Program-made: the position numbers and the translations under genes
Shown: piece by piece, positions 1 through 64,000 of the stretch
How the letters are laid out: every line of letters starts with the position of its first letter
Position numbering within the stretch: the stretch's first letter is position 1
The notes under the pieces: generated by a model
The model's database searches: none
The model's input: only the letters and a program-made list of their open reading frames with translations
Told to the model about the DNA's origin: nothing
Virus record (IMG/VR): IMGVR_UViG_3300014502_000004
Coordinates: 1-64,000 of that record
Direction: 5' to 3' (one strand)
Length of the DNA: 64,000 nucleotides
Source of the DNA: a virus

Positions 1-47
1 CATGATACCCTCTGTGGTGGTGTTCTAGTGGATGAGAGGTGCGATCA

Positions 48-746
48 ATGACCAAGGCAGGTGAGTATTCTAGACGTTATAGGGAAGCTCATCCTGAACG
101 AGCTAAGGCAAATGTTCGACGTTACAGGGAAGCCCACCCTGAATGTTCTAAGGAGGCTGCTCGACGTTATTATGCAGCACATCCTGAACGTGCTAGAGAC
201 AGAGAATTGAGATCACTATATGGTATTACACTAGCTGACTACGAGGAACTTCTAGTCAGCCAAGGTGGACATTGTGCTATATGTGGTCGAATCTCCAATG
301 GCAAAATGTCTTTGTCAGTTGATCATGATCATGTGACTGGTCGGATTCGTGGTTTGTTGTGTCGGCAACACAATAGTTTGTTGGGATATATGGATGATGA
401 TGTTGATCAACTTCGTAAGTCTATTGAATATCTTAAACAATCTTCTATTGATGTGAAGAAGATTATTGGAAAACGTGGTCGTGGGCAAAGAGAATCGGAT
501 CTTCGTAAGTATGGCATAACACAAATGTGTTACAATGCGATTCTAGCTAGTCAAGATGGCCATTGTGCTATTTGTGACAGGACTGTTAGTGATGATGGGA
601 GACTTTTAGATGTAGATCATTGTCATAATACTGGAAAGATTCGTGGTTTGCTTTGTTCACATCATAATATAGCATTAGGTTTGGTTAATGACGATGTTGA
701 TGAGTTGGAGTTAGCAATAAAATACTTGGTGGTGACAAATGGATAA
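48..746 (+). CDS. Endonuclease VII-family nuclease with two tandem EndoVII domains (probable homing endonuclease)
   Basis: Two copies of YGIT..Y...L.SQ.G.CAIC...VDH.H.TG.IRGLLC..HN..LG; N-terminal RRYREAHPE-like repeats; ATG 48 follows GAGAGG; AT-richer than neighbours. Confidence 0.85.
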   Translation: MTKAGEYSRRYREAHPERAKANVRRYREAHPECSKEAARRYYAAHPERARDRELRSLYGITLADYEELLVSQGGHCAICGRISNGKMSLSVDHDHVTGRIRGLLCRQHNSLLGYMDDDVDQLRKSIEYLKQSSIDVKKIIGKRGRGQRESDLRKYGITQMCYNAILASQDGHCAICDRTVSDDGRLLDVDHCHNTGKIRGLLCSHHNIALGLVNDDVDELELAIKYLVVTNG

Positions 747-1848
747 ACTACAGCGGGCTTGCACTCTGTTTGATCTTGAGAAGTACGTCAATCAGACGTT
801 CCACAAGATCAGACCATCTGGCGATGAGCTTAGGATCAACTGTTTCCACTGTGGGGACACCAAACAGCATTTGTGGGTGAACATCGTCAAGAGACGATGG
901 ATCTGCTATAAGTGTGGCTATGGTGATCCTAGACAGCAAGAGGGGACAGGATGGCTTCCTAGATTTATTGCCGATGCAGAGGGCATCCCTATTGTGGAGG
1001 TGTGCAAGCGTCTTCTGGAGAGGGTGGAGCTGACGCCTGCAGATGAGCTTGGAGATCTTCTGATTAATGCATTTGCTCCTGACCCCAACAAGATATCAGC
1101 TGGAGCGTTGAAGCTTCCACCGTCGTTCGTCCCTGTGAGGAAGGGGGGTTCAACAGCGGTTGCATACCATTACGGTTTGCGACGTGGTCTAGAGGAGGGG
1201 TCGCTTCAGTTTCGATTTGATGTGCGGTCCTGTAGTGATGTGCGACAGAGGTTGTGGAAGAACAGGCTGATCTTTCCAGTACGAGATCTGGATGGATGGG
1301 TTCGATCAGCTATTGGGAGGGACATCACTGGCAAAGCCAAGGCGACCTGGCAGGTGTGGCCACGGACAGATATTCAGTCACTGTTATGGCCGCTCTACTG
1401 GTTTGAGAAGATCAACGGTGTCAATGGTGGAACTTCTAGTGTCTCACTGAGAGACATGAATCCACAACACATCGTACTGGTAGAGGGCATCTTCGATTGG
1501 GTGGGAGTCGAGGGAGCTGGCTTTCCAGCATTGGCTACGTTTGGGAAGAAGCTCTCACAACAGCAGGTAGCTGTGCTGCAGGAGCTTGGTCTGCAAGAGG
1601 TGACATTGGCTTGGGATTGGGATGCTCAAGACAAGATGGTCAAGCTGGTAGATCGACTGAGGGGTAGATTCAATAAGGTCTATGTCTTTTCATTTCTGAA
1701 TTCTATCTGGAAGGATAGAGATTTTGGAGACATACCAGGTTGCAAAGATCTACAAGACATCTTCGTCGATGAGATGAAACATCGCATTTTGGTTGACTCA
1801 TATCAGTTTCTGGAGTGGGCTGCAAAAGTAGCTCTGGAGGGTAAATGA
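739..1848 (+). CDS. DNA primase (Zn finger + TOPRIM)
   Basis: CFHC...CYKC zinc domain, RLIFP, GR, TOPRIM VLVEGIFD and WDWD motifs. Confidence 0.9.
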   Translation: MDKLQRACTLFDLEKYVNQTFHKIRPSGDELRINCFHCGDTKQHLWVNIVKRRWICYKCGYGDPRQQEGTGWLPRFIADAEGIPIVEVCKRLLERVELTPADELGDLLINAFAPDPNKISAGALKLPPSFVPVRKGGSTAVAYHYGLRRGLEEGSLQFRFDVRSCSDVRQRLWKNRLIFPVRDLDGWVRSAIGRDITGKAKATWQVWPRTDIQSLLWPLYWFEKINGVNGGTSSVSLRDMNPQHIVLVEGIFDWVGVEGAGFPALATFGKKLSQQQVAVLQELGLQEVTLAWDWDAQDKMVKLVDRLRGRFNKVYVFSFLNSIWKDRDFGDIPGCKDLQDIFVDEMKHRILVDSYQFLEWAAKVALEGK

Positions 1849-2576
1849 AGCTCATGAAGAAAGAAGATGAGCCAAAGGTTCTAGATAAGGATGGGTACGA
1901 GATTGAGAAGGGTGGGCTTGTTCTGCATCAGGAGATGGTGTGGAAGGTAGTTAGGATTGATGAGGATACTATTTCGCCAAGAGCAGATACTCTTTGGCTC
2001 TGGAACATCTATGCCGACAAGACCAAGGTTCCTGCATCCGAGGTTCAGTGGTTGTGTGAGGACACCATCACCAAAGATGAGTCCAAGAAGAAGAGAGATG
2101 AGTCCAAGAAGAAGAAAGATCTCCAGGTTGGAGATTTCGTCCGTCGCAAGAATGGTACTGGACGAGTAGCTAGAATCACCGAAGTCAAGAATACCAGCAC
2201 TGGGCTCGTCATCAAAATGGAGTATTTCTACGATGGGGCCTATTGCACGGGTGAGCTGTTTGCATCCGAGGTGGAACCAGCTGAGCAACCTGACGACTGG
2301 GTCAGGATGAAAAATAAGAGAAGCTCAGGGCTCAAGTCTGGTCGCAATGTTGATACAGATGGACAAGAATTCTGGATTGGTGGATGTGGATCAGACAGAA
2401 GCAAGACCTGGGGATGTCGATATTCGGAGAAGCCCAAGAAGCCAGAGAAGAAGGATTCTATCTCCAGGGGTGATCTGATCCGAGAAGAGGTAGATCGACT
2501 GAAGCAGAATCCAACTGAGGAGAAGAAAGAGGCTGTACCAGTCAAGATCAAAACTCGCAAGCCAGGGGAATGGTGA
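1845..2576 (+). CDS. Hypothetical protein with SH3/KOW-like domains
   Basis: LQVGDFVRRK..GRVARITEV; coupled overlap with primase; internal 21-nt tandem duplication (DESKKK). Confidence 0.6.
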   Translation: MKLMKKEDEPKVLDKDGYEIEKGGLVLHQEMVWKVVRIDEDTISPRADTLWLWNIYADKTKVPASEVQWLCEDTITKDESKKKRDESKKKKDLQVGDFVRRKNGTGRVARITEVKNTSTGLVIKMEYFYDGAYCTGELFASEVEPAEQPDDWVRMKNKRSSGLKSGRNVDTDGQEFWIGGCGSDRSKTWGCRYSEKPKKPEKKDSISRGDLIREEVDRLKQNPTEEKKEAVPVKIKTRKPGEW

Positions 2577-2965
2577 TGCCTCCCAAAGATGGCGGCGAGT
2601 GGACTATCGAGGAACTTAAGGAGTGTGCAGTTCTACTGCTCATCGAGTTGATCCAAAATGAAGTGGATCTGTCGAAGGCTGTTCCTCATGCAGCTTTCGC
2701 GGCCAGGGGTAAGATACTAGCAAGTCTACCACTTGAGAAGGTGAAGGAAGAACTGCATCTTTTCGTAAAGGCACTAGAGGAACAGACACCAGAAGAGAAG
2801 AGGAAAGAGGTGCTGCTTAAGTTTGTCGAGCATCTTCAGGAGGCCAAACACTCTTTAGAATTTACCAAAGAGAGAATCGACAGACGAGTTCAGCCTGAAG
2901 GACAAGAGAGATCTGGGCAGCCTTTCCAATCATTCTGCAAGAGGAAGAAGTTGAAGGAGTGGTAA
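2570..2965 (+). CDS. Hypothetical protein
   Basis: ORF tiling with overlaps. Confidence 0.6.
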   Translation: MVMPPKDGGEWTIEELKECAVLLLIELIQNEVDLSKAVPHAAFAARGKILASLPLEKVKEELHLFVKALEEQTPEEKRKEVLLKFVEHLQEAKHSLEFTKERIDRRVQPEGQERSGQPFQSFCKRKKLKEW

Positions 2966-3499
2966 ATGACTAGGGACAACTGGTTTAGTGGTCCCTCTAA
3001 CCGGATCAAGAAAGAGCCAAAGGCGAAGAAGATAACTTTGGTAGTTCTCGACCCAAGGTTGTTCTCGGTTCGGGACAGTAAGGGCAATCCAACACATGAA
3101 TGGTCTCTTGATACTCTTCGTGCGGCTGTTGGAAAGTGGGAACAGGTTGTGGTGCTGGAGCGGAGGAGTTTCAAGAAAGAGATGAGTGAACAGAATCTGC
3201 TTTTCAACTTCGTTGCTGATAAGGATATCCCTAACATCAAGGTGTTGGTGGTGGGGGATTCTGTACTTCAGACGACTGAAGAGCTGAAGAAGTTGGTGAT
3301 GGATGCTGGTGCCAAGATCAAGCATGTGGGAAATCCTAGGGAAATCACATACTTGAACCTTGACAGCCATGTTTCAGATGCAGAGAACATCCTCTGGATT
3401 CGATCTTGGAATCAGACCGAGGATGCTGGCATCGAGCCAGAAAAGCCCAAGAGCTTCAGTGATTTGAAAGATGCTAGAAAAGTGCGTTCCTACTGGTGA
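2966..3499 (+). CDS. Hypothetical protein
   Basis: GGAG RBS, abuts previous ORF. Confidence 0.65.
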   Translation: MTRDNWFSGPSNRIKKEPKAKKITLVVLDPRLFSVRDSKGNPTHEWSLDTLRAAVGKWEQVVVLERRSFKKEMSEQNLLFNFVADKDIPNIKVLVVGDSVLQTTEELKKLVMDAGAKIKHVGNPREITYLNLDSHVSDAENILWIRSWNQTEDAGIEPEKPKSFSDLKDARKVRSYW

Positions 3500-3505
3500 A
3501 CTTTC

Positions 3506-3542
3506 TTGACTTGGATTTGGCTCCCGTGTTACACCTGTTACA
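3506..3542 (+). promoter_or_regulatory. Sigma70-like promoter with overlapping TGTTACA-cc-TGTTACA direct repeat
   Basis: TTGACT-N18-TACACC with extended TG; same 16-mer at 32765-32780. Confidence 0.6.
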
Positions 3543-3620
3543 CACTTGATCCTAAACCAACCAACAGAAATCTAAGCAATCCCACGAAATGGCTAAAAGC
3601 CAGAAAGATCAATTGTTCAA

Positions 3621-4898
3621 ATGACGAACAGAACGGCAGCTCAGATCGCGAAGGAAAACGCCCAGGTGGAAGAGACTCTGGAAGAGCAGGTTCATCTGCC
3701 GGTCGCCAAGGGTGGGGGCAAAGTGCAGTGCCAGATTCCAGGGTGCAAGTACGAAGGTCACATCCTGGTCAAGCATCTTCGGGATGAGCACGGGCTCGAC
3801 GTGGAGAGCTACCTCAAGATTCACGCAGGGGCTCCGGTCTTCTCCGAGAAGGGCAAGGCTGAGTACGAGAAGAGGTTTGCCCAGGTCGGTGGTGCTCAGA
3901 GGGTGAAGACTCCTCACCGCAAGAAGCAGATGTTCTCCATCCGTGACACCTTCAAGGTCGACCTTGGGGTGGAGACTGATGATTCTGGAAATCCGGTCAT
4001 TGACCCGAGTACGGGCAAGCCGAAGCTGAAGGACAGGCTGGTGCAGGGCTTCGCAGAGCCCACGGAGTTCACTCCGACCATCAAGCCGGAGTATGTGTTC
4101 CCGGTGGAGGAAACGACGGTCATCCTGATGGGGTTCGCCTGCAAAGACCGCATTCTGATGTGGGGTGATACGGGGACTGGCAAGACTTCACTGATCGAGC
4201 AGATTGCGGCTCGGCTCAACTACAGCTGTGTCAAGATCAACTTTGACGGTAGCATCACGCGCAATGACCTCATCGGTGAGTGGGTGGTCAAGGGCAGGGA
4301 GATGCAGTTCCAGTACGGCATTCTCCCGCTCGCGTTCCGCATGCCGGGGTGTGTGATTCTGCTGGATGAGTGGGACACCATCGGTGAGGAGACGAGCTTC
4401 GTTATCCAGCGTCCTCTTCAGAAGGACGATGGTAAGCTGCTGATCATGGAGACTGGTGGGGAGCTGGTTCCGCTTCACGATGACAACCTCATTGTGGCAA
4501 CCGCCAACACGTTCGGTCAGGGTGATGAATCTGGCCTGTACTCGCAGGGTACACGCATTCAGAACTACAGCCAGATCAATCGATTTGGTCTGACTATCAA
4601 GTTGAAGTACATGGATGCTGACAAAGAGAAGCAGATGATCAGCAATCTGTTTCCCGACCTGGAGAAGACGGAGGCAGACGCTTTCGTGGTTGCCATCAAC
4701 AAGGTTCGTGATGGTCACAGCAATGGGCAGATCAGTGTACCTCTTAGCCCCAGAGATCTGATCAACTGGGTCGACAAGTATCTCAAGATGGGTGACCCCA
4801 TGAGGGCGGCGACTTACTGTTTCCTCAACCGTATGTCGAGTGAGGATGCTCAGGTTACGCAGGGCATCATTCAGCGGGCATTCGAGGATCAGCAGTAA
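3621..4898 (+). CDS. cobS: CobS/MoxR-like AAA+ ATPase with N-terminal C2H2-like Zn finger
   Basis: Walker A GDTGTGKT, Walker B ILLDEWD, ATANT, RF, SPRDL; vWA partner downstream. Confidence 0.88.
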   Translation: MTNRTAAQIAKENAQVEETLEEQVHLPVAKGGGKVQCQIPGCKYEGHILVKHLRDEHGLDVESYLKIHAGAPVFSEKGKAEYEKRFAQVGGAQRVKTPHRKKQMFSIRDTFKVDLGVETDDSGNPVIDPSTGKPKLKDRLVQGFAEPTEFTPTIKPEYVFPVEETTVILMGFACKDRILMWGDTGTGKTSLIEQIAARLNYSCVKINFDGSITRNDLIGEWVVKGREMQFQYGILPLAFRMPGCVILLDEWDTIGEETSFVIQRPLQKDDGKLLIMETGGELVPLHDDNLIVATANTFGQGDESGLYSQGTRIQNYSQINRFGLTIKLKYMDADKEKQMISNLFPDLEKTEADAFVVAINKVRDGHSNGQISVPLSPRDLINWVDKYLKMGDPMRAATYCFLNRMSSEDAQVTQGIIQRAFEDQQ

Positions 4899-4900
4899 AC

Positions 4901-5266
4901 ATGTCTGAAAAGTGGTCTCCCGAGGAAGCGGAGTTTCTTCGTCCTGGTGAAACGATGGAGCTTATGGACAAGCTCTATACCAAGGCCGTGAGTCTTCACA
5001 ATAACTACCTCACAAAATTGGTCTTGAAGAAACACCATCTTGGTGATCCTTTGGAATGGGCAATGGGTTGTTTGGTTGCTTCTATGCATTTGATGGACAT
5101 GGCTATGAAGGGTCACCATGAGACATGGTTCAAATTTGCTATGCAGGTAGCAGCTCGGTTGTGGGGTCCAGAGGAGGCGGTTGCTGCGGTCTTGTCATTC
5201 AATGAGGATCGAGAGTCAGCTATGAAAGAATGGTTTGGTGAGTCGGAACAAGGGAAGGACGCCTAA
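4901..5266 (+). CDS. Hypothetical protein
   Basis: ORF tiling. Confidence 0.55.
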   Translation: MSEKWSPEEAEFLRPGETMELMDKLYTKAVSLHNNYLTKLVLKKHHLGDPLEWAMGCLVASMHLMDMAMKGHHETWFKFAMQVAARLWGPEEAVAAVLSFNEDRESAMKEWFGESEQGKDA

Positions 5267-5359
5267 CATGGCAAAGCAACCAATGAAGCGGACACCAGCT
5301 GTCGTCGCTGATCCTGTTCAGGAACCCAAGCCGGAACCGAATAAGGAAAGGGTGAGACC

Positions 5360-5551
5360 ATGAAGATCAAGATCGAGATTGACACCGATAACTCCGCATT
5401 TGAGGGCGGGAATCTCGTGCCGGAGGTTGGGCGGATTCTGCTGGGCGCGGCCAGCTGGATCGGGCGCCCTGCGCGTGGACGCGGCGTCGCGCGCCGAGGA
5501 CTCACGGACATCAACGGAAACACGGTCGGAATGGTGGAGGTGCTCCCGTGA
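5360..5551 (+). CDS. Small phage protein (locally high GC)
   Basis: RBS; IDTDNSAF...EVGRIL...DINGNTVG pattern of a common small phage family. Confidence 0.6.
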   Translation: MKIKIEIDTDNSAFEGGNLVPEVGRILLGAASWIGRPARGRGVARRGLTDINGNTVGMVEVLP

Positions 5552-5745
5552 GGCGATCACAGAAACAGCGCGATGCGAACATCTCCGAGTTGACTGATGA
5601 TCTTCTGTGCCAAAGATGTAGTGATCCACATGTTGTAAGTGGTGATGGTATTCCTGAAAAGATTTGGCACGCTTTGCTCAGCCTTGGTCTGAATAAGTAC
5701 CAGGCATATAGAGCTTGGCAGATCATTGAGGGAGCGAAGTTGTGA
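5548..5745 (+). CDS. Hypothetical protein
   Basis: GGAGG RBS, GTGA overlap. Confidence 0.5.
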   Translation: MRRSQKQRDANISELTDDLLCQRCSDPHVVSGDGIPEKIWHALLSLGLNKYQAYRAWQIIEGAKL

Positions 5746-5894
5746 AGAAGGTTAACCATGCTGAGTTCGTGCGTGTGATTAAATCACTTGTGAAAGATCT
5801 TCAGTCTTTTGGGACCGAACTGACAACTTTCGAGCAGCAGGCATTGAAGAAAATGCTTATGCTACTCGGACGTGATCCTGGTGTATCTAAATAG
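5742..5894 (+). CDS. Small hypothetical protein (50 aa, not in ORF track)
   Basis: MKKVNHAEFVRVIKSL...; GGGAG RBS; fills gap. Confidence 0.45.
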   Translation: MKKVNHAEFVRVIKSLVKDLQSFGTELTTFEQQALKKMLMLLGRDPGVSK

Positions 5895-5902
5895 GTGATT
5901 TG

Positions 5903-7810
5903 ATGAGCCAGAATATCCTGACCATGACTCAGTATTTGAGCAGATCAAAGGTTCGAGTATTTGAGTCAGCAATGGAGAAGCTCGGACGAATCTTGTCCGA
6001 CAAGTACAAGATCAAGGTCATCTTCCGTCATGACACATGCATGACGGATGGGAAGACGATCTACCTTCCTGTGATCCCTGATAACGCCAGCGACGAGTTC
6101 CTGGCTGCAGTACAGGGCTTCCTAGATCATGAGGTGGCTCATATCATCTTCAGTGATATGAAGGCGATGAAGTCTTTGCAGCGCAAGGACAAGAAGAAGT
6201 GGAATATCTATCAGGGGCTGGAAGATACCCGCATTGAGTTTGCCATGCGGGCTCTGTGGCGAGGAGCTGGGGTCAATCTCAATCGTTGTAATGAGTGGTC
6301 TCTCAAGCAGCTCAAGGAGCATTGGGGGGAGCTGTCTGAGTTTGGCAAGTTCTGCCAGGGGATGACTGTCGTTGGTTGTAATGGTGATGATCACTGGTTC
6401 GCCAAAGAGATTCTAGAACCAGACGCCGCCTTGTGGACTAAGCTGCAGACGGTGAAACAGTTGGTGATGGAGTGCCGTGAGCTTCCAGATTCTGCTTCGA
6501 CCATCAAGCAGGCCGGCTTGGTGATGGATGCTATCGGAGAGAAGGAAGAGGAGCTGCCCCCAGAGGAAGAGGAAGGCGAAGAGGGACAGCCTTCTTCTGG
6601 TGGTGAGGAGGAAGAGGACGAGGAGTTAGGGGAGGGGTCTGAGGGTGAGGAGGAAGAGGACGAGGAGTTAGGGGAGGGGTCTGAGGGTGAGGAGGAAGGT
6701 GAAGGCAGCGAAGAAGAGACTGAGGGAGGTGGTGGAAAGGGTGAGGAGGAGAAAGAGGAAGAGGAGAAGAAGGGTGAGGAGGGGTCTGGGAAGAAGGGTG
6801 TCCTGGATGTTTCTGACGAAGAGATGAAGAAGGACGAGCAGATTGCCAATCGTCACAACATGATCAAGAAGGCGTGCGAGGCAGAGATGCCAAAGGACGA
6901 CCGTTACTTGATCTTCACGACGGAAGGTGATCATATTGAGTACATTGCTGATGGTGACAAGGTAGAGCTGTATGACTTTCTTCGCAGTGCGCGAGGCATG
7001 GTGAATGTGCTGCTGAAGAAGATGCGACTCAACTTGCTGTCTATTGCTGCGTCGAAGTGGGTGTCTGACAAGCGACGTGGGAGCATCAACCCCAAGGCGA
7101 TCTTTCGTGTTTCCATTGGGACCAGCAAGAGAGTCTTTCGCCAGAAGGTGAAGGCTCCCAGTTTCAATACTGCTGCAAGCCTGTGGATCGATCACTCAGG
7201 ATCAATGTCTGGCGGCAAGATGGATATCGCTTGCAAGAGCGCCATTCTGTTTGGTGAGGTGTTGGACGAGCTGGGGATTCCCTTTGAGGTCGTGGGCTAC
7301 AGCACCGTCGATTTCGAAACAGGGAATCGTCGCTATACCAAGGCAACTGCTGAGGAGCGCAAGGTCTACAAGCGGTGGGACGATCTGTGGGTGGGGATGT
7401 ACAAGTCCTTCGATGAGGACTGGAGGATGGTGCGCCACCGTTGTGCAAACATGGGTCGCAATCAGAAGTACAACACACTTGATGGTGAGTGTGTGCGACT
7501 TGCTACAGCAAGACTTCTTCGTCGAACTGAGGATCGAAAGATTCTATTCATGTTCAACGATGGAGAGCCGTGTCCCAATGTGCAGCAATTCATTGGGGAT
7601 CATCAACGGTACCTCAAAGCCATCACCGAGCAGTGTGAGAAGCTGGTGGAGCTTTTTGCTGTGGGTATCTGCAGTGAATCGGTGAAGAGGTATTACAGCA
7701 ATCAGGCAGTGGTTTGGAACGTAGCAGATCTGCCAAAGATCATGGTTACGCAGCTTGATGCACTGCTGAGGAAGGGAAAGAAGCTCACCAAAGTTCGGAA
7801 GGCAGGTTGA
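5903..7810 (+). CDS. cobT: CobT-like vWA protein with N-terminal HExxH domain and acidic linker
   Basis: DHEVAH, EDTRIE, MIDAS IDHSGSM, MFNDGEP. Confidence 0.88.
   Translation: MSQNILTMTQYLSRSKVRVFESAMEKLGRILSDKYKIKVIFRHDTCMTDGKTIYLPVIPDNASDEFLAAVQGFLDHEVAHIIFSDMKAMKSLQRKDKKKWNIYQGLEDTRIEFAMRALWRGAGVNLNRCNEWSLKQLKEHWGELSEFGKFCQGMTVVGCNGDDHWFAKEILEPDAALWTKLQTVKQLVMECRELPDSASTIKQAGLVMDAIGEKEEELPPEEEEGEEGQPSSGGEEEEDEELGEGSEGEEEEDEELGEGSEGEEEGEGSEEETEGGGGKGEEEKEEEEKKGEEGSGKKGVLDVSDEEMKKDEQIANRHNMIKKACEAEMPKDDRYLIFTTEGDHIEYIADGDKVELYDFLRSARGMVNVLLKKMRLNLLSIAASKWVSDKRRGSINPKAIFRVSIGTSKRVFRQKVKAPSFNTAASLWIDHSGSMSGGKMDIACKSAILFGEVLDELGIPFEVVGYSTVDFETGNRRYTKATAEERKVYKRWDDLWVGMYKSFDEDWRMVRHRCANMGRNQKYNTLDGECVRLATARLLRRTEDRKILFMFNDGEPCPNVQQFIGDHQRYLKAITEQCEKLVELFAVGICSESVKRYYSNQAVVWNVADLPKIMVTQLDALLRKGKKLTKVRKAG
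6602..6698 (+). repeat. 42-bp tandem repeat x2.3 in CobT linker
   Basis: GGTGAGGAGGAAGAGGACGAGGAGTTAGGGGAGGGGTCTGAG repeated (GEEEEDEELGEGSE). Confidence 0.9.
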
Positions 7811-8334
7811 TGATGATACTCTCGTGTGAACGCATGGTTTACGGCTTTGCCAGAAAGCTGGCACGGGAGTGTCCAGAACTCGATTTCAATGACATCAAGG
7901 GTGATCTGTGGATAGTTGCACTGGACTCACTCAAGAGGTGGAACGGTAAAGACAAGAGCAAGTTCTCCACATTCCTCTTCAATCGACTGGTCTGGAAGCG
8001 ATTGAACATTCTAAAGACAGTGATCAATCACGGAAGGCTTGATCGTTGGTTTGAGGGATTGCTAGATTTTGAGGTTCCTCCCATTGAGAGAAGCTTTGAT
8101 ACCCTTTGTCGCCAGGTAGCCAGCAAACTAGGGGAAGATGAGCGTAGACTGTTTAGTCTCATGGTTGATCCTTCCCCTGGTTTGCTGGAAGCGGCGTCCA
8201 AAAGTAAGACACGCTTCTCCCAGGACAAGATTTGCTACCACCACTACCGGCTGTTGTTGGGTTGGAAGAGAGGAAAGGTGTGGTACGCAATAAAGAAGAT
8301 CAAGCTGGCCGTTGCAGAGGTAGTCAATGGCTAA
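7807..8334 (+). CDS. Phage sigma-70-like factor
   Basis: Region-2-like DFNDIKGDLWIVALDSLKRWNGKDKSKFSTFLF; region-4-like LGEDERRLF...LGWKRGKVWYAIKKIK. Confidence 0.7.
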   Translation: MMMILSCERMVYGFARKLARECPELDFNDIKGDLWIVALDSLKRWNGKDKSKFSTFLFNRLVWKRLNILKTVINHGRLDRWFEGLLDFEVPPIERSFDTLCRQVASKLGEDERRLFSLMVDPSPGLLEAASKSKTRFSQDKICYHHYRLLLGWKRGKVWYAIKKIKLAVAEVVNG

Positions 8335-9349
8335 CGAGAAAGGTGAATCTGTGGCGAATGGTGCGGTCGCAAAGCGAGATGAGTTCGATCCAGCCCCGAT
8401 TCTGATCACTCCGCAGATGGGTGGGAAGAAGACCAAGCAGGTAGAGCTGGACGATGAGGATGATGACTTCTACCTTCGTGAAGAAGTCGAAAAGTCATCG
8501 GATGCTGATGTCTTTGCACCTGTGATCAAGAAGATCTCAACAAGCCAGAGCCCTGCAGTGAAAGCGGCTATTGAGGGCACGCCGTGCTTCGCCAAGGTCT
8601 GGTACTCGCAGGAGGATGAGGACTACTGCCCGGAGATGGAGTGTGGGCTTCGTAAGCTCTGTGAGGCTGCATACCATCAAGCTCTGGGGTCGGTTGATGC
8701 AGATATGGAGGTTGCCGAAGAGCTTGAGGGGGTGAAGACTTCTGAGATTGGCAAGCTCATGCATCTCATTGAAGGCAAGGATGATGTGCAGGAAGATGAT
8801 CTTGTCAAAGTGCAGCAGAGTCGAAAGCTGCAGGGCAAGAAGTCGAAGCGGGCAGCTCAAGTCAAGAATCTCAGTGAATCAGAACGAGTAAAACGCAGTC
8901 GTGTTCACTATATTGATCAAGGAAGACACATCGACGCATTGGCTGCAATTCTAGAAACTAATTTGCAGCCTGTTGAGCTTCCTGAGGGGATGTACTTCAC
9001 GGTCAAGACTTTGGAGTTAAGGCAGATCGCAGCAAAGAAGTTTGTTAGTAAGCATGGGACTGGGATGTGTTATTCCAGAAGCCCCTCTTATCACATCTAC
9101 TTCTACAATGGCATGCACGTTCTCCGATTATGGATGAATGCTGCTGGTGTTGGATTGATGGACCTGAATCCAATTCTGGCTGAGGAGATCGAGAAAGAGG
9201 GATTGCTGAGGGTTACCGTAACGCCGATCAAGAGTCCGCGTTGCAACTACAACTTCTTTCCAAAGAGAACCAAGATCAAGACCAGGTATCAGATGGAGGT
9301 TGTAATCGCAGCAATCAAGGCAACCCTTTCCAAAATGGTAGTTCAATGA
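8327..9349 (+). CDS. Hypothetical protein with four-Cys motif
   Basis: GAGG RBS; PCF-x12-C-x4-C-x5-C. Confidence 0.7.
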   Translation: MANEKGESVANGAVAKRDEFDPAPILITPQMGGKKTKQVELDDEDDDFYLREEVEKSSDADVFAPVIKKISTSQSPAVKAAIEGTPCFAKVWYSQEDEDYCPEMECGLRKLCEAAYHQALGSVDADMEVAEELEGVKTSEIGKLMHLIEGKDDVQEDDLVKVQQSRKLQGKKSKRAAQVKNLSESERVKRSRVHYIDQGRHIDALAAILETNLQPVELPEGMYFTVKTLELRQIAAKKFVSKHGTGMCYSRSPSYHIYFYNGMHVLRLWMNAAGVGLMDLNPILAEEIEKEGLLRVTVTPIKSPRCNYNFFPKRTKIKTRYQMEVVIAAIKATLSKMVVQ

Positions 9350-9537
9350 ACTACAGGGTGGAGATAACTGGAGAGGAGTTGAACATTCTAAATCAAGCTC
9401 TTGATCAATACATCATGGATCAAGAGACTAAGGAAGGACCACAATCTGAGATCGACAAGATTGAAGGTTTACAGAAGAAACTAAACAGAGAGAGAAACAT
9501 TATTCAAGATCTCATGGAAGCTTCTAGGAGAGGATAA
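9346..9537 (+). CDS. Hypothetical protein
   Basis: ATGA overlap start. Confidence 0.55.
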   Translation: MNYRVEITGEELNILNQALDQYIMDQETKEGPQSEIDKIEGLQKKLNRERNIIQDLMEASRRG

Positions 9538-9869
9538 TGAGAGCGTCTGATCTTTTGTGGAACAAAGATGAGCAGTGGCTTCTGGCATTCGTTAAAAACA
9601 ACCCCGATGATGTACTGAGGTTGTTTCTCGTCTACAACGATAGAAAGTTTGGGTTGGATTCAGCTCGCGAGATCTATGATCGAGTGGTTGGTCTAGATTT
9701 CTTCGCTGTGGAAGAGAGTGGCATTGTCTCTAACGAAGAGATCAGAACAGGTGAGCAGCAAGGTATTCATCATGTTGCACCAGTGGTCCCAGAGACGGGG
9801 GAGTACCATTGGTGGGTAGAGATCAGTCTAGATAAAGATCTAGTCGAAGTGATGAAGGTGGTGAAATGA
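9537..9869 (+). CDS. Hypothetical protein
   Basis: TAATG coupling, RBS. Confidence 0.6.
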   Translation: MRASDLLWNKDEQWLLAFVKNNPDDVLRLFLVYNDRKFGLDSAREIYDRVVGLDFFAVEESGIVSNEEIRTGEQQGIHHVAPVVPETGEYHWWVEISLDKDLVEVMKVVK

Positions 9870-10048
9870 TGTACGGACATAGTTTGGAGAATGAGAAGGA
9901 ACAAGTGATGGCTACCTGTCCGATGTGTTTTGAAGAGGGATTCCTTCTCGGAGTGCTTGGCTGGTTGAGGTGGTTCAGGTGCCGCCAATGCGGGATGGAC
10001 TTCTCAAAGACAATCAAGAAGAAACTGCCAGTGCCAAAGGGGCTGTGA
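9866..10048 (+). CDS. Small Zn-ribbon protein
   Basis: CPMC...FRCRQCG. Confidence 0.6.
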   Translation: MMYGHSLENEKEQVMATCPMCFEEGFLLGVLGWLRWFRCRQCGMDFSKTIKKKLPVPKGL

Positions 10049-10380
10049 TGGATGAACCAAAGCTGACACTGACTCAGAAGGTTGGCAAACACATGCTTGA
10101 GATGAGGGCCAAGAGATTGGTGCGTCTTCTTGAGCTGAATGCACCAGATCAGATTCTGGCTAACGAAGCTGTGCTCATCCTCAGAGCAGCGTGTCAGATC
10201 AGTCCAGAGCTTACTGGAACGGTACTGGCTGAAGATCTGCGTGACCACTATCTGTTCGAGAAGAAGATCTGCTTTGGTTGTTTTGATGTTGAGGCAACTG
10301 AGGCTGGTGGGTTCTGTCCGAAGTGCTTGGCTGAGCTGAAGGCCGAAGACGCTGAATTAGAGGATGATGATGAAGATTAA
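10048..10380 (+). CDS. Hypothetical protein with C-terminal Zn finger
   Basis: CFGC...CPKC; TGATG coupling. Confidence 0.6.
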   Translation: MDEPKLTLTQKVGKHMLEMRAKRLVRLLELNAPDQILANEAVLILRAACQISPELTGTVLAEDLRDHYLFEKKICFGCFDVEATEAGGFCPKCLAELKAEDAELEDDDED

Positions 10381-10603
10381 GATCACGTTCAAGACTCCTG
10401 ATGCTGTGTACTGCGTTTTGGAAGATGAGCTGGCTACTAATTACGAGGATCGGGCTCCTTCCGAGGCGGATGAGGAAAAGGTGGATGGGATGAGGGCAGA
10501 GTATCTAGAAACTATCAACAAGTTCGTTAAGTACGGTGAGCAGGTCACCATCGAGTTCGACACGAAGAAAGACACAGCGACTGTGATGAAAGTGAAGCGA
10601 TGA
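10364..10603 (+). CDS. Small phage protein
   Basis: KITFKTPDA...KFVKYGEQVTIEFDT; GAGG RBS. Confidence 0.65.
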   Translation: MMMKIKITFKTPDAVYCVLEDELATNYEDRAPSEADEEKVDGMRAEYLETINKFVKYGEQVTIEFDTKKDTATVMKVKR

Positions 10604-10869
10604 GCAAAGGTGGTCTGACAACCAATCTCATTGGTCGAAAGGTGGTTCCTCTTCCTAGTCTTTTTCGACTCTGGCCTCGCAAAGAGAAGGGGCTCAACAA
10701 TGCGAAGAGGGATGACGAGCTGGAGCTGAGCGACTTGGAGTACACCGAGGCTGAGATCGTGGCGGCTTGGGTAGAGAAGGATGGTGGAAGCTCATCGGTG
10801 AAGATCGCATGTGTGTCTCCAACAGGTGATGCCAAGGAGTTCTACCTCACACTGGTGAAGGTAGTTTAA
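10600..10869 (+). CDS. Hypothetical protein
   Basis: ATGA overlap. Confidence 0.55.
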   Translation: MSKGGLTTNLIGRKVVPLPSLFRLWPRKEKGLNNAKRDDELELSDLEYTEAEIVAAWVEKDGGSSSVKIACVSPTGDAKEFYLTLVKVV

Positions 10870-10871
10870 CA

Positions 10872-10983
10872 GCTCATCTGGTGCCGGCGGCTGTGAAGCC
10901 CGAAAGGGTGGAGCCAACGGGGTGAGCCAGGTGAGTGGGGGCGCGGACCCGATACAGCCTACCGGCACCGCGTAGCCGGTAGG
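10872..10983 (+). ncRNA. Candidate structured RNA containing a k-turn
   Basis: GGC-UGU-GAA-GCCC-GAAA-GGGU-GGA-GCC plus several 8-10 bp stems in a GC-rich intergenic gap. Confidence 0.5.
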
Positions 10984-11201
10984 TGCTAGATGCTGAAAGA
11001 ATTAAAGTGACACGCTCTAATAAGATCAACGACGAGGAACGTCGTCAGTGGATTCAGGGTGATGAGGGTCTTTACAACATGCAGAGGTCAAGTGGTCTTT
11101 CGATGAAGACCTATATTCGTCAGAACCGAGCACGAATCGATGAGGTGATTCTCAACATTCGTGATGGCAAGAAGCAGCCGCACTATTTGGTGTACGGATG
11201 A
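10983..11201 (+). CDS. Hypothetical protein (start uncertain)
   Basis: NDEERRQWIQGDEGLYN pattern; ATGA overlap at 3' end. Confidence 0.55.
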   Translation: MLDAERIKVTRSNKINDEERRQWIQGDEGLYNMQRSSGLSMKTYIRQNRARIDEVILNIRDGKKQPHYLVYG

Positions 11202-11404
11202 CTCTCACTGAGCTGGATGTACTGATCACGAAGCATTGTTCTAGAGTGACGGTACGCTCTGCTCTAAGTGATAGTCAGTGGACTGTTGAGGCCCATATCT
11301 TCGACAAAGGTGATGTGAGCTTTGTTGGTCCTTCTGTGTACAGTGTTCTGAGCGAGCTGTGTGCTAATCTCAGAAGGATAGGCAAAGAACCCAAGGGACT
11401 GTAA
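11198..11404 (+). CDS. Hypothetical protein
   Basis: ORF tiling. Confidence 0.5.
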   Translation: MTLTELDVLITKHCSRVTVRSALSDSQWTVEAHIFDKGDVSFVGPSVYSVLSELCANLRRIGKEPKGL

Positions 11405-11634
11405 TGAAAAAGGCAGATTGTGGTCAGTTCATTGGCAAAGACAATCCGTGCTCACTGACCAGGAAGCCGTGTTGCAGAACATTCAAATGCACAGCACCAC
11501 ACCACGTTGGATCAAGAAGTGTTCCATGGTGCTGTGGGGCTGACAACGAGCCAGTGGCTAGAAACTGGTGTGATGAGTGCTGGGCAACCTCGACATTGCC
11601 TGAGTCACCAGAGTTACCACCAGAGGGACTGTGA
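11404..11634 (+). CDS. Cys-rich small protein
   Basis: 9 Cys; TAATG coupling. Confidence 0.5.
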   Translation: MKKADCGQFIGKDNPCSLTRKPCCRTFKCTAPHHVGSRSVPWCCGADNEPVARNWCDECWATSTLPESPELPPEGL

Positions 11635-11822
11635 TGGAAGACCGATGGTATAAACTGTGGGACATGGCTACAAGTGAGCCGGATGGTGATGCAGTGATTG
11701 TCCCCAGAGAGGATGTTCCGGATGAGGTGACATTGCGCTGGCCTGATGGAAGTGAAAGCCATCTCTACTGGAAATATAACGAAGCGGAGTGGAGAGATGA
11801 ATCAGAAGGAGTGGATCCATAG
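11631..11822 (+). CDS. Hypothetical protein
   Basis: ORF tiling. Confidence 0.5.
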   Translation: MMEDRWYKLWDMATSEPDGDAVIVPREDVPDEVTLRWPDGSESHLYWKYNEAEWRDESEGVDP

Positions 11823-12583
11823 TGATCCTCTCAATTGATTGGGATTACTTTTGCAATGAGAATCCTCTGTGGGACTTAGGGCACAGAGAGAATCAGATGT
11901 TCCTCAACTTCATGTGGCAAACCAGAGGGTGCTTAGCTGGGGAGATGAAAACCTCTGGACAGGAGGTAGGCTTCTGGAGCAGGATTAGAGAGATCGTCGA
12001 TCCGCAGTCATATGAGATTCATGTTTCCGAGTCACATCTGAGTGCGTATCGCCTGGTGGAACGAGAAGAAGGTCCCCTGATCCTGGTGGATGCTCATCAC
12101 GATTGCTGGCCGTTTGCCCTTCGCGGTAAGGACAAATGGCTCATGGAATGTTCCAACTGGGTGTCTGCCTGGATCAGAATTGGCAAGACATACGGTGTGG
12201 AGCGGCAGGTATTCTGGGTCGCACCCTCCAAGGAAGCGGCCAGCTTGTACGAAGGGAAGATCCAGAAGGAGGTGCGAAAGAATGTCTTGACCACAACCAT
12301 GGATGAGCTGGCCCGCACGCTTAGCTTCTTTGTGAAACAGAAGGTCAACATCATCCATGCCTGTCGGTCTGGATGCTGGACACCACCCTGGCTGGATAAG
12401 TCTTGGCTGGCGTTTTTAAAGGCATCTCAGCTGGAGATCAAAGCGATGGACCCTGAGCCCTGGGATGGGATCAGGGAGCGGTGGACAGAAAGTGATCTAC
12501 AGAACGCAATTGCTCTTGACACACAGCTCAGAAGGAAGCTACAAGTGATCCCGGAGATCACTATTCAGGAGGATGAGAAATGA
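11822..12583 (+). CDS. UPF0489/arginase-deacetylase-fold metallohydrolase-like protein
   Basis: LSIDWDYF, ESH, VDAHHD, CRSGCWTPP motifs. Confidence 0.6.
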   Translation: MILSIDWDYFCNENPLWDLGHRENQMFLNFMWQTRGCLAGEMKTSGQEVGFWSRIREIVDPQSYEIHVSESHLSAYRLVEREEGPLILVDAHHDCWPFALRGKDKWLMECSNWVSAWIRIGKTYGVERQVFWVAPSKEAASLYEGKIQKEVRKNVLTTTMDELARTLSFFVKQKVNIIHACRSGCWTPPWLDKSWLAFLKASQLEIKAMDPEPWDGIRERWTESDLQNAIALDTQLRRKLQVIPEITIQEDEK

Positions 12584-13155
12584 GTACCACGAAGGTCGAA
12601 GGGTTCAACAACAAGGAGCAGAAGCTGTTCAACGTCCTGAAGGATGGGGAGTCACATGACATTCGTGAGCTGAAGAAGCTGTTCACGGCGGATGCCAAGG
12701 TTCGCTGTGCGACGACCTACGAGAAGGGTTGGGGCGAGGCAGAGATCGACTCCCAGGCTCAGAGCTTCGTCCGGAATTCGGTGCGTCGTCTTTGTCGTGA
12801 TGGCTGGGTGGATGGTCCCCACAACAAGCCGAAGCTGGGGCGCGGTACCTACCGCCTCAGTGCCAAGGGCAAGGAGTGGGTGGAGAAGGGTGTGTCTGTC
12901 ACGAAGTCGGCTGGGAAGGACAAACCGAAGAAGGATAAGAAGGCGGCCAAGCCCAAGGTCAAGGCCAAGACTGCCACCAAGGCGAAGCCCAAGACAGTGG
13001 CCAAGAAGGTAGCTGCCAAGCCCAAGAACGGTGATGCCAAGGTCAGGGCTAAGGAGGCTGCTAAGCGAGCTGCCAAGAACGTTGTCAAGCAGAAGGCAGT
13101 TGCGGCTTCCGAGCGTGCGACCGAGACTATCAATACTGAGGCTTCCCCCGAGTAG
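12580..13155 (+). CDS. Winged-helix DNA-binding protein with histone H1-like K/A/P-rich tail
   Basis: EQKLFNVLKDG..DIRELKK..RNSVRRLCRDGWV..GRGTYRLSAKG followed by KKAAKPKVKAK-type tail. Confidence 0.75.
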   Translation: MSTTKVEGFNNKEQKLFNVLKDGESHDIRELKKLFTADAKVRCATTYEKGWGEAEIDSQAQSFVRNSVRRLCRDGWVDGPHNKPKLGRGTYRLSAKGKEWVEKGVSVTKSAGKDKPKKDKKAAKPKVKAKTATKAKPKTVAKKVAAKPKNGDAKVRAKEAAKRAAKNVVKQKAVAASERATETINTEASPE

Positions 13156-13161
13156 GCTCCG

Positions 13162-13800
13162 ATGGAATTCGAAGTCGTCTACTGGGATATCCCTGGTTTT
13201 GGGAGATGTACCAGGCGAGACAAGGAGCCTCTTGTGAGAGATGAAAATCCAGCTCCACTGAGAGTTGGTACTGTACTAAGAGAAGGTGGTGCTATCGGGG
13301 TCGTCATCGCAAGAAGGAAGACTCTTGATGGAACAGATATTCATGGACATTCTGTGGCAGTCGAGATTTTGTATTCGACTCTCATGGATAAGTACAGGAT
13401 GTCAAAAGATCTGAAGTACGCTGTCTGGTCTATGGGTCAGTGTGAAGTTCTGAAAGGTGAGACAGCTACTGCCGCAAGAACTGAACCAAAGATGTTCGTC
13501 ACAGCTTTGCTTGAAGCTGAAGCCAAAGCTGAGGCTGAAACTCTGGCAGAGTGGATAAAGAAGCATCCTGTTCCAGAACCTGTAATAGCTACTGTAATAG
13601 CTCCTGTGAGGCGACCTGTAGGTCGAACGGCTATCACTAGAACACCAGTGACAGCAAAGGTTCCAACTCCTGAAAGTCAGTTGTCAGTTCTAGAACCACC
13701 TGTTGTTCGCACGCCAGTTAAGCGAACGCCAGTGGTGAAAGAAGTTGATCCAATTGAGGCAATGAGACAGAAGTTGAGTATGATTTGGAAGACGAAGTAG
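13162..13800 (+). CDS. Hypothetical protein with RTP-repeat tail
   Basis: ORF ends before structured gap and terminator. Confidence 0.6.
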   Translation: MEFEVVYWDIPGFGRCTRRDKEPLVRDENPAPLRVGTVLREGGAIGVVIARRKTLDGTDIHGHSVAVEILYSTLMDKYRMSKDLKYAVWSMGQCEVLKGETATAARTEPKMFVTALLEAEAKAEAETLAEWIKKHPVPEPVIATVIAPVRRPVGRTAITRTPVTAKVPTPESQLSVLEPPVVRTPVKRTPVVKEVDPIEAMRQKLSMIWKTK

Positions 13801-13962
13801 ATTCATAAAGATGAGATCATCTGCACTACATAGTCGAGGAGGTGCGGTGTCCAAGACCACGCTGAATCGATTAGAGCAGATGGGGTAGAAGGAGCAGCCC
13901 TTTAGGCTAAGCACCTTTATGTGCAGCGTAACCCTCATGTCCCTCACGTAGGAGATCTCATT

Positions 13963-13997
13963 GGCCACCTGGGCTTCGGCTCATGGTGGCCTTTTTT
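13963..13997 (+). terminator. Rho-independent terminator
   Basis: GGCCACC-TGGGC-TTCG-GCTCA-TGGTGGCC-TTTTTT. Confidence 0.85.
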
Positions 13998-14037
13998 CAT
14001 GTCTGATCCGTCTTTGATACCCTTTGGGAGGCCCGCT

Positions 14038-14310
14038 ATGCCGCATAAGCTAGTAGATCTTGAATGTCAGTCCTGTGGTCACAAGTGGGAAGACCTTGTG
14101 ATGCCTGGGGAGTCTAGAGAGGACTTGCATGGATGTCCTGAATGTGGTTCAACCAAGGTCGTCCTGCTGCCTGGTGGAGTCGCTACAAAACTGCATGACC
14201 CTGCTGTGAGAGATGAAGCTCTCAAGAAGCGTAGCATTGATCACTCCAACAAGCATGCAAAGGAGAATCTAGAAAAGTTGCAGCACAAGGGTGTGCTCAG
14301 GATGAAGTAG
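14038..14310 (+). CDS. FmdB-family Zn-ribbon protein
   Basis: MP...DLECQSCGHKWE...CPECGS; GGGAGG RBS. Confidence 0.75.
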   Translation: MPHKLVDLECQSCGHKWEDLVMPGESREDLHGCPECGSTKVVLLPGGVATKLHDPAVRDEALKKRSIDHSNKHAKENLEKLQHKGVLRMK

Positions 14311-14350
14311 TTGCATTACCAAGACCTGCTTAGCAGGCACAAGGACAAGC

Positions 14351-16411
14351 ATGCAAAGACCATCAATGTGGCCAGCTCCACTGAAAGCAAGAGTCTGGGA
14401 TGGAGTAGCTGGGGGAAAGTATCGACTGATAAATACTCTGCCGCTCTGGCAAGAGTTCTTCCCGAGACTGAATGAAAAGATGCTGGTAGGTTGTGATACT
14501 GAATCTACCAGTCTGTCCTATCTTGAGGGTCACATCATTGGGTTGAGTTTTAGCTGGGGAGCAGCCGACTCTTACTACATACCTATTCGGCATGAGACCA
14601 CTGAGAAGCAGATTGACATAGAGAAGATCAGACCAGACCTGCAAGAGTTCTACTATCATCCCAAACGAGTGACCACCTGGCATAACTACAAGCATGATGG
14701 TCACTTTCTCAGAGAAGAGAAACTAGAGCCACGAGGGATCAAGCACGACACCCGCCTGATGCAATCCCTCATTGATGAAACCAGTCTCACAGCTCTCAAG
14801 AAGCTCGCCTGCAAAGAAATCCATCCTGATGCTGCCAAGTGGGAGAAAGCTGTTGACGAGTGGAGGACTCTTTACGCTCGCAAGAACAAGATGCACAAGA
14901 ACGATGTGCATTACGGTTTGATCCCGCTCGATATCATGACCCCATACGCCAGCAGCGATGCTCACTACGAGTGGACACTCTATAAGAAGAAGCTTCCTCT
15001 CATCGTTAATGATCCTTATCTATTGGAACTGTACCTTGTCGAGATCAGACTCATGGAAGTGCTTCTCGACATCGAGCATCGTGGGGTGTTCATCAACAAG
15101 AAGTATCTAGAATCTGCTGGCCCAGAGCTGGAGGCAGAAGCCAACAAGTTGAAGCAACAGATCATCAAGCAGCTGGGGAAGGTGAACGTGGGCAGCAATG
15201 CTCAGGTCATCCCAGCTATGGAGAGGATTGGAGTCGAGTTCAAGAAGAAGACCAAGAGCGGTGAGAAGTTCTCCCTGGACCACGAGGTGCTGGAAGCCCT
15301 TGCATCACGGTACCAGGTCTGTGAGGATTTGCTGGAGTATCGTAGTGCCACTAAGATCAAGACCACCTATGTTGATTCAATACTTGAGAAGCTGATACAA
15401 GACCAAGAGCTTCACTGTACTTACAACCAGAATGTCTCTACTGGTAGAATGAGTAGCAAGAAGCCCAACCTTACCAATATACCTGCTAAAGATAAAACCA
15501 TCCGTAGATCATTTGTTCCTCCAAAAGAAGTGGCTTGTACTTCATGTGGATATTTAGGTAAACTGTACATTGTCCCTTCTGTGTGTCCAAAGTGTGGTGG
15601 TCAGGTTGTCTCTAGTGATTCATACGTTATGACTTTCTTTGATTATTCTCAAATGGAGGTGAGGTGTACTGCACATTATTCAGAAGACCCTGTTCTCCTG
15701 GATGTGTACAATGTCACTGGTGAGGATGTTCACCTCAGAACAATGTGTGAGGTGTTTGGCTACGACTACAATGAGTCACTAAAGATACTGGCTGATGAGA
15801 AGCATCCTGAGTACGCTGAGCTTTCGTTTATGCGGAAGGTCGCCAAGATGACCAACTTCTTGATCATCTATGGTGGCTCAGGCAAAACTCTTGCTGTCAG
15901 AATCAGCACCCCTAAGAAGCAATATACAGAGAAGCAATGCAACAAGTTCATTGATCAATACTTCGCCAAACTGAAGGGTGTGAAGCGATGGATCAATGAA
16001 ACCAAGATGTCTTTGCGTCAGATGCATGAAGTGCAGAACTTCTTTGGTCGATACCGTAGGTTTCCTGAGCTGACACAGCTCATGAGAAGTATCACTAGTG
16101 GTTTTGGTGGAACCAAGTGGAAGATTGAGCGGTGCGAGCGGCAAGCGGTCAACTTTCTGATCCAAGGTACTTGTGCCGATCTGTTCAAAATCTCTATGGT
16201 TCGGGTTGGTGACATCATCGCAGGAAAGAGATCAGTCATGGTCATGCCCATCCATGATGAACTGATCTTCTACATACACAAAGATGAGTTTGATCTCTTG
16301 CCTACAATCAAGAGTGAGATGGAACGCTTCAACTTCAAGGTGCCAATGACGGTGGATATTTCTGTTAGTACCACCAATTGGGCAGATAAAAAGGCACTAC
16401 ACAACGTGTAA
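14351..16411 (+). CDS. polA: DNA polymerase family A with 3'-5' exonuclease
   Basis: ExoI DTES, HNYKHD; TGRMSS; motif A DYSQME, motif B RKVAKMTNFLIIYG (Phe at the 762-equivalent), IQGTCAD, motif C IHDE. Confidence 0.96.
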   Translation: MQRPSMWPAPLKARVWDGVAGGKYRLINTLPLWQEFFPRLNEKMLVGCDTESTSLSYLEGHIIGLSFSWGAADSYYIPIRHETTEKQIDIEKIRPDLQEFYYHPKRVTTWHNYKHDGHFLREEKLEPRGIKHDTRLMQSLIDETSLTALKKLACKEIHPDAAKWEKAVDEWRTLYARKNKMHKNDVHYGLIPLDIMTPYASSDAHYEWTLYKKKLPLIVNDPYLLELYLVEIRLMEVLLDIEHRGVFINKKYLESAGPELEAEANKLKQQIIKQLGKVNVGSNAQVIPAMERIGVEFKKKTKSGEKFSLDHEVLEALASRYQVCEDLLEYRSATKIKTTYVDSILEKLIQDQELHCTYNQNVSTGRMSSKKPNLTNIPAKDKTIRRSFVPPKEVACTSCGYLGKLYIVPSVCPKCGGQVVSSDSYVMTFFDYSQMEVRCTAHYSEDPVLLDVYNVTGEDVHLRTMCEVFGYDYNESLKILADEKHPEYAELSFMRKVAKMTNFLIIYGGSGKTLAVRISTPKKQYTEKQCNKFIDQYFAKLKGVKRWINETKMSLRQMHEVQNFFGRYRRFPELTQLMRSITSGFGGTKWKIERCERQAVNFLIQGTCADLFKISMVRVGDIIAGKRSVMVMPIHDELIFYIHKDEFDLLPTIKSEMERFNFKVPMTVDISVSTTNWADKKALHNV

Positions 16412-16437
16412 AACCGATAGCTCACTTGTACTATAGG
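16407..16437 (+). promoter_or_regulatory. Phage-specific promoter motif, copy 1
   Basis: TGTAAAA-N12-TTGTACTATAGG, same at 37110 and 44897. Confidence 0.75.
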
Positions 16438-16471
16438 GGCAACGGGTTAGAGCATACAGACGGGGAAACAT

Positions 16472-17119
16472 ATGACTCGAAATTTCAAGGGCTTAGACGT
16501 TTCAGTGACTTTCAACGGGATCACTTATCAGTCAAGCCTTGAAGAAGACATCACAATTAACCCAGTTGATCTTGATGTTGAATTTGTTGAACAATCTCGG
16601 AAGTATGCGTGGTGGGCCATTCTAACTGAGGTGGCCAAAGACCTGGTGGGTCAGAAGAAGTACCAGGTGGAGTTGCTCTATGCCAAGCTGGACCATGAGA
16701 AGCGCACAGCAGCTCTGGTCAACAAGGTCAAACTCACTGAAAAGATGGTGGAAAACGAGGTCATCACTGATCCTCGATATCAGAAAACCATGACAGAATA
16801 CCTCTCAATTAAGAAGGATCACGGTATGCTGCAGGCTGGAAGAGAGGCATTCACACAGCGAAAGGAGATGTTGATCTCATTGGGGGCTAACTACAGGGCC
16901 GAAGGAAATGCAGATCCTGTCATCCTCCAGGAGGTCGCCAAGCAGAAAGCCGTGGCCATGGCGCGAGCCAGAGCCCAACAGAAGGTTACAAGCTTCGTCA
17001 AAGAGGAAGATGACGTTAGAGCCCAGCAGAAGACTCTAGAACCAGTTCGGAGTTCGGCAGCACGGACTCCGGCAAAGACAGGCAAGCAGCCGGTCAAGGC
17101 TGCCCCCAAGGAGGCTTGA
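16472..17119 (+). CDS. UvsY-like recombination mediator (helical)
   Basis: EEDITIN..LDVEF.EQ...YAWW...LTEKMVENEV..DPRY...RKEMLISLGA; lies between polA and ssb. Confidence 0.55.
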   Translation: MTRNFKGLDVSVTFNGITYQSSLEEDITINPVDLDVEFVEQSRKYAWWAILTEVAKDLVGQKKYQVELLYAKLDHEKRTAALVNKVKLTEKMVENEVITDPRYQKTMTEYLSIKKDHGMLQAGREAFTQRKEMLISLGANYRAEGNADPVILQEVAKQKAVAMARARAQQKVTSFVKEEDDVRAQQKTLEPVRSSAARTPAKTGKQPVKAAPKEA

Positions 17120-17121
17120 AG

Positions 17122-18264
17122 ATGGCTTTGAAGGTTGACATGAAGAAGGCGAAGAAGAAGGCTGCTGAGGAGGCAACCAAGGCCGCCTCGCGTGGCAGCG
17201 GTCGGTTCAGCTACTGGAAGCCAGCACAGGGGAAGAGTCGCATCAGGATTCTGCCGCCATGGTCTGAGAAGGGACCCAACGCGCTCCAGTTCTGGCGCGA
17301 GGTGTTCGTTCACTGGGGTGTGGGACCGGATGAGGAAAACCAGGTTCACCTCCCTTGCCCTAGACTCTCACAGGATGGTCCCAAGGGGAAGTGTCCAGTC
17401 TGTGAGGAGGTCGAGCGGCTCAAGGCAACCAAGGACCCCTCCAATCTGGAGTTGTCCAAGAGCATCAGGGCGAAGCAGCGGGCCTACTCCAACATCATCG
17501 ATCTGGAAGACCCGATCTGGAAGCAGGAAGACATCGATGAGCAGGTTGCTGCTGGTGCTGATGCAACCACGCTTCCCAAGGTTGGGACCCCCAAGATTCA
17601 GGTCTTCTCCTACGGTCCCAAGATCATGAAGCAGCTCCTCGACTTCTACACAGAGGAGATCGATTTCACTGATCTAGAAGCTGGTCACGATGTGGTCATC
17701 ACTCGTGAGGGTCAGGGGCTTCAGACCGACTATCGAGTGATCCTCAACACCAAGCAGACCAAGGCTCCCATCAAGGGTGAGCCAACACTGCATGACCTGG
17801 ACAAGATTCTCCCCTTCCGCGAGCCCTACGAGATGAAGGCTCTCCTGGAAGGTCTGGACCCGAGTGAGGTCAAGGCTCTGGAGGAGGGCACCGAGGCAAG
17901 CACGGAAGAGCCCGCCGAAGAGGAGACTGCTGCTGAGGAGGAGGCTGAGGAGAGCGGTGGGAACGGGGAGAGCGAGGTTCCCGAGGAGGAGATCGAGGCA
18001 GCGGCTGAGGTTCAGTACCCACCGTGCTTTGGCACCGAGTGTGACCCCAAGGATTCGGTGTGCAACACGGACTGTCAGCTGTTCCCTGAGTGCAAGACCA
18101 AGTGTGGCATCGTGGATGAGCCGCCCAAGCCCAAGAGGCAAGCGGCAAAGTCTGCAGCTCCAGCTGGGAAGCCTGCGGCAAAGGCATCTCCCGCAGCAGG
18201 AAAGGCTGTTGCTGGAGCTGATGATCTGATCGCTCAAATGAAGGCAGCGGTCGAAGGAAAGTAG
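17122..18264 (+). CDS. gp32-like single-stranded DNA-binding protein
   Basis: YWKP..G..RIRILP, H..C...CPVCE Zn site, acidic region; extra C-terminal Cys cluster. Confidence 0.8.
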   Translation: MALKVDMKKAKKKAAEEATKAASRGSGRFSYWKPAQGKSRIRILPPWSEKGPNALQFWREVFVHWGVGPDEENQVHLPCPRLSQDGPKGKCPVCEEVERLKATKDPSNLELSKSIRAKQRAYSNIIDLEDPIWKQEDIDEQVAAGADATTLPKVGTPKIQVFSYGPKIMKQLLDFYTEEIDFTDLEAGHDVVITREGQGLQTDYRVILNTKQTKAPIKGEPTLHDLDKILPFREPYEMKALLEGLDPSEVKALEEGTEASTEEPAEEETAAEEEAEESGGNGESEVPEEEIEAAAEVQYPPCFGTECDPKDSVCNTDCQLFPECKTKCGIVDEPPKPKRQAAKSAAPAGKPAAKASPAAGKAVAGADDLIAQMKAAVEGK

Positions 18265-18278
18265 AGAGGAGAACGGAA

Positions 18279-18584
18279 ATGGGAGCAAAGGAAGAGAAAG
18301 AGAAGCAGGAGAAGGTCAACGCGCTCGTGGCTCGTTACCAGGAGAGGCTGGAGAAGCGAGTGGCTTCGGGCAAGGATCTGCCTGAGCCCGGCAATCGCCG
18401 TGGTCGACTTCCCACGGGTGTGGCAGAGAAGGACATGGAGCGGTACGTCGCTCTGCGTGAGCAGCTGGGGCAGCTGAAGGATCTGCGCCGGAATTCGGTC
18501 GACAAGCTTCGTGAGATCAAGAAGCAGATGGATGATCTTCGCGGTGGGTCCAAGCCCACCAAGAAGAAGGCAGCGAAGAAGTAA
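18279..18584 (+). CDS. Basic coiled-coil small protein
   Basis: GAGGAG RBS. Confidence 0.65.
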   Translation: MGAKEEKEKQEKVNALVARYQERLEKRVASGKDLPEPGNRRGRLPTGVAEKDMERYVALREQLGQLKDLRRNSVDKLREIKKQMDDLRGGSKPTKKKAAKK

Positions 18585-18725
18585 GATCAACGAAATCCGG
18601 TGGAACGCCGCTTCGGTTGGACAGTCGGAGGATTGTCCAAAAGGGTAACTCAGCTCAACTAGGCGTGACAGCTCGGAGAGACGGCATTAACCAACGCCCG
18701 TGCGGGGGAATGTCGGGCAAAGGAG

Positions 18726-18923
18726 ATGAGGATGAGTTCTACTCAGGAGAAGATGAACACTCTGGCCTGCTACGCAGAGATGCTTCGGCGAAATATCGAA
18801 ATCGCCAGGCATATCAACAACCACCCGGAAAAGTCTGCGCCGTTAGTAATCGACAGCGCCGAGAAGTTGGTGGAGGCCAACTCGCTAGGCAAAAAGATCA
18901 TCATCGCTGAGTTTAACGTCTGA
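18726..18923 (+). CDS. Hypothetical protein
   Basis: AGGAG RBS. Confidence 0.5.
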   Translation: MRMSSTQEKMNTLACYAEMLRRNIEIARHINNHPEKSAPLVIDSAEKLVEANSLGKKIIIAEFNV

Positions 18924-19025
18924 GTTAAGCATTTGACTCATTGTTTGCAAAGCAGAGTAGTCGCCACGCCGGTCAATGGCACCTGGAGTCTCCAGGGGAG
19001 CAAGTGAGCAAAAGAGTTGTAAGTA

Positions 19026-19108
19026 GAATTCTGCATGGGGATACTTGATGATCGAAAGATTATGCCAGAAGTGTGGTAGATCATTTAAAGTATCCCCATG
19101 CATAATTC
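19026..19108 (+). promoter_or_regulatory. RNA hairpin sequestering the HNH gene RBS and start
   Basis: 21-bp inverted repeat with 1 mismatch: 19026-19046 / 19088-19108. Confidence 0.7.
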
Positions 19109-19602
19109 GTTCTGGCCATGGCATTTTTTGTAGTAAAAGTTGTTCTGCAAAGTCAAGAAAGAATCCTGCTGGACCACAGAATGGTCCTAACAATCATAAC
19201 TGGAAGGGAGGAGTGATTCTTTCTACCAAGGGATACTGGTATGTCTGGAGACCCGATCATGTTAGGGCAGATAAGAAAGGTTATGTAAAACGAGCTGATT
19301 TGATTATGGAAGAAGTGTTAGGTAGATCGCTAGAGAGTGATGAGGTTGTACATCACGGTCCTGGTGGTAAGGAAGATGATTCTCCAGGTAATTTAAGTGT
19401 AATGATCTCTAAGGACCATTCTAGTTATCATTGTAAGAATAATCAAAGATTGAAAAGATATAAATGGCCCTCTGATGAGCAATTGTTAGAATTCAGAAAG
19501 AAATTGTCATTTCGAGAATTGGCTAAAATTGTTGGCTGTAGTGACAGTACAGTACGCCAACATATTAAGCGAATTCTTGAATCTCGGAGGATCAATGGCT
19601 AG
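19048..19602 (+). CDS. Free-standing HNH homing endonuclease (Zn finger, NWKGG, HNH, HTH)
   Basis: CQKCG..FCSKSC; NWKGG; GYV...MEEVLGR.L...EVVHH...NL; low GC. Confidence 0.85.
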   Translation: MIERLCQKCGRSFKVSPCIIRSGHGIFCSKSCSAKSRKNPAGPQNGPNNHNWKGGVILSTKGYWYVWRPDHVRADKKGYVKRADLIMEEVLGRSLESDEVVHHGPGGKEDDSPGNLSVMISKDHSSYHCKNNQRLKRYKWPSDEQLLEFRKKLSFRELAKIVGCSDSTVRQHIKRILESRRING

Positions 19603-20806
19603 GCAAGCAGTCTCGAAGAAACCAGATAACTCCTCTCTCAGAGAGCTAGAAGCAGAACTGAAAGCGATGGGTGTGGTGGGTGAGGAAGCTGAAGCTCTCC
19701 TCAATCAAGCTCAGGGTGGGAAGATTCCAACTTCTCTGAAACCACGACCATCAGATCCTGCACGGGAGAAGGATGCTGCATTCATTACTAGCGTGGTCAA
19801 AAGGATGGAGAAACAGTTCGGCGAGGGAGCAGCTCTTACTCCAACGTCTGAGACTGTACTTTGTAAAGTAGAACACTGGGTCTCCACACGCAACTTCCTG
19901 ATTGACTCAGCGATTGCTGGTGGCCTGCCAATGCCTCGTCCATTGGTCCCGTTTGGTCGCATGACGGAGATCTCTGGATTGAACACCACAGGCAAGACAA
20001 CGTTGATGGGCATGATCATCGCTGAGACTCAGGCGACAGGTGGCATTGCTGCTGTTTCTGATACAGAGGAAGCTCTTGATCTAGCCTACTGGGAGCAGAT
20101 TGGTGTGGACCTGTCTCGCCTCATCATCATACCTGCGCTCACGATTGAAGAGGTGTTCACCAAGGTCGAGTCCATGGTGGATGTCATTCGAGAGATGGGT
20201 GACGAACGCCTCATCTGCATTGGATGGGATTCTCTTGGTGGTACTCCAACCAAAGAACAAGAAGCTGCAGCAGCTGATGATAAGTTCTACGCTTCAGCTG
20301 CAAAGGTGGTTGGACAGAACCTTCAACGCATCATTGGCAAGATCAGCAAGAAGCGCATTGCCTTGGTGATCAACAATCACCTCTACCGCAAGATGGATGT
20401 GAAGTACGGTGACCCTTGGGAGACCTATGGTGGCGAGAAGATGAAGTTCTTCGCTACACTTCGCATTCGTTTGCAACAGATTGGCCAGATCAATGAAGGT
20501 TCTGATGAAGAGAAGCAGACCATTGGTCATTTGGTCAAGGTCAAGATCATCAAGAACAAGATGGCTCCAATCCTTCGCTCTGTTGAAGTGCCCTGCATTG
20601 GTGGCTATGGTTTCAGCCTTGACTACTCCGTGTACGAGCACGCGCAGAAGCAAGGTCTCATCACAGGGAAGCAATGGAAAGAGTGGAATGGGACCAAGTT
20701 CCAGGGATGGCGTGGATTCCGAGATAAGATCATGACGCTTAGTGACTACCCAGAGTTGGTTCAGAAAGTGATCAACAACTACCACACCAAGATGACTGTA
20801 AAATAG
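19595..20806 (+). CDS. recA: RecA/UvsX recombinase
   Basis: GRMTEISGLNTTGKTT, DTEEALD, WDSLG, YGGEKMKFFATLRI, KNK; GGAGG RBS before ATG 19595. Confidence 0.95.
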   Translation: MARQAVSKKPDNSSLRELEAELKAMGVVGEEAEALLNQAQGGKIPTSLKPRPSDPAREKDAAFITSVVKRMEKQFGEGAALTPTSETVLCKVEHWVSTRNFLIDSAIAGGLPMPRPLVPFGRMTEISGLNTTGKTTLMGMIIAETQATGGIAAVSDTEEALDLAYWEQIGVDLSRLIIIPALTIEEVFTKVESMVDVIREMGDERLICIGWDSLGGTPTKEQEAAAADDKFYASAAKVVGQNLQRIIGKISKKRIALVINNHLYRKMDVKYGDPWETYGGEKMKFFATLRIRLQQIGQINEGSDEEKQTIGHLVKVKIIKNKMAPILRSVEVPCIGGYGFSLDYSVYEHAQKQGLITGKQWKEWNGTKFQGWRGFRDKIMTLSDYPELVQKVINNYHTKMTVK

Positions 20807-20812
20807 AAGGGA

Positions 20813-21017
20813 TTTCCTACTGGCCAGGCAAGGGCCAGTGAAAGCGGGGATAACGACAGTTACCTGTGGTGTGATGCATAAGCACCTATCCATAGGGAAC
20901 CGCTGGCGAAGGCACCCGACGTAGGAAAAGACGATAACGAAACCGGGACCAGATCAAGAGCCATGGCAACTCTTGGGTCTGGTGGCTGTGGAGCGACAAG
21001 GCAGGGGCGACCACAGC
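20813..21017 (+). ncRNA. Candidate multi-stem structured RNA
   Basis: At least five complementary stem pairs in a roughly 230-nt intergenic gap. Confidence 0.4.
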
Positions 21018-21036
21018 ATTTCATGGAGTGGATGCC

Positions 21037-22146
21037 ATGCGAGTTCTTCTCTTCTCAGATCTACACGCACATCAATTCAAGCCATACTCCACAGTTCTGT
21101 CAAACGGGCTCAACTCTAGGTTCCAGGATGTCCTGAACATACTGGACCAGATTAGAGTCATTGCTGGGGCAGAGAAGGTTGGTCTGATTCTGTTCGGTGG
21201 TGACTTGTTCCATGTGCGTCGGGTCATCAATGTTCAGACCTTCAACTTCGTGTTTGAAGCCATCGCACGATTGAAACTGGCTCGCAAAGGCTCACCAGGT
21301 TGTCAATTGGGACTTCTGGTGGGTAACCACGATCAGACCGACAGGTCTGGTGGCATTCATAGCATCTACGCATTTGGTGCTATGGTTGAAGTCATGGATA
21401 GGATCAAATGGCATACCTTTGCCGTGGGTCAGGATCGGTTGAATGTGCTAGCTGTCCCTTACTTTGGGAACAAGCAGGAGGCATTGAAACAGATCAACGA
21501 AGCCGTACAATCCGCACAGCTCCAGGGTCCATCGATTCTCCTTGGCCATTTTGGTATCAGTGGGGCTTTGGCTGGATCAAACTTTGTGTTAGTGGACAAG
21601 GAACTCATGGAGCTTGAGGACATCAAACCAGATCAATTCGATCAGGTGTTCCTTGGCCACTACCATGAGTCACAGCAGCTGGCCCCCAACGTCCGCTACA
21701 TTGGGGCTCCCATGCATCACAACTGGGGAGACTTTGGCCAGGAGCGAGGCTGTTTGATCTGGGATACGGATTCCAACAGGGTCGACTTCATCCCGCTGCT
21801 ATACCCATCGTTTGTGAAGATGAGCCTGGATGAGCTGCAGCATCTCCCTAATGTAAAAGTACAAGGGGACTTCATTAGGGTGTTTTGCCTACACGGGGTA
21901 AGACCTCAAGGAGAAGAGAAGGTTAAGGACGATCTGGTAAATCAGCTGGGTGCAAGGTCAGTGGAATTCATCGATGAGGCTGTAGAAAACCAGAAACTTG
22001 CTGAGGCTGGTCCATACCAACCAGGCACAGACATTGAGACTATGATCCAGCACTTTGTTTCTAGCAACGACGGTGACCTGGACCCTGAGATGCTAATCGA
22101 AGCTGGACTGGACCTCTACCGTGCTGCTGTGTCAAAGGAGAAGTGA
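21037..22146 (+). CDS. sbcD: SbcD/Mre11-like nuclease
   Basis: FSDLH, GGDLF, GNHD, GHYH. Confidence 0.92.
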   Translation: MRVLLFSDLHAHQFKPYSTVLSNGLNSRFQDVLNILDQIRVIAGAEKVGLILFGGDLFHVRRVINVQTFNFVFEAIARLKLARKGSPGCQLGLLVGNHDQTDRSGGIHSIYAFGAMVEVMDRIKWHTFAVGQDRLNVLAVPYFGNKQEALKQINEAVQSAQLQGPSILLGHFGISGALAGSNFVLVDKELMELEDIKPDQFDQVFLGHYHESQQLAPNVRYIGAPMHHNWGDFGQERGCLIWDTDSNRVDFIPLLYPSFVKMSLDELQHLPNVKVQGDFIRVFCLHGVRPQGEEKVKDDLVNQLGARSVEFIDEAVENQKLAEAGPYQPGTDIETMIQHFVSSNDGDLDPEMLIEAGLDLYRAAVSKEK

Positions 22147-22592
22147 TGAATTCGGTACTACAAGATTGGGTGATGGAGCTGCCACGTCGTGAGCAGGGTA
22201 CGCTGCTGACAGGGATTCGGGGCTGTGACCTTGCTCCGAAACGATCAGGAGAAGAGTCCTCTGAACGACGGCTAGTCGCCTTCCTTCGTTACTGTGTGAT
22301 GAACCCTGCAGATTCTAGGGAGGTGGATATTCCCCAGGCGTTCTTTCAGTCTACTCCACCCAGTAGCTGGAAGCCGTCTGAGTTTGGTCACTACCCTCAG
22401 CACTGGTACGCGCATCTGATGCATTGCTTCGAGGTTGTTGGTTATCGTCACCCATATCATCCGCTCGCGCATGCAGCTAATGAGATTTATTTGCGGCTCG
22501 TCAAGAATCTTCATCTCAATCCTGAAAGCAAAAAGGAGATGGTCGCTATGTTGTCGTTAGATCGAATCGCTAACGGAACAGTGGTGTCATGA
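22143..22592 (+). CDS. Conserved phage hypothetical protein
   Basis: SVLQDWV..LP.REQGTLL...RGCD; HWYAHLMH. Confidence 0.65.
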   Translation: MMNSVLQDWVMELPRREQGTLLTGIRGCDLAPKRSGEESSERRLVAFLRYCVMNPADSREVDIPQAFFQSTPPSSWKPSEFGHYPQHWYAHLMHCFEVVGYRHPYHPLAHAANEIYLRLVKNLHLNPESKKEMVAMLSLDRIANGTVVS

Positions 22593-23146
22593 AACGATTG
22601 ATTATTGCTTTTGGTCATCGTCGGGAGAGAGGCAAGAACACAGCATCGTTGACAACCAAACAGTTCCTCAAAGATCGATATGTCCGAGAGGACTCATTTG
22701 CACGCTCACTCAAAGAGACTTGCAAGGCTGTCTTTAGCTTCAGTGAGGAGCAGGTAAACGGCAAGCTGAAGGGTGTTACTGACGAGTATTGGGGCTTCAC
22801 TCCTCGGTGGGCACTTCAGACTGTAGGGACTGAGTTGTTTCGTCAGCATATAGATCCAGCTATCTGGGCCAAGTCTCTAGTGCGACGCATTATGCTGCAT
22901 CCAGAACATCATTTCTTGATCACAGACTTACGATTCACCAATGAGGCTGAGGCTATCAAAGCATGTGGTGGCTTTGTGGTCCGTTGTGATCGAGACATAC
23001 CTTTTGATCCAGAGATAGATTCTCATCAATCAGAAATTGATCTTCTTAACTATACAAACTGGGATTTCATCATTGACAATAATGGTAGCTTTGAAGATCT
23101 GTCTAAACAGATCAAGACCATGATCAAGACCATGCTATACCTCTGA
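22589..23146 (+). CDS. Deoxynucleoside monophosphate kinase
   Basis: P-loop GHRRERGKNT, FARSLK, RWALQTVGTE, ITDLRFTNE, HQSE. Confidence 0.88.
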   Translation: MKRLIIAFGHRRERGKNTASLTTKQFLKDRYVREDSFARSLKETCKAVFSFSEEQVNGKLKGVTDEYWGFTPRWALQTVGTELFRQHIDPAIWAKSLVRRIMLHPEHHFLITDLRFTNEAEAIKACGGFVVRCDRDIPFDPEIDSHQSEIDLLNYTNWDFIIDNNGSFEDLSKQIKTMIKTMLYL

Positions 23147-23159
23147 TCAGGGCAGATAA

Positions 23160-25073
23160 ATGATCTTTGAATTCATTGAGATTGAGAACTTCTTTCGCAT
23201 TCGAGAGAAGGTGGTCATACCTCTCTGTGATCAAGGACTGGTGCTTATCACAGGAGAGAATGGCAACGGCAAGAGCACCATCTTTGAAGCTCTGGTGTGG
23301 TGTCTCTTTGGTGAGACAGTCAGGGGATACAAAGCTGATCAGGTCGTCAACAGGGATGTGGGGGAAGGATGTGCTGTCACTGTCAAGATGTCTACTGGAG
23401 TGATTTCTTACCGAGTCACTAGATGTCGCAAACACAAGACAGGCAAGAACAAGCTTGAGTTATTCTCATATGATCATCTTACGCCCGGTGCAGTGGAAGT
23501 TGATCTGACTCAACAGACCAACGATGATACTCAGCACAAGCTGCAAGAGATCATGGGTATTGACTTCGATACCTTCATCAACGGCCCCATGATGCCTCAG
23601 GGTAGCTTCAAACGCTTCAGTGAGATGACAGACTCCGAGATCAAGGATATCTTGGAGAAGGCAGTACAGATCGAAGTCATTGCTAAGGCTCAGAACATAA
23701 CAAAGCAGAATCTGGCAATCGTTGAGTTGAAGCTACGTCAATTTGATTACGACTTCAACAGGTACGGTCAAGAATTTGATGAGAAGCAGTCTCAGTTAGA
23801 AGACTTTGAGCGTGAGCATTTAGACTGGGATAACCAGAAGAAGGCTGAGATTGATCGTACAACTTCTCGTGTACAGGAGTTTGAAGATCGTCTGACTCGA
23901 CTGCGGGTCGGCTGTGCAGACCCCAAGGAGCTGTTCAACCAGCTTGTTGAAGCGAAGCAGGCACACAGCAAGATCAGTGAGATTTACGAAGATTCTAGAA
24001 AAGATTGGGAGAAGAAGGAAGATGAAGCTCGCTCTGATGAAGCTCATGCAGTAACACAGCACATGCTGTTATCCAAAGAGTGTGAACGACTCAAAGATAC
24101 TAGAGACAAGATCAAAAGTCTGACAGGTACTTGCCCTAAGTGTGGTCAGGACATTCCTGCATCTCATGTGGAGAAACTGTTTGCTGAGGCAGACAATCAG
24201 TTCCAGGAAGCCAATACAGAGCTGAAGACTAAGCTTGTCCCTGCGGTCAAGGTTGCTCAGGATGTTGTGCAACAGGTGAAACTGGACAGGGACAAGGCTC
24301 TGGAGCGTGCTAAGGAGATCTGGCTGGTGTCCCTTGGCAAGCTACATGAGCTTGAGAAGGAACTTGAGATCAATACAAATCAGATCTCTGTCATTCAGCA
24401 GTGTCAGTCTGACATCAAGAGAGCACAAGAGAGTCTAGATATTGCTGTGAAAGTTACCTCACCATTTGAGTCAATGATCAAAAACAACAAGGAAGCACAA
24501 GAAGAGATCAAGAAGGACATCAAACGAATTCTTCCTAAGCTGAAGTCCTGTGGCATCGAAGCAGAGCATTTTCGGTTCTGGGTGGACGGCTTCAGCAATC
24601 GAGGTCTCAAGAGTTTTGTCCTGGGTTCTGTGGTGCCATACATGAACTCCAAGGCTGCAGAGTACAGCCAGGTGCTCACAGATGGGGAGCTGGAGATCCG
24701 CTTCCATACGCAGACGACTCTGAAGAGCGGTGAGACTCGTGAGAAGTTCTACGTTGAGGTGTCCAACAAAGCCGGTGCTGAGGATTACATTGGAAGTTCT
24801 GGCGGCGAGCGCAGGAGGGCTGATCTCGCTATCAGCTTTACTCTGTCTGATCTATTCTCGTCGCGTTCCAAGAAAGCATTTCCTCAGCGTTGGTTTGATG
24901 AGCCTTTCGAGAATCTTGACGAAGCTGGAGTCGAGGCTGTCATGCAGTTACTCCGAAGCATGGAAGCGCAGTCTGGGTCCATTTTCGTAGTGACTCACCA
25001 AGATCACCTCAAGTCCATGTTCAACAAAGTGATCCAGGTTGAAAAGATCAACGGTGAGACAAGGATAAGCTAA
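23160..25073 (+). CDS. sbcC: SbcC/Rad50-like ATPase
   Basis: GENGNGKS, Zn hook CPKCG, signature SSGGERRR, DEPFENLD, VTH. Confidence 0.93.
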   Translation: MIFEFIEIENFFRIREKVVIPLCDQGLVLITGENGNGKSTIFEALVWCLFGETVRGYKADQVVNRDVGEGCAVTVKMSTGVISYRVTRCRKHKTGKNKLELFSYDHLTPGAVEVDLTQQTNDDTQHKLQEIMGIDFDTFINGPMMPQGSFKRFSEMTDSEIKDILEKAVQIEVIAKAQNITKQNLAIVELKLRQFDYDFNRYGQEFDEKQSQLEDFEREHLDWDNQKKAEIDRTTSRVQEFEDRLTRLRVGCADPKELFNQLVEAKQAHSKISEIYEDSRKDWEKKEDEARSDEAHAVTQHMLLSKECERLKDTRDKIKSLTGTCPKCGQDIPASHVEKLFAEADNQFQEANTELKTKLVPAVKVAQDVVQQVKLDRDKALERAKEIWLVSLGKLHELEKELEINTNQISVIQQCQSDIKRAQESLDIAVKVTSPFESMIKNNKEAQEEIKKDIKRILPKLKSCGIEAEHFRFWVDGFSNRGLKSFVLGSVVPYMNSKAAEYSQVLTDGELEIRFHTQTTLKSGETREKFYVEVSNKAGAEDYIGSSGGERRRADLAISFTLSDLFSSRSKKAFPQRWFDEPFENLDEAGVEAVMQLLRSMEAQSGSIFVVTHQDHLKSMFNKVIQVEKINGETRIS

Positions 25074-25324
25074 TGCCAGGACCAGTATCTTCAAGCTATG
25101 ATCCAGAGTTTGGCACAGGTGAACGTGCAAGCATTGTCTGTGAGGCAGTGACCAAAATGCGGGATAAAGTTAGTAGGGTCCTAGGCAAGGCTAATGCAGA
25201 GCTGCTACCTATTGTGGATGTGTGTGAAGGTAGAAACAAGTTGCCTAAGAGAGGGTTGATTCTCTGTGAGCGAGAGTTAAGGATACTTAGGTTTGCTTTG
25301 AACAGAGCTTTGGAGTCGTTGTGA
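25073..25324 (+). CDS. Hypothetical protein
   Basis: TAATG coupling. Confidence 0.5.
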   Translation: MPGPVSSSYDPEFGTGERASIVCEAVTKMRDKVSRVLGKANAELLPIVDVCEGRNKLPKRGLILCERELRILRFALNRALESL

Positions 25325-25331
25325 TCAAGTT

Positions 25332-25403
25332 GCCCGCATAGCTCAGTGGCAGAGCAATGGTTTTGTAAACCATAGGTCTGGGGTTCGATCCCCCAAGCGG
25401 GCT
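25332..25403 (+). tRNA. tRNA-Thr(UGU)
   Basis: Acceptor GCCCGC/GCGGGC, D-arm GCTC..GAGC, anticodon arm ATGGT-TTTGTAA-ACCAT, T-arm TGGGG-TTCGATC-CCCCA. Confidence 0.93.
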
Positions 25404-25423
25404 CCGAAAGGTGAGTCATTGTA

Positions 25424-25624
25424 ATGCCTGATCCTGCAAAGTTTCCAAATTCCAAAGTAATCAGAGACACTGGTAAGGCTCTGCTGGTAGAGATCGAGGG
25501 GGAAGAGCATTGGATACCTCACTCTCAGATCCACGATGACTCTGAAGTTTTTGATGCAGAGGACAACAGCGAGGGCATGCTGGTGGTTCAGTTCTGGTTT
25601 GCAGACAAGGAAGGGTTGATCTAA
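25424..25624 (+). CDS. Small phage protein
   Basis: DTGKALLV...WIPHSQI...WFADKEGL pattern. Confidence 0.65.
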   Translation: MPDPAKFPNSKVIRDTGKALLVEIEGEEHWIPHSQIHDDSEVFDAEDNSEGMLVVQFWFADKEGLI

Positions 25625-26289
25625 TGAAGATCGTTCCGCAGAGTGTGCAGTTAGAGTTCATCACCCCTAATGCAGCTAAGTTAATTGAGAGAGCTGGTCG
25701 ATGTTGCTATAAGAGTGAGGACAAGATCACAGATGAGAGCGCAGTCGAGTTTATTAAGATGCTTCTCACCAGAGAGCACCACTCTGTGATCGAGCATGCC
25801 CATGCAACCTTCAGAGTGGTGTGTGATCGAGGAGTCAGTCACGAGTTTGTTCGTCATCGGCTGATGAGCTACAGCCAAGAGAGCACCAGATATTGCAACT
25901 ACTCCAAGGAGAAGTACGGGAACGAGATCACTGTCATCGAACCTCCAGGGTTGGAAGGTAACGACCGATTGTGCTGGACCAACGCCATTGAGGTGGCCGA
26001 GATGCAATACATGAGCTTGATCAAATATGGGATCAAGCCAGAGATTGCTCGCTCGGTGCTGCCGACATGCCTCAAGACTGAGCTGGTAGCAACAGCCAAC
26101 TTCCGCGAGTGGATGCACTTCCTCAAGATGAGGACCAGTTCCAAGGCTCATCCTCAGATGCGTGAGGTGGCCATGATGATTGGTCTCAGTTTGGTCAATG
26201 AGTGTCAGCCTCTGTACGGTCCATACATGGACTTTCTGCTTCGTGGTGGTGACTTAAAGGATTACCTCATCCAAGGAGGATCGAAATGA
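25624..26289 (+). CDS. thyX: Flavin-dependent thymidylate synthase
   Basis: HHSVIEH, RHRLMSYSQESTRY, ARSVLP, NFREW, AHPQMR. Confidence 0.96.
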   Translation: MKIVPQSVQLEFITPNAAKLIERAGRCCYKSEDKITDESAVEFIKMLLTREHHSVIEHAHATFRVVCDRGVSHEFVRHRLMSYSQESTRYCNYSKEKYGNEITVIEPPGLEGNDRLCWTNAIEVAEMQYMSLIKYGIKPEIARSVLPTCLKTELVATANFREWMHFLKMRTSSKAHPQMREVAMMIGLSLVNECQPLYGPYMDFLLRGGDLKDYLIQGGSK

Positions 26290-26687
26290 GCGACAAAGTT
26301 GGATCACCACTTACCCTTGTCGGCTATGAAGACGACATGGATCTAAGAAGCATCTCCTGGAACCAGGATTTGCTAGAACAGGAGGCCAGGGAGTACAAGC
26401 TCAAGCATGGTGAAGCTGTTGTCTACAGCAACGTGGCTCAAACCAAGGTCAGGCTCATCGCTGTGTTTTATGGGATGGCTGTGCTCATCCTCCCTCCTAT
26501 TGATCCAGCAGACAAGATTAGTCTGTACCTTAAGGTCAATCAGTTCCTGCGACTGTTCAAGGATGGAACAGCAGGAGTGATGATAGGTCACCTTGATAAA
26601 GAGATCGCTGGAGCACAGGAGCGACTGGAGAGGATCAAGAAGCGAAAGGCATTGGCTGCACAGGCTGCTAAGAGGAGAAGCAAATGA
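26286..26687 (+). CDS. Hypothetical protein
   Basis: AGGAGG RBS. Confidence 0.65.
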   Translation: MSDKVGSPLTLVGYEDDMDLRSISWNQDLLEQEAREYKLKHGEAVVYSNVAQTKVRLIAVFYGMAVLILPPIDPADKISLYLKVNQFLRLFKDGTAGVMIGHLDKEIAGAQERLERIKKRKALAAQAAKRRSK

Positions 26688-27022
26688 AGAAGAGAACACG
26701 ATGCATGTACACCAAAGAGAAAGCCATCAAGATCTGGCAGCTCTGCAACTTCGATAAGATGACACAGGCTCAAGCCTCCAAGATCGTTGGATGCAACAAG
26801 GGTGCTGCAAATCGTTGGTTCAATCTTGTTAAAGACACTCCCGCCTTATTGGCGGAAGCAAAGAAGGGTGGGAAGGGGAAGAGTCGTAAAATCAAGGATG
26901 AAGCTCCTATCAAGAAGATCAATGAGCTGGATTCTTTGCGTGATGAAAACGAGTTTCTGCAGTGGTGGAACAAGGGTGAGCGTCAAGGCTGGGTGGATCT
27001 GCTATTGAAGAGAATGGAATAG
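26684..27022 (+). CDS. HTH-containing protein
   Basis: MTQAQASKIVGCNKGAANRW. Confidence 0.6.
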   Translation: MKKRTRCMYTKEKAIKIWQLCNFDKMTQAQASKIVGCNKGAANRWFNLVKDTPALLAEAKKGGKGKSRKIKDEAPIKKINELDSLRDENEFLQWWNKGERQGWVDLLLKRME

Positions 27023-27051
27023 TTGACTCTAGAATCTGCCAGGCGTAGGAT
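27023..27051 (+). promoter_or_regulatory. Sigma70-like promoter
   Basis: TTGACT-N17-TAGGAT. Confidence 0.65.
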
Positions 27052-27079
27052 TCATCCGTGATCTTATTAGGAGAAACTC

Positions 27080-27667
27080 ATGGCCCATTGGCTATCAGTT
27101 GGGATCGACGGTGGACTACATGGGGCTGTAGTAGGAATCAACGACAGCCTTGAGGTAGTTGGCTTTTTCGATACACCCATCATAGATCTCGGCAAGAAGA
27201 CCAAGAGTGGCAAGGTGGGCACCAACAACGCCTTCCTGGAAGCCGAAATGGTGTCTCGGTTTCAATTTCTCATTGAAGGCTGGCCCAAGCTCACCAATCA
27301 GCCTCACATCTTCCTGGAGAAGGCTCAGAGCATGCCCAAGCAGGGCGTTGCCTCTGTTTTCAAGACAGGGGAAGGCTTTGGACTGTGGAAGGGCATCCTG
27401 GCTGCTCTGAAGCTTCCCTACAGCATCGTGGCGGTCCAGACGTGGCAGAAGAAGGTGATGGTTGGTGTGACTGGGCTCGACCCTAAAGCCAAGTCCATCG
27501 CTCGCTGTCAGCGTCTATTCCCTACGTTGTCGTTGACTCTTCCCAATGGGAAGAAGGCATCTCTGGATGGAAGATCAGATGCAGCCTTGATCGCTTACTA
27601 CGGTTTGCTGGAGAATGGCTGTGTCCAGGATCGACGTCCTAAGCGCACACCGTTCAAAATGAAGTGA
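27080..27667 (+). CDS. RuvC-like Holliday junction resolvase
   Basis: VGIDGG..GA, FLEK..SMPKQGVAS.F..G..FG.W, WQK, DGRSDAALIA. Confidence 0.85.
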   Translation: MAHWLSVGIDGGLHGAVVGINDSLEVVGFFDTPIIDLGKKTKSGKVGTNNAFLEAEMVSRFQFLIEGWPKLTNQPHIFLEKAQSMPKQGVASVFKTGEGFGLWKGILAALKLPYSIVAVQTWQKKVMVGVTGLDPKAKSIARCQRLFPTLSLTLPNGKKASLDGRSDAALIAYYGLLENGCVQDRRPKRTPFKMK

Positions 27668-27674
27668 GGATCAG

Positions 27675-27824
27675 ATGGACGATAAAGACAAAACACCAGT
27701 GCTGGCACCTAAGCCAAGGCTAGAACCGACCAAGCCAGTCACCATTCCGATCTGCCCTACCTGCAAGAAGCCCCTTACTCAATGTGCCTGCACTCACAAT
27801 GACCTTTCAAAAGGTAAGAAGTGA
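27675..27824 (+). CDS. 49-aa Zn-finger micro-protein (not in ORF track)
   Basis: GAGG RBS; ICPTCKKPLTQCAC. Confidence 0.5.
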   Translation: MDDKDKTPVLAPKPRLEPTKPVTIPICPTCKKPLTQCACTHNDLSKGKK

Positions 27825-28381
27825 GTGAGATAGCTGAAAAGGTTTACGTTGCTGTAGATGTGAACAATCTATGGCACAGTTGTCGAGACATCTTTGGTTC
27901 GACAACAAGGGTGAACTATGACCAGCTCTTGAAGAAGATCAGAACTGGTGGTTACAGGGGTGTGCCCAGAGAAGTCACTGCAGTCGCCTACACCATCACA
28001 TCCCCTCATCGTCGCACCTCTGAGACTGGCCGCACACGAGAAGAGCCCTCACGCAACTCACGCTTTCTAGAATCTCTCCAGAAGTTTGGCTACCAGGTGA
28101 AGACTAGGCAGATGAGATACGAGAAGGGTGTGGACAAACCATTCCACACTGACTGGGATGTGGGCATCTCAGTTGATGCAATCACTGATCAAGATCAGTT
28201 TGATACTTTCATCATGGTTAGTGGTGATGGTGATTTCATTCCATTGATTAAGAGGTTGCAGGACAAAGATAAGAGAGTAGAAATCTATACTTTTGAGAGA
28301 ACAGCTTCACAGAACTTATACTCTGTGGCTGACAACATCGTGTTTCTTACTGTAGAAGATACCTATCAAGAAAAGATATGA
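27821..28381 (+). CDS. NYN (LabA/DUF88, PIN-fold) domain protein
   Basis: VDVNNL, DWDVGISVD, VSGDGDFIPL, S..L...AD. Confidence 0.9.
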   Translation: MSEIAEKVYVAVDVNNLWHSCRDIFGSTTRVNYDQLLKKIRTGGYRGVPREVTAVAYTITSPHRRTSETGRTREEPSRNSRFLESLQKFGYQVKTRQMRYEKGVDKPFHTDWDVGISVDAITDQDQFDTFIMVSGDGDFIPLIKRLQDKDKRVEIYTFERTASQNLYSVADNIVFLTVEDTYQEKI

Positions 28382-31278
28382 GTCCACCAACTCCCAAGAG
28401 GACGCCTTACAAGCCCATTCAACAGGTGTCTCGGACACCTGTGCAGATACCTCAGACTGAGAGTGAGATCACCAAGCTCTTCTCTAACATCGCACCAGGT
28501 GGATTGAACCTCTCAGCTCTTGGGAATGTGCCTCAGTCAATCTCCGAAGAGGATGTCAAAGCTCTCACCAATGCCAACTTCGCTCTGTGGGCATCCACGA
28601 GTGGCATCAAAGTTGATCACAGACCATTTGATTTTGGACTCCATCGATATCTGTTGCCTCTATACTTAGATCAAGCTCAAGAGATCATCATGATGAAGGC
28701 AGCTCAGATGGGTGCAACCATCTGGGTGCTGCTGCGTTTGCTTCACTTCTGCATGAATAATGATGCCAAGGCATGCCTGTTCTTCCCTACACAAGATGGT
28801 GTCACTCTATTATCTAAAGACCGCATGACACCACTAATTGATTCCAATGCTCAATTGAAAGAAGCTGTGAAGGACTCTGATACATTGGGTTACAAGCAGG
28901 TGGGAGCAAACAGTGCGCTCTACCTACGACACCTTGGTGGCATCGCATCAAAAGATTCTACACCATTCGACATGCTGGCCTTTGATGAGGTGAGGCTTCT
29001 GAATGCAGCTGATATTGATCAGGCTCGTGAACGTGTTAGTCACAGTTCATTCAAGAACATTCTACAGGTCAGCACTGCTGGCTACCCAAACTGTCTTCAT
29101 GGTGATACTAAAGTCGTAGTTCGTAAGAAGTCTAACCGTCAGATTCTTCCAATGTCTATCGCTGATCTTCTTGTAACATATGATCAATATGAGGCCCTGT
29201 CTTACAATAGAAGGGGTGGTAATAGGCCACGATGGAGGTCAATTACTGGAGCAATATGCCGTGGTAAAAGATCCATGGTAAGAGTTGGACTATGGGGTGG
29301 GCATGAGATTCGTTGTACTGCTGATCATTGCTTCGCAACAGAGTGCTCTGTTCCTCGTGGTTTTGGAATCGATTGGTCTCCTATCTCTGAAGTGGAATTG
29401 GTTCCTAATAGATTTGGTGGTTATGTTGGACCAAGTAATGGAGTTCTAGTAGTAAACTCGATACAAGACTATGAAAACAACCGATGGAATGAATTTGTAG
29501 TAGCCGCTCCTTATGACAAACTTACTCTGGCCATGGTGGGAGCTTTTGTGGCTGAGGGGACTCTGGGGCAGAGTGGAGAAGTACAGATCTGGCAGGCTTC
29601 ACACAATTTGCCAATCAGAAATCTAGTAAAAGAGTGGGCTGATTGTCAGGGACTAACTTACCGTGGGAATGCTGAGGGAGTTTTTGTTCAGGCAAGGACA
29701 AGACCTGATCTTGTAGCTTTGTTTAGATCTTGTGGTGAAAATGCTTTGACAAAAGTTATTCCAGAGTCTGTTTTATCTGGAACCCCAGATCAGTTAGATA
29801 TAGTTTTGAACTGGATTATAGAAGGTGATGGTCATAGACGATGTGAGAGAAAGAACTCTCATGAAAGTTGTCGTAAATGGGATATTTATACCTCTAGTGA
29901 GAGGCTTGCTTCACAGCTTAGGTTCATAGGTTTAAGAACCAATAAACCACACTCAATATCTATTAGAGATCGTGACGGAGTACAAAGACAGTTTGTGTTG
30001 TCGTACAATCCGTCTGCGTTTAGAATGCAAGAGGTCTTGCCAGCTCTTGGTCGTCTCGCAGTAGGTGAACGAGTCCCTTGCGAAGATGACTACGCTTTTG
30101 ATCTTGAGATTGAGGAGACCCCATGGTTTGTGCTAGCTGAGAGTGGATGTCTTGTTCATAACAGTGACATACATAAACAATTCCTAAGGGGTACGCAAAA
30201 CTATTTCCACTCAAAATGCAATTGCCCAGACGGAATTGTGTTATCAGATGTATTCCCTGATTGCATCGCTACATCACCAAAGAAGGAAGTCTATTATCGA
30301 TGTCCACGATGCAAGATGAAGATTGTTGATCCACAGAATGGTCGTTACATAGAGCATAACCCTGGTGCGCGAGTACAGAGCTATCACATCCATCAGATGT
30401 TGTCGAAGTTCATCTCTGCTGCCGAGATCTGGGAGGCTTATCAGATCACACAGAACGTCAAGGAGTTCTTCAACGCGAAGCTTGGCAAGCCTTACGTAGA
30501 TGAGGACAACGTTCCTGTCACTGATGATGATCTTTTAGCATGTGAGAACACTGATCTGATGTGGGACCATGGCAAGACTCACACAGCCATGGGTGTAGAT
30601 CAGATGAGTGGTCTTCTCTACATAACCATCTGTCAGCGATTTGGAAACAAGAAGAGAATTGTCCACTATGAGATTGTGGACGATATGAATCATATCTATT
30701 TTGAAGCTGGCAAGAGGCAGCCATCTTTCAAACGTCTCTATCAGCTCATGAAAGAGTTTGACGTAGATCTGTGCATCATTGATGCAATGCCTAACGCTAA
30801 CGAAGCTATGGAGTTCGCACGAGCATTTCCCAAGCGTGTGTTCGTGGCCTGGTACCTTGAGCAACAGCGTGAGGTAGCCCAGTGGGGCGACAGGCCCAAG
30901 CCCAAGGTGGCTGTGAGAAAAGGTGGACCCAAGATCAAATTCAAGCACAGCGTTCTGCTCAGTCGCTACCTCAGCATCGAAATGGCCATGAAAGAGATCG
31001 CTGACCGCAACGTGGAGTGGCCAAATCCCCGAGCCCTTGTGCAGATCTGTCGGAATCAAAAGACAGGACACTTTGAGCCACTACACATCTTTGAGACTCA
31101 CTTCTATCTACATTGCAAGTCCATTGTGAAACAGAAGACTATACTTGATGATGAGACTGGTCGATTCAAGATGGAGTGGGTAAACCTTGGATTAGATCCC
31201 CATTCAGTGCATTCCTGGAATTACTGTAATATTGCTATGGAAAGGCTAAGAAGACAGCCAATCTTTACGATGGTGTAG
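28378..31278 (+). CDS. terL: Terminase large subunit (GpA-like) containing an intein
   Basis: MKAAQMGAT, Walker B LAFDEV, VST, FFNAKLGKPY, nuclease MGVDQ. Confidence 0.9.
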   Translation: MSPPTPKRTPYKPIQQVSRTPVQIPQTESEITKLFSNIAPGGLNLSALGNVPQSISEEDVKALTNANFALWASTSGIKVDHRPFDFGLHRYLLPLYLDQAQEIIMMKAAQMGATIWVLLRLLHFCMNNDAKACLFFPTQDGVTLLSKDRMTPLIDSNAQLKEAVKDSDTLGYKQVGANSALYLRHLGGIASKDSTPFDMLAFDEVRLLNAADIDQARERVSHSSFKNILQVSTAGYPNCLHGDTKVVVRKKSNRQILPMSIADLLVTYDQYEALSYNRRGGNRPRWRSITGAICRGKRSMVRVGLWGGHEIRCTADHCFATECSVPRGFGIDWSPISEVELVPNRFGGYVGPSNGVLVVNSIQDYENNRWNEFVVAAPYDKLTLAMVGAFVAEGTLGQSGEVQIWQASHNLPIRNLVKEWADCQGLTYRGNAEGVFVQARTRPDLVALFRSCGENALTKVIPESVLSGTPDQLDIVLNWIIEGDGHRRCERKNSHESCRKWDIYTSSERLASQLRFIGLRTNKPHSISIRDRDGVQRQFVLSYNPSAFRMQEVLPALGRLAVGERVPCEDDYAFDLEIEETPWFVLAESGCLVHNSDIHKQFLRGTQNYFHSKCNCPDGIVLSDVFPDCIATSPKKEVYYRCPRCKMKIVDPQNGRYIEHNPGARVQSYHIHQMLSKFISAAEIWEAYQITQNVKEFFNAKLGKPYVDEDNVPVTDDDLLACENTDLMWDHGKTHTAMGVDQMSGLLYITICQRFGNKKRIVHYEIVDDMNHIYFEAGKRQPSFKRLYQLMKEFDVDLCIIDAMPNANEAMEFARAFPKRVFVAWYLEQQREVAQWGDRPKPKVAVRKGGPKIKFKHSVLLSRYLSIEMAMKEIADRNVEWPNPRALVQICRNQKTGHFEPLHIFETHFYLHCKSIVKQKTILDDETGRFKMEWVNLGLDPHSVHSWNYCNIAMERLRRQPIFTMV
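29092..30162 (+). mobile_element. Intein (357 aa) with LAGLIDADG-type endonuclease
   Basis: Starts CLHGDT, block B CTADH, GAFVAEG and WIIEGDG, ends LVHN followed by Ser. Confidence 0.92.
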
Positions 31279-31291
31279 AAGGAGATGACAG

Positions 31292-31762
31292 ATGTTAGGT
31301 GATACAATGGGACTTCCAAATCAACCAGATGCAGAAATAGACAAGAAGGAGAACAAGATGTCATACGACTTCAAGAATGTTCCCATTGCGGAGTGTTTCA
31401 AGCTGGAGTTCTTCGCAATGATTTGCAAGAGATGTGGAGCAACACATCCATTCTATGTCAATCACAAGGGACAGCCTGTGTTTCCTTGGGGCTTGCCTGA
31501 TTCTGCTGTGGCCAAATTCTGTCAGGATAATGATCTGACCCTACAGGACATAATTCAGAACAACTGTTTCGTGTGCAGCTGTGGCTTCCCCATTCGCTTC
31601 CCTGGTGTGGACGAGAAGGAGAGGAAGGCTGACAACAAGGAGAAGGCAGCCAAGCTCAAGCGTCGGGGCTCAGGCAGGCGAGTCATCTCCCCAAAGCTAT
31701 CTGTGGTCACTGAGGCTCAAGCCAAGAAGATTCTTGAGGCAGGCGAGAAGGCTACTAAATGA
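31292..31762 (+). CDS. Hypothetical Zn-binding protein
   Basis: CKRC...CSC; AGGAG RBS. Confidence 0.6.
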   Translation: MLGDTMGLPNQPDAEIDKKENKMSYDFKNVPIAECFKLEFFAMICKRCGATHPFYVNHKGQPVFPWGLPDSAVAKFCQDNDLTLQDIIQNNCFVCSCGFPIRFPGVDEKERKADNKEKAAKLKRRGSGRRVISPKLSVVTEAQAKKILEAGEKATK

Positions 31763-31971
31763 ACATCTCTTATGAGACTTTGAAGAGGATCGAGGCACAA
31801 CTAGATCGTCTAGAGGGGCTTATACCCAATGCTGGCCACAAAGATTGTCAACACAGGGAAGCATGGCTTTTGGCAGGTTGGAGACCAAATGACATTGGGG
31901 ACAATTGGATCAATCTCCATGGTGATGAGATTACTTATGCAACAGTTTTAGCCACAATGCCAAAGCATTGA
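31759..31971 (+). CDS. Hypothetical protein
   Basis: ATGA overlap. Confidence 0.5.
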   Translation: MNISYETLKRIEAQLDRLEGLIPNAGHKDCQHREAWLLAGWRPNDIGDNWINLHGDEITYATVLATMPKH

Positions 31972-31980
31972 TTATTGGTC

Positions 31981-32484
31981 ATGTATATCATAAATACAGA
32001 TGCAAGTATTGAGCCCTGCAATCCAGGTGGAGTAATGGCATGGGCTTTCATCGTTCGCAGTATTGGTAAAGAGAAAGGTGAGATCTATAGGGCTTCAGGT
32101 ATTTCAGGGAGAGGACCAGAGACAACTAATAATATATCAGAGTACCTTGCAGTGATTGCTGCTATTCTGTGGCTACTTAAGATGCCAGAGGAGAAACGTC
32201 AACCTGTGATCATACAGTCTGACTCACAGCTCATCGTGAAACAATGCTCTGGTGTGTGGGATTGCAAGGATGAGGAGCTTCGCAAACTACACAAGCTGGT
32301 CTTGGCTGGTGTGAACAGGTTTGGCAAGTCAATTACATTCAAATGGATACCACGAGACAAGAACGCTGAGGCCGACGAGCTATCACGTAATCCATACAAC
32401 AATAATGAAGTACAAGAAGAGATTAAAGCAATACACGAGCATAAGTTTGAAGAGAACTATAAAGACGACGATCTGTCCTGGTGA
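31981..32484 (+). CDS. rnhA: Ribonuclease HI-like protein
   Basis: NTDAS..NPG, TNNISEY, SDSQL, WIPRDKNAEADELS. Confidence 0.9.
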   Translation: MYIINTDASIEPCNPGGVMAWAFIVRSIGKEKGEIYRASGISGRGPETTNNISEYLAVIAAILWLLKMPEEKRQPVIIQSDSQLIVKQCSGVWDCKDEELRKLHKLVLAGVNRFGKSITFKWIPRDKNAEADELSRNPYNNNEVQEEIKAIHEHKFEENYKDDDLSW

Positions 32485-32487
32485 TTT

Positions 32488-32748
32488 GTGCCTAAAGAAC
32501 CATGCCACAAGCCTAAGCCTTTTGAATATGGTTCAGTTAATGATTCGCGTGGCAAGTTCATGCGGAAACTTGAGAAGGTCAAGAAGGCTATCATACGGGC
32601 AGCCAAAGGCAGAGTGTGTGGGGACTGCAAGTTTTACTTCAGATTTGGATGCTCCAAGTTCAGTAGTGAGATGACAGGATCAGACCTGGAGTGCCATGAG
32701 ACCAGCGTGGCCTGCAAGAGCTTTGAGGTACACGACAGTACCCCTTGA
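32488..32748 (+). CDS. Hypothetical Cys-rich protein
   Basis: CGDCKF...C...AC. Confidence 0.5.
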   Translation: MPKEPCHKPKPFEYGSVNDSRGKFMRKLEKVKKAIIRAAKGRVCGDCKFYFRFGCSKFSSEMTGSDLECHETSVACKSFEVHDSTP

Positions 32749-32780
32749 CTTCCTACTTATCTAATGTTACACCTGTTACA
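32745..32780 (+). promoter_or_regulatory. Sigma70-like promoter with TGTTACACCTGTTACA element
   Basis: TTGACT-N17-TACACC; same 16-mer as at 3527. Confidence 0.6.
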
Positions 32781-32795
32781 TAGGGTGCAACGTAA

Positions 32796-33500
32796 ATGTC
32801 CAGAACTCCAGTCAAATCCAAGCCCATTGCATCTCGCTCCATAGCTGGTCCACAGCTGGTCAACATACCCAAAAAGAAGCCCTCTGGGATCAAACCAGCC
32901 AAGGCTTCTAGAGAAGAGATTGAAGATCGCAGAAAGCAAGTTGGCCGATTGAGAATGCGTGGTCTAGGCTATCGCTCCATTGCTAAGCTTCTAGGTGTTG
33001 GTTTCATGACCGTGAAGCGTGACCTTGAAGCCATACGTGAGGATAACAAGAAACGAGTTAGTGCTTTTGAACAAGAGCAACATTTAGGTGAGAGTCTTTC
33101 GGTGTTTGAAGAGTGTGAACTAAGAGCTTGGCAGGATTACCACGAGGCTGGAGCCGGGACCATACAACGCAAACACTTCCTCGACACTATACAGGATGCT
33201 AGAAACAATCAGATCAAACTACTGACTGATGTTGGGCTCATTAGCAAAGAGCCTGCAAAGGTCGATGTGAGAGTTAGATCTGAATTGATACAGCATTGGT
33301 CGCCAGAGGCACAGGCTTTAGTTGCTATGGCGATCCTCAAGTCCAAACTACCAGCTGCAGCAGAACCGATACCAGATAGAAATTTGATTGAAGCTCACTC
33401 AAACAATGTAATTGATATAGAGGAAGAATCAGATGCCACCGAAGAGCCAGTCATTCCAGCAACCCAAGCTGCCCCTGCTGCTGGCTCACCTCACGAGTGA
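32796..33500 (+). CDS. Probable terminase small subunit (HTH)
   Basis: RRKQVGRLRMRGLGYRSIAKLLGVGFMTVKRDL, helical body, KLL..GL...PAKVDV; near terL. Confidence 0.65.
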   Translation: MSRTPVKSKPIASRSIAGPQLVNIPKKKPSGIKPAKASREEIEDRRKQVGRLRMRGLGYRSIAKLLGVGFMTVKRDLEAIREDNKKRVSAFEQEQHLGESLSVFEECELRAWQDYHEAGAGTIQRKHFLDTIQDARNNQIKLLTDVGLISKEPAKVDVRVRSELIQHWSPEAQALVAMAILKSKLPAAAEPIPDRNLIEAHSNNVIDIEEESDATEEPVIPATQAAPAAGSPHE

Positions 33501-34033
33501 GCTGAAGAAGTCTGGCATTCATGTTACCAATCTGACTCTGGATAGCACCAGAGATCCCCATACCCATGTTGCTAAGAATACTCTACACCTAGAGCTTGTG
33601 CTGATCAAACTCGATCCGTTAGCACCTACGTACATTTCTCACAACTATCGTTGTCAAATGAATGTTGATCTAGTCAAGTACGAAATACCACAACAATCAA
33701 TGTCACTCGTACCACTTGTGTCGATTCCTCTCATGAAGCCAGGCGAAATGGTTGATCGAGTAGTCGACCCAAACAAGTTGGCTGGTTGGATGCCACCAAA
33801 GATCGACATGAAAGGAAAGCCTCTCACAGAAGAGGACATGGAAGAGGCAATCCGATTGGCGGCTGGACAGGAGCCATATTCAGACCCACGCTATAGTAGC
33901 TACATACCAGCCAAATCTACACATCACTGTGATGGTACTAATGTGAAAGCAAAGCCTAAGAAGAAGCCACCTAAGCGTACTGATACATACTGGAACATAC
34001 GTGGCAAACCAAAGACCACAAAGCCAGCAAAGT

Positions 34034-34603
34034 AAACCAATGCGTGGCTTCAAACGTGGTGATCGTGTGCAGGTGCGCGGAGGCAGCGTGCTGCTTGGGG
34101 CATACGGTACAGTCGTGTCGGATGCAGGTCGAGGCTATGGCAAGGTGGACGTGATATTCCATGGTCATCCCAGACCACGATTGATGGATGCTTCACGATT
34201 GGTGGTGACTGAGGAATCAACACCAACTAGAGAAGATGAAATGAAGGCATTACTGGCCAATCTACCACAGCCAGTGAAGCCTGTGAGCATACTATCTCCG
34301 CTCAACAGTGGTCCAACTCCACAACCAACAAAGCCATACACAGTAGCACCTAAGACACAATGGCAAATAGACAACGAGAATAGAGAACGCGAGCAAGCAA
34401 AAGTAACTCGTGAAGCAAGAGAGAAGCAGGTAGCTACATACAAGCAAGCCAAGGTCAAAGCCAAGGAAGTGCTGGCACGATTGAAGGAAGCATACCCCAC
34501 ACAAGCTGACTTAGATCGTGAGGAAGCATTCATACACATGAACTATGAAGTGTGGAAACGAAAGAACAAAGAACGATTGCAGCACGCCTATTGGAGCAAA
34601 TGA
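34034..34603 (+). CDS. KOW/SH3-like domain protein (start approximate)
   Basis: FKRGDRVQVRGG...GAYGTVV. Confidence 0.5.
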   Translation, partial: KPMRGFKRGDRVQVRGGSVLLGAYGTVVSDAGRGYGKVDVIFHGHPRPRLMDASRLVVTEESTPTREDEMKALLANLPQPVKPVSILSPLNSGPTPQPTKPYTVAPKTQWQIDNENREREQAKVTREAREKQVATYKQAKVKAKEVLARLKEAYPTQADLDREEAFIHMNYEVWKRKNKERLQHAYWSK

Positions 34604-34727
34604 ACATGAAAGTTATCTACATTGCAGGTCCATTCCGAGACAAGCAAGGATTGATCGTACAATGCAATCAGCAATGGCTGCGACAGAGGAAATGGCTAAC
34701 AGAGCGACAAAGTTGCGAGGGTGATTC

Positions 34728-35897
34728 ATGTCATACAAGATAGGTAAATTGCCACTAATACAAGTCAAGACAGAGTTTGAAGAGCACAACACTACACTGA
34801 AGGACACAATAAACAAAGCCATACATGCAGCGATGCTCAAAGGGTATCAGCCAACTATTCCGGCTCCCCAAAGGGTATCAACGCCTCCTAACTATCCAAA
34901 TCCACCACTACATACAACTCAATTAGAGGTGGGCAGAGTAGTGATATACAAGCCATACCCAAACAGTGTTGAAGAGCATACAGCAACGATTGTTGCAGGC
35001 CCATTTGATACACCATATGGTAAGTCTGACCCGGGATGGCAGATTAGACCAAACCATGGTGGCTCACCATACACGGTCCCACAAAGCAAGCTAATACTAA
35101 CACCAACACCATACATACAAGCTTCAACACCACGAACGCCAGAGCAGCAAGACAAGATAACACAAATCATACAGTTAATGCAGAACGGTCTCATTACAAA
35201 GGAGAAGGCAACAGAGCTTCTAAAGCCGCTTGGCTATTTCTTCACTCTGCCGCCTGCCATACCAGCCGAACCAGCTCCACAAGCCACCATACAAGCCCCC
35301 CAGAAGCCCCCACAAGCCACGCAAGCCATACATACAAGCCCGCTCACCGCTCGGGTGAAGCAAAGGGCTTTGAGAGCCTTTTGGGGCGCCGCAGAGGTTT
35401 CTAGAAACAAAGGCATACATACACAAGCCGCTTTAAAAGCCACATCTGAATGCCCCGGCTTAGACCATTTAAAAGCCGCCATACAAGCCACGAAAGCTCC
35501 ACATACAACTAACTCACAGGACATACGCAATCTAATAGCCCAATACCATGACCATACACTAAACACTTACCCGTTCCCATGTGGGTCAATCATACAAGTC
35601 GCACTCGATGCTTTGAATCCAGCTCAGCTTAATATCGAGGCCCGTGTGCTATTCGATTACCTGCAACGGATATCTTGCCAACTAGGTTACTACATACATA
35701 CTTCATTTGAGGAAACATCTAAGATTGGTGCCGAGGAATTGATTCGAAGGATAGAAGATTACCTCACACCATACATCCAAAATTGTCTATGTGGCCCACT
35801 TTACGGCATACCAATTGAGATAACCATACAATGGCACCTTCACGTTTTCGATCATGCAAGCGAAGTTCTGCAGGTCAAGCTATCGACGAACCACTAG
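34728..35897 (+). CDS. Hypothetical protein running through the repeat region
   Basis: 389-aa ORF with RBS; SH3-like block similar to ORF 38646. Confidence 0.45.
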   Translation: MSYKIGKLPLIQVKTEFEEHNTTLKDTINKAIHAAMLKGYQPTIPAPQRVSTPPNYPNPPLHTTQLEVGRVVIYKPYPNSVEEHTATIVAGPFDTPYGKSDPGWQIRPNHGGSPYTVPQSKLILTPTPYIQASTPRTPEQQDKITQIIQLMQNGLITKEKATELLKPLGYFFTLPPAIPAEPAPQATIQAPQKPPQATQAIHTSPLTARVKQRALRAFWGAAEVSRNKGIHTQAALKATSECPGLDHLKAAIQATKAPHTTNSQDIRNLIAQYHDHTLNTYPFPCGSIIQVALDALNPAQLNIEARVLFDYLQRISCQLGYYIHTSFEETSKIGAEELIRRIEDYLTPYIQNCLCGPLYGIPIEITIQWHLHVFDHASEVLQVKLSTNH

Positions 35898-36350
35898 AAG
35901 ATCATCTGTCGTCTTACCACATACACTCACATACACGCTCTGCCATCACATACAAGCACCACTACAATCGAGCAGTACAAGCCGTCAATTACCTTCACCA
36001 TACAAGGTCTCTGTCGCTAGCTTGTCGAACCGGGTTTCAAGCTCCGGCCCTTCTCATACAAGGTCATACAATAGAATCTAGAATCTTCACTGATCTTGAA
36101 GATCTTAATCATCTTCCATACATACATAATCGTCACTCTCACTACGAACGATAAAAGCCACAAGCTAGTTCACCATACAAGCCGTCAAAGCATCGGCACC
36201 ATACATACACTAGTCGTTTCAAGCTTGAACTGTTACTTTGCTTCACTCGATACACCATACATACAAGTCCAATCATACAGTAAGACAAAGCGAAGTAAAT
36301 CCCCCATCATACATACATGCATTCGCATTGCATAACGAATTGCATACGAC
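34732..36350 (+). repeat. Dispersed same-strand CATAC(AA/ATAC) short-repeat array
   Basis: Hand count of about 30 or more CATAC, many as CATACAAG(CC). Confidence 0.8.
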
Positions 36351-37109
36351 ATTGCAAAGCATCGCATTAGAGCACATTACAGAGCAAGCTCTTTCACAAG
36401 TCAAAAGCATCGCATTAGGTCGCATTGCATTGCCAGTCTAAGGGGCTACCTCAGGAGACAAGGACAGAACAGAGTCAAAGGAGAGACAAGCTCCACACCA
36501 GTCAAGGGAAGAAGAGCAGAGACAAGGGAGCGAAGGACACAAGCCTACCAGGGCAAGCTCCACAAGCAAGGAAGCAAGGCAAGCCTTCCTCCATGAGAGA
36601 CAAGACAAGGAAGGCCACTAGAAGGCAAGCCAGGGTTATTGAGAGCCCATTCTATTCGGTCCAGAGCTATCCTCTAGACTATCCTCCTCAATTGGCCCCA
36701 AGAGCCAGAGCGATTCACCCTCTCACGCGAGGGTGGGGGTCTGATAAGCACGTCAGGCCCTAGACCACCCTTAGCCACAGGACTTCCCAAGAGATGGTGG
36801 TTTTTAATAGGTTTACCCTGTTGGCCAGACCAGGATGACCCTTTAAATGCAGCTCCTGGTAACCCACTTTAAATGCCCCTACCCACGAATTCCCTAAAAG
36901 CACCCTTTCGTTTGGGCCAGAAAATATAATGTAGATTTTATTGTGATTTTGTTCTGCTAATAAAGATGGTTTTAATATGATATTCTAGAATCGTCATGTG
37001 CAGAAGGAATGCACATCTAGAATCTTGATGAGTTATTTAAATAGCGATGCCCAGGAACTTGAATAAGCGATATCGGTTCTTAAAGGTAGGTCACCCCCAG
37101 AGGAAATGC

Positions 37110-37140
37110 TGTAAAACGATGGGTTGGGTTGTACTATAGG
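37110..37140 (+). promoter_or_regulatory. Phage-specific promoter motif, copy 2
   Basis: TGTAAAA-N12-TTGTACTATAGG. Confidence 0.75.
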
Positions 37141-37155
37141 GTCTGGAGAGTAGAC

Positions 37156-37569
37156 ATGACTAGGAATACGAAGATACTAGGGATTTCAGTGAGCCGGTTG
37201 AGGAGGGTTCGATGCTACCTGACCCTGAAGGGAGCCCACAGGCTAAGTGCCTGCTCGCCTGCCATGAAGCAGTGGAAGAGAGAGGGGTGGGGGAAGATAG
37301 AGGCAGGATGGATTCTGGAGAGGTTCATCAAACACTGCCCATGGTGTTTTGCCACGAACGCTCATGATTTACTGAATAGATGTAGATGGGGTAACGGGGG
37401 TAGAGATTATAGATGGCTTGAAGGTACTGACCTATGCACCTGCGAAAACTGGGGTAACAGGAACATGGTTGAGAGAGCCAGCAAAGCTGAGAAAGAGAAG
37501 CTCACTTTGCTATTGAGAGCTGTCATTATCAGGGCAAGTGAGAGTCTTGTAGATGAGCCGGACCTGTGA
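37156..37569 (+). CDS. Hypothetical protein
   Basis: GGAG RBS, ATG 37156 just downstream of promoter. Confidence 0.5.
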   Translation: MTRNTKILGISVSRLRRVRCYLTLKGAHRLSACSPAMKQWKREGWGKIEAGWILERFIKHCPWCFATNAHDLLNRCRWGNGGRDYRWLEGTDLCTCENWGNRNMVERASKAEKEKLTLLLRAVIIRASESLVDEPDL

Positions 37570-37898
37570 GGATGAGACAGATGAAGATCTACAAGTACGA
37601 ATTGAAGAGAGACTATGGGAAACAGATCATCATCATGCCGGCTACTTCTATTCCTTTCAGTTTTGGCCATGACCCAACAGGTCAGATTTGTGTCTGGGCT
37701 CATGTTGAAGAACCTAACTTCAAAAATGGTGATGCCCCTCAGATGGAGCATGTCTTCTTTGTGGGTCTGACAGGACAGGATGGACCTGAGCTTCCAGGGG
37801 ATATTCTGCGGCGATCCCTGGTGAATCTTGGAACCGTGAACGATGGTGGTTTCATGCTTCATTGTTTCTACCTTGGACGAAGAGAGAAACAGGGATGA
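37566..37898 (+). CDS. Small phage protein
   Basis: KIYKYEL...MP...ICVWA.V...TG...LGTV..GGF.LH pattern of a widespread phage family. Confidence 0.65.
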   Translation: MRMRQMKIYKYELKRDYGKQIIIMPATSIPFSFGHDPTGQICVWAHVEEPNFKNGDAPQMEHVFFVGLTGQDGPELPGDILRRSLVNLGTVNDGGFMLHCFYLGRREKQG

Positions 37899-38645
37899 GA
37901 AGCTTGGTTTTGATGCTACTCGTCACTCAACCCGTGATCAAAGAGTACGATTGCGGGAAGCCCATCTATGACGAAGATGCTACCTGCGTGAAGATCTGCA
38001 TGAACCAACTCAAGAAGAAGGTTTATGCCGTGAAGCCTTTGTCCTGGCCAGTCACAGATGCAGAGAAAGAAGCTGTTCCTCAAGGCAGGGTCTGCGCCTG
38101 CTACACGGAGCGAGTGCTGATTGTCGATGGAATTGTGCCAACGTCTGAGATGCCACCAGAGGTGATCAAATGAGAGCCTGCGAGAAGTGCCATGGTCCAG
38201 GCCCCTGTCTCTGGTCCAATGACCACCAAGACTACGGAGAGAGAGATGAAGTGCCACGCTGGGATGGAGACCCCAAGAAATGAAGTCCCTGGAAGAGATA
38301 GCCAGGGAGGCAGTCTGGCAAGTTCCAGCCTTCCGGAGCGCGGTCCGGGACCGTATTTTCCAGCTCTGGAAGCTAGGGTCTGAGGCCAGAAAACAGGGTC
38401 AAATTGAGCAGGCTGACGACCTGTTCAGGGAGGCAGCCGAGCTGACGGCTGCCTGGCAGATCTACAGCCCGGAGGAGCTGTGATGGACACCAGATACGGG
38501 GTGATGAAGACCGAGTGCTGGCCCTGTGAGTGGTACGGAGGTCCGATCTTCAACGGGCAGAAGGTCAGCAACTGGACCTGCTACTACTGGCGAACCTGGA
38601 ACGAGGCTCAGAGCTACTGTGACAAGATGAACAAGAGGCTGGACA

Positions 38646-39086
38646 ATGATCATAGATCAGAAGTCTGATCTCAAGCTTCTCCGCAAGGCCATCAACTCCA
38701 GTCTTCGGATGGGTTGCATCGTCAACATGCCAGATGAGGACGAAGCTCGTCTGATTCGGATTCTGGTGGACATCGAAGATGAGCTGACAGGTCACAAGGA
38801 ACCAAAGTTCAAGATCGGTAGCAGAGTGAGTCATGGACCACCTCACAGCAAAGGACCAAGAAGGTTTGGTGGGATCGTGGAAGGACCATTTGATAACGGT
38901 CCTTATGGTCCGTCATGGAAAGTGGAGCTGCTACCTGACGATGATCATCCCAGAGAGATCATCAACGTACCTGAAGAACACTTGCAGCAGAGATGCAACT
39001 GCTGTGAGAGAGGCGATGAGTACAACGGATTTCACACAGGGCCTCATCTTTTCGAGTGCCCCAAACAATGTGCCTGTCACGACTAG
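38646..39086 (+). CDS. SH3-like domain protein
   Basis: KFKIGSRV...GIVEGPFD. Confidence 0.55.
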   Translation: MIIDQKSDLKLLRKAINSSLRMGCIVNMPDEDEARLIRILVDIEDELTGHKEPKFKIGSRVSHGPPHSKGPRRFGGIVEGPFDNGPYGPSWKVELLPDDDHPREIINVPEEHLQQRCNCCERGDEYNGFHTGPHLFECPKQCACHD

Positions 39087-39092
39087 GAGATC

Positions 39093-39422
39093 ATGATGAA
39101 GATGCTTGACCCTGAGAACTTCGACCCAGCTACCAGAGCCTACCCCTTCCCTGATGGAGAGGTCTCTCCTGGGATCAGTGTCACCACGGACATTGTTGCC
39201 TTCCGTGGCCAGCGTGGACCCATCAAAGAGGTGGGTGCCAACGGGTGTCAGATCGATGACATGATCAAGTTCGCCCGTATGACCATCGAGGTCTTCAACA
39301 AGAAGTTCCCCTGTCGTGAGAATGCTCTGGCCATCACCAAGCTGGAGGAAGCCGAGATGTGGCTCCAGCGCAGGACAGAGAATCGGACGGCTCGAGGGGT
39401 CGAGGGTAGGAACGAGAAATGA
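39093..39422 (+). CDS. tad1: Tad1/Acb2-family anti-defence nucleotide sponge
   Basis: QRGPIKEVGANGCQIDD...FPCRENALAITKLEEAEMWLQRRTENRTARGVEG matches the Tad1 core as recalled. Confidence 0.8.
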   Translation: MMKMLDPENFDPATRAYPFPDGEVSPGISVTTDIVAFRGQRGPIKEVGANGCQIDDMIKFARMTIEVFNKKFPCRENALAITKLEEAEMWLQRRTENRTARGVEGRNEK

Positions 39423-39820
39423 CGACCAAGAAGGTTGTTCCCATGAATGATGAGCTGAAGAAGCAGTTGCCCAAGGAGAAGCTGACTGAACCTTGTCCAG
39501 TCAAGCTCTTCAACAACGTCGTGGATGCGGTGGCCACAGCAGCTCTGAGTCGCAGACCCCAGCTGATGGCAGCAGCCCTGAGTCAGATCACAGACCCCAA
39601 CATGCATTTGACTCATGAAGAGTCAGTGGCTGTTCTCAAGATCACCCAGGAGCTGATTGTTCAGTTGGAGGAGAAAGAGAACCAGAACCAGCTGCGGGCC
39701 ATGAACGAGAGGATCTTGACTCTGATGGAGAAGTATCGGAGTCTGGTGCCTGGCATGATCACCAACGCCTTCGATGAGATCACGGAGAAGCTCTGCGAGC
39801 CACTGCCAAAGGGGGTGTGA
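39419..39820 (+). CDS. Hypothetical protein
   Basis: ATGA overlap. Confidence 0.55.
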   Translation: MTTKKVVPMNDELKKQLPKEKLTEPCPVKLFNNVVDAVATAALSRRPQLMAAALSQITDPNMHLTHEESVAVLKITQELIVQLEEKENQNQLRAMNERILTLMEKYRSLVPGMITNAFDEITEKLCEPLPKGV

Positions 39821-40080
39821 AGATGTGGTGGCTGTCTTTTGCTGATCCCGACAGACCTGAAGGCACCCAGTTCTTGGGTGCAGCCATCGTCAGAGCGATG
39901 AGTTTCCTGGAGGCAGTCCAGGTAGCCCATCATTTGGGGATCAACTCAGGTGGTGAGGTTCAGTCTCTGCAGATTCCTCCAGAGATGAAGATTCCTGAGA
40001 AGTGGATCGAACGCCTGCTCACCAAGGCAGAGTGCGAGGAGTTCGACACGGAGATGTTGAGTGCCCAAGTCCAACTGTGA
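39817..40080 (+). CDS. Small phage protein
   Basis: WWLSFADP..P.G.QFLG..IV...GINSGGEV. Confidence 0.6.
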   Translation: MKMWWLSFADPDRPEGTQFLGAAIVRAMSFLEAVQVAHHLGINSGGEVQSLQIPPEMKIPEKWIERLLTKAECEEFDTEMLSAQVQL

Positions 40081-40281
40081 CTGTGACGGACGCTGCCCCC
40101 GCTGCTGCCATGCCCGTGGGGAGGAGATGGCAGCGTCTGATCTTGATGATCTGAAGAGGATGACTTGTTTGGTTTGTGAAACCAAATTGACGATGCCTGG
40201 GGGCTACTACGGGACAGGAATGTGTGGCCCTTGCTGCACAGGAGAGTCTGCGACCCTTCAGGAGAAAGGGATCAATTGGTG

Positions 40282-40554
40282 ATGGAGAAACATCTGGGAA
40301 GGAGCCAGCAAGCGGTCTTGGACTTTGTTCTGGCTCAGGACCATCCTGTTGACGCTGTGGAGGTTGGGTTGTCTCTCTATGAGAAGACGAGCAACGGTGC
40401 TCATCTCAGAACGTTCTGGTCCAAAGATCACAACTCTCGGTGTTGGGCTGGGAAGGTTCTGAATCTGTTGGTGCGGAGGGGCTACCTGCAGCGATGTGAG
40501 AAGAAAGGGTATTATGAGCCAGTTCCTCCTGCTGAGTGGTCACCTCATAAATAG
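40282..40554 (+). CDS. Winged-helix protein
   Basis: QQAVLDFV...DAVEVG...LNLLVRRGYLQR. Confidence 0.5.
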   Translation: MEKHLGRSQQAVLDFVLAQDHPVDAVEVGLSLYEKTSNGAHLRTFWSKDHNSRCWAGKVLNLLVRRGYLQRCEKKGYYEPVPPAEWSPHK

Positions 40555-40564
40555 GAGAAGGTTG

Positions 40565-40993
40565 ATGCCAGATGAATTGAAGTGGGGTTGGATGTACATC
40601 GATGCTGAAGCGGCTCATGGTGAGTTTGATACTAGAGAAGAAGCAATCAAAGATGCGATGAATGACAAAGATGAGAATGGTGTTGTAACTGATGATTCTT
40701 TTGAGCTTGTAGTTGGCAGGTGTGTGTATCCTGATCCAACCAATTATCTCGATGATGATCTAGATGATCTTCTAGAAAGAATGGATCAGAGAGCTTGTGA
40801 TGGTGATTTTGGTTTCTGGGAGGACGAGATCTTTACTGTTGCCGATCCTAAAGCTGCCCAAGAAGACCTGACCAAAGCTCTTGCAGAGTGGGCCAAGAAG
40901 CATATCCGGAAGCCAGATTGTTGGACGTTGGAGTCCACTGAGAAAGTGATTATTGGAAAAGTAGATGACAGATCAATTGAAGAGAAAGTATGA
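40565..40993 (+). CDS. Acidic phage protein
   Basis: AGGAG RBS; HGEFDTREEAI. Confidence 0.6.
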   Translation: MPDELKWGWMYIDAEAAHGEFDTREEAIKDAMNDKDENGVVTDDSFELVVGRCVYPDPTNYLDDDLDDLLERMDQRACDGDFGFWEDEIFTVADPKAAQEDLTKALAEWAKKHIRKPDCWTLESTEKVIIGKVDDRSIEEKV

Positions 40994-41621
40994 TGAGATT
41001 GCAGCTTACATCTATTCATTCTGTAAAAAGATGGGTTGTACTCCTAATGGAAAGTTGACAGGTCTTTGCTGCGATCATTTTACTTGTGATCTTATGCAAG
41101 AACAAGCTGGTCAGAAGTTCGAGATTGAGCTTGATTTTGAGAAGATGAATACGTTTGTCAATAGCGGTCATTGTATTGTCCCACCACATCTCAGACCACT
41201 GTGCTCTGTTCACGCATGTGAGAGACTGCAGTTGTGGGCTCCAGGTTTCTTTGATAAGTGGATGAGAATGCGTGAAGTTATTGAAGAGATGGAATACAGG
41301 GAGAGAAAGAAAATGAGTAAGAAGGTTAAGAGAGAAACGTTCAAGGTGGGTGACAAGGTTTGCTGGAGCAGTCAGGCAGGTAGCTACTGGAAAAAGAAGG
41401 AAGGGGTGGTCATCAGGGTTGTTGGAGCGGGTGAGCCATGTAACTGTACTGGTGATGAGATGGCTGAGTTCGATACTACGGCTGTGGGTTGCTTCTCTCG
41501 TGATCATGAGAGCTACGTGGTTTCAGTAACGAGTAACAAGGCAGGTAGGATCCCCAAGCTGTATCGTCCTGTGGTGGGCAGGCTCAAGCTTGTGGAGAGT
41601 GTAGGATCTGCGAATGAGTGA
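40965..41621 (+). CDS. Cys-rich plus SH3-like hypothetical protein
   Basis: CC...RPLCSVHAC; FKVGDKVCWSSQ. Confidence 0.5.
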   Translation: MTDQLKRKYDEIAAYIYSFCKKMGCTPNGKLTGLCCDHFTCDLMQEQAGQKFEIELDFEKMNTFVNSGHCIVPPHLRPLCSVHACERLQLWAPGFFDKWMRMREVIEEMEYRERKKMSKKVKRETFKVGDKVCWSSQAGSYWKKKEGVVIRVVGAGEPCNCTGDEMAEFDTTAVGCFSRDHESYVVSVTSNKAGRIPKLYRPVVGRLKLVESVGSANE

Positions 41622-42088
41622 GTTGGAGCAGACGGAGAAGATGCTGCTTCACGCAGATATCAAATACATCAAGACAGAAGGAGTAGACAAGGATTGGTCA
41701 GTGACCCATGGTGTCTGGTGGCTTCGGATTCCAACAAGTCGTGAAGTAGTGGTCTACACGTTCAATAAAGGTGATGGTAGACTTGTGCAACTCACGGTGG
41801 AGAACGATGACGACTGAAGAGAAGAAGGTTATTGATAAGATTCATGATATGTTTGGCTACACCTGGTTTACATCCAGGATGGTGAAGGTGAAGCTGGATG
41901 TATTGGGGCAGATGGAGAAGAAGAATCTGTTGGAGTCTGGTAGGGCTGTGGCAGGTGGTGCTACTATATTCCGTATCAAACCATAATGTAGTTAGTGTGA
42001 TCCTATGTAGTATCCCCAATAAAAAGATGGTGTTGTGAGTCAAATTGCTAAGGCTGCAATTAAATCAACATCGTAGTGGAGATTATAA

Positions 42089-42535
42089 ATGGATGTCACT
42101 GTGGAATGTACTGGACAGGAAGTAGTCAATGCTGGCAAAGGTGAAGATACTGTCAAGGAGGCAAGTGAGGTCTGCTACAGAGAATGGCTATCTAGCATGC
42201 CATTCTGCACATCTTTTGTTAGTTCCAGTGCTGGTTGGGTTAGTACAGATGATAATTATCAGAATGATGTGTTTGAGATCTCGTTCATCATGTTTGACGG
42301 TGAAAATCAATTCAACATCGATCATAAGATCCACGAACGTGAAGATGCTTATGAAGCACTAGAAGCTATGGATCGTATTCGACGGGCTCTGGATTTTCTG
42401 GAGCGACGAATGAAGGAGTCTGGTTTTGGAAGAGAAGAAAATACAGCAGATGAGCCTCCCGCTGGTACCAAAGAACCCGGAGGAGGTACGAAGGGCAGCC
42501 CTTCTGGCGAATCAGTTTCTAAAGTTTCTGGATAA
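42089..42535 (+). CDS. Hypothetical protein
   Basis: GGAG RBS. Confidence 0.55.
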   Translation: MDVTVECTGQEVVNAGKGEDTVKEASEVCYREWLSSMPFCTSFVSSSAGWVSTDDNYQNDVFEISFIMFDGENQFNIDHKIHEREDAYEALEAMDRIRRALDFLERRMKESGFGREENTADEPPAGTKEPGGGTKGSPSGESVSKVSG

Positions 42536-42647
42536 TGAGGGGTATAGGATTGAGCTTCTTCAAACGGAGGAGTTTCTTAGACTGACGGGGTGTCACGAGG
42601 GTGAGTTATACTTTGCGATGCGTTGCAAGGTGTTCAAGAAGTAGGAG

Positions 42648-42851
42648 ATGACGATGCAAACTATTATTGTTGATTCGGACAAGCATGATCCCGACAGAAT
42701 CATGATCACTATAAGAGAAGCCAGTGGTTTTGGTCACACTGTCAGAGTCGAGAAGATACTTATACCACAGTTGATTATTGATCTAGAACATCAACTTCCA
42801 GAAGAGTCAATAGTGGTTGACGACGAAGTAGGAGATGACGATGCAGGTTAG
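42648..42851 (+). CDS. Small hypothetical protein flanked by 21-bp direct repeats
   Basis: AGGAG RBS; repeats at 42638-42658 and 42825-42845. Confidence 0.55.
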   Translation: MTMQTIIVDSDKHDPDRIMITIREASGFGHTVRVEKILIPQLIIDLEHQLPEESIVVDDEVGDDDAG

Positions 42852-43287
42852 ACTTTCGCCAGGTGAGTCCGTGTTTGTGACTTTTGATGATGCTGACGGG
42901 TCAGACGACGGGATCAGAATCGAGTACGATGTCAATAGAAGCAACAAGTTGGTGTTAACAGCCAGCTACGAGGACGATGACGGTAGACACGGAGAGATCT
43001 ACTGTGCTACCTTCGACGACGATCCCAAAATGAACCTTGGAAAGAAGATCACTTCTGTTGCAGATGACCGGGATGAAGTCCTCAAGGTCATCATCTGCAC
43101 CAGCTGCGGGGGCAAGTTTGACTTCACCAAAGGTGAAGAGCGTTTCATGAGGACGGTTTTCAAGGACAATTATCACGATCCAGTTCGCTGCCATCGTTGC
43201 CGAAAGATTCGGATGAGCCGTCGGCAGGAGGCAGAAAAGAAAGTCGATAATGATGAAGATCAAAAAGTGCCCGGTGACGATAATTGA
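42835..43287 (+). CDS. Protein with C-terminal zinc-ribbon (zf-trcl-like)
   Basis: ICTSCGGKFDFTKGEERF...PVRCHRCR. Confidence 0.7.
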   Translation: MTMQVRLSPGESVFVTFDDADGSDDGIRIEYDVNRSNKLVLTASYEDDDGRHGEIYCATFDDDPKMNLGKKITSVADDRDEVLKVIICTSCGGKFDFTKGEERFMRTVFKDNYHDPVRCHRCRKIRMSRRQEAEKKVDNDEDQKVPGDDN

Positions 43288-43963
43288 AGGATTGATTGGG
43301 TCTGGTAAATCGACGTTGGCTAATGAACTTGGTGATGCTCTAGGACCAACAACTTTGGTTCTGAAGGAGCCTGACGAGAAGGGAGCAGCCAATCCCTACC
43401 TGGCTGACTACTACAAAGACTCCAAGAGATGGTCTCTGACCATGCAGCTTCATTTGTTGGGCAAGCGTTTCAGTATGCATCAGGATGCTCAGTGGCATGC
43501 TTTGAACGGCAGAGGCCCAGCTGTTCTTGATCGAAGCTATTATGGGGACACTTCTTTTGCTCGTGTTCAGAGATCAATGGGTTTGATGTCAGAGAGGGAG
43601 TTCGAGACATACCAGGTGCTCTACCATGAGATGACAGCCTTCGTTCTCTACCCAACATTCTGTGTCAGAATACTTGTTGATCCTGAAGTATGTAACCAAA
43701 GGATTCAAAACAGGATGGAGAAGGAGCAGGGAAGGAAGTGTGAGCAGGCGATTGACCTGGACTACCTAAGAAATCTGGACAGAGAAATAGGTCATGTGGT
43801 ATCAGTATTGAGGAGTCAGGGTGTGATCATCATCGATATGCCTTGGGACACAGACAGAGAAACCAAAGAACAGCGTGAACGTTCAGTACAAAGCTTAGCG
43901 TCTAGAATCATGTCTGTTGATCCTCCAGATATGTTCCTGGACCTTCACCGAAGGACACTTTGA
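43250..43963 (+). CDS. Deoxynucleoside kinase
   Basis: IEGLIGSGKST, EP, YLADYY.D.KRW, LDRS..GD..FA, lid RIQNR. Confidence 0.9.
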   Translation: MMKIKKCPVTIIEGLIGSGKSTLANELGDALGPTTLVLKEPDEKGAANPYLADYYKDSKRWSLTMQLHLLGKRFSMHQDAQWHALNGRGPAVLDRSYYGDTSFARVQRSMGLMSEREFETYQVLYHEMTAFVLYPTFCVRILVDPEVCNQRIQNRMEKEQGRKCEQAIDLDYLRNLDREIGHVVSVLRSQGVIIIDMPWDTDRETKEQRERSVQSLASRIMSVDPPDMFLDLHRRTL

Positions 43964-44376
43964 TGAATCAGTACGAGACAGTTGAGATTCTTGAGAAGAT
44001 CGAGGGGTTAGTTAACAACCGACCTGTTTCCTTGGCTCTTGAGCTTCAATCGAAGATCAATGAGGATGGCAGGAAGGGTAATCCCTATCCGATTTTGAAG
44101 GTGAACATCAACGGGAGAGAGCAGTTCTACTTCATCGACATTGCTGAAAAGGTCCATGAGATGCTTGGGCAGCTTCTCCCCAAGGCGCTACAGATCAAGT
44201 CTGAGCACGACGCAGCTTTCAAGTCTCGCCGGGAAGCATGGGAGAAGCGTCAGCAGAGCAACCCCAATATTGGTCAGGGACGTATTGTGGTTCCTCCCCC
44301 AGTCGAAGAGGAGCCTGCCAAGCCTCCTCGTCGGAATGGGAAGGATAGAAGGGATAGGGACGAGCAGGACGATTGA
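43960..44376 (+). CDS. Hypothetical protein
   Basis: ORF tiling. Confidence 0.55.
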   Translation: MMNQYETVEILEKIEGLVNNRPVSLALELQSKINEDGRKGNPYPILKVNINGREQFYFIDIAEKVHEMLGQLLPKALQIKSEHDAAFKSRREAWEKRQQSNPNIGQGRIVVPPPVEEEPAKPPRRNGKDRRDRDEQDD

Positions 44377-44687
44377 TGCTTCGCCATAGTTATCGTCGCC
44401 GCCCTGGGGTGACACATGACGACAGGATAAAGGCAGCCTGGCTCCAGGCCAAGTTTTCATCTTGGCCTCCTCACATTGGAACGAAGGTAAAGATGTGGTG
44501 GCCCGAGCTACGAGGGAAGGTAGCCCTTGTAGTGGCTACGGAGCAGTACATCAAGCTGGGGTTCAAGAGCGTTCGGGTTGGCACCAACAAGGTGCGAATT
44601 CAATGTGGGGCTTTGGTGGCTCTTGTGCGAGATGTTGATGTCTTTCCTCCTGAGTTCTCCGTCAAAGACATCTTGAAGATTCTCTAG
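44373..44687 (+). CDS. Hypothetical protein
   Basis: ORF tiling. Confidence 0.5.
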   Translation: MMLRHSYRRRPGVTHDDRIKAAWLQAKFSSWPPHIGTKVKMWWPELRGKVALVVATEQYIKLGFKSVRVGTNKVRIQCGALVALVRDVDVFPPEFSVKDILKIL

Positions 44688-44896
44688 AACCGTATTCCAT
44701 ACTCCATCAGCTCAATCCTCGGTGTTGTAGGCCGGCTCGTTGATCATTCTAGGTTTCTAGAAACTGTGGCGGTCAGTGGACTACGCATGCGTAGTTAGGG
44801 ACTTACCTTAACTACTGTTGGATAACTATTTGAAGTTATTGGGATATCTTCTGTAACCTCCGTAAAATGCCTCTTTAAAAGTAGAAAGAAAGGGGC

Positions 44897-44927
44897 TGTA
44901 AAATGCCTCTCTCGTTTGTACTATAGG
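44897..44927 (+). promoter_or_regulatory. Phage-specific promoter motif, copy 3
   Basis: TGTAAAA-N12-TTGTACTATAGG immediately upstream of the histone gene. Confidence 0.75.
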
Positions 44928-44945
44928 ATTACAGGAGGTTGACCC

Positions 44946-45122
44946 ATGATTCTTGTTGTGGTTTCCAAGCTTAAGGCGCTTGTTAAGGCTGGAGGTCTCA
45001 GAACTTCTGCTGAATTCGTAGAAGCTCTCAACTCCAAGGTGGCAGAAATTGTGATCCAAGCTGCCCAGAATTGCAAAGAAGACGGAGATCGAAAGACGCT
45101 GAAACCAAAAGATCTGGCTTGA
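44946..45122 (+). CDS. Bacterial-type histone-fold protein (58 aa, not in ORF track)
   Basis: MILVVVSKLKALVKAGGLRTSAEFVEALNSKVAEIVIQAAQNCKEDGDRKTLKPKDLA; AGGAGG RBS; RKT...D histone L2/alpha3 signature. Confidence 0.88.
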   Translation: MILVVVSKLKALVKAGGLRTSAEFVEALNSKVAEIVIQAAQNCKEDGDRKTLKPKDLA

Positions 45123-45131
45123 GTTTTCTAG

Positions 45132-45160
45132 TTGACACTGGAGATGGTGTTAGCTAGGGT
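45132..45160 (+). promoter_or_regulatory. Sigma70-like promoter
   Basis: TTGACA-N17-TAGGGT. Confidence 0.6.
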
Positions 45161-45378
45161 GGAGTTTCATGGCTGCTTGGTTTGATAGCACTTTGTTCTT
45201 TCCGCTGGTGCTAGTCACCAACCTGAGGATCAATAGTGTCAGTCGGAATCAAGTTTGTTGGTATGAGCTGTGAAGAGTTACCTAGCCCGTAGCCCTCCCA
45301 CAGCTCGCCAGCAGTAGGACGGGGAGGCACACCTGGCCAAATGGTGTCTCATTTTCTTCTTACTATCTGGTGAAATTG

Positions 45379-45606
45379 ATGAATCCATATGGAACATCAG
45401 AGTGGACTGATGTTGATACATCTTCTCTCATCACTGGTCTTGGCATCATCGAAGATGATCTTGTGGTCAGATTCAAAAATGGTGATGCGTATTTATATCC
45501 AGGTCTTGCATCGGATTACAAAGCTCTACTCGAAGCGTCTTCCGCCGGAGGATATTTCCATCAGTGGGTCAGAAAACAACGATGTCAAAAGTTACCTAGA
45601 GAGTGA
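45379..45606 (+). CDS. KTSC domain protein
   Basis: SSLI...LVVRFKNG.AY.Y...Y.ALL.A.SAGGYFHQWVR. Confidence 0.8.
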   Translation: MNPYGTSEWTDVDTSSLITGLGIIEDDLVVRFKNGDAYLYPGLASDYKALLEASSAGGYFHQWVRKQRCQKLPRE

Positions 45607-45613
45607 GGAATGC

Positions 45614-45829
45614 ATGGAAGTGATTGATCTTGTCAAGAGGAGGAAGGAAGATTTGTTTTTGCTAGGGTGTGCCAGGAAGTTGTTTCCGTGTGCAGAGGTG
45701 ATTATTCCTGTTCCAGATCTACCCTCTATGATCATTTCGAGAGAAGGCGGGCTTATTGCCTACGGTTGGGTCAACGAAAAGGGGCACGCTGAGTTCAAGT
45801 TGGCGGTCCCTCACGCGGAGCTGAGCTGA
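45614..45829 (+). CDS. Hypothetical protein
   Basis: GAGG RBS. Confidence 0.5.
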   Translation: MEVIDLVKRRKEDLFLLGCARKLFPCAEVIIPVPDLPSMIISREGGLIAYGWVNEKGHAEFKLAVPHAELS

Positions 45830-46119
45830 TGCTGCTGGAAGATTGTCCTCTGTGCAAGCTGATTGCAGAAAATCGATCTTTGCAGAAGGGGAATTACTGC
45901 TGCAAGATCGATAAGGACGGTAACACTCTTGTAGTGGGTTCTGATCACAAAGCCCATGCGGGTTTCCAGGGGTATTTAGAAGCTTGTGATCTCTTGCTTG
46001 GGGATGGAAAGTCTCCAGCCAATGGCATCATCAAAGAGGTCATGGATTGGCCTGGCCATTGGGCTGTGGAGCTGAAGATCCTCAGCGAGGGTGCTGGAAA
46101 ATCTATCGCAAATTCTTGA
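45829..46119 (+). CDS. Hypothetical protein (CxxC)
   Basis: TGATG coupling. Confidence 0.5.
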   Translation: MLLEDCPLCKLIAENRSLQKGNYCCKIDKDGNTLVVGSDHKAHAGFQGYLEACDLLLGDGKSPANGIIKEVMDWPGHWAVELKILSEGAGKSIANS

Positions 46120-46145
46120 CAACTTCCTAGAAACTGGCGTAAGGT
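46116..46145 (+). promoter_or_regulatory. Sigma70-like promoter
   Basis: TTGACA-N18-TAAGGT. Confidence 0.55.
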
Positions 46146-46401
46146 GATCTCTCTTGGGCTAGGTAAGCGAGATCTCCTTGTCACTATTCGACCAAACCAC
46201 CTTTCCTGTTCCATTCGTCTGTCCACATTGCAACAAGAGTCTGTGGGAAGAGAACGGGGCTGTTCCTGTTTGTGGATGCCCAGAGTCTCAGGCTGCTGAA
46301 GTGAAGTTCCGTGAGGCCAGTAAGGCTCTAGCTCGACAGAGGCAGGAACAGGAGCCCTCATTCTTTGAGATCAGAATGATGAGAAAGTTGAGGACCAGAC
46401 G

Positions 46402-46644
46402 ATGATGTCCATGGTGCGCTGGTTTCTGATCCTTGTCGTGTTGAGTGGTTGTGGTTCACCTTGTCCGCAAATCAAAGACACTCGCTGTTCTGGGAGTGTT
46501 GTGCAGGTTTGTGGTTCCAACAAGAAGTGGCAGCGTGTTATGGACTGCTCACAGATCAAGGTGATCAAAGCTGGTGTGCCACAGATATGGAACTGTTCTG
46601 AGGCGCCGGGCAAAGGTTGCACCTGTGTTCCGGGAGGTAAGTGA
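46402..46644 (+). CDS. Cys-rich putative lipoprotein
   Basis: Signal peptide with LSGC lipobox; multiple Cys. Confidence 0.65.
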   Translation: MMSMVRWFLILVVLSGCGSPCPQIKDTRCSGSVVQVCGSNKKWQRVMDCSQIKVIKAGVPQIWNCSEAPGKGCTCVPGGK

Positions 46645-47234
46645 TGCTTACTCAACAGAAGGTGGAAGATTTCTGGACTTTTATGCTGGGTAAGTTTGGA
46701 AGTTCAGTTGAGCAGAAGAACGATGCTTTAGTTATGCAGGTAGCTGCGGAACTTCTCAATGCTCTGAAGATTCAGGATAAGGATCAGTTCCTGAAGGATT
46801 TCGTAACCACTCTTTTCAATACGATATACATCCCATTCATAATTGGAGTTGAGGACAGTCGTTGGTCTCTTTGGGGTCAGGTACGGGTTTGTGTTCACGA
46901 GCATCAACACGTCATTCAAGGTGGAAGGGATGGATGGGCTCAATTTAGTTCGAAGTATCTTACTTCATCATCATTTCGAGCAGGGTGCGAGGGAGAAGCT
47001 TTTGGGTGTGATCTAGAGATGGAGTTCTGGAGAACTGGTCAGATCCTGAATATTGATCAGAGGGCTTCTGTTTTGAAGGGGTATGGGTGCAGTGATGAGG
47101 ACATTGAGATGGTGAAGCAGATGTTGAACATCAGAGCTGATGTAGTGAGACAGGGTGTGATTGAAACTGAATCAGCTAAGGTTGCCATTGATTGGTTAGA
47201 GGCTCATGTAGATGGGCTACGAGAGCTTCGGTAG
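46641..47234 (+). CDS. Zincin-like (HExxH) protein
   Basis: VHEHQHVIQ...EGEAF. Confidence 0.6.
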   Translation: MMLTQQKVEDFWTFMLGKFGSSVEQKNDALVMQVAAELLNALKIQDKDQFLKDFVTTLFNTIYIPFIIGVEDSRWSLWGQVRVCVHEHQHVIQGGRDGWAQFSSKYLTSSSFRAGCEGEAFGCDLEMEFWRTGQILNIDQRASVLKGYGCSDEDIEMVKQMLNIRADVVRQGVIETESAKVAIDWLEAHVDGLRELR

Positions 47235-47258
47235 ATAAACTCAGATCGGAGGAAGACC

Positions 47259-48116
47259 ATGAAGATCAAGATCCAAGGTGAAATTCCGCAGCACATCATG
47301 GAAGAGGTGGAGAAGTTGAAGCCATCCTCCGATCCTGCATATTGGGCCAAGAAGGGATGCAAGGATTGCAATGGACGGGGGGTCATTGGAACCCAGACAA
47401 CCACATTGAAGGGAAACAATAAGATCACCAACAGTCTTCTCTGTGTTTGCACCAGGAAGCGATACAAGGTGTGGGTCGAGAAGACGGCTGCAGAGGTGAA
47501 GGCGAAGCTCAGTTCCAATAGTGAGGAGAAGATCCAGAATGAGACTGTTCCTTCCAATGGGAATGGGAAGAAGGAAGACGGTGAGAAGGCTCTACGGATT
47601 CGTCTGGAAAGCCTTGAGGATGCCATCAGCAGTGCCCGTGTTGAGATCACTCGTGAGGATAAGGAGATCAATTCCTATCCTCACCACAAGATTCTGGAGG
47701 AGATCGGTACTCGTCAGAAGGTTGCCAATGAAGATTACCAGAAAGCAGTAGGTCAAATAGAGGGGCTAGACAAGAAGGCTACTGATCTTCTGGAGCGTTC
47801 ACAGCGTCTGCTGACAGCTGCCAAGAGCCTTGCTCGTGATGCAGACATTGTGCGTCAGGAGAAGGATGCTCTCTCCAGGACCACGGTGTCTGAGTGCAGA
47901 GTGACGCTGGAAACCATCCAGGCCGAGTACCGTGGTGTAGAGAAGGATCTGAATGAAAAGACGCACAAGGCTAAGCGTCGTCGACGTATCATTCTGGACA
48001 AGTTGGACAAGTTTCTGGATAGGCGTTGCAAGGTTATCCGAGAGGCTGGTTTCGATCCCACTACTTTCGTTGAATCCATTGCTCTTGAGACTGATGAGTC
48101 AACTTCAGATTCCTAA
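47259..48116 (+). CDS. CxxCxGxG Zn-finger plus coiled-coil protein
   Basis: CKDCNGRG...LCVC; long heptad region; GGAGG RBS. Confidence 0.65.
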   Translation: MKIKIQGEIPQHIMEEVEKLKPSSDPAYWAKKGCKDCNGRGVIGTQTTTLKGNNKITNSLLCVCTRKRYKVWVEKTAAEVKAKLSSNSEEKIQNETVPSNGNGKKEDGEKALRIRLESLEDAISSARVEITREDKEINSYPHHKILEEIGTRQKVANEDYQKAVGQIEGLDKKATDLLERSQRLLTAAKSLARDADIVRQEKDALSRTTVSECRVTLETIQAEYRGVEKDLNEKTHKAKRRRRIILDKLDKFLDRRCKVIREAGFDPTTFVESIALETDESTSDS

Positions 48117-48193
48117 GTGTAGTTGACAAGTTAGACTTTCACTGCAATCCTGAAACCGGATAAATCACACCTGGTGGACAGACAGGAGGTCCT

Positions 48194-48880
48194 ATGTCGT
48201 CGTTCAACCCCAATCCCCGTGCAGGTAGTAGTCGCAGAGTCAGAGTACAGGACCCACACGGTGGGCGGAAGCACAGTCAGATCGTGGGTAGGACAGGTCC
48301 ACGAGCTACTTCACTGGTGGATCTGTCAAATAAGGAAATCACTCCAGATGGTTGGAGAATTCCCATTTTTAGCGGTTCCGATTTTGATGTCAGCTACCGC
48401 TACCTCTGTGCCAGGAATAGCTCAGGTCAGGTCAAGCACGAGACGAAGGATCGAGTGGTACGTGTACTCGCTGGTCGTCTGTTCGTCATGGTCGACGGTG
48501 AGACCCAGGAGCTGAATGCCAACCAAAGCATCGCTCTTGAACGTGGTGTAGTGCATGAGATAGCTACGTCTGGTACTGAGGATGCCGAGTTGATTCTCTG
48601 CCAGAGCCATGACTACGAGAAGGATCTGCAGCAGATTGTTTCATCTAGTGCTGTGACTTCAGCAAAGATGTCACCTGTTCCAACTGCAGCTCCCCAGATA
48701 TCTAGAAGATCAGAGTCGAAGGCTCTAGAACAAGCGGCTCAGTTAGGGGCGGTTCGTGAAGTGAATCGAAAGGCAGCCAGAACTCCATTCCAGGGTCGGG
48801 CTCCTCTTGCAGGTCAGCAAGTGTCTGGGCTGAATCCACGTCCTGCTGGTCCTGGTGGGTTTGGCGGTCCGGAGGATTGA
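48194..48880 (+). CDS. Cupin-domain protein
   Basis: KHETKDRVVRVLAG.L...VDG...L...GVVH.I; AGGAGG RBS; TTGACA at 48123. Confidence 0.65.
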   Translation: MSSFNPNPRAGSSRRVRVQDPHGGRKHSQIVGRTGPRATSLVDLSNKEITPDGWRIPIFSGSDFDVSYRYLCARNSSGQVKHETKDRVVRVLAGRLFVMVDGETQELNANQSIALERGVVHEIATSGTEDAELILCQSHDYEKDLQQIVSSSAVTSAKMSPVPTAAPQISRRSESKALEQAAQLGAVREVNRKAARTPFQGRAPLAGQQVSGLNPRPAGPGGFGGPED

Positions 48881-48883
48881 TCC

Positions 48884-49864
48884 ATGTACGTTCCACTGCT
48901 GCACTACATTGCGGTAGAGGGGATCGAGAAATCGTATCAAGATCCATTCACCGTGCTGATGAAGGCAGCGGTGGATCTATCCAAAGCTGATGCGAAGGCA
49001 GTGCAAAGAACGGTTGAGAGAGTAAGTGCTCAGCCTGGATTCCGAGGTAGAGTAGGATCAAGAACTCGATCTGCTTCTTCATCGAAACCACCTGCAGATA
49101 TGCCATCTGGGTTTCGTGGTAGAGTCGAAACCTCCTCAAAACCAGCAAGTATAAGTGGTGAGGCAAAGAAGCCTGCTACCATGGCTTCGCCGATAGTAAT
49201 GGCAAGTGCTGCTGGTCATATTGCTAAACCAGGAGCACAGGTTGTTTCTCCCTCACGAGCTTTAGTGAGTCCTACCGGGCAGTCTGTTTCATCAAAGCAG
49301 CCGATAGAGATTCCTTCTGGTCATCGTGGTGCGGTTGATATCACACCAAAGAAACCAGTTAGTGCAATTTCAACTTCAGAGACTCCATCTTCGAGGCGCA
49401 GTGCAGAAGAAGTTCGTGCTGCACCAGTGCAGCAGAAGATGGAAGGTTTCAGATCAAAGCAAGCAGCTGTTCAAGCAGCAAGACCAAAAGCAGCTGCAGC
49501 CCAGACACCGAGTATTGCAAGTCCACCAACAAGTTCTCCTGCAGAAGCTGGTGCTGAAGAAGCAGCAAAGCCTCCTGCAAAAGTCAAAGAGAAGAAGCCT
49601 TCGCTGTTCTTTCGGCCTGAAGGTGAAGAGGCCAAGCCAACAGCTAAGAAGCGGGGCTATGCCAACATCATGGGTGCTTACTCCACTGGAGTTTCAATGT
49701 CTCCTGGTGGAGCTGGTGCAGGTGCCAGAGTTCTGAGTGTTGCTGGTTGGAAGACAGCTCTTCGTGCTCATCGGTTGTTGAATGCCCGTAGTGGAGGTGG
49801 TGGAGGAATGCGTCAGATCACCACCCAGATGGGACCACGAATTCGAACGGGATCTATGCGATGA
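48884..49864 (+). CDS. Low-complexity head-module protein
   Basis: S/A/P/K-rich; VLMKA and DLSKA motifs. Confidence 0.6.
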   Translation: MYVPLLHYIAVEGIEKSYQDPFTVLMKAAVDLSKADAKAVQRTVERVSAQPGFRGRVGSRTRSASSSKPPADMPSGFRGRVETSSKPASISGEAKKPATMASPIVMASAAGHIAKPGAQVVSPSRALVSPTGQSVSSKQPIEIPSGHRGAVDITPKKPVSAISTSETPSSRRSAEEVRAAPVQQKMEGFRSKQAAVQAARPKAAAAQTPSIASPPTSSPAEAGAEEAAKPPAKVKEKKPSLFFRPEGEEAKPTAKKRGYANIMGAYSTGVSMSPGGAGAGARVLSVAGWKTALRAHRLLNARSGGGGGMRQITTQMGPRIRTGSMR

Positions 49865-50490
49865 AATCAAATCCGAGATTGTATCTATTGGTGAAGGCAG
49901 GAGCAGATCAGGAATCTGGTGGCCGCACTACGATGCCTTCTGGGGGTCAGGCCAAGCGTGAAGATGAGCACAGCTACTCTCGGCAGCCTGAAGGGGAGAG
50001 TGGTGATCCTACCGCAGACACTGCCGAGGAACGATGGCATGGTTCTGGAACCGAGACTGATGAGGATGACCCTCACAAAGATGACAATGAGCAGACTGGT
50101 GAGGAGCGGGATGTTCAGAAGGTGTGGTCCAATCCTCAGGTTCCTTTCCAGCAGAAGGATGTAGCTGAGGCTCCTGCGGAGGCACCCGGGGATGCACCTG
50201 GGGCAGCCCCCGGAGTCATTCCTGGGCAGCAGCAGGCCCCTCCAGGAGAGCAAGCTTCTGTCGTGAAGAGCCTGATGGCTCAAGCCATGAAGGCATTTGC
50301 TGGGGCTCCTCGTTTTGCTCAGGGTCCATTGGTTCCTCCTCGTGAGAAAGAGTGGCTCAAGACTCAGGGGTATTCCCCCGATGAGATCGATTCAGGTCAG
50401 GTTCAAATCACTTCTCGAATGAGGGGTGAGTTCAATCGTTGGCTTCAAGGAACCATCAGGAAGTCTCTTGGTGGTTTGATGAGGGGATAA
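49861..50490 (+). CDS. Head-module protein
   Basis: LLVKA, VVKS, IRKS motifs; directly before portal. Confidence 0.65.
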   Translation: MKSNPRLYLLVKAGADQESGGRTTMPSGGQAKREDEHSYSRQPEGESGDPTADTAEERWHGSGTETDEDDPHKDDNEQTGEERDVQKVWSNPQVPFQQKDVAEAPAEAPGDAPGAAPGVIPGQQQAPPGEQASVVKSLMAQAMKAFAGAPRFAQGPLVPPREKEWLKTQGYSPDEIDSGQVQITSRMRGEFNRWLQGTIRKSLGGLMRG

Positions 50491-50492
50491 CG

Positions 50493-52409
50493 ATGATTGC
50501 TCCCCCTGTGGACTACACTGAGATTCAGAAGTCGATCTCAGCTCAAGAGATGCAAGAAGCCTATCAGGAAGTGGGACGGTTAAGAAATGTCACTTCCCAC
50601 ATTCCTGTTGCTGCTAGAAAAGAGCCAGGGGCTCTTCAGAAGGCATATCGTGGTCTTTCAGATATGGGTCCTAATCGTGGTCCCAAGTCTGCCTTCTTCG
50701 ATCCTCTCTCACTTCAGTATGCGATGGGGTACAAGGACCGTCGCTATTCTCTGACCTATGATGTTCTCAAGCGATGTGCAACTCAGCTCTCAATTGTTGC
50801 TGCTATTGTCAATACTCGAATTGCTCAGATTGCATCGTTTGCTGCTCCGTATCGAACCACGAAGTCTCTGGGGTACATGGTCAAGCACAAAGACCCAGAG
50901 CACATGACAACTCGTGCTGAGCGTGAGTTCATCAAACAGCTTGAAGCATTCGTTGCTAACTGTGGTGAGCCTGGAAAGAAGAATATCTACAGTAGAACTT
51001 CAAGGGATGATTTTGAGTCATTCTTGAAGAAGGTTGTTAGAGACACATTGGTCTATGATCAGCTTTGTTTCGAGATCGTTCCTAGAAACAATAGAATCCC
51101 ATTTGAGTTTCTAGCAATTGATGCAGCCACGATCAGAATTGCATCTACAGATCGCGATGCTGGTATTGGTTTTAGCTACCATGCTCGAAATCCTGTGGCC
51201 CCTCTTGGTGGTCGTTTCGCTGCCCTCTATGAGAACAAGCAGTATGGGGCATTGACAGGAAGCGGCTACGGTGGATTCTCTGATCCTGTCACCGATCAAG
51301 ATGTGCAGTTTGTTCAGATCATCAATGGTCAGATCGAGAACGTCTACAGTGAGAGCGAGCTGGCTTTTGGTGTTCGGAATCCTCGTACTGACATCTACAT
51401 TCAGCAGTACGGTTATGGTGAGATTGAACAGCTCATCACCATCGTGACTTCTCTCCTCTTCTCTGAGGAATACAACCGTCGATATTTCACCCAAGGTTCT
51501 CACCCCAAGGGTTTGCTTAACTTCAAGGGTGATAACTGGACACCAGATCAGCTTGAGGCATTCCGTCGGCAGTGGGTTGCTACTGTGGCGGGTGTTGAGA
51601 ATGCATGGAAGACTCCAATCACTCAGTCTGAAGGAATTGAGTGGATCAACCTTCAGATGACCAACAAGGATATGGAGTTCTCCACCTGGATTGAGTATCT
51701 AATCAAGATCATTTGTGGTGTGTACCTGATTGACCCAGCAGAAATCAACTTCGACCTTCATGGTGGTGTGCAGCAGACGCCACTTTTTGAATCAAGTCAG
51801 GAGTGGAAGCTCAAGGCATCTCGTGATCGTGGTCTGAAGCCGCTCCTTAGGTTCATTGCCAAGCTTATCAACAAGCATGTCATTGACAAGATCGATGATC
51901 ATTTCGTGTTCGAGTTCGTTGGGCTTGATGAGCTGACGGAACAAGAAAAGCACGAGATGATCAAGGAGCAGATCGCAAGCTACATGACTCTTAATGAAGC
52001 TCGTCGGTCTCTCGATCTTCCTGACATTCCGCTGGGTGATGTTCCACAGAATCCTACCTATGTTCAACTGTTGCAGATCTACAACCAGAACATTCAGCAG
52101 CAGCAAGCTCAGCAGCAGCAACAGCAGCAGATGGAACAGCAGCAAGCGATGGCAGCTCAGCAGGGTCAACTTCCTCCTGGGGCCGAGCAGCAGGGTCAGC
52201 TTCCTCCTGGTGCTGAGTCCCCCCAGGGTGGACAGGTTGTGAGGGCTCCCGGTCAGCCCGGTGAGGGAGGCATTCCTGCTGGTCAAGGTCCAGTTCCAGG
52301 CGAGAGGCCAGGAGCCACACCTAAGTACACAGCCAATTTCGGTAAGTCGATGAAAGAAATCGTTGTGACTTTCGACGATTGGATTGATCAAAAGAGGAGT
52401 GACAAATGA
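50493..52409 (+). CDS. Portal protein (SPO1/Twort-like) with Q/P/G-rich C-terminus
   Basis: RNPRTD..YG...E, YNRRYF.QG..PKGLL, NAWKTP, DMEF..W, IDPAEINF, SRDRGLKPLL, MTLNEAR. Confidence 0.92.
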   Translation: MIAPPVDYTEIQKSISAQEMQEAYQEVGRLRNVTSHIPVAARKEPGALQKAYRGLSDMGPNRGPKSAFFDPLSLQYAMGYKDRRYSLTYDVLKRCATQLSIVAAIVNTRIAQIASFAAPYRTTKSLGYMVKHKDPEHMTTRAEREFIKQLEAFVANCGEPGKKNIYSRTSRDDFESFLKKVVRDTLVYDQLCFEIVPRNNRIPFEFLAIDAATIRIASTDRDAGIGFSYHARNPVAPLGGRFAALYENKQYGALTGSGYGGFSDPVTDQDVQFVQIINGQIENVYSESELAFGVRNPRTDIYIQQYGYGEIEQLITIVTSLLFSEEYNRRYFTQGSHPKGLLNFKGDNWTPDQLEAFRRQWVATVAGVENAWKTPITQSEGIEWINLQMTNKDMEFSTWIEYLIKIICGVYLIDPAEINFDLHGGVQQTPLFESSQEWKLKASRDRGLKPLLRFIAKLINKHVIDKIDDHFVFEFVGLDELTEQEKHEMIKEQIASYMTLNEARRSLDLPDIPLGDVPQNPTYVQLLQIYNQNIQQQQAQQQQQQQMEQQQAMAAQQGQLPPGAEQQGQLPPGAESPQGGQVVRAPGQPGEGGIPAGQGPVPGERPGATPKYTANFGKSMKEIVVTFDDWIDQKRSDK

Positions 52410-53671
52410 GCAGACTCAATATGATCAAGTCGAAGAAGAAGCACACTCCTCTTAATCTAGACGAAAAGAAGAGTGCTCGTTTGGTTCCAGAAGCTGGTGC
52501 TCAGATCATGAAAGACTTTGAGCACATGGCTGGAGAGTACAAGAAGATCGATGCAGCAGGTCCGTCAGCCAAACCCCAGCATGTGATGGAAACAGCTCAG
52601 ATGCATGGTTGGTCTACCCCGGCCATGGGTCAGGTCGGCGAAGAGAAGAAGCAGGCTTTAGGTATTCGAACCGGATCAAAACAAACTACTCCCAGGATGG
52701 CTGGAGCTTCTGGTGCCCACACTGTGTCTCATGGTGGTGATGTGATCTCTTCTGCACCAGCAGAGACAAAGACCAAGCCTTATACAAAGCCGTTGAAGCC
52801 AGGATCAACTTTTACAATGCAGTCAGTAGCTAAGCCGGAGAGTGAGAAGAAGGTTGCCTCTATGAGCGGACCTCCTGAGGGTACGCTTCAGGCCGCCTCA
52901 GCAAAGGCTTTCAAGGCTCTGAAGAAGGCTGCCGAGGATCAGGAAAAGCATTATGGGATCCACTATGGGACGAAAGACCCCAAGGGCTCTTTGTCTAGAA
53001 TCAAGAAGTACAAGACCAAACGTGGGAAGATCAAGAATCCGCCCAAGAGTGCAGAGGGTAAGAATGACATGGCTTCTGAGATGATTGCTCACCACATGCA
53101 TCATCTTGGTCGTCATCCAGGTGGTCAGAAGCAAGCAATCGCTATTGGCTTGAATCAGGCCGGTGAGAGCAGAAATGACAAGTCCATGGTCCAGGGCAGT
53201 CCTCAGTATGCCCCCCTTCGACCTAGCCACAAAATGGGTATAGGAGAAAAGTCGATGGAGTCCACCAAGAAGTCGTTTGATGAGTTGATGGATCTGAGCA
53301 AGGCTGTCACGGCGAGGTCGCTGCCTCGTATCCCCCGTGCCCTGCAGCCGCAGAAGGACATCTTCCGTTCTGCCATGGACATCCCCACTAACAAGGATTC
53401 TAGGCTCGCCAAGGACATCCCTTCGATGCACGCTGGGTATCTGAAACCTGATGTGCTAGCTCAGGTTCGTCGGGATGAGGAAGAGCGGACTCACCGTGAG
53501 GTGAACAAGAGCGGTGAACTGCAGGATTGTGATGTCTGTGGTCGTGTGTTCTCCAAGAGCTTCGATGCTTGTCCAACCTGTCAGATTAGCAAGGCGGCCA
53601 TGTGCAAGGCATGTGGGCATCAGATGGTGAAGGGACGAGACGGCGAGCTTCATTGCTCCATCTGCGGGTGA
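52406..53671 (+). CDS. Head-module protein with C-terminal Zn ribbons
   Basis: QKQAIAIGL; CDVC/CPTC/CKAC/CSIC; many K[AS] motifs. Confidence 0.65.
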   Translation: MSRLNMIKSKKKHTPLNLDEKKSARLVPEAGAQIMKDFEHMAGEYKKIDAAGPSAKPQHVMETAQMHGWSTPAMGQVGEEKKQALGIRTGSKQTTPRMAGASGAHTVSHGGDVISSAPAETKTKPYTKPLKPGSTFTMQSVAKPESEKKVASMSGPPEGTLQAASAKAFKALKKAAEDQEKHYGIHYGTKDPKGSLSRIKKYKTKRGKIKNPPKSAEGKNDMASEMIAHHMHHLGRHPGGQKQAIAIGLNQAGESRNDKSMVQGSPQYAPLRPSHKMGIGEKSMESTKKSFDELMDLSKAVTARSLPRIPRALQPQKDIFRSAMDIPTNKDSRLAKDIPSMHAGYLKPDVLAQVRRDEEERTHREVNKSGELQDCDVCGRVFSKSFDACPTCQISKAAMCKACGHQMVKGRDGELHCSICG

Positions 53672-53675
53672 GGTC

Positions 53676-54959
53676 ATGCTCCTGACTGCGACTCAGCTTT
53701 TCGATCTGGCGAGTGACTTGCTCAAGTCTAAGCAGCATCCGACTCAGACGGGGCCACGGGGAGGTAAGTTCTACCTCACGCAGTCAGGGGAGAAGATCTA
53801 TGTTGAGGAAGGTGTGGTTGGAAAGAAGATCAAGGGTGAGACAGAGCCTCCTCAGCTTCTTCTTCACACTACGAGTGCTCCTCATCTTGTTGAGTCCAAG
53901 AAGGATGTTGAGGTTAAGATCGTACCTGGGAAGAAGGAGCTTCCAGCTAGATTCCAATCCAAGATGAAGGTTGGCCATCCTAAGCGAAGCTACATTCGAG
54001 CCCAGGAAAGCAGCAACTGGCCAGCCTATTTTTGTCGAAACTGTAATTCAGCAATCGTCCCTAATCATGATCACCCTGTGACAGTTCAGAGGGTAATTAG
54101 GAATCCACGAACGAATCAGGTTGAAGGTCGTGTTGGGGAGACTGTAGGTAATACAACTGATGTGACACAGATCAATCCCAAAACTGGAGAGAAGAAGTAC
54201 ATCGATCCTCCAGATCCTGCTGCTGTGGCTCAGAAACTCTGCCCCACTTGTTTCAAGCAGCATGCGGTCCAGAGTCGTGAGGTCACAGGTCGTGTTCCAG
54301 CTCTTAAGCTGACTGTAGCGAGCCGGACCAAGATGAAGGAAGTCAAGGCTGCTGCCAAGCTTCTTGAGGGAGCACTGAAGAAGCTTCCGATCAAACGGTC
54401 TAAGGAGGAGCAGAGGTCAATTAGGGAGCATGAGGCTACCCAGGCTACTCAGGCCAGAGCAGAAGCCAAAAGGCTCAAAGCTGCTGGTCTTCCAACGACT
54501 GTGCGTCGTGAGCGAGAAGCAGCTGCAATGAATAGGGAAGAGACAGAGGCTCAGGCAAAGATCAGAACTAGGTTCAAGAATCATCTCATCAGACAGGGGA
54601 CGGATGAGGCTACGGCTAGTGAGTCAGCCAACAAGATGACCCCTGTTGAGATTCGACAGTTCCGTGATCAGTCTGCTCATGAAGAGTCAGTTAGAGGTGA
54701 GGAGACACGGCAGAGGTTAGGGAAGGAGCTGGAAGGAAAGAAGCTAGTCCGTGTTGTAGGAATGAGCCAGCTCATGGATTTGATGGAACGTCGCAAGCAT
54801 GGTGTTCCTGGAAGTGAAGAGGAGCATGGTGCTACATTCGAGGGGTTGAACCCAACCAAGGCTCGTCAGGATGAAGCGACACGGACAGAGAAGTTACGAG
54901 ATCGTCAAGAGAAGGAATCCAAGATCAAGAAGAGTGTTGGTCTTTGGATGTCCGTATAG
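53676..54959 (+). CDS. Head-module protein (GPRGG motif, Zn finger)
   Basis: DLLKS..TGPRGGKFY; CRNC...CPTC. Confidence 0.65.
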   Translation: MLLTATQLFDLASDLLKSKQHPTQTGPRGGKFYLTQSGEKIYVEEGVVGKKIKGETEPPQLLLHTTSAPHLVESKKDVEVKIVPGKKELPARFQSKMKVGHPKRSYIRAQESSNWPAYFCRNCNSAIVPNHDHPVTVQRVIRNPRTNQVEGRVGETVGNTTDVTQINPKTGEKKYIDPPDPAAVAQKLCPTCFKQHAVQSREVTGRVPALKLTVASRTKMKEVKAAAKLLEGALKKLPIKRSKEEQRSIREHEATQATQARAEAKRLKAAGLPTTVRREREAAAMNREETEAQAKIRTRFKNHLIRQGTDEATASESANKMTPVEIRQFRDQSAHEESVRGEETRQRLGKELEGKKLVRVVGMSQLMDLMERRKHGVPGSEEEHGATFEGLNPTKARQDEATRTEKLRDRQEKESKIKKSVGLWMSV

Positions 54960-54969
54960 GAGAAGATAG

Positions 54970-55437
54970 ATGCCTCACAACCCGTATGCAGGCCACATTC
55001 CCCTCAATCTCCGCAACAGCAAGACTGATGAGGAGCTGAGCAAGTCCACGAGCTATCGAGAGGGGATCACGCACCCAACTGAGTACCGCACACCCCAGCA
55101 GGACCCTTCTCTGCTGAGGAACGAAGGCTGCACTCCTCTTCGTCGCTACCCTGATGGCAGGCTCGACACCGAGTTTGTGGCCAGCCAGGTTATCGACATG
55201 ATCCACAAGGCTGAGAGTGGTGGCAACCTGACTAGCTTTGAGCAGTCCATTCTCACTCTGATCCTCCCTCAGAAGTTCCAGCTGGTGAATCCCAAGATTG
55301 CTGGAACCATGGCCAGGATGACAGAGGAGGAGCGGGGTCTGGTTTCTCTTCGTGTGCTTCGACATATGAATGAGGAGCTGAACTGGAACACCGGCAGGGG
55401 CGGTTCGGTGCCGTTCCACCATGTCACAAAGAGTTAG
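54970..55437 (+). CDS. Head-module protein
   Basis: AGGAG RBS. Confidence 0.65.
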   Translation: MPHNPYAGHIPLNLRNSKTDEELSKSTSYREGITHPTEYRTPQQDPSLLRNEGCTPLRRYPDGRLDTEFVASQVIDMIHKAESGGNLTSFEQSILTLILPQKFQLVNPKIAGTMARMTEEERGLVSLRVLRHMNEELNWNTGRGGSVPFHHVTKS

Positions 55438-55657
55438 GCTTCAGGTTCCTGAGGACTTGAGCACCGATGATGTGATCAAGTCTTTGGAGGCAACCATCGA
55501 GACGCTGAGGAAGGGTGGTCCAGATCCCGACCTCAGTGTTTTGTTATCTGGAGAGAACCCTGCAGCGTCTCATCTGGTGAAGTTTGTAGATGATTCATTT
55601 GATATCATGATGAATAGTCTGGCCAAGGAAATATCCAAGGTACTTAGCTCAAAATGA
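55421..55657 (+). CDS. Small head-module protein
   Basis: DVIKS motif; tiling. Confidence 0.55.
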   Translation: MSQRVRLQVPEDLSTDDVIKSLEATIETLRKGGPDPDLSVLLSGENPAASHLVKFVDDSFDIMMNSLAKEISKVLSSK

Positions 55658-55830
55658 AGTCTACTATTTCTCAGAGACTTACTGTAAAGAAATCACTGTC
55701 TACAGATGGTGATCGTATTTTGAAACTTCTGGTTAATGAGTATCATATGCAGCACATGGATGCAGTTAAGTTGATGATGGACGGTGGACCGATGTTAGCT
55801 GTGGCGTTGATTAAACTTACACAGGGGTAG
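55654..55830 (+). CDS. 58-aa protein (not in ORF track)
   Basis: MKSTISQRLTVKKSL...; ATGA overlap, fills gap exactly. Confidence 0.5.
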   Translation: MKSTISQRLTVKKSLSTDGDRILKLLVNEYHMQHMDAVKLMMDGGPMLAVALIKLTQG

Positions 55831-55833
55831 AGC

Positions 55834-57174
55834 ATGCTCATCTATCTTGATGAGGGTCTGTTTAAGATTTCAGACAAATTGTGGAAAGCTCTACCTAAGG
55901 GTAAAGAGGCATTTGGTAGTCGTCTGTCCAGATACGATGAGCCGGCTACACCAAAGGTGGCGAAACCTGCTGTTGCTGCAGTTCCAAAACCTACTACTCC
56001 TGCTCCCGTGCGTGGGCCAGACGTTTCGTCTCCAGGTCATCAGCTGGCCACACACGAAGCAGCTGCTGGTCATGCCCAACATGGGTACATGATGCACATG
56101 CTGAATAATGAACCAGAACATGCCAGAAAAATGTTGGGCATGTATCAGACTCACACTGCTCGTGCTGGTATTCTGAAGCAGCAGGGAGCTGTGACTACTC
56201 CACAACATCACGAAGATTTAGCTGTTCATTATCACTTGAATCGAGATCAGTATTCTGGGAGTAAGACTCCTGTTTATTCTAGAATCAAAGCTCATCTTCA
56301 GCACGCTGGTCATCCTCCTGGGACTGACATCAATGATGTAGCGGAAGCTCATGCTACCAAGACCAAAGAATCTGCAGAAGGGGGGTATGGTCCGTATAGT
56401 TCCAGCAACAATAAGATGGGGACAGCGGCTCCTTATGCAGATAAGCCGATTGGTGCTGAGGAAGGGACTTCAGTTAGGCGTCGGGTAGCGAAGTCTTTGA
56501 TTGATTGGGATTGTGATCTCATCAAAGCTAAGGTTGGTAGACATATTGATCTTTCCAAGGATGCTTTGCAGAGGAAGCTCAACGGTGGTCACTATTCTTT
56601 GGTGTCAGCTGGCAGGAACATAGAAGACCCAGAAGAGAAGGATCTGCCAGAGAATCATCCCAAGTTCTTAGCCAGGCATGAGAAGCTTAGAAGTGATCTA
56701 ATCAACCATGGATTAGATCACACTGAGGTTGAAGGTCATTGGGGTGGTAAAGAGAAGTCATTTCTAGTTCATCATGTACCAAAGGCTAAGGTTGCCACTC
56801 CTAGGAATGTGATGACAAAGACATTCATGGTTCATCACAATGATCCTAGTGAGCATAGCACTGTCAGAGATCTGGCTAAGAAGTACAATCAGAATAGTGT
56901 CATCCACTCAAAAGGTGGATATCATGAGTGCCATTATGTAACTGGTGCAGATGCAGGAACCCATAACAAAGGCGCAGGTCATACTCTGAAGCCTGAAGCT
57001 ACAGACTTGTACACTGAAGTTCCTCATCCCAACAAGACATCAACCAAGTTTGAGCTGAAGTTGGATTGGAATAACAAGCATCCTGCAAAGACTGCTGTAC
57101 TGAAATCACTGACAAGACTGTACATCAACAAGACGAGTCTGAAGAAGGCGTTTCCTCTCTTCATTCGTCTGTAG
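55834..57174 (+). CDS. Head-module protein containing a T3 gp0.3-like SAM lyase domain
   Basis: YSLVSAGR...RH...GHW..KEKS..V...VRDLA...QNSVI aligns with T3 SAMase motifs as recalled. Confidence 0.65.
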   Translation: MLIYLDEGLFKISDKLWKALPKGKEAFGSRLSRYDEPATPKVAKPAVAAVPKPTTPAPVRGPDVSSPGHQLATHEAAAGHAQHGYMMHMLNNEPEHARKMLGMYQTHTARAGILKQQGAVTTPQHHEDLAVHYHLNRDQYSGSKTPVYSRIKAHLQHAGHPPGTDINDVAEAHATKTKESAEGGYGPYSSSNNKMGTAAPYADKPIGAEEGTSVRRRVAKSLIDWDCDLIKAKVGRHIDLSKDALQRKLNGGHYSLVSAGRNIEDPEEKDLPENHPKFLARHEKLRSDLINHGLDHTEVEGHWGGKEKSFLVHHVPKAKVATPRNVMTKTFMVHHNDPSEHSTVRDLAKKYNQNSVIHSKGGYHECHYVTGADAGTHNKGAGHTLKPEATDLYTEVPHPNKTSTKFELKLDWNNKHPAKTAVLKSLTRLYINKTSLKKAFPLFIRL

Positions 57175-57183
57175 GAGAAGACC

Positions 57184-57801
57184 ATGCGTAGCGACATGAT
57201 TGGCCCCCGAAGGCTTCAGCCTGCCAAGACGGAAGACACATGCAATCCTATTTTCGTTCTTGTGAACGAAGATCCTCATCGTGTGCTCAAGTCTCAGGTG
57301 ATGCCTGGTGTCACTGAGGGGCAGATGAATGGGGCGTTGCCTCGGATTCCAAGTACCCGTCCTGGGCTGTATCTGGAGGAGAAGGTTGAGAAGGCTCAGG
57401 TAGTGGAGAAGGACTTTGACAGTGGCGAATCTCAGGAGGTCGAAGCTGCGTTGCGGAGCAAGCCTGTTGGTATTCCTCATCTTGGTATTGATCGTCCTGG
57501 GACTCGTGCGGAGGCTGAAAAGAAGAAGAAGCGTATGCTAGTTGGTCCAGTTATAAAGAAGGCCAAGATACATTCAGCTCATTCATCATTGACGGAAGCT
57601 GAGTTGGAAAAGCATCCAATTGGTACGGTGTTAAGGATTCATCGTCCTGGTAGGCGACCTCAGACACTAACTAGGGAAGACTATCAGCATCATATGACTG
57701 GTAAGACTCATTGGCGACATAACTCTGGTGATAGAATGTCACACATGGGTGTTGAAAGGCAACTGGGTGAAATGGGATATAAGGTGATTGGTAAGGACTA
57801 A
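57184..57801 (+). CDS. Head-module protein
   Basis: AGGAG RBS; VLKS, VEKA, IKKA. Confidence 0.6.
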   Translation: MRSDMIGPRRLQPAKTEDTCNPIFVLVNEDPHRVLKSQVMPGVTEGQMNGALPRIPSTRPGLYLEEKVEKAQVVEKDFDSGESQEVEAALRSKPVGIPHLGIDRPGTRAEAEKKKKRMLVGPVIKKAKIHSAHSSLTEAELEKHPIGTVLRIHRPGRRPQTLTREDYQHHMTGKTHWRHNSGDRMSHMGVERQLGEMGYKVIGKD

Positions 57802-57806
57802 GGTGA

Positions 57807-59210
57807 ATGGTTCTTACCAGAGCCCAGATCGAGAAGCTTGCTGAGATCATCCGTCAACATGCTACCTGGTTTGCTTGGCGGGTTTTCGGAGAGCAAGAGA
57901 TCTCAGACAAGGATTTGCAGCAGCTCAAGTCGAGCGGCAAGCTGCCAATGGATGTCCATGCCCAGTCGATCAAGTATGCCTATGTCCTGGGTAAGCTAGA
58001 GTCTGTCCTCAAGGAAGGTGAGTACAAGAATCTGAGCTGGACCCAGCTGCAGGAGGCTGCAGAGGGCAGGTACACGACGGTCGACAAGCTGGCCATTGAT
58101 GCTGCTGAGCTGTCTGCTCACACGAGGTTCAGGAACCTCATTGATGATATGAGGAATGGTCTGTACCAGAAACTGTCCCAGGCCACCAACCAGACCATTT
58201 CAGAAGCCAGCATCAAAGAGACCATCGCTGATAAGATCAGAACTGGTGTAGATCTGAGCCAAGCCTACACCAAGGTTGCTAATGAGCTGGTAGATGCTCT
58301 GCAGGAAACCAAGAGGAATTGGTCACGAGTAGCAGCCACAGAGATGCACTCAGCCCGTCAACGTGGGATTGCTGCTGCCATCATTCAGAAGGAAGACATC
58401 TACAAGTATTCTGACGGTATTGATAGCAATGTAGCTGTGGTCCATGACTACGATATGTGTGATGACTGCAGGCGTTTGTACTATGATCCTAAGACAGGTA
58501 ATCCAAAGATCTTCAAGCTGAAGGAGCTGCTTGATAACGAGGGTTCAAATTATCGTAGACCATGGCGACAGAATGCTAAACCTGTACTCCCACCAGCTCA
58601 CCCCCACTGTTATGGAAGACTTCATTATGTTCCTGCTGGATGGGGATGGGATGACCAGCATGAGTTCACTCTTCTAGATCCAGCTGAAGCCTATCCTGAA
58701 GTGGTGAAGGGCAAGATTCTAGACGTTCCCAGCTACAGGCAGAAAGAGAAGTACACCTGTGGCCCATCTGCATTTCTTGCTGTGCTTGAGTATTACAAGT
58801 TCAAGGATGTTCCTGATGAGAAGAAGCTAGCTGAAGCCCTTGGATCAACTGAAGAGGGTGGAACAAGACCAGAGGATATCGAGAAGCTGGCGAACAAGTG
58901 TGGTCTCAAGGCTTCGATTCAAGAACCAATGGAGATTGATGATCTTGAGAAGCTGACTGATGATGGTGTGCCGGTCATTGTTGCTATGCAGGCATGGCGG
59001 GACACGAAGGCTACACCTTGGGCGAGTGATTGGGATGATGGTCACTACGAAGTGGTGATCGGTGTGGACAAAGATGAGATCCATTTCGAGGACCCATCTG
59101 TGTCGAAGAAGAGAGCGTTCATCCACAGAGATGAGTTTTTGAAACGTTGGCATGATGTTGATCGAGATGGAAAGAAACGAATCCATCTTGGGATAGTGAT
59201 ACGACCATGA
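57807..59210 (+). CDS. MuF/SPP1 gp7-like head morphogenesis protein fused to C39-like cysteine peptidase
   Basis: RNWSRVAATE, C..C, PPAHPHC; then RQ...TCGP, GHYEVVIG, FEDP. Confidence 0.82.
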   Translation: MVLTRAQIEKLAEIIRQHATWFAWRVFGEQEISDKDLQQLKSSGKLPMDVHAQSIKYAYVLGKLESVLKEGEYKNLSWTQLQEAAEGRYTTVDKLAIDAAELSAHTRFRNLIDDMRNGLYQKLSQATNQTISEASIKETIADKIRTGVDLSQAYTKVANELVDALQETKRNWSRVAATEMHSARQRGIAAAIIQKEDIYKYSDGIDSNVAVVHDYDMCDDCRRLYYDPKTGNPKIFKLKELLDNEGSNYRRPWRQNAKPVLPPAHPHCYGRLHYVPAGWGWDDQHEFTLLDPAEAYPEVVKGKILDVPSYRQKEKYTCGPSAFLAVLEYYKFKDVPDEKKLAEALGSTEEGGTRPEDIEKLANKCGLKASIQEPMEIDDLEKLTDDGVPVIVAMQAWRDTKATPWASDWDDGHYEVVIGVDKDEIHFEDPSVSKKRAFIHRDEFLKRWHDVDRDGKKRIHLGIVIRP

Positions 59211-60313
59211 ATCCATTCGATGAGCTTGAGATGATCTCCAAGGGTGAGTTGATTCCTGGTGGCAAGGCTTCAGGAAAGCCAAAGCCCCAGGATGATCATG
59301 AGTCCAAGAAGACTGGTCGTGAGATTGAAATGGAGCATGTGGAAGGCGGTCCTTTGCCCAAGAAGGTGAAGGAAGCTGTAGCTGATGAGATCCACGATGA
59401 TCACGTCGAAGAACATCCTGGTTACTATGATGACAAGATTGGTCTTCCAGCCATGGAGCGCCAATTGGACAAGGTGGGGAAGTCTGATTCAGGCTCGTTC
59501 CGTGGTGGTGATCCTGAGCTGGCTCAGCAGAAGCAGCAGGAAGCCAAGGATGAGGCTGCAGATCAAGATATGGGTGGGGATGATGCTGGGGATGATGCTG
59601 GGGATGCAGCTGAGCCAGATGAGGATGCTGAGATCGCTCAGCAGGACAAAGATGATACGAAGTCTGACAAGATGGCGAGCCTGACGAAGGCTGGTGGATT
59701 CCCATCTATTCCAATGGGCAGTCAGGAAGTTTCGCCTGTCAACACGGATGAGGACTACTTTGATGACAGAGATCCCAAGCGGAACGTCAACAATTACTAT
59801 CTTCAGTTCCGTGGTCGTCAAGCCCCATTCAAAGAGCCTTGTCCGTTGGATCGCCGTGAACACCAACATGAGGTCTGGTCAGAGGCTCTGGGTTACCGAA
59901 TCCCCCTTGAGGGGAACCCCGCTATGTATCTCCGTAGGTTCAATTTAGCTGGGGACAAGGAAGGATATGAGCAGGCTTTGAAGGAGGTTTTTAAATCAGA
60001 CCAGGATGAACAAGAACCAGATCAGAATCCTGAGCAAGATTCTGAGCAGGGTGAGTCTAATGAAGAGGAGCCACCTGGCCCCAAGATGTTGCTTCAGCAT
60101 CTAAATGAATTTAGCAAAGATCAATTGATTCAGATTTCCAAGAAGATCTGGGGTGACGACTACAATTATCAGGATTGGATGGATGACGATTATATTAGAA
60201 ATGATATTGCTGGTTCACTGATGGATCTACTGGAAGGTGATGGAGATAATCCATTTGAGGATGGAATGGATCAGCAGCCTGAGGAATCGGAAAGTGCTTC
60301 CTCTGCTGATTGA
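59207..60313 (+). CDS. Acidic head-module protein with DUF5661-like N-terminus
   Basis: IPGGKA...GREIEMEH...EI.DDH..E.PGYYD..L..ME. Confidence 0.6.
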   Translation: MNPFDELEMISKGELIPGGKASGKPKPQDDHESKKTGREIEMEHVEGGPLPKKVKEAVADEIHDDHVEEHPGYYDDKIGLPAMERQLDKVGKSDSGSFRGGDPELAQQKQQEAKDEAADQDMGGDDAGDDAGDAAEPDEDAEIAQQDKDDTKSDKMASLTKAGGFPSIPMGSQEVSPVNTDEDYFDDRDPKRNVNNYYLQFRGRQAPFKEPCPLDRREHQHEVWSEALGYRIPLEGNPAMYLRRFNLAGDKEGYEQALKEVFKSDQDEQEPDQNPEQDSEQGESNEEEPPGPKMLLQHLNEFSKDQLIQISKKIWGDDYNYQDWMDDDYIRNDIAGSLMDLLEGDGDNPFEDGMDQQPEESESASSAD

Positions 60314-63300
60314 CATAACCAAGGCTCGCAAGGGTGAGCATGTTGGTGGCAAGTACATTCTTCGTTGGTGGAAGAGTGAACGCTGGAACTATAAGTATTC
60401 AGATCTACAGAATCCGAATCATGGTCCAGCCAGTACAGCTACTGAGAAGCACACCATTGATGTACATCCTCAATCACTGAGGTCCGAGCATTCCCCTGAG
60501 CAGGCGTTTCACTATGCCAGGCATCAAGCTCTGAGAGGAACAAAAGAGCACACTGCAGTTATTCTGTCCAAGAAGGGGGCTCCAAAGTACAAGGTCCTGG
60601 TTCGCCCATCCTCTGTCAGACCGATCATCATTCTGCCTCCAAACTCAAACCAAGCTCAGGATGCTATCACTACCCTTCCAAACTTTGCATCGTTGGATAA
60701 CTGGGCTCATCGGAGAAGGACAACTAGAACTGTCCGTGACGCTCAAGGGAAGCCTTGGTTTGAGTTGAGGGACCGTGGACCTACCAGGGACAATCCCAGT
60801 GGCAAGATGAGTGTCAGGTACTGCGCTAGCAGTCCTCACAATCCCTTCCCTGGTGAGCCTCCTCAGTGGGCTGCCAGCCCATTCACGAAGGAGACGGCCA
60901 AGGAGTGGATAAAGGAGCAGCGGAGGCAGCAGAGAGCCTCTGGGCAGCGTGTGAAGCCTGCCAAGAGGTTTCCTATCGATAGGGATAGGCCAGCCACTAC
61001 AGCTCTTGAGCAAGGTCGAATCACTTGGACCAGAGTTCGTAAGCCGTACTCCATTGTGTTCCATGAGAGGACTGGCAAGACCACACAGCGTCGTGGGACT
61101 AGACCCATAAGACATGCTCAGTTCAAATCTGATGAAGATCGAAAGAACTTCTATGCCAAGGTTGTGAAGGAGCATTTTGGTCAGATAGTGCTGTACGCAG
61201 AACGTCAATTGAAGATGTACAATATATTTGATGTAGAGCAAATGGCTAGACTTCTTGGCTACTACGGTGGTCCTGGTCGTTCTTCCAATATCCAGATTGA
61301 ACCAGAGTCACCTACCATGACTGCTGTTGAGAGAGCAGTCAATTCTTATGATCCTGAGAAGGGTTGGAAGTTCAATACCTATCTTGGTCATTGCCTGTGG
61401 TGGGAAAACTTCAAAGAGACAAAGAAGATACTTGGTGAATTAAAGGAACGGCAGAAGATGGTCACGACGTTGGACCACAGTGGTCACACCCATGATGTGA
61501 TCACGAATCTTCAACGCAAGGATATGCATCCTGACCATGAGGCAATTGTCAGTGTAGGGGCACACACAGGTGAGCCAGATGTGAACCTGCTGGCGAAGCA
61601 GGAGAAGCTGAAGGATTGGTCCACCAGGCAAGAGGACAAGATTGCTCGCTTCACAGCAGCAGCTGGTGATGACCACGAGAGGCAGGTAACATCCTTTCTT
61701 GCTGCCACTGATCTACATGAGATCAAATCTCCTGAGCAGGCTCAGGCATTCATTGCTCACTGGCAGTCTGATGGTGGGGACGAGTTCGTGGAGCCCTATG
61801 AGGCTGAGGAAGTATCTAGACCCAAGGTCAAGATTCCTGCCAGCGAGAAGAAGTCCTGGGTGACCATGGTGACAGAGCATCCTCTGCTTTCTTCGGCTGA
61901 GAAGGCGGCTCTACTGACCTTTGCTCCTAAAGGTGATCTTCAGAACATTCGACCGTTCACAGAGGTGTCGCTGGAGTTGGCGAAGAAGCATTCGAAAGAG
62001 TTTTCTCGTCCACCGTCTGAGCATCAATTGGTTGACATCTTTCTGAGTGCCCACCAGAAGCTGGCCGGTCTACCGGAGTTTGAGGCAATGCAAGCAAAGC
62101 TCTCTCCAGTGATGAAGGCGATCAATCTCATTCGAAAGCTTCAGCTCGACAAGATCTCCCAGGCTTCAGATATTCTTAGGAAGGCCAAGAAGGGGGAGAA
62201 GGTTCAAGGCTACAAGTATTGGAAGCGGGAGGGGGTTCCTGGTCACTACAAGTATTACTATCATGATGCAAAGGGAAACATCATTGAAGGGACTAATGCT
62301 CCGGAGGATCATAAGCATCATCAGCCGTCATTAGGTTCTCCTCAGGTGGCCAAGAACGAGCCAACTCAGAAGGAAAACCCTGAGTATTTTGATGCCAAGG
62401 GTCGGAAGATGAATCGGGCAGTTCCAGATCATGCTGAGTGGAATCCTGAGTATGACAAGGATACTCACAGCAAGAGATGGGCAGCTCGTTGGCCTAAGGA
62501 AGATGGGTCTGACTACGAGTACGGTTATCCTGATTCTGATGTTCAGGAGAACAAGGAACTCTCAATCAATACCAGCAACAAGCATCTGGATGAGCAGCTG
62601 CCAAAGGTTCGCAAGGCTTACAAGTCACTGATGGGTTCTGATGCTCTTTCAGATCGTGCTCTTGGTTTGATGGTTGCTTTGCTTGACCAGGCTTTCATGA
62701 GAGTAGGTAAAAAGGCTCATGAGCAAGCAACAGGTCATGTGGCTTTGGTTTCTCTCAAGAAGTCCAATGTCAGTGTGAAGGGTAATGTTGTTTCGTTCTC
62801 TTATATTGGTAAGCGTGGAATGGAACAGAATCAGAATGTGGTTCTTGATTCTAAAGCCATGGGGATTGTCAAAGATCTCCTGACTGCACCCGGAAAGAAG
62901 GACAAGGATTACTTCTTCTCTGTGCCAGTAAAGCGTGGTGGTAGGACCAAGTACCAGGAGATCGGCTACAACAAGCTCGTGAGAAACCTGCAGAGCCTTG
63001 GTGTTCAGGCAAAGCAGTTTCGTTCTTATCATGGCACCAGGCTCTACTCAGAGTATTTCGAGGAACTGGCTGAGAAGATCAAGGGTAAGCCAACAGGACA
63101 GATGCTGGACAAGATCTCTGAAGCCGCAGCTATGAAGGTAGCCGCAGCTCTGGGTCACTTCAAGAAGGAAGGCGAAGATCAGAAGACTCACACAGCTAAT
63201 GCCTTCAGTAGCTACATCGATCCTGTTGTGGTGAAGACTCTCTATCTCAATTCGCTGCATCCTGATTTCAACAAGTCGATTGAGGAAGTTGAGAAATCTC

Positions 63301-63734
63301 ATCCTGTCGAAGAGAAGGTTTCATATGATGGGGTGAAGATCGATATAGAGAACAAGAAGGGGAGCACCAGGAACTGGTACGATCCGAATGAGGACAAAGA
63401 GGGCAAGACCAGGATGAACTACGACTATGGGTTCATTCCTCACACGGAGGGTGTGGATGGGGATGGGGTTGATGTGTATATTGGTCCAAGCAAAGATTCG
63501 GCTCGTGTGTTTGTGATCCGCCAGATGAAGGGGCCTGACTTCAAGAAGTATGATGAAGACAAGGTGATGATGGGGTTCAGCTCACCTGAGGAAGCCAAAG
63601 CAGCCTACATGAAGCAGTATGATGACCCCAAGTTCTTTGGTGACATGAAAGAGATGACCATTCCGGAGTTGAAAGAGAAGATCAAGGATAAGAAGTACGA
63701 AGGCAAGATGCTCAAGTGCGTTAGTCTGGGGTGA
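60294..63734 (+). CDS. Polyvalent protein: sigma-70-like domain + DNA topoisomerase IB + inorganic-pyrophosphatase-like (InPase) domain
   Basis: sigma2 RAVNSYDPEKGWKFNTY; TopIB MRVG, GKRG, KQFR, LGH, SYIDP; InPase IEN.KGS.R, YGFI..T.G.DGD.VDV, DE.KVM.GF; likely GTG start 60294. Confidence 0.85.
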   Translation: MLPLLIDITKARKGEHVGGKYILRWWKSERWNYKYSDLQNPNHGPASTATEKHTIDVHPQSLRSEHSPEQAFHYARHQALRGTKEHTAVILSKKGAPKYKVLVRPSSVRPIIILPPNSNQAQDAITTLPNFASLDNWAHRRRTTRTVRDAQGKPWFELRDRGPTRDNPSGKMSVRYCASSPHNPFPGEPPQWAASPFTKETAKEWIKEQRRQQRASGQRVKPAKRFPIDRDRPATTALEQGRITWTRVRKPYSIVFHERTGKTTQRRGTRPIRHAQFKSDEDRKNFYAKVVKEHFGQIVLYAERQLKMYNIFDVEQMARLLGYYGGPGRSSNIQIEPESPTMTAVERAVNSYDPEKGWKFNTYLGHCLWWENFKETKKILGELKERQKMVTTLDHSGHTHDVITNLQRKDMHPDHEAIVSVGAHTGEPDVNLLAKQEKLKDWSTRQEDKIARFTAAAGDDHERQVTSFLAATDLHEIKSPEQAQAFIAHWQSDGGDEFVEPYEAEEVSRPKVKIPASEKKSWVTMVTEHPLLSSAEKAALLTFAPKGDLQNIRPFTEVSLELAKKHSKEFSRPPSEHQLVDIFLSAHQKLAGLPEFEAMQAKLSPVMKAINLIRKLQLDKISQASDILRKAKKGEKVQGYKYWKREGVPGHYKYYYHDAKGNIIEGTNAPEDHKHHQPSLGSPQVAKNEPTQKENPEYFDAKGRKMNRAVPDHAEWNPEYDKDTHSKRWAARWPKEDGSDYEYGYPDSDVQENKELSINTSNKHLDEQLPKVRKAYKSLMGSDALSDRALGLMVALLDQAFMRVGKKAHEQATGHVALVSLKKSNVSVKGNVVSFSYIGKRGMEQNQNVVLDSKAMGIVKDLLTAPGKKDKDYFFSVPVKRGGRTKYQEIGYNKLVRNLQSLGVQAKQFRSYHGTRLYSEYFEELAEKIKGKPTGQMLDKISEAAAMKVAAALGHFKKEGEDQKTHTANAFSSYIDPVVVKTLYLNSLHPDFNKSIEEVEKSHPVEEKVSYDGVKIDIENKKGSTRNWYDPNEDKEGKTRMNYDYGFIPHTEGVDGDGVDVYIGPSKDSARVFVIRQMKGPDFKKYDEDKVMMGFSSPEEAKAAYMKQYDDPKFFGDMKEMTIPELKEKIKDKKYEGKMLKCVSLG

Positions 63735-63737
63735 CCT

Positions 63738-64000
63738 ATGGACCTCTTCATTGATCTTATGAAGGCAGCAAGAGCCAGGGCAACTGGGGCAACTCAGCAT
63801 ACTTCTGGTGGTGATTTTGTCTGGAACGATTCTGTTGGGGCTTGGACCAGAAAAACACCACAGGGTGGTACACGCCCTCTTGAGAAGGTTAGTGATGCTA
63901 AAAAGCCAGTATCGTCACCAGAACCTTCTGAGAAGCCGCAGGGTGGTCATCAGCTAGAGCCATGTCAATTTGGTGGAGGCATGGAATGTATCAAACATGG
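63738..64000 (+). CDS. Head-module protein, truncated by window end
   Basis: MDLFIDLMKA leader resembling that of the preceding gene. Confidence 0.6.
   Translation, partial: MDLFIDLMKAARARATGATQHTSGGDFVWNDSVGAWTRKTPQGGTRPLEKVSDAKKPVSSPEPSEKPQGGHQLEPCQFGGGMECIKH

Follow-up and report, generated by a model that had tools for sequence, protein, structure and literature searches.

Might a histone act as a tailed phage's own nucleoid-associated protein in replication and recombination, and could it functionally take the place of TF1, the HU-type protein of phage SPO1? Both questions are raised by a small gene in the window analyzed here, that is, the stretch of 64,000 nucleotides that comprises positions 1 to 64,000 of the IMG/VR virus record IMGVR_UViG_3300014502_000004. 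Bacterial histones have been recognized only in 2023-2025 and their phage counterparts are so far entries in two computational surveys; the protein described below is a concrete, well-delimited example of the phage alpha3 histone class. With 58 residues, it is among the smallest complete histones that possess the full RKT-x4-D signature and is thus well suited to structural and single-molecule studies.

The gene and the phage

The first-pass annotation of this locus had described a 58-aa open reading frame with a strong AGGAGG ribosome-binding site directly behind a promoter motif, and all these elements can be read in the sequence along with several adjacent features:

44946 to 45122, plus strand: histone coding sequence, 58 aa, ATG start, stop codon included (ORF list, phmmer, AlphaFold2, Foldseek, dN/dS)
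44933 to 44938, plus strand: Shine-Dalgarno sequence AGGAGG, 7 nt 5' of the ATG, read from the sequence
44898 to 44927, plus strand: promoter-like bipartite motif GTAAAA-N12-TTGTACTATAGG, ending 18 nt before the histone ATG
44862 to 44874, plus strand: 13-nt box GTAAAATGCCTCT, the more upstream of two exact copies (44862 and 44898)
45123 to 45369, plus strand: untranslated gap of 247 nt between the histone gene and a gene for a KTSC-domain protein, possibly a 3' UTR

The exact 58-aa protein is present in a public collection of predicted proteins (P0001 in our set), where it is found on 5 contigs, so that at least one gene caller has detected this open reading frame. A 15-bp hairpin at 45126-45158 begins 4 nt past the histone stop codon; given that no U-tract follows, it is not a canonical intrinsic terminator.

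The complete virus record is linear and comprises 77,563 bp, with a CheckV completeness estimate of 53%; all its long open reading frames are on one strand. It encodes a DNA polymerase, an SbcC-like nuclease subunit, the large terminase, the portal, a single-stranded DNA-binding protein (SSB) and a UvsX-like recombinase. The portal (50439-52409) is approximately 41% identical to the portals of SPO1-group Herelleviridae, which fits a genome near 146 kb, and the head module to which it belongs begins near 48.9 kb, approximately 4 kb downstream of the histone gene. DNA of this phage is present in peat and permafrost metagenomes of many studies. A megablast search with 10 kb gave no match to a near-identical GenBank phage, and tblastn of the histone against GenBank phages gave no match at E<=0.1; these searches thus revealed no close homologue in a cultured phage. 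Two further features of the window were recorded. The large terminase ORF (28378-31278, 966 aa) has PHROG matches that are split between residues 98-238 and 593-959, and the approximately 350 residues in between could represent an inserted intein or homing endonuclease. A single tRNA-Thr (anticodon TGT) at 25332-25405 is the only RNA gene detected in the window.

Fold and family assignment

The near end-to-end alignment with the Bdellovibrio protein Bd0055 (HBb) given in the first-pass annotation was reproduced by a phmmer search against the PDB sequences, in which two HBb/Bd0055 chains rank first (8fvx_A, E 3.1e-6; 8cmp_A, E 3.5e-6) and residues 2-57 of the phage protein (56 of its 58 residues) are aligned with residues 4-59 of the HBb chain. 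The runner-up is the Leptospira histone HLp (E 1.5e-5). The Pfam Histone family (PF00125) yields 15.9 bits (E 0.016), below its gathering threshold of 26.4 bits; being built on core histones, this model detects alpha3 histones poorly. Among 1.8 billion representative sequences, HMMER identified 90 relatives at E<=1e-3, the nearest of which are approximately 60% identical to the phage protein, and the ten nearest are all unnamed metagenome proteins.

The AlphaFold2 model, computed from an alignment of 57 relatives, has a pLDDT of 94.9 and consists of helices at residues 6-15, 22-45 (alpha2, 24 residues) and 54-57 (alpha3, 4 residues). Comparison of the predicted structure with Bd0055, which had been proposed as a check of the original claim, was performed with Foldseek and yielded a histone fold that superposes on HBb with a TM score of 0.91 and an rmsd of 1.0 A; the scores are 0.85 for HLp and 0.86 for the archaeal HTkC, whereas nucleosomal histones reach only approximately 0.6. 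Prokaryotic histones account for all of the top 8 PDB matches (TM 0.85-0.91), and the remainder are mostly histones or histone-fold proteins. The model thus has the alpha1-L1-long alpha2-L2-alpha3 arrangement of the histone fold and can be superposed on solved histones. In alpha3-truncated histones, alpha3 comprises 3-4 residues and alpha2 is shorter than the nucleosomal one (Schwab et al. 2024, PMC11390915), and both of these features, a 4-residue alpha3 and a shortened alpha2, are found in the phage protein.

The signature noted at first reading requires a small amendment: RKT...D is indeed present, as R49-K50-T51-x4-D56, which aligns with R51, K52, T53 and D58 of HBb, and the spacing is x4, as in HBb, rather than the x3 originally given. 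The claim that the phage encodes an HBb/Bd0055-type histone fold is backed by sequence, fold, signature residues and conservation, and it is almost certainly correct.

DNA-contact residues and oligomeric state

The ten residues that contribute most to DNA contacts in HBb are N22, R57, S9, T53, T8, S24, K10, K12, K52 and K16 (10.1101/2023.02.26.530074). When the phmmer alignment is combined with the published HBb numbering, the equivalents in the phage protein are, in the same order, R19, K55, S7, T51, V6, S21, K8, K10, K50 and K14. Seven of the ten are identical (S7, K8, K10, K14, S21, K50 and T51), two positions carry basic substitutions (R19 and K55) and T8 alone is lost, being replaced by V6. 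The Arg/Asp (RD) clamp R49-D56 and the extra aspartate D46 are kept, as is the hydrophobic dimer core (L9, L28, V32, I35 and L57). The net charge of +3 equals the median of 36 bacterial singlet histones.

The HLp tetramer is built by R49, S52 and N53 (PMC12701072). The counterparts of these residues in the phage protein are N42, D46 and G47, the pattern of the dimeric HBb (S45, G50), and from the face-to-face signature (HLp R49, N53 and R55) only the equivalent of R55 (R49) was found. Given the replacement of HLp R49 and N53 by N42 and G47, wrapping of DNA by a preformed tetramer is not expected. On the basis of the fold match, the RD clamp, the KT motif, the retained DNA-contact residues and the absent face-to-face signature, the protein can be classed with the alpha3-truncated histones of 'bacterial dimer' type. 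The marks of the 'phage histones' (VTTHFP) are absent, given that the protein stops 2 residues past D56 and carries RKT-x4-D. It also differs from DUF1931 pseudodimers in having one 58-aa fold with retained DNA-contact residues; among the homologues, only that of L002 gives a DUF1931 match, which is sub-threshold.

Prediction with two copies of the chain gave a score of 0.88, compared with 0.00 for the best of 3 controls; as HBb dimers have been solved, this result shows likeness and may reflect the predictor's memory of those structures. That mark was reached by 20 of 30 proteins solved as same-chain pairs and by 1 of 23 solved as single chains, counts that apply only roughly because the prediction used our own alignment. 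The three two-copy runs showed 100% contact agreement, with a partner pLDDT of at least 93, and the predicted contacts are those of the histone handshake, in which the alpha2 helices cross at residue 32 and L1 (18-21) faces L2 (50-54).

Conservation, selection and expression

Homologues that are 48-70% identical to the phage protein are encoded in related phage contigs (L002, L003/4/83, L085-88, L091, L094 and L117). The copy in L085/L086, a protein of 59 aa with 70% identity from a 152-kb contig, is encoded directly after a deoxynucleoside kinase gene (71% identical to that of the window), with a portal gene (75% identical) located downstream. Further copies are found in L002/L101/L102 and L094; in L087/L088; in L117; in L091; and in L003/L004/L083/L105. 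The dN/dS ratio is 0.07 for the pair L002-L094 and 0.18 for L003-L091; between the gene of the window and L085, synonymous sites are saturated and pN/pS is 0.26. Failure of the open reading frame to be conserved had been named at the outset as a potential refutation of the histone claim; instead, homologues occupy syntenic positions with dN/dS far below 1. Judging from these substitution ratios, the histone gene is under purifying selection in related SPO1-like myoviruses.

A single assembled contig of 446 nt from one peat metatranscriptome (X12), which belongs to the same study as the likely source sample and in which DNA carry-over is possible, covers positions 44902-45347 free of mismatches and spans the whole open reading frame and the following gap. 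In the same library, the approximately 960 nt upstream (43940-44901) have no cover, and a separate contig starts at 45369, with the next gene. The ends of the X12 contig are not transcript ends, and it begins about 30 nt upstream of the transcription start predicted from the motif; the pattern of cover is compatible with a discrete transcript. RNA runs X16, X17 and X18 contain no contig over the open reading frame itself, which is not evidence of absence.

Several observations pertain to the gap that follows the gene. An adapter-flanked fragment of 135 nt from X18, an RNA library of another study, maps wholly within it (45186-45320) and overlaps a 34-codon open reading frame at 45169-45273. 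An Rfam search of the 247 nt gave no match to a structured RNA, and folding gave no reason to regard the gap as one (z -1.72, not significant; 13 of 200 shuffled sequences fold equally well).

Promoter-like motif and link to replication and recombination genes

The 12-mer TTGTACTATAGG upstream of the histone gene occurs in exactly 3 copies in the entire 77,563-bp record (16426, 37129 and 44916), compared with a chance expectation of approximately 0.01 occurrences for a given 12-mer in a sequence of this length. All 3 copies are intergenic, on the plus strand, and have GTAAAA exactly 12 nt upstream. The features concerned are:

16408 to 16437, plus strand: second copy of the promoter-like motif, preceding the operon with the SSB and UvsX-like genes
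17116 to 18264, plus strand: gene for the gp32-like SSB (phrog_1192, E 1.4e-36)
19529 to 20806, plus strand: gene for the UvsX/RecA-like recombinase (phrog_97, E 1.4e-51)
37111 to 37140, plus strand: third copy of the promoter-like motif, preceding a run of small genes of unknown function

The copy at 16408-16437 heads an operon that consists of a gene of unknown function, the gp32-like SSB and, further on, the UvsX-like recombinase. The copy in front of the histone gene includes a -10-like TACTAT at 44919-44924. On the basis of its sequence and distribution, GTAAAA-N12-TTGTACTATAGG is a candidate promoter. A sigma-70 reading of the motif produced only weak matches (9/12), centered on TAAAAT inside the GTAAAAT box.

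In the sister phage L085, a partly conserved counterpart of the promoter-like motif is located 5' of the histone gene; the exact 12-mer TTGTACTATAGG was not found upstream of the histone homologues in L002, L003 and L085. The two copies of GTAAAATGCCTCT (44862-44874 and 44898-44910) are 36 nt apart, both 5' of the histone gene, and a related box, GTAAAAAGTGCCTCTC (L085:7923-7938), is found together with a TTCGTATTATAAA element 5' of the L085 histone gene. GTAAAAAGTGCCTCTC is a near copy of GTAAAATGCCTCT despite the saturation of synonymous sites between the two histone genes, and this box may be a gene-specific operator.

Gene order in sister phages independently points in the same direction as the motif. 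In L003/L004/L083/L105, the histone gene is located between the gene for a gp32-like SSB and those for MazG and a RecA-like protein, and in this group the SSB and the RecA-like recombinase are 50% and 52% identical, respectively, to the SSB and the UvsX-like protein of the window; in L091, the histone gene adjoins the SSB gene. The common promoter-like motif and the gene order in sister phages thus tie the histone to replication and recombination genes, and the SSB and UvsX-like genes are candidates for co-regulation with the histone gene. No match to the HU family (PF00216) was detected in this record (53% complete), in L002 (68%) or in L083 (65%).

Proposed function

By analogy with HBb and TF1, we somewhat favor the view that the expressed alpha3 histone would be the phage's own homodimeric nucleoid-associated protein on replicating or recombining phage DNA. 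Two copies would pair via the classical histone handshake, and the predicted dimer would offer the lysines of alpha1, the Thr/Ser of L1 and the Lys-Thr of L2 to the DNA backbone. If the protein behaves like HBb, its binding to double-stranded DNA would be independent of sequence and would bend the DNA. Expression would probably proceed from the phage-specific promoter class common to the SSB/UvsX-like operon, presumably with the timing of that operon, and the protein would then act on replicating, recombining phage DNA as its likely target, paralleling the HU-type TF1 of SPO1.

Phylogeny and the question of the host

To place the phage protein among its relatives, 78 loci from bacterial genomes, 80 from metagenomes and 5 from viruses were gathered, and a locus was labeled 'phage' if it came from a viral collection or if its neighboring genes matched genes of this phage. 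In three trees, the clade that includes the phage protein consists of phage-context copies and unlabeled metagenome proteins and contains none of the 78 bacterial-genome loci, so that it is phage-specific as regards the copies of known context. The support for this clade is SH-aLRT 92 and 81 in two of the trees and UFBoot 88/SH-aLRT 93 in the careful tree of 129 rows, in which the bootstrap was not fully settled and the signal comes from only 58 columns. Eight of the 9 distinct phage-context copies belong to the clade, and the ninth, L084, is placed elsewhere. L084:7959-8144 and L165 represent one complete phage of 195,735 bp that encodes an alpha3 histone and also has an HU-family match (PF00216, E 6e-9); its histone comes from a different clade, where it groups with P0033.

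Among bacteria, an Elusimicrobiota-type clade (99/90) comes nearest, and the support for its link to the phage clade is only 90/78, too weak for a donor to be named. Given the absence of bacterial-genome copies from the phage clade, the gene was not recently acquired from any identifiable host. The suggestion of the first-pass annotation that the histone hints at a host from a histone-encoding lineage accordingly finds no support in the three trees, and the phylogeny that it proposed as a means to infer the donor, once constructed, allows neither a donor nor a host lineage to be read from this clade. The bacterial copies, many of which are ZZ fusions, are distributed among Elusimicrobiota, Bdellovibrionota, Myxococcota, Planctomycetota and Chlamydiota, and the same distribution has been published for bacterial dimer and ZZ histones (PMC11390915). 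The N-terminal Cys-rich zinc-finger fusions seen in many Bdellovibrionota and Myxococcota loci (including L013, L020, L022, L026-L031, L038, L041, L042 and L054-L062) are the known ZZ histones.

The tree topology also bears on the possibility that the histone targets the host, either by compacting and silencing the nucleoid or by poisoning host chromatin through mixed dimers with an HBb-type host histone. HBb binding is non-specific and involves only the backbone (10.1101/2023.02.26.530074), so that host DNA would be bound as well, and the residues of the dimer interface are conserved with the bacterial proteins; in addition, host nucleoid proteins such as H-NS and MvaT are known targets of phages. 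Nevertheless, the fact that all 78 bacterial-genome copies fall outside the phage clade speaks against adaptation to a single host histone, and the associations of the gene are with replication and recombination rather than with an early host-takeover module. Host targeting therefore appears unlikely.

Divergence within the phage clade

In most members of the phage clade, another residue stands in place of the KT-motif Lys, and in many the Arg of the clamp is likewise exchanged; judging from these replacements, DNA binding may not be the selected property across the clade. Most members also carry a short acidic C-terminal extension (EE, DEE, FEEE or long Asp/Glu tails), among them L002:7992-8198, L003:8001-8198, L085, L087, L091, L094, P0002, P0003, P0007, P0014 and P0048. 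This extension lowers the net charge from +3 to +6 for the core to 0 to +3 for the full protein. The protein of the window ends in KDLA, without an acidic tip. In one subclade (L003:8001-8198, L087, L117, P0014, P0016, P0039, P0041, P0051 and P0069), the R-x-T-x4-D clamp is exchanged for M-x-T-x3-R-H (Met...His), whereas the protein of the window retains R49...D56; from the sequences, the joint change of Arg/Asp to Met/His seems to be a compensatory exchange within one intramolecular contact.

DUF1931 and many eukaryotic histone-fold proteins serve as protein-binding modules. The histone fold of the phage protein could likewise be an adaptor for a partner such as the SSB, the recombinase or the polymerase, with DNA binding secondary or lost. 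The acidic tips of most clade members, which are reminiscent of the interaction tails of SSB-type proteins, the loss of the KT-motif Lys or of the Arg/Asp clamp in many of them, and the position of the gene beside SSB and UvsX in sister phages all fit such a role. For the protein of the window itself, we consider this explanation rather improbable: it has no acidic tip and keeps the full RKT-x4-D, 9 of the 10 HBb DNA-contact positions are identical or basic, and the net charge is +3.

A broader and decidedly speculative extension of the nucleoid-associated role is that the phage histone lineage as a whole (about 25 relatives) could be a dedicated part of SSB/UvsX recombination-dependent replication in SPO1-like environmental myoviruses, where it would shape intermediates, with most members binding partners via the acidic tip. 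If true, this would be a role of the histone fold that has not been described in cells or giant viruses.

The location of the gene approximately 4 kb upstream of the head module, together with the packaged histones known from giant viruses (PMC11390915), might suggest that the protein is a virion component that compacts or accompanies the genome like the Marseilleviridae histones. The gene lies outside the structural cluster, however, and in sister phages it is found in the replication module. Moreover, DNA in tailed-phage capsids is near-crystalline in density and leaves little room for stoichiometric histones, so that we regard packaging as very improbable. Finally, that the open reading frame arose by chance or from an annotation error, as its small size (58 aa) and the Pfam score below the cut-off could be taken to indicate, is hardly conceivable given the strong ribosome-binding site, the 90 homologues at E<=1e-3, the confident fold, the syntenic conservation with dN/dS far below 1 and the RNA-library contig cover.

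Comparison with known systems

The closest characterized relative of the phage protein is HBb (PDB 8fvx, 8cmp, 9ezz and 9f0e), which is essential and abundant in Bdellovibrio bacteriovorus. The two proteins belong to the same length class, are approximately 34-36% identical end to end, and share the truncated alpha3, the RD clamp with the extra Asp, the KT motif, the Ser-Lys-x-Lys of alpha1 and the lack of a tetramer signature. Unlike HBb, the protein described here is encoded by a phage, has an extra residue in L2 (D48), carries Val in place of T8 and Arg in place of N22, and belongs to a separate clade in which all copies of known context are from phages. With the face-to-face tetrameric alpha3 histones HLp (Leptospira perolatii, 9qt0) and HTkC (Thermococcus kodakarensis, 9f2c), it shares a nearly identical monomer fold (TM 0.85-0.86) but has N42 and G47 at the positions of HLp R49 and N53.

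A study of 2024 had already pointed out that phages encode alpha3 histones (PMC11390915). The 'phage histones' of that study (Schwab et al. 2024, PMC11390915; A0A2E7QIQ9 type, VTTHFP in the 2025 survey) are, like the present protein, phage-encoded and alpha3-truncated, but they have a long C-terminal tetramerization helix and no RxT...D, whereas the present protein ends at alpha3. The 2025 survey of IMG/VR 4 counted 84 Caudoviricetes histone-fold proteins of the 'bacterial-like' kind and, in a wider set, 289 non-redundant ones (PMC13681535), and its BBVHFP cluster comprises Bd0055-like predicted dimers (PMC13681535). The present protein resembles BBVHFP in its IMG/VR source, Bd0055 match, single fold and predicted dimer (PMC13681535), and the analysis described here adds genomic context, a candidate promoter, a hint of expression and phylogeny, which the survey does not give for the class. 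The BFVD database contains four close structural matches (TM 0.81-0.87), two of which are labeled uncultured Caudovirales phage. The literature searched yielded no experimental work on any alpha3 histone from a phage. Phage HBb-like histones are thus already known from computational surveys and the present protein is a further example, to which this analysis adds genomic context, candidate regulation, an analysis of selection, an RNA hint and a phylogeny.

The system that the proposed nucleoid-associated role brings closest to mind is TF1 of the Bacillus phage SPO1, an HU-family type II DNA-binding protein that is essential for SPO1 multiplication (Sayre and Geiduschek 1988, as cited in PMC10531801). 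Both are small proteins encoded by SPO1-type large myoviruses, and the phage histone would, like TF1, be a DNA-bending dimer; the fold of TF1 is that of HU and the fold of the present protein is that of histones, so that the analogy between the two is purely functional.

Follow-up and report, generated by a model that had tools for sequence, protein, structure and literature searches.

A putative prohead-protease signal at the starts and domain joints of candidate capsid cargo proteins in an uncultured SPO1-type phage

[quoted passage not shown] The motif recurs in the T4 scaffold, capsid protein and protease; the cargo genes map to the head module or its vicinity, and what they encode is variable and directed against the host. 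The locus described here has counterparts of these propeptides, motif, gene positions and cargo, but its predicted cut falls after Lys, with Ala or Ser at P1', rather than after Glu (I/L-x-E in T4), it has an SPO1-type protease, scaffold and capsid protein (MCP), and its candidate cargo comprises not single small proteins but polyproteins of 1100–2100 residues with conserved internal sites, known from sequence alone. In phiKZ, 201phi2-1 and SPN3US, too, whose ejection proteins are processed by the prohead protease, many head-internal proteins have N-terminal propeptides that are cut off at a shared motif, portal and protease undergo processing as well, and transcription proteins are packaged (virion RNA polymerase subunits; predicted here, a sigma-like module), although these giant phages belong to another lineage with another head size, their motif ends in Glu, and their propeptides often span 111–254 residues (PMC10052503).

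Two further systems resemble the gene content. Polyvalent proteins (Iyer, Burroughs, Anand, de Souza, Aravind 2017, PMC5512222) combine unrelated enzyme domains, among them the InPase domain defined in that work, in single polypeptides of shuffled architecture, are encoded beside portal and MuF-type head genes, and were predicted to be packaged and delivered. Processing by built-in peptidases was proposed for them, whereas the joints here bear the prohead-protease motif common to scaffold and MCP, and most relatives lack a built-in peptidase. P1 encodes, beside its portal and prohead protease genes, the very large Dar helicase protein DarB, a packaged 250-kDa protein with an N-terminal targeting signal of ≤30 residues, and its protease cuts after Glu (E120↓S121 in the MCP) rather than after Lys (PMC9024508). 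The counterpart here, a 1799-aa SNF2 protein encoded just ahead of the protease, has a propeptide-like N-terminus and a site near residue 67 that is kept in relatives, but its similarity to DarB is limited to the helicase superfamily and no methyltransferase domain was found in it.

A head cluster of SPO1 type with an inserted island

The window, the 64,000-nucleotide stretch analysed, forms the left-hand portion of a 77.5-kb contig from an uncultured phage whose portal, protease, scaffold and capsid protein are, by sequence matches, of SPO1/Herelleviridae type. Homologues of all four occur in cultured Herelleviridae such as SPO1 and phi812/K (41–46% identity), which also have Lys↓Ala/Ser (the arrow marks the cut) at the MCP N-terminus and throughout the scaffold, but in which the protease gene adjoins the portal gene (77 nt apart in SPO1) and no cargo island is annotated. 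In the contig, where the head cluster spans 48884–75109, these two genes are separated by ~19 kb (52406–71590) coding for multi-domain ('polyvalent') proteins: a SAM-lyase protein, a MuF-like protein with a C39-like peptidase, an acidic protein, a sigma-like/TopIB/InPase polyprotein, a GNAT-like protein and the SNF2 helicase. The prohead protease and MCP, which a preliminary description of the window had sought downstream, are present there with the scaffold at 71591–75109 of the contig, all bearing the motif. The features are as follows.

48884..49864, + strand: 326-aa basic, low-complexity, Ser/Pro/Ala-rich protein, first ORF of the site-bearing cluster
49861..50490, + strand: 209-aa protein; 12-residue leader ending LLVK↓A, C-terminal IRK↓S
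50439..52409, + strand: portal protein, SPO1 type (PF04860, E 5e-21; phrog_12, E 6e-55)
52406..53671, + strand: 421-aa Lys-rich protein with C-terminal Cys4 zinc ribbon; seven sites
53676..54959, + strand: 427-aa protein; 17-residue leader ending DLLK↓S
54970..55830, + strand: three small conserved ORFs (155, 78 and 58 aa), each with a near-N-terminal site
55834..57174, + strand: 446-aa protein; leader ending LWK↓A (K18), ~210-residue low-complexity linker, SAM-lyase module
56527..57105, + strand: SAM-lyase module, residues 232–424 of the preceding protein (PF23780, E 4.9e-7; 30.2 bits against a cut-off of 28)
57184..57801, + strand: 205-aa protein of unassigned family; sites after K36, K70 and K126 (3 against 0.4 expected)
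57807..59210, + strand: 467-aa protein; MuF-like minor head (head-morphogenesis) domain, 1–300, and C39/papain-like cysteine peptidase, 305–450
59207..60313, + strand: 368-aa acidic protein; sites after K92, K161 and K263
60294..60323, + strand: polyprotein leader, 10 residues, GTG start, ending LLIDITK↓A
60324..62117, + strand: module 1, residues 30–627 (1165-aa numbering); beta-hairpin header, beta-rich domain and helical sigma70-like region (~246–620), ending PVMK↓A
62118..62183, + strand: 22-residue spacer, an internal leader copy, ending DILRK↓AKKGE (K649)
62184..63275, + strand: module 2, type IB topoisomerase (TopIB), residues 650–1013 (PF01028, E 1e-22)
63297..63716, + strand: module 3, InPase-type inorganic pyrophosphatase, residues 1021–1160 (PF18823, E 2e-34)
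63738..64000, on to 65216 of the contig, + strand: start of a 492-aa protein; 9-residue leader MDLFIDLMK↓A
71591..72526 of the contig: prohead protease gene

The portal, likely starting at ATG 50493, is ~41% identical to SPO1-group portals, and the protease matches phrog_1028 (E 3e-41) with 46% identity to SPO1 gp3.2. Pfam and PHROG searches gave no match for the 48884 protein, nor did Pfam, PHROG and NCBIfam for the 53676 protein, in which a Gly-Gly-Lys-aromatic beta-hairpin 'header' follows the leader, as in the polyprotein. The 63738 protein has a weak GNAT-like match (NF052555, E 0.003). SAM lyase, TopIB and InPase, three of the enzyme units named in the preliminary description, are real Pfam domains whose flanking sites are conserved in homologues. 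Its sigma unit is the weaker case: the best PDB matches of the module 1 AF2 model (pLDDT 71.6) are sigma factors (Foldseek E from 0.015), with VIA Z scores of 7–8.3 and a sigma2-domain rmsd of 2.6–3.4 Å across 78–97 residues. Sequence matches stayed below threshold (NCBIfam sigma models, E 0.002–0.07; homologue P0061 against Sigma70_r2, E 1.3e-4, 22.2 bits against a cut-off of 24), and we call the module sigma-like only tentatively.

Enrichment and specificity of a Lys-directed motif

In the head cluster the motif [LIVMF]xK[AS] was counted 65 times, against 24.8 ± 4.7 expected from composition-preserving shuffles (z 8.5; none of 400 equalled 65), while the 87 ORFs at 1–48.8 kb have no excess (32 against 40.2, z −1.4), as anticipated in the preliminary description, all 13 of whose quoted peptides were found in place. 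Enrichment sets in exactly at 48884, where the first ORF has sites after K16, K27 (VLMK↓A) and K34 (DLSK↓A; 3 against 1.3 expected); ORFs at 44.4–48.9 kb have almost none, those immediately upstream have none, and neither do the four ORFs beyond the capsid gene, so that the excess is restricted to head-interior proteins. With Asp required at P4, 13 motifs were counted against 1.4 expected (z 9.7). When all 20 residues were scanned, the enriched ones were K at P1 (z 7.4) and, at P1', S (z 7.3) and A (z 3.8), with no others, and control motifs with Arg replacing Lys, in reversed order or with residues other than Ala or Ser at P1' showed no excess. Site codons follow background usage, with 10 different codons at P1', and the signal therefore acts at the protein level. 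A site lies within the first 45 residues of 17 of the 22 head-cluster ORFs, compared with 12 of 87 early ORFs; the suggestion that nearly every ORF from 48884 on bears the motif thus holds broadly but fails for the 467-aa peptidase-bearing protein, and the leader said to be shared is seen in the polyprotein (LLIDITK↓A) and the next ORF (MDLFIDLMK↓A).

The same motif marks the known protease substrates of the genome. In the scaffold 10 sites were counted where 1.2 are expected; the protease has three, including the conserved K179 behind its catalytic domain, and L-Q-K↓A lies at residue 29 of the MCP. This position aligns with L-N-K↓A of SPO1 Gp6.1 and V-V-K24 of the phi812 MCP, which, as read from deposited PDB chain lengths, has 463 aa in 5lii and 439 aa in the mature chain 9row, beginning just past V-V-K24. 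SPO1 has 11 sites in the scaffold, five in the protease, two in the portal (N-terminal, as in the contig) and one in the MCP, with a single site in total across eight virion proteins downstream of the MCP. The motif marks protease, scaffold and MCP in nine uncultured relatives as well, and the proposed likeness to an SPO1/Twort-type head-protease rule agrees with these data. We favour, within an explanation that we rate as moderately probable as a whole, the reading that the phage's own prohead protease recognises the hydrophobic-x-Lys↓Ala/Ser signal.

Enrichment was replicated in relatives. The head cluster of relative G001 has 46 sites against 13.8 expected (z 9.5; post-MCP, 5 against 5.5), and eight metagenome relatives pooled have 105 against 50.5 in the island (z 7.9) and 114 against 19.8 in the core (z 22), with no post-MCP excess (19 against 22.7); islands dominated by SNF2 helicases show little overall excess (L016, z 0.1; L019, z 1.3). 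Since 17 of 36 sites, only about half, are positionally conserved in orthologue pairs, many individual sites may be incidental. Those kept in G001 include both sites of the 49861 protein, at merely 38–49% identity, K68 and K636 among the portal sites (after K31, K68 and K636), and K299, K368 and K396 of the 52406 protein despite divergent flanks; this protein has a leader ending NMIK↓S, and its DLSK↓A at residue 299 precedes the conserved C-terminal part. The three small ORFs have orthologues in G001, L023 and L030, with no conserved sites in G001. A structural role is possible for some conserved 'sites', for example C-x-C-G-E-V-L-V-K↓S, which belongs to the zinc ribbon of a small protein encoded ahead of the protease gene.

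Sites at module joints

Across 16 polyprotein homologues (23–67% identity), the only sites that persist are those at module joints, which follow the leader, precede TopIB, separate TopIB from InPase and follow InPase. The leader column (residue 29 in 1165-aa numbering) has a site in 14 of 15 homologues, 11 of which begin with LWIDLxK↓A[RK]KGE; in G001, L023 and L027 the site lies in the interior of a longer protein, and the start at 60294 is also used by the Atlas and protein P0053. Before TopIB, K627 is kept in 13 of 16 homologues and K649, followed by the same header motif as at the N-terminus, in eight of 16. The TopIB module retains the SSYIDP tyrosine motif (S-Y-I-D-P columns near-invariant across the family) and ends in DFNK↓S / VEK↓S (1013–1020), a junction site in 15 of 16, and M-[IL]-K↓[SA] directly follows InPase in 12 of 16 (~residue 1160), where the contig itself has Cys after Lys, four residues ahead of the stop. 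Intradomain sites mostly occur in one or two of the 16, with two columns at 5–7.

Boundaries between genes in some genomes coincide, in alignments, with internal sites in others. The 59207 and 60294 ORFs form a single protein with a site at the junction in G001, L023, L027 and L030, the acidic protein corresponding to the polyprotein N-terminal part in these four relatives; its K92 column has a site in five of five aligned sequences, and the homologous region in G001 carries DUF5661. In P0061 the 63738 module follows InPase in one fused protein, behind MIK↓S, and the L012 orthologue of this protein has a leader ending DLLK↓A. The SAM-lyase module, bracketed in the contig by DLIK↓A and AVLK↓S, recurs C-terminally in polyprotein homologues P0057 and P0064 with K↓A/S sites on both sides, and InPase is bracketed by sites ≤12 residues away in L030, L023, G001 and P0061. 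Sites thus flank every module that is fused in relatives.

Alignment with gene starts of relatives is also what fusion relics would give, and internal enrichment, N-termini excluded, is more modest (29 against 17.2, z 3.0). N-terminal propeptides could then be the only targeting and cleavage signals, with internal sites as uncut relics of gene fusion and whole polyproteins in the head; large packaged proteins may remain uncut, and by analogy with N4 vRNAP, which is packaged uncut (PMC5512222), polyproteins of 1100–2100 residues might be as well. Functionless relics, however, would be expected to decay as the intradomain sites do, whereas junction sites persist in 13–15 of 16 homologues at 23–67% identity, the TopIB–InPase joint is conserved although no sampled genome has a gene that starts there, and an accessible leader copy amid active prohead protease would be cut anyway. 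We consider this alternative unlikely.

Predicted processing, packaging and delivery

A protease signal at protein starts and domain joints makes it probable that the island proteins are loaded into the capsid and cut there into separate enzymes. The reading to which we give somewhat better than even chances, from sequence and analogy, is a Lys-specific, SPO1-type counterpart of the T4 capsid-targeting/internal-protein system applied to "polyvalent" proteins. N-terminal leaders (~8–35 residues), a subset of them of the form M-x-hydrophobic-hydrophobic-x-D-hydrophobic-x-K, would draw proteins into the assembling scaffold core; their wide variation in length and sequence makes a common targeting function tentative. 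The protease, active solely within the prohead, would strip the leaders and cut the polyproteins at module joints in the same step that degrades the scaffold and trims capsid protein, portal and the protease itself.

Processing in the prohead without delivery, the proteins serving as internal core or scaffold or acting in the producing cell and then being expelled or left idle in the capsid, is about as improbable as uncut polyproteins. The scaffold bears the same sites and is removed, the 48884 and 59207 proteins and the N-terminal half of the 55834 protein are low-complexity, acidic or basic and resemble core proteins, and ejection is not something that sequence can reveal. Yet the folded modules are enzymes directed at host DNA, SAM or transcription, with no obvious use in the capsid, the set of modules is reshuffled from relative to relative, as in arms-race cargo, and ejection is the rule in the nearest analogues (T4 IPI and Alt, P1 Dar).

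Cutting by another protease, either a host enzyme or the C39/papain-like domain of ORF 57807, is very unlikely, even though built-in peptidases have been proposed as processing enzymes of polyvalent proteins (PMC5512222) and the island does encode a cysteine peptidase domain. This domain (PF13529, E 6e-13, plus PF03412 and PF12385) follows a conserved ~300-aa protein found in 52 MuF-like clusters, only a few of which have the peptidase, others carrying an intein or nothing after the MuF-like part, whereas the sites occur throughout the clade; such a domain is missing from SPO1 and phi812, which have the same motif in scaffold and MCP. C39 peptidases cleave after Gly-Gly, not Lys, which further counts against this domain as the cutter. 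The whole 467-aa protein has no site and is therefore not predicted to be cut, so that the peptidase, listed among the released units in the preliminary description, instead appears as a rare C-terminal addition to a conserved MuF-like head protein. MuF likeness is at the fold level only: the AF2 model (pLDDT 77.5) gave BFVD matches to 'head morphogenesis / MuF-like / minor capsid' proteins (E 1e-4 to 0.1) and TIGR01641 an E of 0.1, with no match to Pfam MuF. Jamet et al. are said to have described, in 2017, MuF polymorphic toxins of temperate phages, in which, as here, a variable C-terminal domain follows the MuF-like head domain; in ORF 57807 that domain is a peptidase, and an immunity gene was not noticed. 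Lastly, that the motif is a functionless by-product of composition or helix periodicity in a Lys-, Ala- and Ser-rich cluster with some sites in predicted helices is close to refuted by the controls, given that composition-keeping shuffles still yield z 7–22, the substituted and reversed motifs lack excess, and site positions are conserved amid divergent flanks with the excess ending at the MCP gene.

On the favoured reading of Lys-specific processing in the prohead, the freed enzymes would remain in the head beside the DNA, and annotations of cultured phages list InPase homologues as minor head or virion structural proteins. Gene position and analogy suggest head packaging and injection as the 'day-zero toolkit' first proposed, the enzymes exiting with the DNA at infection and working ahead of any phage gene expression. 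The SAM lyase and DarB-like helicase may then serve in anti-restriction and TopIB in DNA topology, and the sigma-like module would perhaps redirect host RNA polymerase.

Gene order and motif content of the head cluster

The window covers bases 1–64000 of one 77,563-base virus contig. Nearly all its genes lie on the + strand, with eleven ORFs running from the portal gene to the window's end, and the head cluster extends beyond it, spanning contig positions 48884–75109 as listed here.

Features of the head cluster (contig coordinates)
Begins 48884: 326-aa low-complexity protein, then a 209-aa protein
50439–52409: portal (PF04860, phrog_12), ~41% identical to SPO1-group portals
ORF 55834: 446-aa protein, predicted SAM-lyase domain (PF23780) at residues 280–385
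ORF 57807: 467-aa protein, C39/papain-like peptidase domain at residues 305–450
60294–63734: polyprotein, predicted type IB topoisomerase (TopIB, PF01028) and pyrophosphatase (InPase, PF18823)
Across the window's end and to its right: 492-aa protein (ORF 63738), then a 1799-aa SNF2 helicase, then two small proteins
71591–72526: prohead protease (phrog_1028, E 2.8e-41)
72532–73596: scaffold protein (phrog_15087)
73655–75109: major capsid protein (MCP; phrog_752; E 8e-109 to SPO1 Gp6.1, PDB 9vel)

The preliminary description had proposed that proteins encoded from 48884 onward are head precursors cut at recurrent [LIVMF]-x-K-[AS] sites (K↓A or K↓S, the arrow marking the predicted cut between P1 and P1') into enzyme units, and had pointed to motif enrichment relative to the first 48 kb, and to a downstream prohead protease and MCP, as the things to look for. 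Both genes are present downstream, the portal and protease genes being separated by 19 kb here (the island) versus 77 nt in SPO1, and the enrichment was borne out. Relative to shuffles preserving the composition of each protein, 20 head-cluster proteins contained 65 sites where 24.8 ± 4.7 were expected (z 8.5), versus 32 observed and 40.2 expected in the 87 upstream ORFs and none in the ORFs after the capsid gene. The excess starts at 48884 and stops with the capsid gene, and the signal sharpens when Asp is also present at P4 (13 observed, 1.4 expected). A DNA-level motif was rejected, since the site codons match background usage and P1' is encoded by 10 different codons; the signal is therefore at the protein level. 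We also dropped the idea that folded enzymes generally avoid sites: none occurs in 1500 residues of the SNF2 body here, yet SNF2 homologues in relatives carry scattered sites.

A single-sequence pattern scan of viral contigs yielded no close relatives of the 1165-aa polyprotein; relatives were found through the portal and through a protease alignment. G001, a 25-kb IMG/VR contig with a portal 61% and a capsid protein 76% identical to those here, carries an island of 10.6 kb at the corresponding position, with 46 sites in its head cluster versus 13.8 expected (z 9.5) and 5 versus 5.5 in its post-capsid genes. The protease-based metagenome scan gave 23 further loci, among which eight non-redundant ones were pooled: sites numbered 105 in the island (50.5 expected, z 7.9), 114 in protease, scaffold and capsid proteins (19.8 expected, z 22) and 19 in genes after the capsid gene (22.7 expected). 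In orthologue pairs, 17 of 36 sites fell at an aligned position, often with unrelated flanks.

Several neighbouring features were observed in passing. Directly upstream of the site-bearing cluster, window positions 48194–48880 encode a cupin-domain protein (PF07883, E 5e-9) with no motif site, and a 357-aa ORF made almost entirely of collagen-like G-x-T/S triplets reaches the contig end (L001, the contig's right part, 16491–17561; contig 76491–77561). In G001, three tandem ~655-aa paralogues with near-identical N-termini (M-A-Q-[IV]-K-[LF]-F-K-F-D; L008:10812–16905, G001 18812–24905) are probably fibre or decoration proteins. The island of a 152-kb relative includes 3.5 kb devoid of + strand ORFs longer than 80 aa (L014:1413–4928), which may be non-coding or carry minus-strand or RNA genes.

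Leaders, joints and modules

Sites occur within the first 45 residues in 17 of 22 head-cluster ORFs versus 12 of 87 early ORFs, and the leaders that they delimit span 8–35 residues; those of the polyprotein and ORF 63738, ending in DITK↓A and DLMK↓A, have 9–10 residues. One alternative is that the motif serves leaders only. The polyprotein, whose real start is the GTG at 60294, bears on this alternative. A common short leader, L-W-I-D-L-x-K↓A-[RK]-K-G-E, opens 11 of 11 homologues with 41–67% identity. In an alignment of 16 homologues, the site after the leader is kept in 14 of 15, that between TopIB and InPase in 15 of 16, that after InPase in 12 of 16, and those at residues 627 and 649 in 13 and 8 of 16, respectively; intradomain sites mostly occur in one or two of the 16 sequences, with columns near 800 and 970 reaching 7 and 5.

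Moreover, module boundaries and gene boundaries are interchangeable among relatives. ORFs 59207 and 60294 form one protein, with a site at the junction, in G001 and three other relatives (L023, L027 and L030), and the ORF 63738 module is fused behind InPase in the homologue P0061. P0057 and P0064 contain the SAM-lyase module of ORF 55834 as a fused part, and K↓A/S sites bracket it in all three contexts. In four other proteins, InPase domains have bracketing sites no more than 12 residues away. Homologue architectures vary by addition of the SAM-lyase or ORF 63738 modules, DUF5661 or acidic N-terminal regions. DUF5661 (PF18905), which looks like another small mobile module, is found in G001 within the acidic region that opens members of the polyprotein family (L008:101–340; here, the acidic region is at window 59207–60313), and in L030 it follows InPase. 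A short header, K↓A-[RK]-K-G-E-x-V-x-G-x-K-Y...Y-K-Y, follows three sites (window 60324–60400, 62184–62260 and 53750–53810), with the variant G-P-R-G-G-K-F-Y...G-E-K-I-Y in ORF 53676. It is kept in all polyprotein homologues, is modelled at low confidence as a small beta-hairpin, and might be the real element for head retention or DNA binding.

A second alternative is that the proteins are processed components of the head core that are not delivered; it has to be weighed against the enzymes predicted among them. The polyprotein matches TopIB (E 1.1e-22) and InPase (E 2e-34), and with its catalytic core domain and the tyrosine motif S-Y-I-D-P, nearly invariant across 12 family members, it is predicted to include a type IB topoisomerase. 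By its Pfam gathering score (30.2 bits, cut-off 28; E 4.9e-7), ORF 55834 encodes a predicted SAM lyase. The 1799-aa protein has an SNF2-related domain (E 9e-6), no methyltransferase domain being found. Its N-terminus resembles a propeptide and has a site close to residue 67, which is K↓A/S in three of five relatives and K↓G in two.

The sigma unit proposed in the preliminary description is weakly supported. Module 1 (residues 30–627; AF2 model, pLDDT 71.6) has a helical half, with the sigma-like region at residues 246–620, whose weak matches are almost exclusively sigma factors (Foldseek E from 0.015). Among the best 50 VIA matches nearly all are sigma factors, at Z 6.3–8.3 (for helical folds, Z below 8–13 can occur by chance), and sigma2 domains superpose with rmsd 2.6–3.4 Å over 78–97 residues. 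At the sequence level, a single 30-residue segment is matched by five NCBIfam sigma models, all far below their cut-offs (E 0.002–0.07), and P0061 scored 22.2 bits against PF04542 (Sigma70_r2; cut-off 24); these sub-threshold matches coincide with the stretch that resembles sigma factors in fold. Protein-language-model look-alikes (scores 0.87–0.88) are leads at most. Sigma factors dominate the fold matches, these being weak and the sequence matches sub-threshold, and module 1 is probably sigma factor-like.

Release of a peptidase unit, also part of the original proposal, was not supported. ORF 57807 has no site, and such release is therefore not predicted; its N-terminal domain is a conserved ~300-aa protein present in 52 clusters, and only rarely is the C39-like peptidase attached to it. 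Its fold matched head morphogenesis, MuF-like or minor capsid entries in BFVD (E 1e-4 to 0.1, TM only 0.2–0.36), and searches with the MuF sequence models PF04233 and TIGR01641 gave no Pfam match at E ≤ 1 and 13 bits for TIGR01641 (E 0.1; cut-off 39.65). In some relatives (G001 L002:6069–8111, P0046 and P0052) the MuF-like protein reaches 660–680 aa through an intein inserted near residue 268 (PF14890; BFVD matches 'Hint domain' and 'Intein splicing domain').

The SPO1-type prohead protease

The motif is densest in proteins that prohead proteases are known to cut, with 10 sites in the scaffold (1.2 expected), three in the protease and three in the MCP, together 16 versus 3.1 expected; one of the MCP sites is L-Q-K↓A at residue 29. 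By sequence, the protease is of the SPO1/Herelleviridae type (46% identity to SPO1 gp3.2 over 146 residues, E 2e-35). It and the scaffold were identified by PHROGs, neither having a Pfam match nor the protease a PDB sequence match. Used as a positive control, SPO1 has 11 sites in its scaffold, five in its protease, two at the portal N-terminus, which has a leader similar to those here, and one in its MCP; the eight virion proteins encoded after the MCP gene have one in total. Depositions of the phi812 MCP include the 463-aa full-length protein (5lii) and a 439-aa chain (9row) starting directly after V-V-K24, a position that in alignment corresponds to L-Q-K↓A of the present MCP and to L-N-K↓A of the SPO1 protein. 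Because the literature searched contained no explicit cleavage rule for phi812, K, A511 or SPO1, we infer the rule from such chain lengths and site patterns, and the Lys↓Ser/Ala sites would be cut by the SPO1-type head protease.

Were another protease responsible, the C39 peptidase encoded in the island would be a candidate; it was rejected, since it is a rare add-on whereas the sites are clade-wide, and SPO1 and phi812 have sites and no such domain. A 74-aa zinc-ribbon protein with an invariant C-x-C-G-E-V-L-V-K↓S is encoded by the gene that directly precedes the protease gene (L001:11223–11447; contig 71223–71447), an arrangement seen in all relatives. The 421-aa protein whose gene follows that of the portal (window 52406–53671) ends in a related ribbon.

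That the sites merely reflect composition is at odds with the shuffle test, which gave no excess for motifs with Arg instead of Lys, reversed or with other P1' residues. Scanning all 20 residues, we found Lys alone enriched at P1 (z 7.4) and Ser (z 7.3) and Ala (z 3.8) alone at P1', so that the motif is independent of the letters originally chosen. Gly at P1' showed no overall enrichment (14 versus 12.0, z 0.6), K↓G being used at single conserved positions in some relatives.

Relation to known cargo systems

Like the T4 capsid-targeting/internal-protein system (PMC9026906), the system proposed here has short N-terminal propeptides ending at the prohead protease motif, and one motif common to scaffold, MCP and protease of the same phage. 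In contrast to T4 gp21, which cuts at I/L-x-Glu, Glu at P1 is not enriched here (z 1.0). The cargo system would work like that of T4 and is not a member of the T4 type. It also resembles propeptide processing in giant phages (PMC10052503). With polyvalent proteins (Iyer et al. 2017, PMC5512222) it shares unrelated domains in one polypeptide (TopIB, InPase and the sigma-like region; ORF 57807 too joins a MuF-like domain to C39), architectures that differ among close relatives, and a head-gene neighbourhood, the island lying between the portal and protease genes. In P1, the packaged giant protein DarB combines a helicase and a methyltransferase, the latter not found in the SNF2 protein here; the position of the DarB gene beside the protease gene is matched by the SNF2 gene. 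The protease rule, the SPO1-type head and the head-protease motif at polyprotein joints set the system apart from the T4, giant-phage and polyvalent systems.

A Lys-specific equivalent of the T4 system, acting on polyvalent proteins, is consistent with the data; its cargo would be packaged, cleaved and ejected. We consider it rather unlikely that the head protease excises a capsid-packaged sigma70-family factor, injected with TopIB and pyrophosphatase, that redirects host RNA polymerase to phage promoters before phage expression, and that SPO1-type phages have a modular 'leader plus joint' grammar, specific for Lys, by which any enzyme could be plugged into the capsid cargo.

If true, the proposal would carry the concept of capsid cargo directed by leaders, known from T4, over to SPO1/Herelleviridae heads with a different protease rule (Lys↓Ala/Ser), and from small single proteins to long polyproteins diced into enzymes by the head protease. 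The cargo would be unusual, comprising a SAM lyase, a DarB-like helicase, a topoisomerase IB, a pyrophosphatase and perhaps a sigma factor. The polyvalent protein hypothesis would gain a concrete, testable processing mechanism, with substrates and protease on one contig and predicted cut sites named to the residue, namely after K29, K627/K649 and K1013/K1020 of the polyprotein and K231/K424 of the SAM-lyase protein. The leader could also tag foreign proteins for loading into SPO1-type capsids, as done with T4 and P1 signals.

What the first reader, a model, noticed from the sequence alone, without database searches (positions are those of the whole stretch)
56527..57105. T3-type SAM lyase domain embedded in a head-cluster protein
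Seen: YSLVSAGR...ARHEKL...EGHWGGKEKSFLV...VRDLAKKYNQNSVI, bounded by DLIKA and AVLKS. Knowledge (recalled): T3 gp0.3 has YVLVSAFR...SRH...GCY...EEKTVRV...VARLA...EQDCVL; it destroys SAM and counters type I restriction-modification and BREX. The Glu and Gln appear retained, while Tyr is replaced by Trp. Inference: a virion-delivered anti-restriction enzyme rather than the usual early-expressed one.
Basis: partly seen in the sequence, partly recalled or inferred. Interest (0 to 1): 0.78.

Follow-up and report, generated by a model that had tools for sequence, protein, structure and literature searches.

The report
Head-packaged T3-type SAM lyase module
An uncultured SPO1/Twort-like phage encodes, among its head genes, a T3-type enzyme domain that should destroy the methyl donor SAM, framed by likely head-protease cut sites, so it is probably carried in the capsid and injected with the DNA rather than made early like T3's enzyme.

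Summary
ORF 55834-57174 (446 aa) contains every quoted string, and 56527-57105 is exactly residues 232-424.

This segment is a true relative of the phage T3 SAM lyase:
- Pfam PF23780 scores above its cut-off.
- A confident AlphaFold model (pLDDT 91.6) has T3 SAMase as its top hit in both fold searches (Z 11.0, next family Z 6.1).
- The family signature G-x-Y/W...E...Q-[D/N]-S falls on the most conserved columns of 50 diverse homologues.

Packaging is supported by context only:
- The gene lies in a 19-kb block between the portal and the prohead protease, scaffold and capsid genes.
- Homologues carry the domain fused to InPase, topoisomerase IB, GNAT, Zeta-toxin and ddrB-ParB domains, which are typical of polyvalent proteins.
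- The domain is bounded by hydrophobic-x-K|[S/A] motifs. These are strongly enriched at the N-termini of head-block proteins (p 2e-8). One aligns with the start of the shorter, 24-residue-truncated phi812-type capsid chain in the PDB.

No enzyme activity or virion presence was shown.

The idea is not new. A virion-associated SAM hydrolase was reported in cyanophage S-CREM2 (2023). This scan has already noted packaged SAM lyases on other DNA: 65 notes in at least 56 genomes. This case adds a new lineage and a new protease type.

The parts
55834..57174 (+). Complete ORF, 446 aa (P0002): precursor of the SAM-lyase cargo protein. It starts 3 nt after the upstream stop, behind a GGGG-containing RBS-like stretch, and the next gene follows after 9 nt.
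   Evidence: No promoter or terminator signal above chance in 48-64 kb.
55834..55887 (+). N-terminal leader, aa 1-18, ending in LWK|A. It resembles the leaders of neighbouring head-block proteins (for example ...DLLK|S at 53676, ...DLMK|A at 63738, ...DLIK|S on the protease). Proposed propeptide or capsid-targeting leader.
   Evidence: The leader and its K|A site are kept in homologues P0003, P0004 and P0009. The function is inferred.
55888..56526 (+). aa 19-231: Pro/Ala-rich stretch, then a His-rich helical region (about 61-182, moderate pLDDT 72-81), then a disordered linker. Carries the motif sites VAK|S (218-221) and LIK|A (229-232). No known family.
   Evidence: Variable among homologues.
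56527..57105 (+). aa 232-424: T3-type SAM lyase domain, the conserved core of the family. Lies exactly between the putative cleavage sites K231|A232 and K424|S425.
56734..56742 (+). G301-H302-W303, the counterpart of Svi3-3 G56-V57-Y58 and T3 G55-C56-Y57 (ribose packing and the aromatic against the sulfonium).
   Evidence: Gly in 48/50 and Tyr 43 / Trp 5 in 50 homologues. hhalign pairs TEVEGHW with TDLTGCY. Residue roles are from PMC7877911.
56752..56754 (+). E307, the proposed counterpart of catalytic Glu69 (Svi3-3) and Glu68 (T3). The local motif E-K-S-F-x-V compares with T3 E-K-T-V-x-V.
   Evidence: Glu in 48/50. It sits at the start of the strand after the G-x-W hairpin in the confident model. 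The register is ambiguous because hhalign and the shallow full-length model use the repeated strand TFMVHH instead.
56890..56898 (+). Q353-N354-S355, the counterpart of Svi3-3 Q104-E105-S106 and T3 Q94-D95-C96 (binds the methionine moiety of SAM).
   Evidence: Gln in 50/50; the next column holds D 27, N 9, E 5; Ser in 46/50. Aligned to T3 EQDCV by hhalign.
57106..57171 (+). aa 425-446: short C-terminal tail after VLK|S, with one more motif (LKK|A). Probably removed.
   Evidence: Inference.
50439..52409 (+). Portal protein, the upstream limit of the head-cargo block.
   Evidence: PF04860 E 4.7e-21; phrog_12 E 6e-55.
57807..59210 (+). 467-aa protein with a C-terminal C39-like cysteine peptidase. 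A neighbouring candidate cargo protein.
   Evidence: PF13529 E 5.6e-13.
60237..63734 (+). 1165-aa topoisomerase IB + InPase protein, a neighbouring candidate cargo protein. In relative P0013 the same architecture carries the SAM-lyase domain at its C-terminus.

Best explanation
ORF 55834-57174 encodes a precursor that is made late with the head genes and loaded into the prohead. The head maturation protease, a Herelleviridae-type enzyme that cuts after Lys in hydrophobic-x-K|[S/A], then cuts it. Cleavage at K231|A232 and K424|S425 would free a 193-residue T3-type SAM lyase, which travels in the capsid and enters the cell with the DNA. In the cell it would convert S-adenosylmethionine to methylthioadenosine and homoserine lactone by the unimolecular mechanism shown for Svi3-3 and T3. 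That would starve SAM-dependent defences (type I/III restriction-modification, BREX) before any phage gene is expressed. Shown here: the sequence, the family and fold assignment, conservation of the signature residues, the gene context, the domain fusions and the motif statistics. Inferred: catalysis on SAM, loading into the head, cleavage at the two sites, ejection, and the anti-defence role.
For: Family and fold:
- PF23780 scores above its cut-off, as it does in most homologues.
- The AlphaFold model has pLDDT 91.6.
- The Foldseek top hit is 7OCK_K, T3 SAMase, prob 1.00.
- VIA-align gives Z 11.0 over 131 of 152 residues. Svi3-3 follows at Z 6.1 and generic ferredoxin-like folds at 5.4 or less.

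Active site: G301 (48/50), W/Y303 (48/50), E307 (48/50), Q353 (50/50) and S355 (46/50) are among the most conserved columns. They match the only strictly conserved residues of proven SAM lyases (PMC7877911).

Packaging context:
- The gene lies between the portal and the protease, scaffold and MCP genes.
- The same module occurs in relatives L005 and L006, where the gene sits at another position. Homologues also lie between portal and MCP in L023, and downstream of the portal (no MCP match found) in L022.
- The domain is fused to InPase, Topoisom_I, GNAT, Zeta_toxin and ddrB-ParB in proteins of up to 2455 aa. Iyer et al. 2017 describe these domains (InPase above all) in phage proteins predicted to be packaged and injected.

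Protease sites:
- [LIVMF]-x-K-[SA] occurs within the first 45 residues in 17 of 21 head-block ORFs against 14 of 89 others (Fisher p 2.2e-8).
- The MCP and the protease are homologous to those of SPO1/Twort-like phages.
- The phi812-type MCP is deposited full-length with VVK-S at residues 22-25 and also as a 439-residue chain that starts right after that Lys. This position aligns with LQK|A of the window's MCP.
- The K-[S/A] site at the C-terminal end of the domain is kept in all 10 close homologues, and each has such a site upstream of the domain.

Precedent: a SAM hydrolase was detected by mass spectrometry in purified S-CREM2 virions (PMC10665884).
Against: - There are no biochemical or proteomic data for this protein or any close homologue.
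- Sequence-only links to T3 are weak: hhalign against a T3-family profile gives E 0.006 and probability 6%, and PDB sequence searches find nothing.
- The catalytic Glu assignment is ambiguous. The domain holds two similar strands (KEKSFLVHH and TKTFMVHH), and hhalign and the shallow-alignment model use the second one, which has no conserved acid.
- This protein has Trp and Asn where the family consensus has Tyr and Asp.
- Many conserved His residues and a conserved 25-residue insert have no counterpart in T3, so the substrate could differ.
- More distant homologues of about 280 aa sit in non-structural neighbourhoods, so the domain is not always virion-linked.
- Quantitatively, tens of injected copies at about 10 per second (Svi3-3 kcat 9.5 per second) would need minutes to clear about 1e5 SAM molecules per cell (cell figure from my own knowledge). 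That is slow compared with restriction.
Confidence: 0.5

Rival explanations
1. The fold and chemistry are the same, but the substrate differs. The packaged domain cleaves a SAM-derived signal such as SAM-AMP (the type III CRISPR messenger), or another sulfonium nucleoside, and acts as an injected anti-signalling enzyme rather than a bulk SAM destroyer.
For: - The SAM lyase superfamily includes enzymes specific for SAM-AMP. One phage protein with an extra N-terminal domain does not touch SAM at all (PMC12255297).
- A few injected copies are enough to destroy a rare messenger but are marginal against the bulk SAM pool.
- The family has conserved His residues and an insert that T3 lacks.
Against: - The best structural match by far is T3 SAMase, a SAM-specific enzyme, and not the PII-like trimeric Svi3-3 and SAM-AMP lyase type (Z 11.0 against 6.1).
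- No type III CRISPR or CorA link was seen.
- The AMP-binding residues of SAM-AMP lyase were not examined.
Confidence: 0.13
2. It is an active SAM lyase that is made late but not packaged. It works in the producing cell, for example to keep progeny DNA unmethylated or to shut down host methylation, and its position in the head operon only sets its timing.
For: - T3 SAMase keeps T3 DNA unmethylated (PMC8406200).
- Stand-alone homologues occur outside structural modules.
- No virion data exist for this family.
Against: - The domain borders coincide with the head-block protease motif, and the N-terminal leader resembles those of neighbouring head-block proteins.
- Recurrent fusion to polyvalent-protein domains argues for co-delivery.
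Confidence: 0.15
3. It is a non-catalytic derivative of the SAM lyase fold. It could be a stoichiometric binder (for example of the host SAM synthetase MetK, as T3 SAMase also is) or an internal head structural or DNA-associated protein.
For: - T3 SAMase inhibits MetK by forming heteropolymers, independently of catalysis.
- This protein carries W303 and N354 instead of the consensus Tyr and Asp.
- The Glu register is uncertain.
Against: - The SAM-binding signature (Gly, aromatic, Glu, Gln-x-Ser) is the most conserved part of the family across 50 diverse members, which points to selection on the active site.
- Svi3-3 Y58F and E105Q lose only 3- to 5-fold activity.
- Stoichiometric inhibition by a few injected copies is implausible.
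Confidence: 0.1

Closest known systems
Bacteriophage T3 gp0.3 SAM lyase (SAMase; PDB 7OCK; Pfam PF23780)
   Same: The fold matches over the whole 152-residue enzyme (Z 11.0, 131 residues aligned). Shared motifs are Y-x-L-V-S-A-x-R, R-H, T-x-x-x-G-x-Y/W, E-K-[TS]-hydrophobic-x-V and Q-[DN]-[CS]-V.
   Different: T3's enzyme is a free 152-aa protein and the first gene expressed after infection. Here the domain is residues 232-424 of a 446-aa late head-module precursor. It has a shorter hairpin after G-x-W, a conserved insert of about 25 residues holding a repeated strand, and many conserved His residues. Sequence identity is about 13%. MetK binding was not assessed.
Svi3-3 SAM lyase (PDB 6ZM9/6ZNB) and the three strictly conserved residues Gly56, Glu69, Gln104
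   Same: It is the second-best structural hit (Z 6.1). The Gly, aromatic, Glu and Gln-acid-Ser signature is conserved.
   Different: Svi3-3 is a PII-like trimer without the C-terminal beta region. The present domain is of the T3 type.
Virion-associated SAM hydrolase of cyanophage S-CREM2 (ORF6; Front Microbiol 2023, PMC10665884)
   Same: It is a SAM-degrading enzyme found in purified virions by mass spectrometry, and the authors proposed that it is encapsidated.
   Different: That phage is a T4-like cyanophage. No similarity to the present domain was detectable by tblastn. The paper describes no loading or cleavage signals. Here the evidence is genomic only.
Polyvalent proteins (Iyer et al. 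2017) and packaged anti-restriction proteins (T4 IPI*, P1 Dar; recalled)
   Same: The gene sits in a virion module, its domain shuffles among large multi-domain proteins with InPase, ddrB-ParB and Zeta toxin (Zeta_toxin by Pfam in P0022, no PF23780 hit there), and it is predicted to be delivered with the DNA.
   Different: The text of the 2017 paper does not use the terms S-adenosylmethionine, AdoMet, SAM or SAMase. Here the module stands in its own 446-aa ORF and would be released by the protease.
SAM-AMP lyases (C. botulinum; phage AcrIIIB4 candidate; PMC12255297)
   Same: They belong to the same superfamily, keep the Glu and Gln, and the phage version also has an N-terminal extension.
   Different: They are PII-like trimers specific for SAM-AMP. 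They do not appear among the top structural matches here.

Membership tests
SAM lyase family (Pfam PF23780; T3 gp0.3, Svi3-3) | Match to the family profile above the curated threshold | tested here: met
   30.2 bits against a cut-off of 28, E 4.9e-7, residues 280-385. Confirmed by the genome search. Homologues score up to 39 bits.
SAM lyase family (Pfam PF23780; T3 gp0.3, Svi3-3) | T3 SAMase fold (two helices packed on a nine-stranded barrel-like sheet) | tested here: met
   The model has pLDDT 91.6. 7OCK is the top hit in both Foldseek (prob 1.00, E 1.4e-3) and VIA-align (Z 11.0, rmsd 3.8, 131 aligned), well above the next unrelated folds at Z 5.4.
SAM lyase family (Pfam PF23780; T3 gp0.3, Svi3-3) | The strictly conserved Gly, Glu and Gln plus the aromatic residue (Svi3-3 G56, Y58, E69, Q104) | tested here: met
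   G301 in 48/50, W/Y303 in 48/50, E307 in 48/50 and Q353 in 50/50. Caveat: whether E307 equals T3 E68 depends on which of two repeated strands is the true counterpart.
SAM lyase family (Pfam PF23780; T3 gp0.3, Svi3-3) | Significant profile-profile similarity to the T3 subfamily | tested here: inconclusive
   hhalign of A2 against A3 gives E 0.0059 and probability 6% over 91 columns. PDB sequence and profile searches found no SAM lyase.
SAM lyase family (Pfam PF23780; T3 gp0.3, Svi3-3) | Oligomer with active sites at subunit interfaces (T3 dimer, Svi3-3 trimer) | not testable with these tools
   Needs size-exclusion chromatography or a solved structure of residues 232-424.
SAM lyase family (Pfam PF23780; T3 gp0.3, Svi3-3) | Converts SAM to MTA and homoserine lactone | not testable with these tools
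   Needs an enzyme assay.
Head-packaged, protease-processed cargo / polyvalent proteins | Gene lies inside the virion morphogenesis module | tested here: met
   Gene order is portal 50439-52409, then this ORF, then prohead protease, scaffold and MCP at contig 71591-75109. Homologues lie within the head-gene module in L005/L006 (upstream of protease, scaffold and MCP), between portal and MCP in L023, and downstream of the portal in L022.
Head-packaged, protease-processed cargo / polyvalent proteins | Domain recurs in variable fusions with other polyvalent-protein domains | tested here: met
   InPase, Topoisom_I, GNAT, Zeta_toxin and ddrB-ParB occur in homologues of 1000-2455 aa. Of 154 family representatives, 74 are 600 aa or longer.
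Head-packaged, protease-processed cargo / polyvalent proteins | Module flanked by cleavage sites of the phage's own prohead protease | tested here: inconclusive
   The motif is strongly enriched at head-block N-termini (p 2.2e-8). It aligns with the start of the shorter (24-residue-truncated) deposited phi812-type MCP chain. The protease is homologous to Twort-like ones. Actual cleavage of this protein was not observed.
Head-packaged, protease-processed cargo / polyvalent proteins | Protein physically present in virions | not testable with these tools
   The phage is uncultured. The only precedent is S-CREM2 ORF6.
SAM-AMP lyase (type III CRISPR / AcrIIIB4 type) | PII-like trimeric fold closest to Svi3-3 and C. 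botulinum SAM-AMP lyase, with AMP-stacking residues | tested here: inconclusive
   No SAM-AMP lyase chain appears among the 50 listed matches, and Svi3-3 reaches only Z 6.1 against 11.0 for T3. The AMP-binding residues were not mapped.

The most novel reading that the evidence does not exclude
The 19-kb block between portal and protease is a protease-released injected enzyme kit: SAM-lyase module, topoisomerase IB, pyrophosphatase, C39 peptidase and an SNF2 translocase. Within it, the SAM-lyase-fold module, with its His-rich conserved additions, does not deplete bulk SAM. Instead it destroys a SAM-derived defence messenger such as SAM-AMP. That would make it the first virion-delivered anti-signalling enzyme of this kind.
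Probability: 0.1. Interest if true: 0.8.

Novelty: new variant of a known kind. Interest (0 to 1): 0.5.

Why it matters
T3's SAM lyase is the textbook early anti-restriction enzyme. A version pre-loaded in the capsid would act before any phage transcription, at the moment when SAM-dependent type I/III restriction and BREX decide the fate of the incoming DNA.

The domain family is large: 371 cluster representatives, most of them in multi-domain proteins. It is shuffled together with InPase, topoisomerase IB and ParB-like modules. SAM destruction may therefore be a common but undescribed component of the injected polyvalent toolkit.

The case also gives a testable cleavage code (hydrophobic-x-K|S/A) for cargo release in SPO1/Twort-like heads.

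Its value is tempered by two facts. A virion-associated SAM hydrolase has already been reported in one cyanophage, and this scan has already flagged the same theme in many other genomes.

Tried and rejected
- The dimer prediction (two copies of residues 235-425 plus SAM) returned no verdict (score 0.00). It is neither support nor counter-evidence.
- PDB sequence searches with the protein and with the family profile found only chance hits such as antibody chains.
- A megablast of the head block against cultured phages found nothing. tblastn found only Myxococcus phage Mx1, at 30% identity.
- The full-length fold with a 10-sequence alignment was poor (pLDDT 56). It was used only to note a helical N-terminal region and the alternative strand register.
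- The ESM Atlas search of residues 19-231 gave no usable lead.
- Literature searches gave no direct statement of the Herelleviridae protease cleavage site and found no Mx1 virion proteomics. The PDB chain comparison was used in place of a cleavage-site reference.
- Pfam did not confirm a MuF domain in the neighbouring 467-aa protein, only the C39 peptidase.
- The VPK|A motif at 315-318, inside the low-confidence insert, is not conserved in homologues. I treat it as a chance occurrence.

Full report
**Observation.** The window is the first 64 kb of a 77.6-kb linear IMG/VR phage contig, about 53% complete, with all genes on the + strand. ORF 55834-57174 encodes 446 residues.

**Is it a SAM lyase domain?**

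Sequence evidence:
- Pfam gives PF23780 (S-AdoMet_lyase) at E 4.9e-7 and 30.2 bits, above the 28-bit cut-off, over residues 280-385.
- The conserved core is longer than that match. In nine near homologues, residues about 240-425 are conserved while both flanks vary freely.
- An exhaustive HMMER search with the core found 371 cluster representatives at E 1e-3 or better, with lengths of 146-2455 aa and the domain at any position.

Structural evidence:
- A 50-sequence alignment gave an AlphaFold model with mean pLDDT 91.6. Only residues 315-340 are uncertain.
- Foldseek against the PDB ranks T3 SAMase (7OCK) first, with prob 1.00 and E 1.4e-3. Svi3-3 also appears in the list.
- The Foldseek-independent VIA-align search of 48,161 chains gives T3 SAMase at Z 11.0, with 131 of 152 residues aligned over model residues 8-177. 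Svi3-3 follows at Z 6.1, and generic ferredoxin-like folds score 5.4 or less.
- The match covers the C-terminal beta region that distinguishes T3 SAMase from Svi3-3 (PMC8406200). The label 'T3-type' is therefore justified.

Limits: sequence-only links are weak. hhalign against a 17-member T3-family profile gives E 0.006 and probability 6%. PDB sequence searches find nothing.

**Active site.** Guo et al. 2021 found only Gly56, Glu69 and Gln104 strictly conserved among proven SAM lyases. Tyr58 packs on the sulfonium, and T3 Glu68 is the equivalent of Glu69 (PMC7877911).

In 50 diverse members of the present family the corresponding columns are the most conserved ones:

| Residue here | Conservation in 50 homologues |
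|---|---|
| G301 | Gly 48/50 |
| W303 | Tyr 43, Trp 5 |
| E307 | Glu 48/50 |
| Q353 | Gln 50/50 |
| N354 | Asp 27, Asn 9, Glu 5 |
| S355 | Ser 46/50 |

The window protein has Trp and Asn at two positions where Svi3-3 mutants lose only 3- to 5-fold activity.

One caveat applies. The domain holds two similar strands, KEKSFLVHH (306-314) and TKTFMVHH (329-336).
- The confident model pairs the first strand with the G-x-W strand and leaves the second in a low-confidence loop.
- hhalign and the shallow-alignment full-length model use the second strand.
- Only the first strand carries an invariant acid, so E307 remains the best candidate. A residue-level superposition was not available.

**Is it a head cargo?**

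Gene order:
1. Portal (50439-52409).
2. Five ORFs.
3. This ORF.
4. A 205-aa ORF.
5. A C39-peptidase protein.
6. A 368-aa ORF.
7. A topoisomerase IB + InPase protein.
8. A 492-aa ORF.
9. A 1799-aa SNF2-like protein.
10. Prohead protease, scaffold and major capsid protein (contig 71591-75109).

Genes abut each other, and no promoter or terminator signal exceeds chance.

The capsid protein and the protease are 30-43% identical to those of SPO1-, CP-51- and Twort-like phages of the Herelleviridae.

Protease motif:
- I found that [LIVMF]-x-K-[SA] lies within the first 45 residues of 17 of 21 ORFs between 48.9 and 75.1 kb, against 14 of 89 elsewhere (Fisher p 2.2e-8). It is often preceded by Asp or Glu, and several proteins share a leader of the form L-F-x-L/I...D-x-hydrophobic-K.
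- The PDB holds the phi812-type capsid protein in two forms: the full 463 residues, with V-V-K-S at 22-25, and a 439-residue chain that starts exactly after that Lys. This position aligns with L-Q-K|A of the window's capsid protein, and SPO1 Gp6.1 has L-N-K-A there.
- The motif is therefore very probably the maturation-protease site.
- In the target protein it occurs at 16-19, 218-221, 229-232, 422-425 and 436-439. It frames exactly the conserved domain (A232-K424).
- The K-[S/A] at the domain's C-terminal end is kept in all ten close homologues, and each has such a site upstream.

**Relatives.**
- In L005 and L006 (capsid protein 76% identical) the SAM-lyase gene sits elsewhere in the same block, between the TopoIB-InPase gene and the SNF2 gene.
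- In P0013 the domain is fused to the C-terminus of a TopoIB-InPase protein.
- Other homologues carry InPase, GNAT, Zeta-toxin or ddrB-ParB domains. Iyer et al. 2017 describe these domains (InPase above all) in proteins predicted to be packaged and injected. The text of that paper does not use the terms S-adenosylmethionine, AdoMet, SAM or SAMase.
- In L023 (a 170-kb contig that, like Mx1, gives only a remote ~29% match to the domain) the homologue lies between portal and capsid genes; in L022 it lies downstream of the portal, with no capsid match found. In Mx1 and L014 it lies next to the tail sheath gene.
- More distant forms of about 280 aa (L010, L017, L019, L021, L026) sit among non-structural genes. 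The domain is therefore not always virion-linked.

**Mechanism proposed.** The precursor is made late, loaded into the prohead and cut by the protease, which frees a 22-kDa SAM lyase. The enzyme is ejected with the DNA and destroys SAM, blunting SAM-dependent defences before phage transcription starts. Only the anatomy is shown here; the rest is inferred.

A quantitative doubt remains. At about 10 turnovers per second per enzyme, tens of copies need minutes to clear a cell's SAM. This keeps open the rival that the real substrate is a rarer SAM-derived messenger such as SAM-AMP (PMC12255297).

**Novelty.**
- SAM lyases and packaged anti-restriction proteins are both known.
- A SAM hydrolase was detected in purified virions of cyanophage S-CREM2 in 2023 (PMC10665884).
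- This scan has already recorded the same theme on other DNA, in 65 notes from at least 56 genomes. Most are T4-like cyanophages, jumbo gut phages and Mx1 relatives.
- New here are the Herelleviridae-like lineage, release by a Lys-specific protease code, and the evidence that the domain is a shuffling module of polyvalent proteins.

I rate it a new variant of a known kind, of moderate interest.

Noticed in passing
window 48884-64000 and contig 64001-75109: Hydrophobic-x-K-[S/A] motifs sit near the N-termini of almost all head-block proteins and between domains. Examples are sites 1011 and 1018 between the TopoIB and InPase domains of the 1165-aa protein, and ten sites in the scaffold. This looks like a protease-released cargo system.
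   Followed up: partly
window 56749-56851: Two similar strands (KEKSFLVHH and TKTFMVHH) occur within the SAM-lyase domain, separated by a conserved insert that models poorly. Two structure predictions chose different strands, which suggests a strand duplication or a switchable element.
   Followed up: partly
homologues P0052, P0096; window residues 280-319: Pfam DUF3293 (PF11697, a bacterial family of unknown function) hits the N-terminal half of this domain, above its cut-off in some homologues. DUF3293 proteins may therefore be relatives of the SAM lyase fold.
   Followed up: no
window 60237-63734: A 1165-aa protein combines a eukaryotic-type topoisomerase IB catalytic core with an InPase pyrophosphatase inside the head module. 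In relative P0013 the same architecture also carries the SAM-lyase domain.
   Followed up: partly
contig 65570-70969 (beyond the window): A 1799-aa protein with an SNF2/ResIII helicase region lies in the head block and is conserved in L005 and L006 (52% identity). It is reminiscent of packaged DarB-type proteins.
   Followed up: no
window 57807-59210: A 467-aa protein has a C-terminal C39-like cysteine peptidase. Pfam did not confirm the MuF domain suggested by another first-stage note.
   Followed up: partly
window 28378-31278 and 3621-7810: The terminase large subunit lies about 20 kb upstream of the portal, separated from the head genes. An AAA (MoxR-like) gene and a CobT/VWA gene pair sit at the left end of the window.
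   Followed up: no
L010, L017, L019, L021, L026: Stand-alone homologues of about 280 aa (33-39% identical; 24% in L026) occur in non-structural neighbourhoods next to glycosyltransferases, a tRNA nucleotidyltransferase and a phrog_850 RNA-binding protein, including in a 356-kb jumbo phage. They may be an expressed rather than packaged branch of the family.
   Followed up: partly
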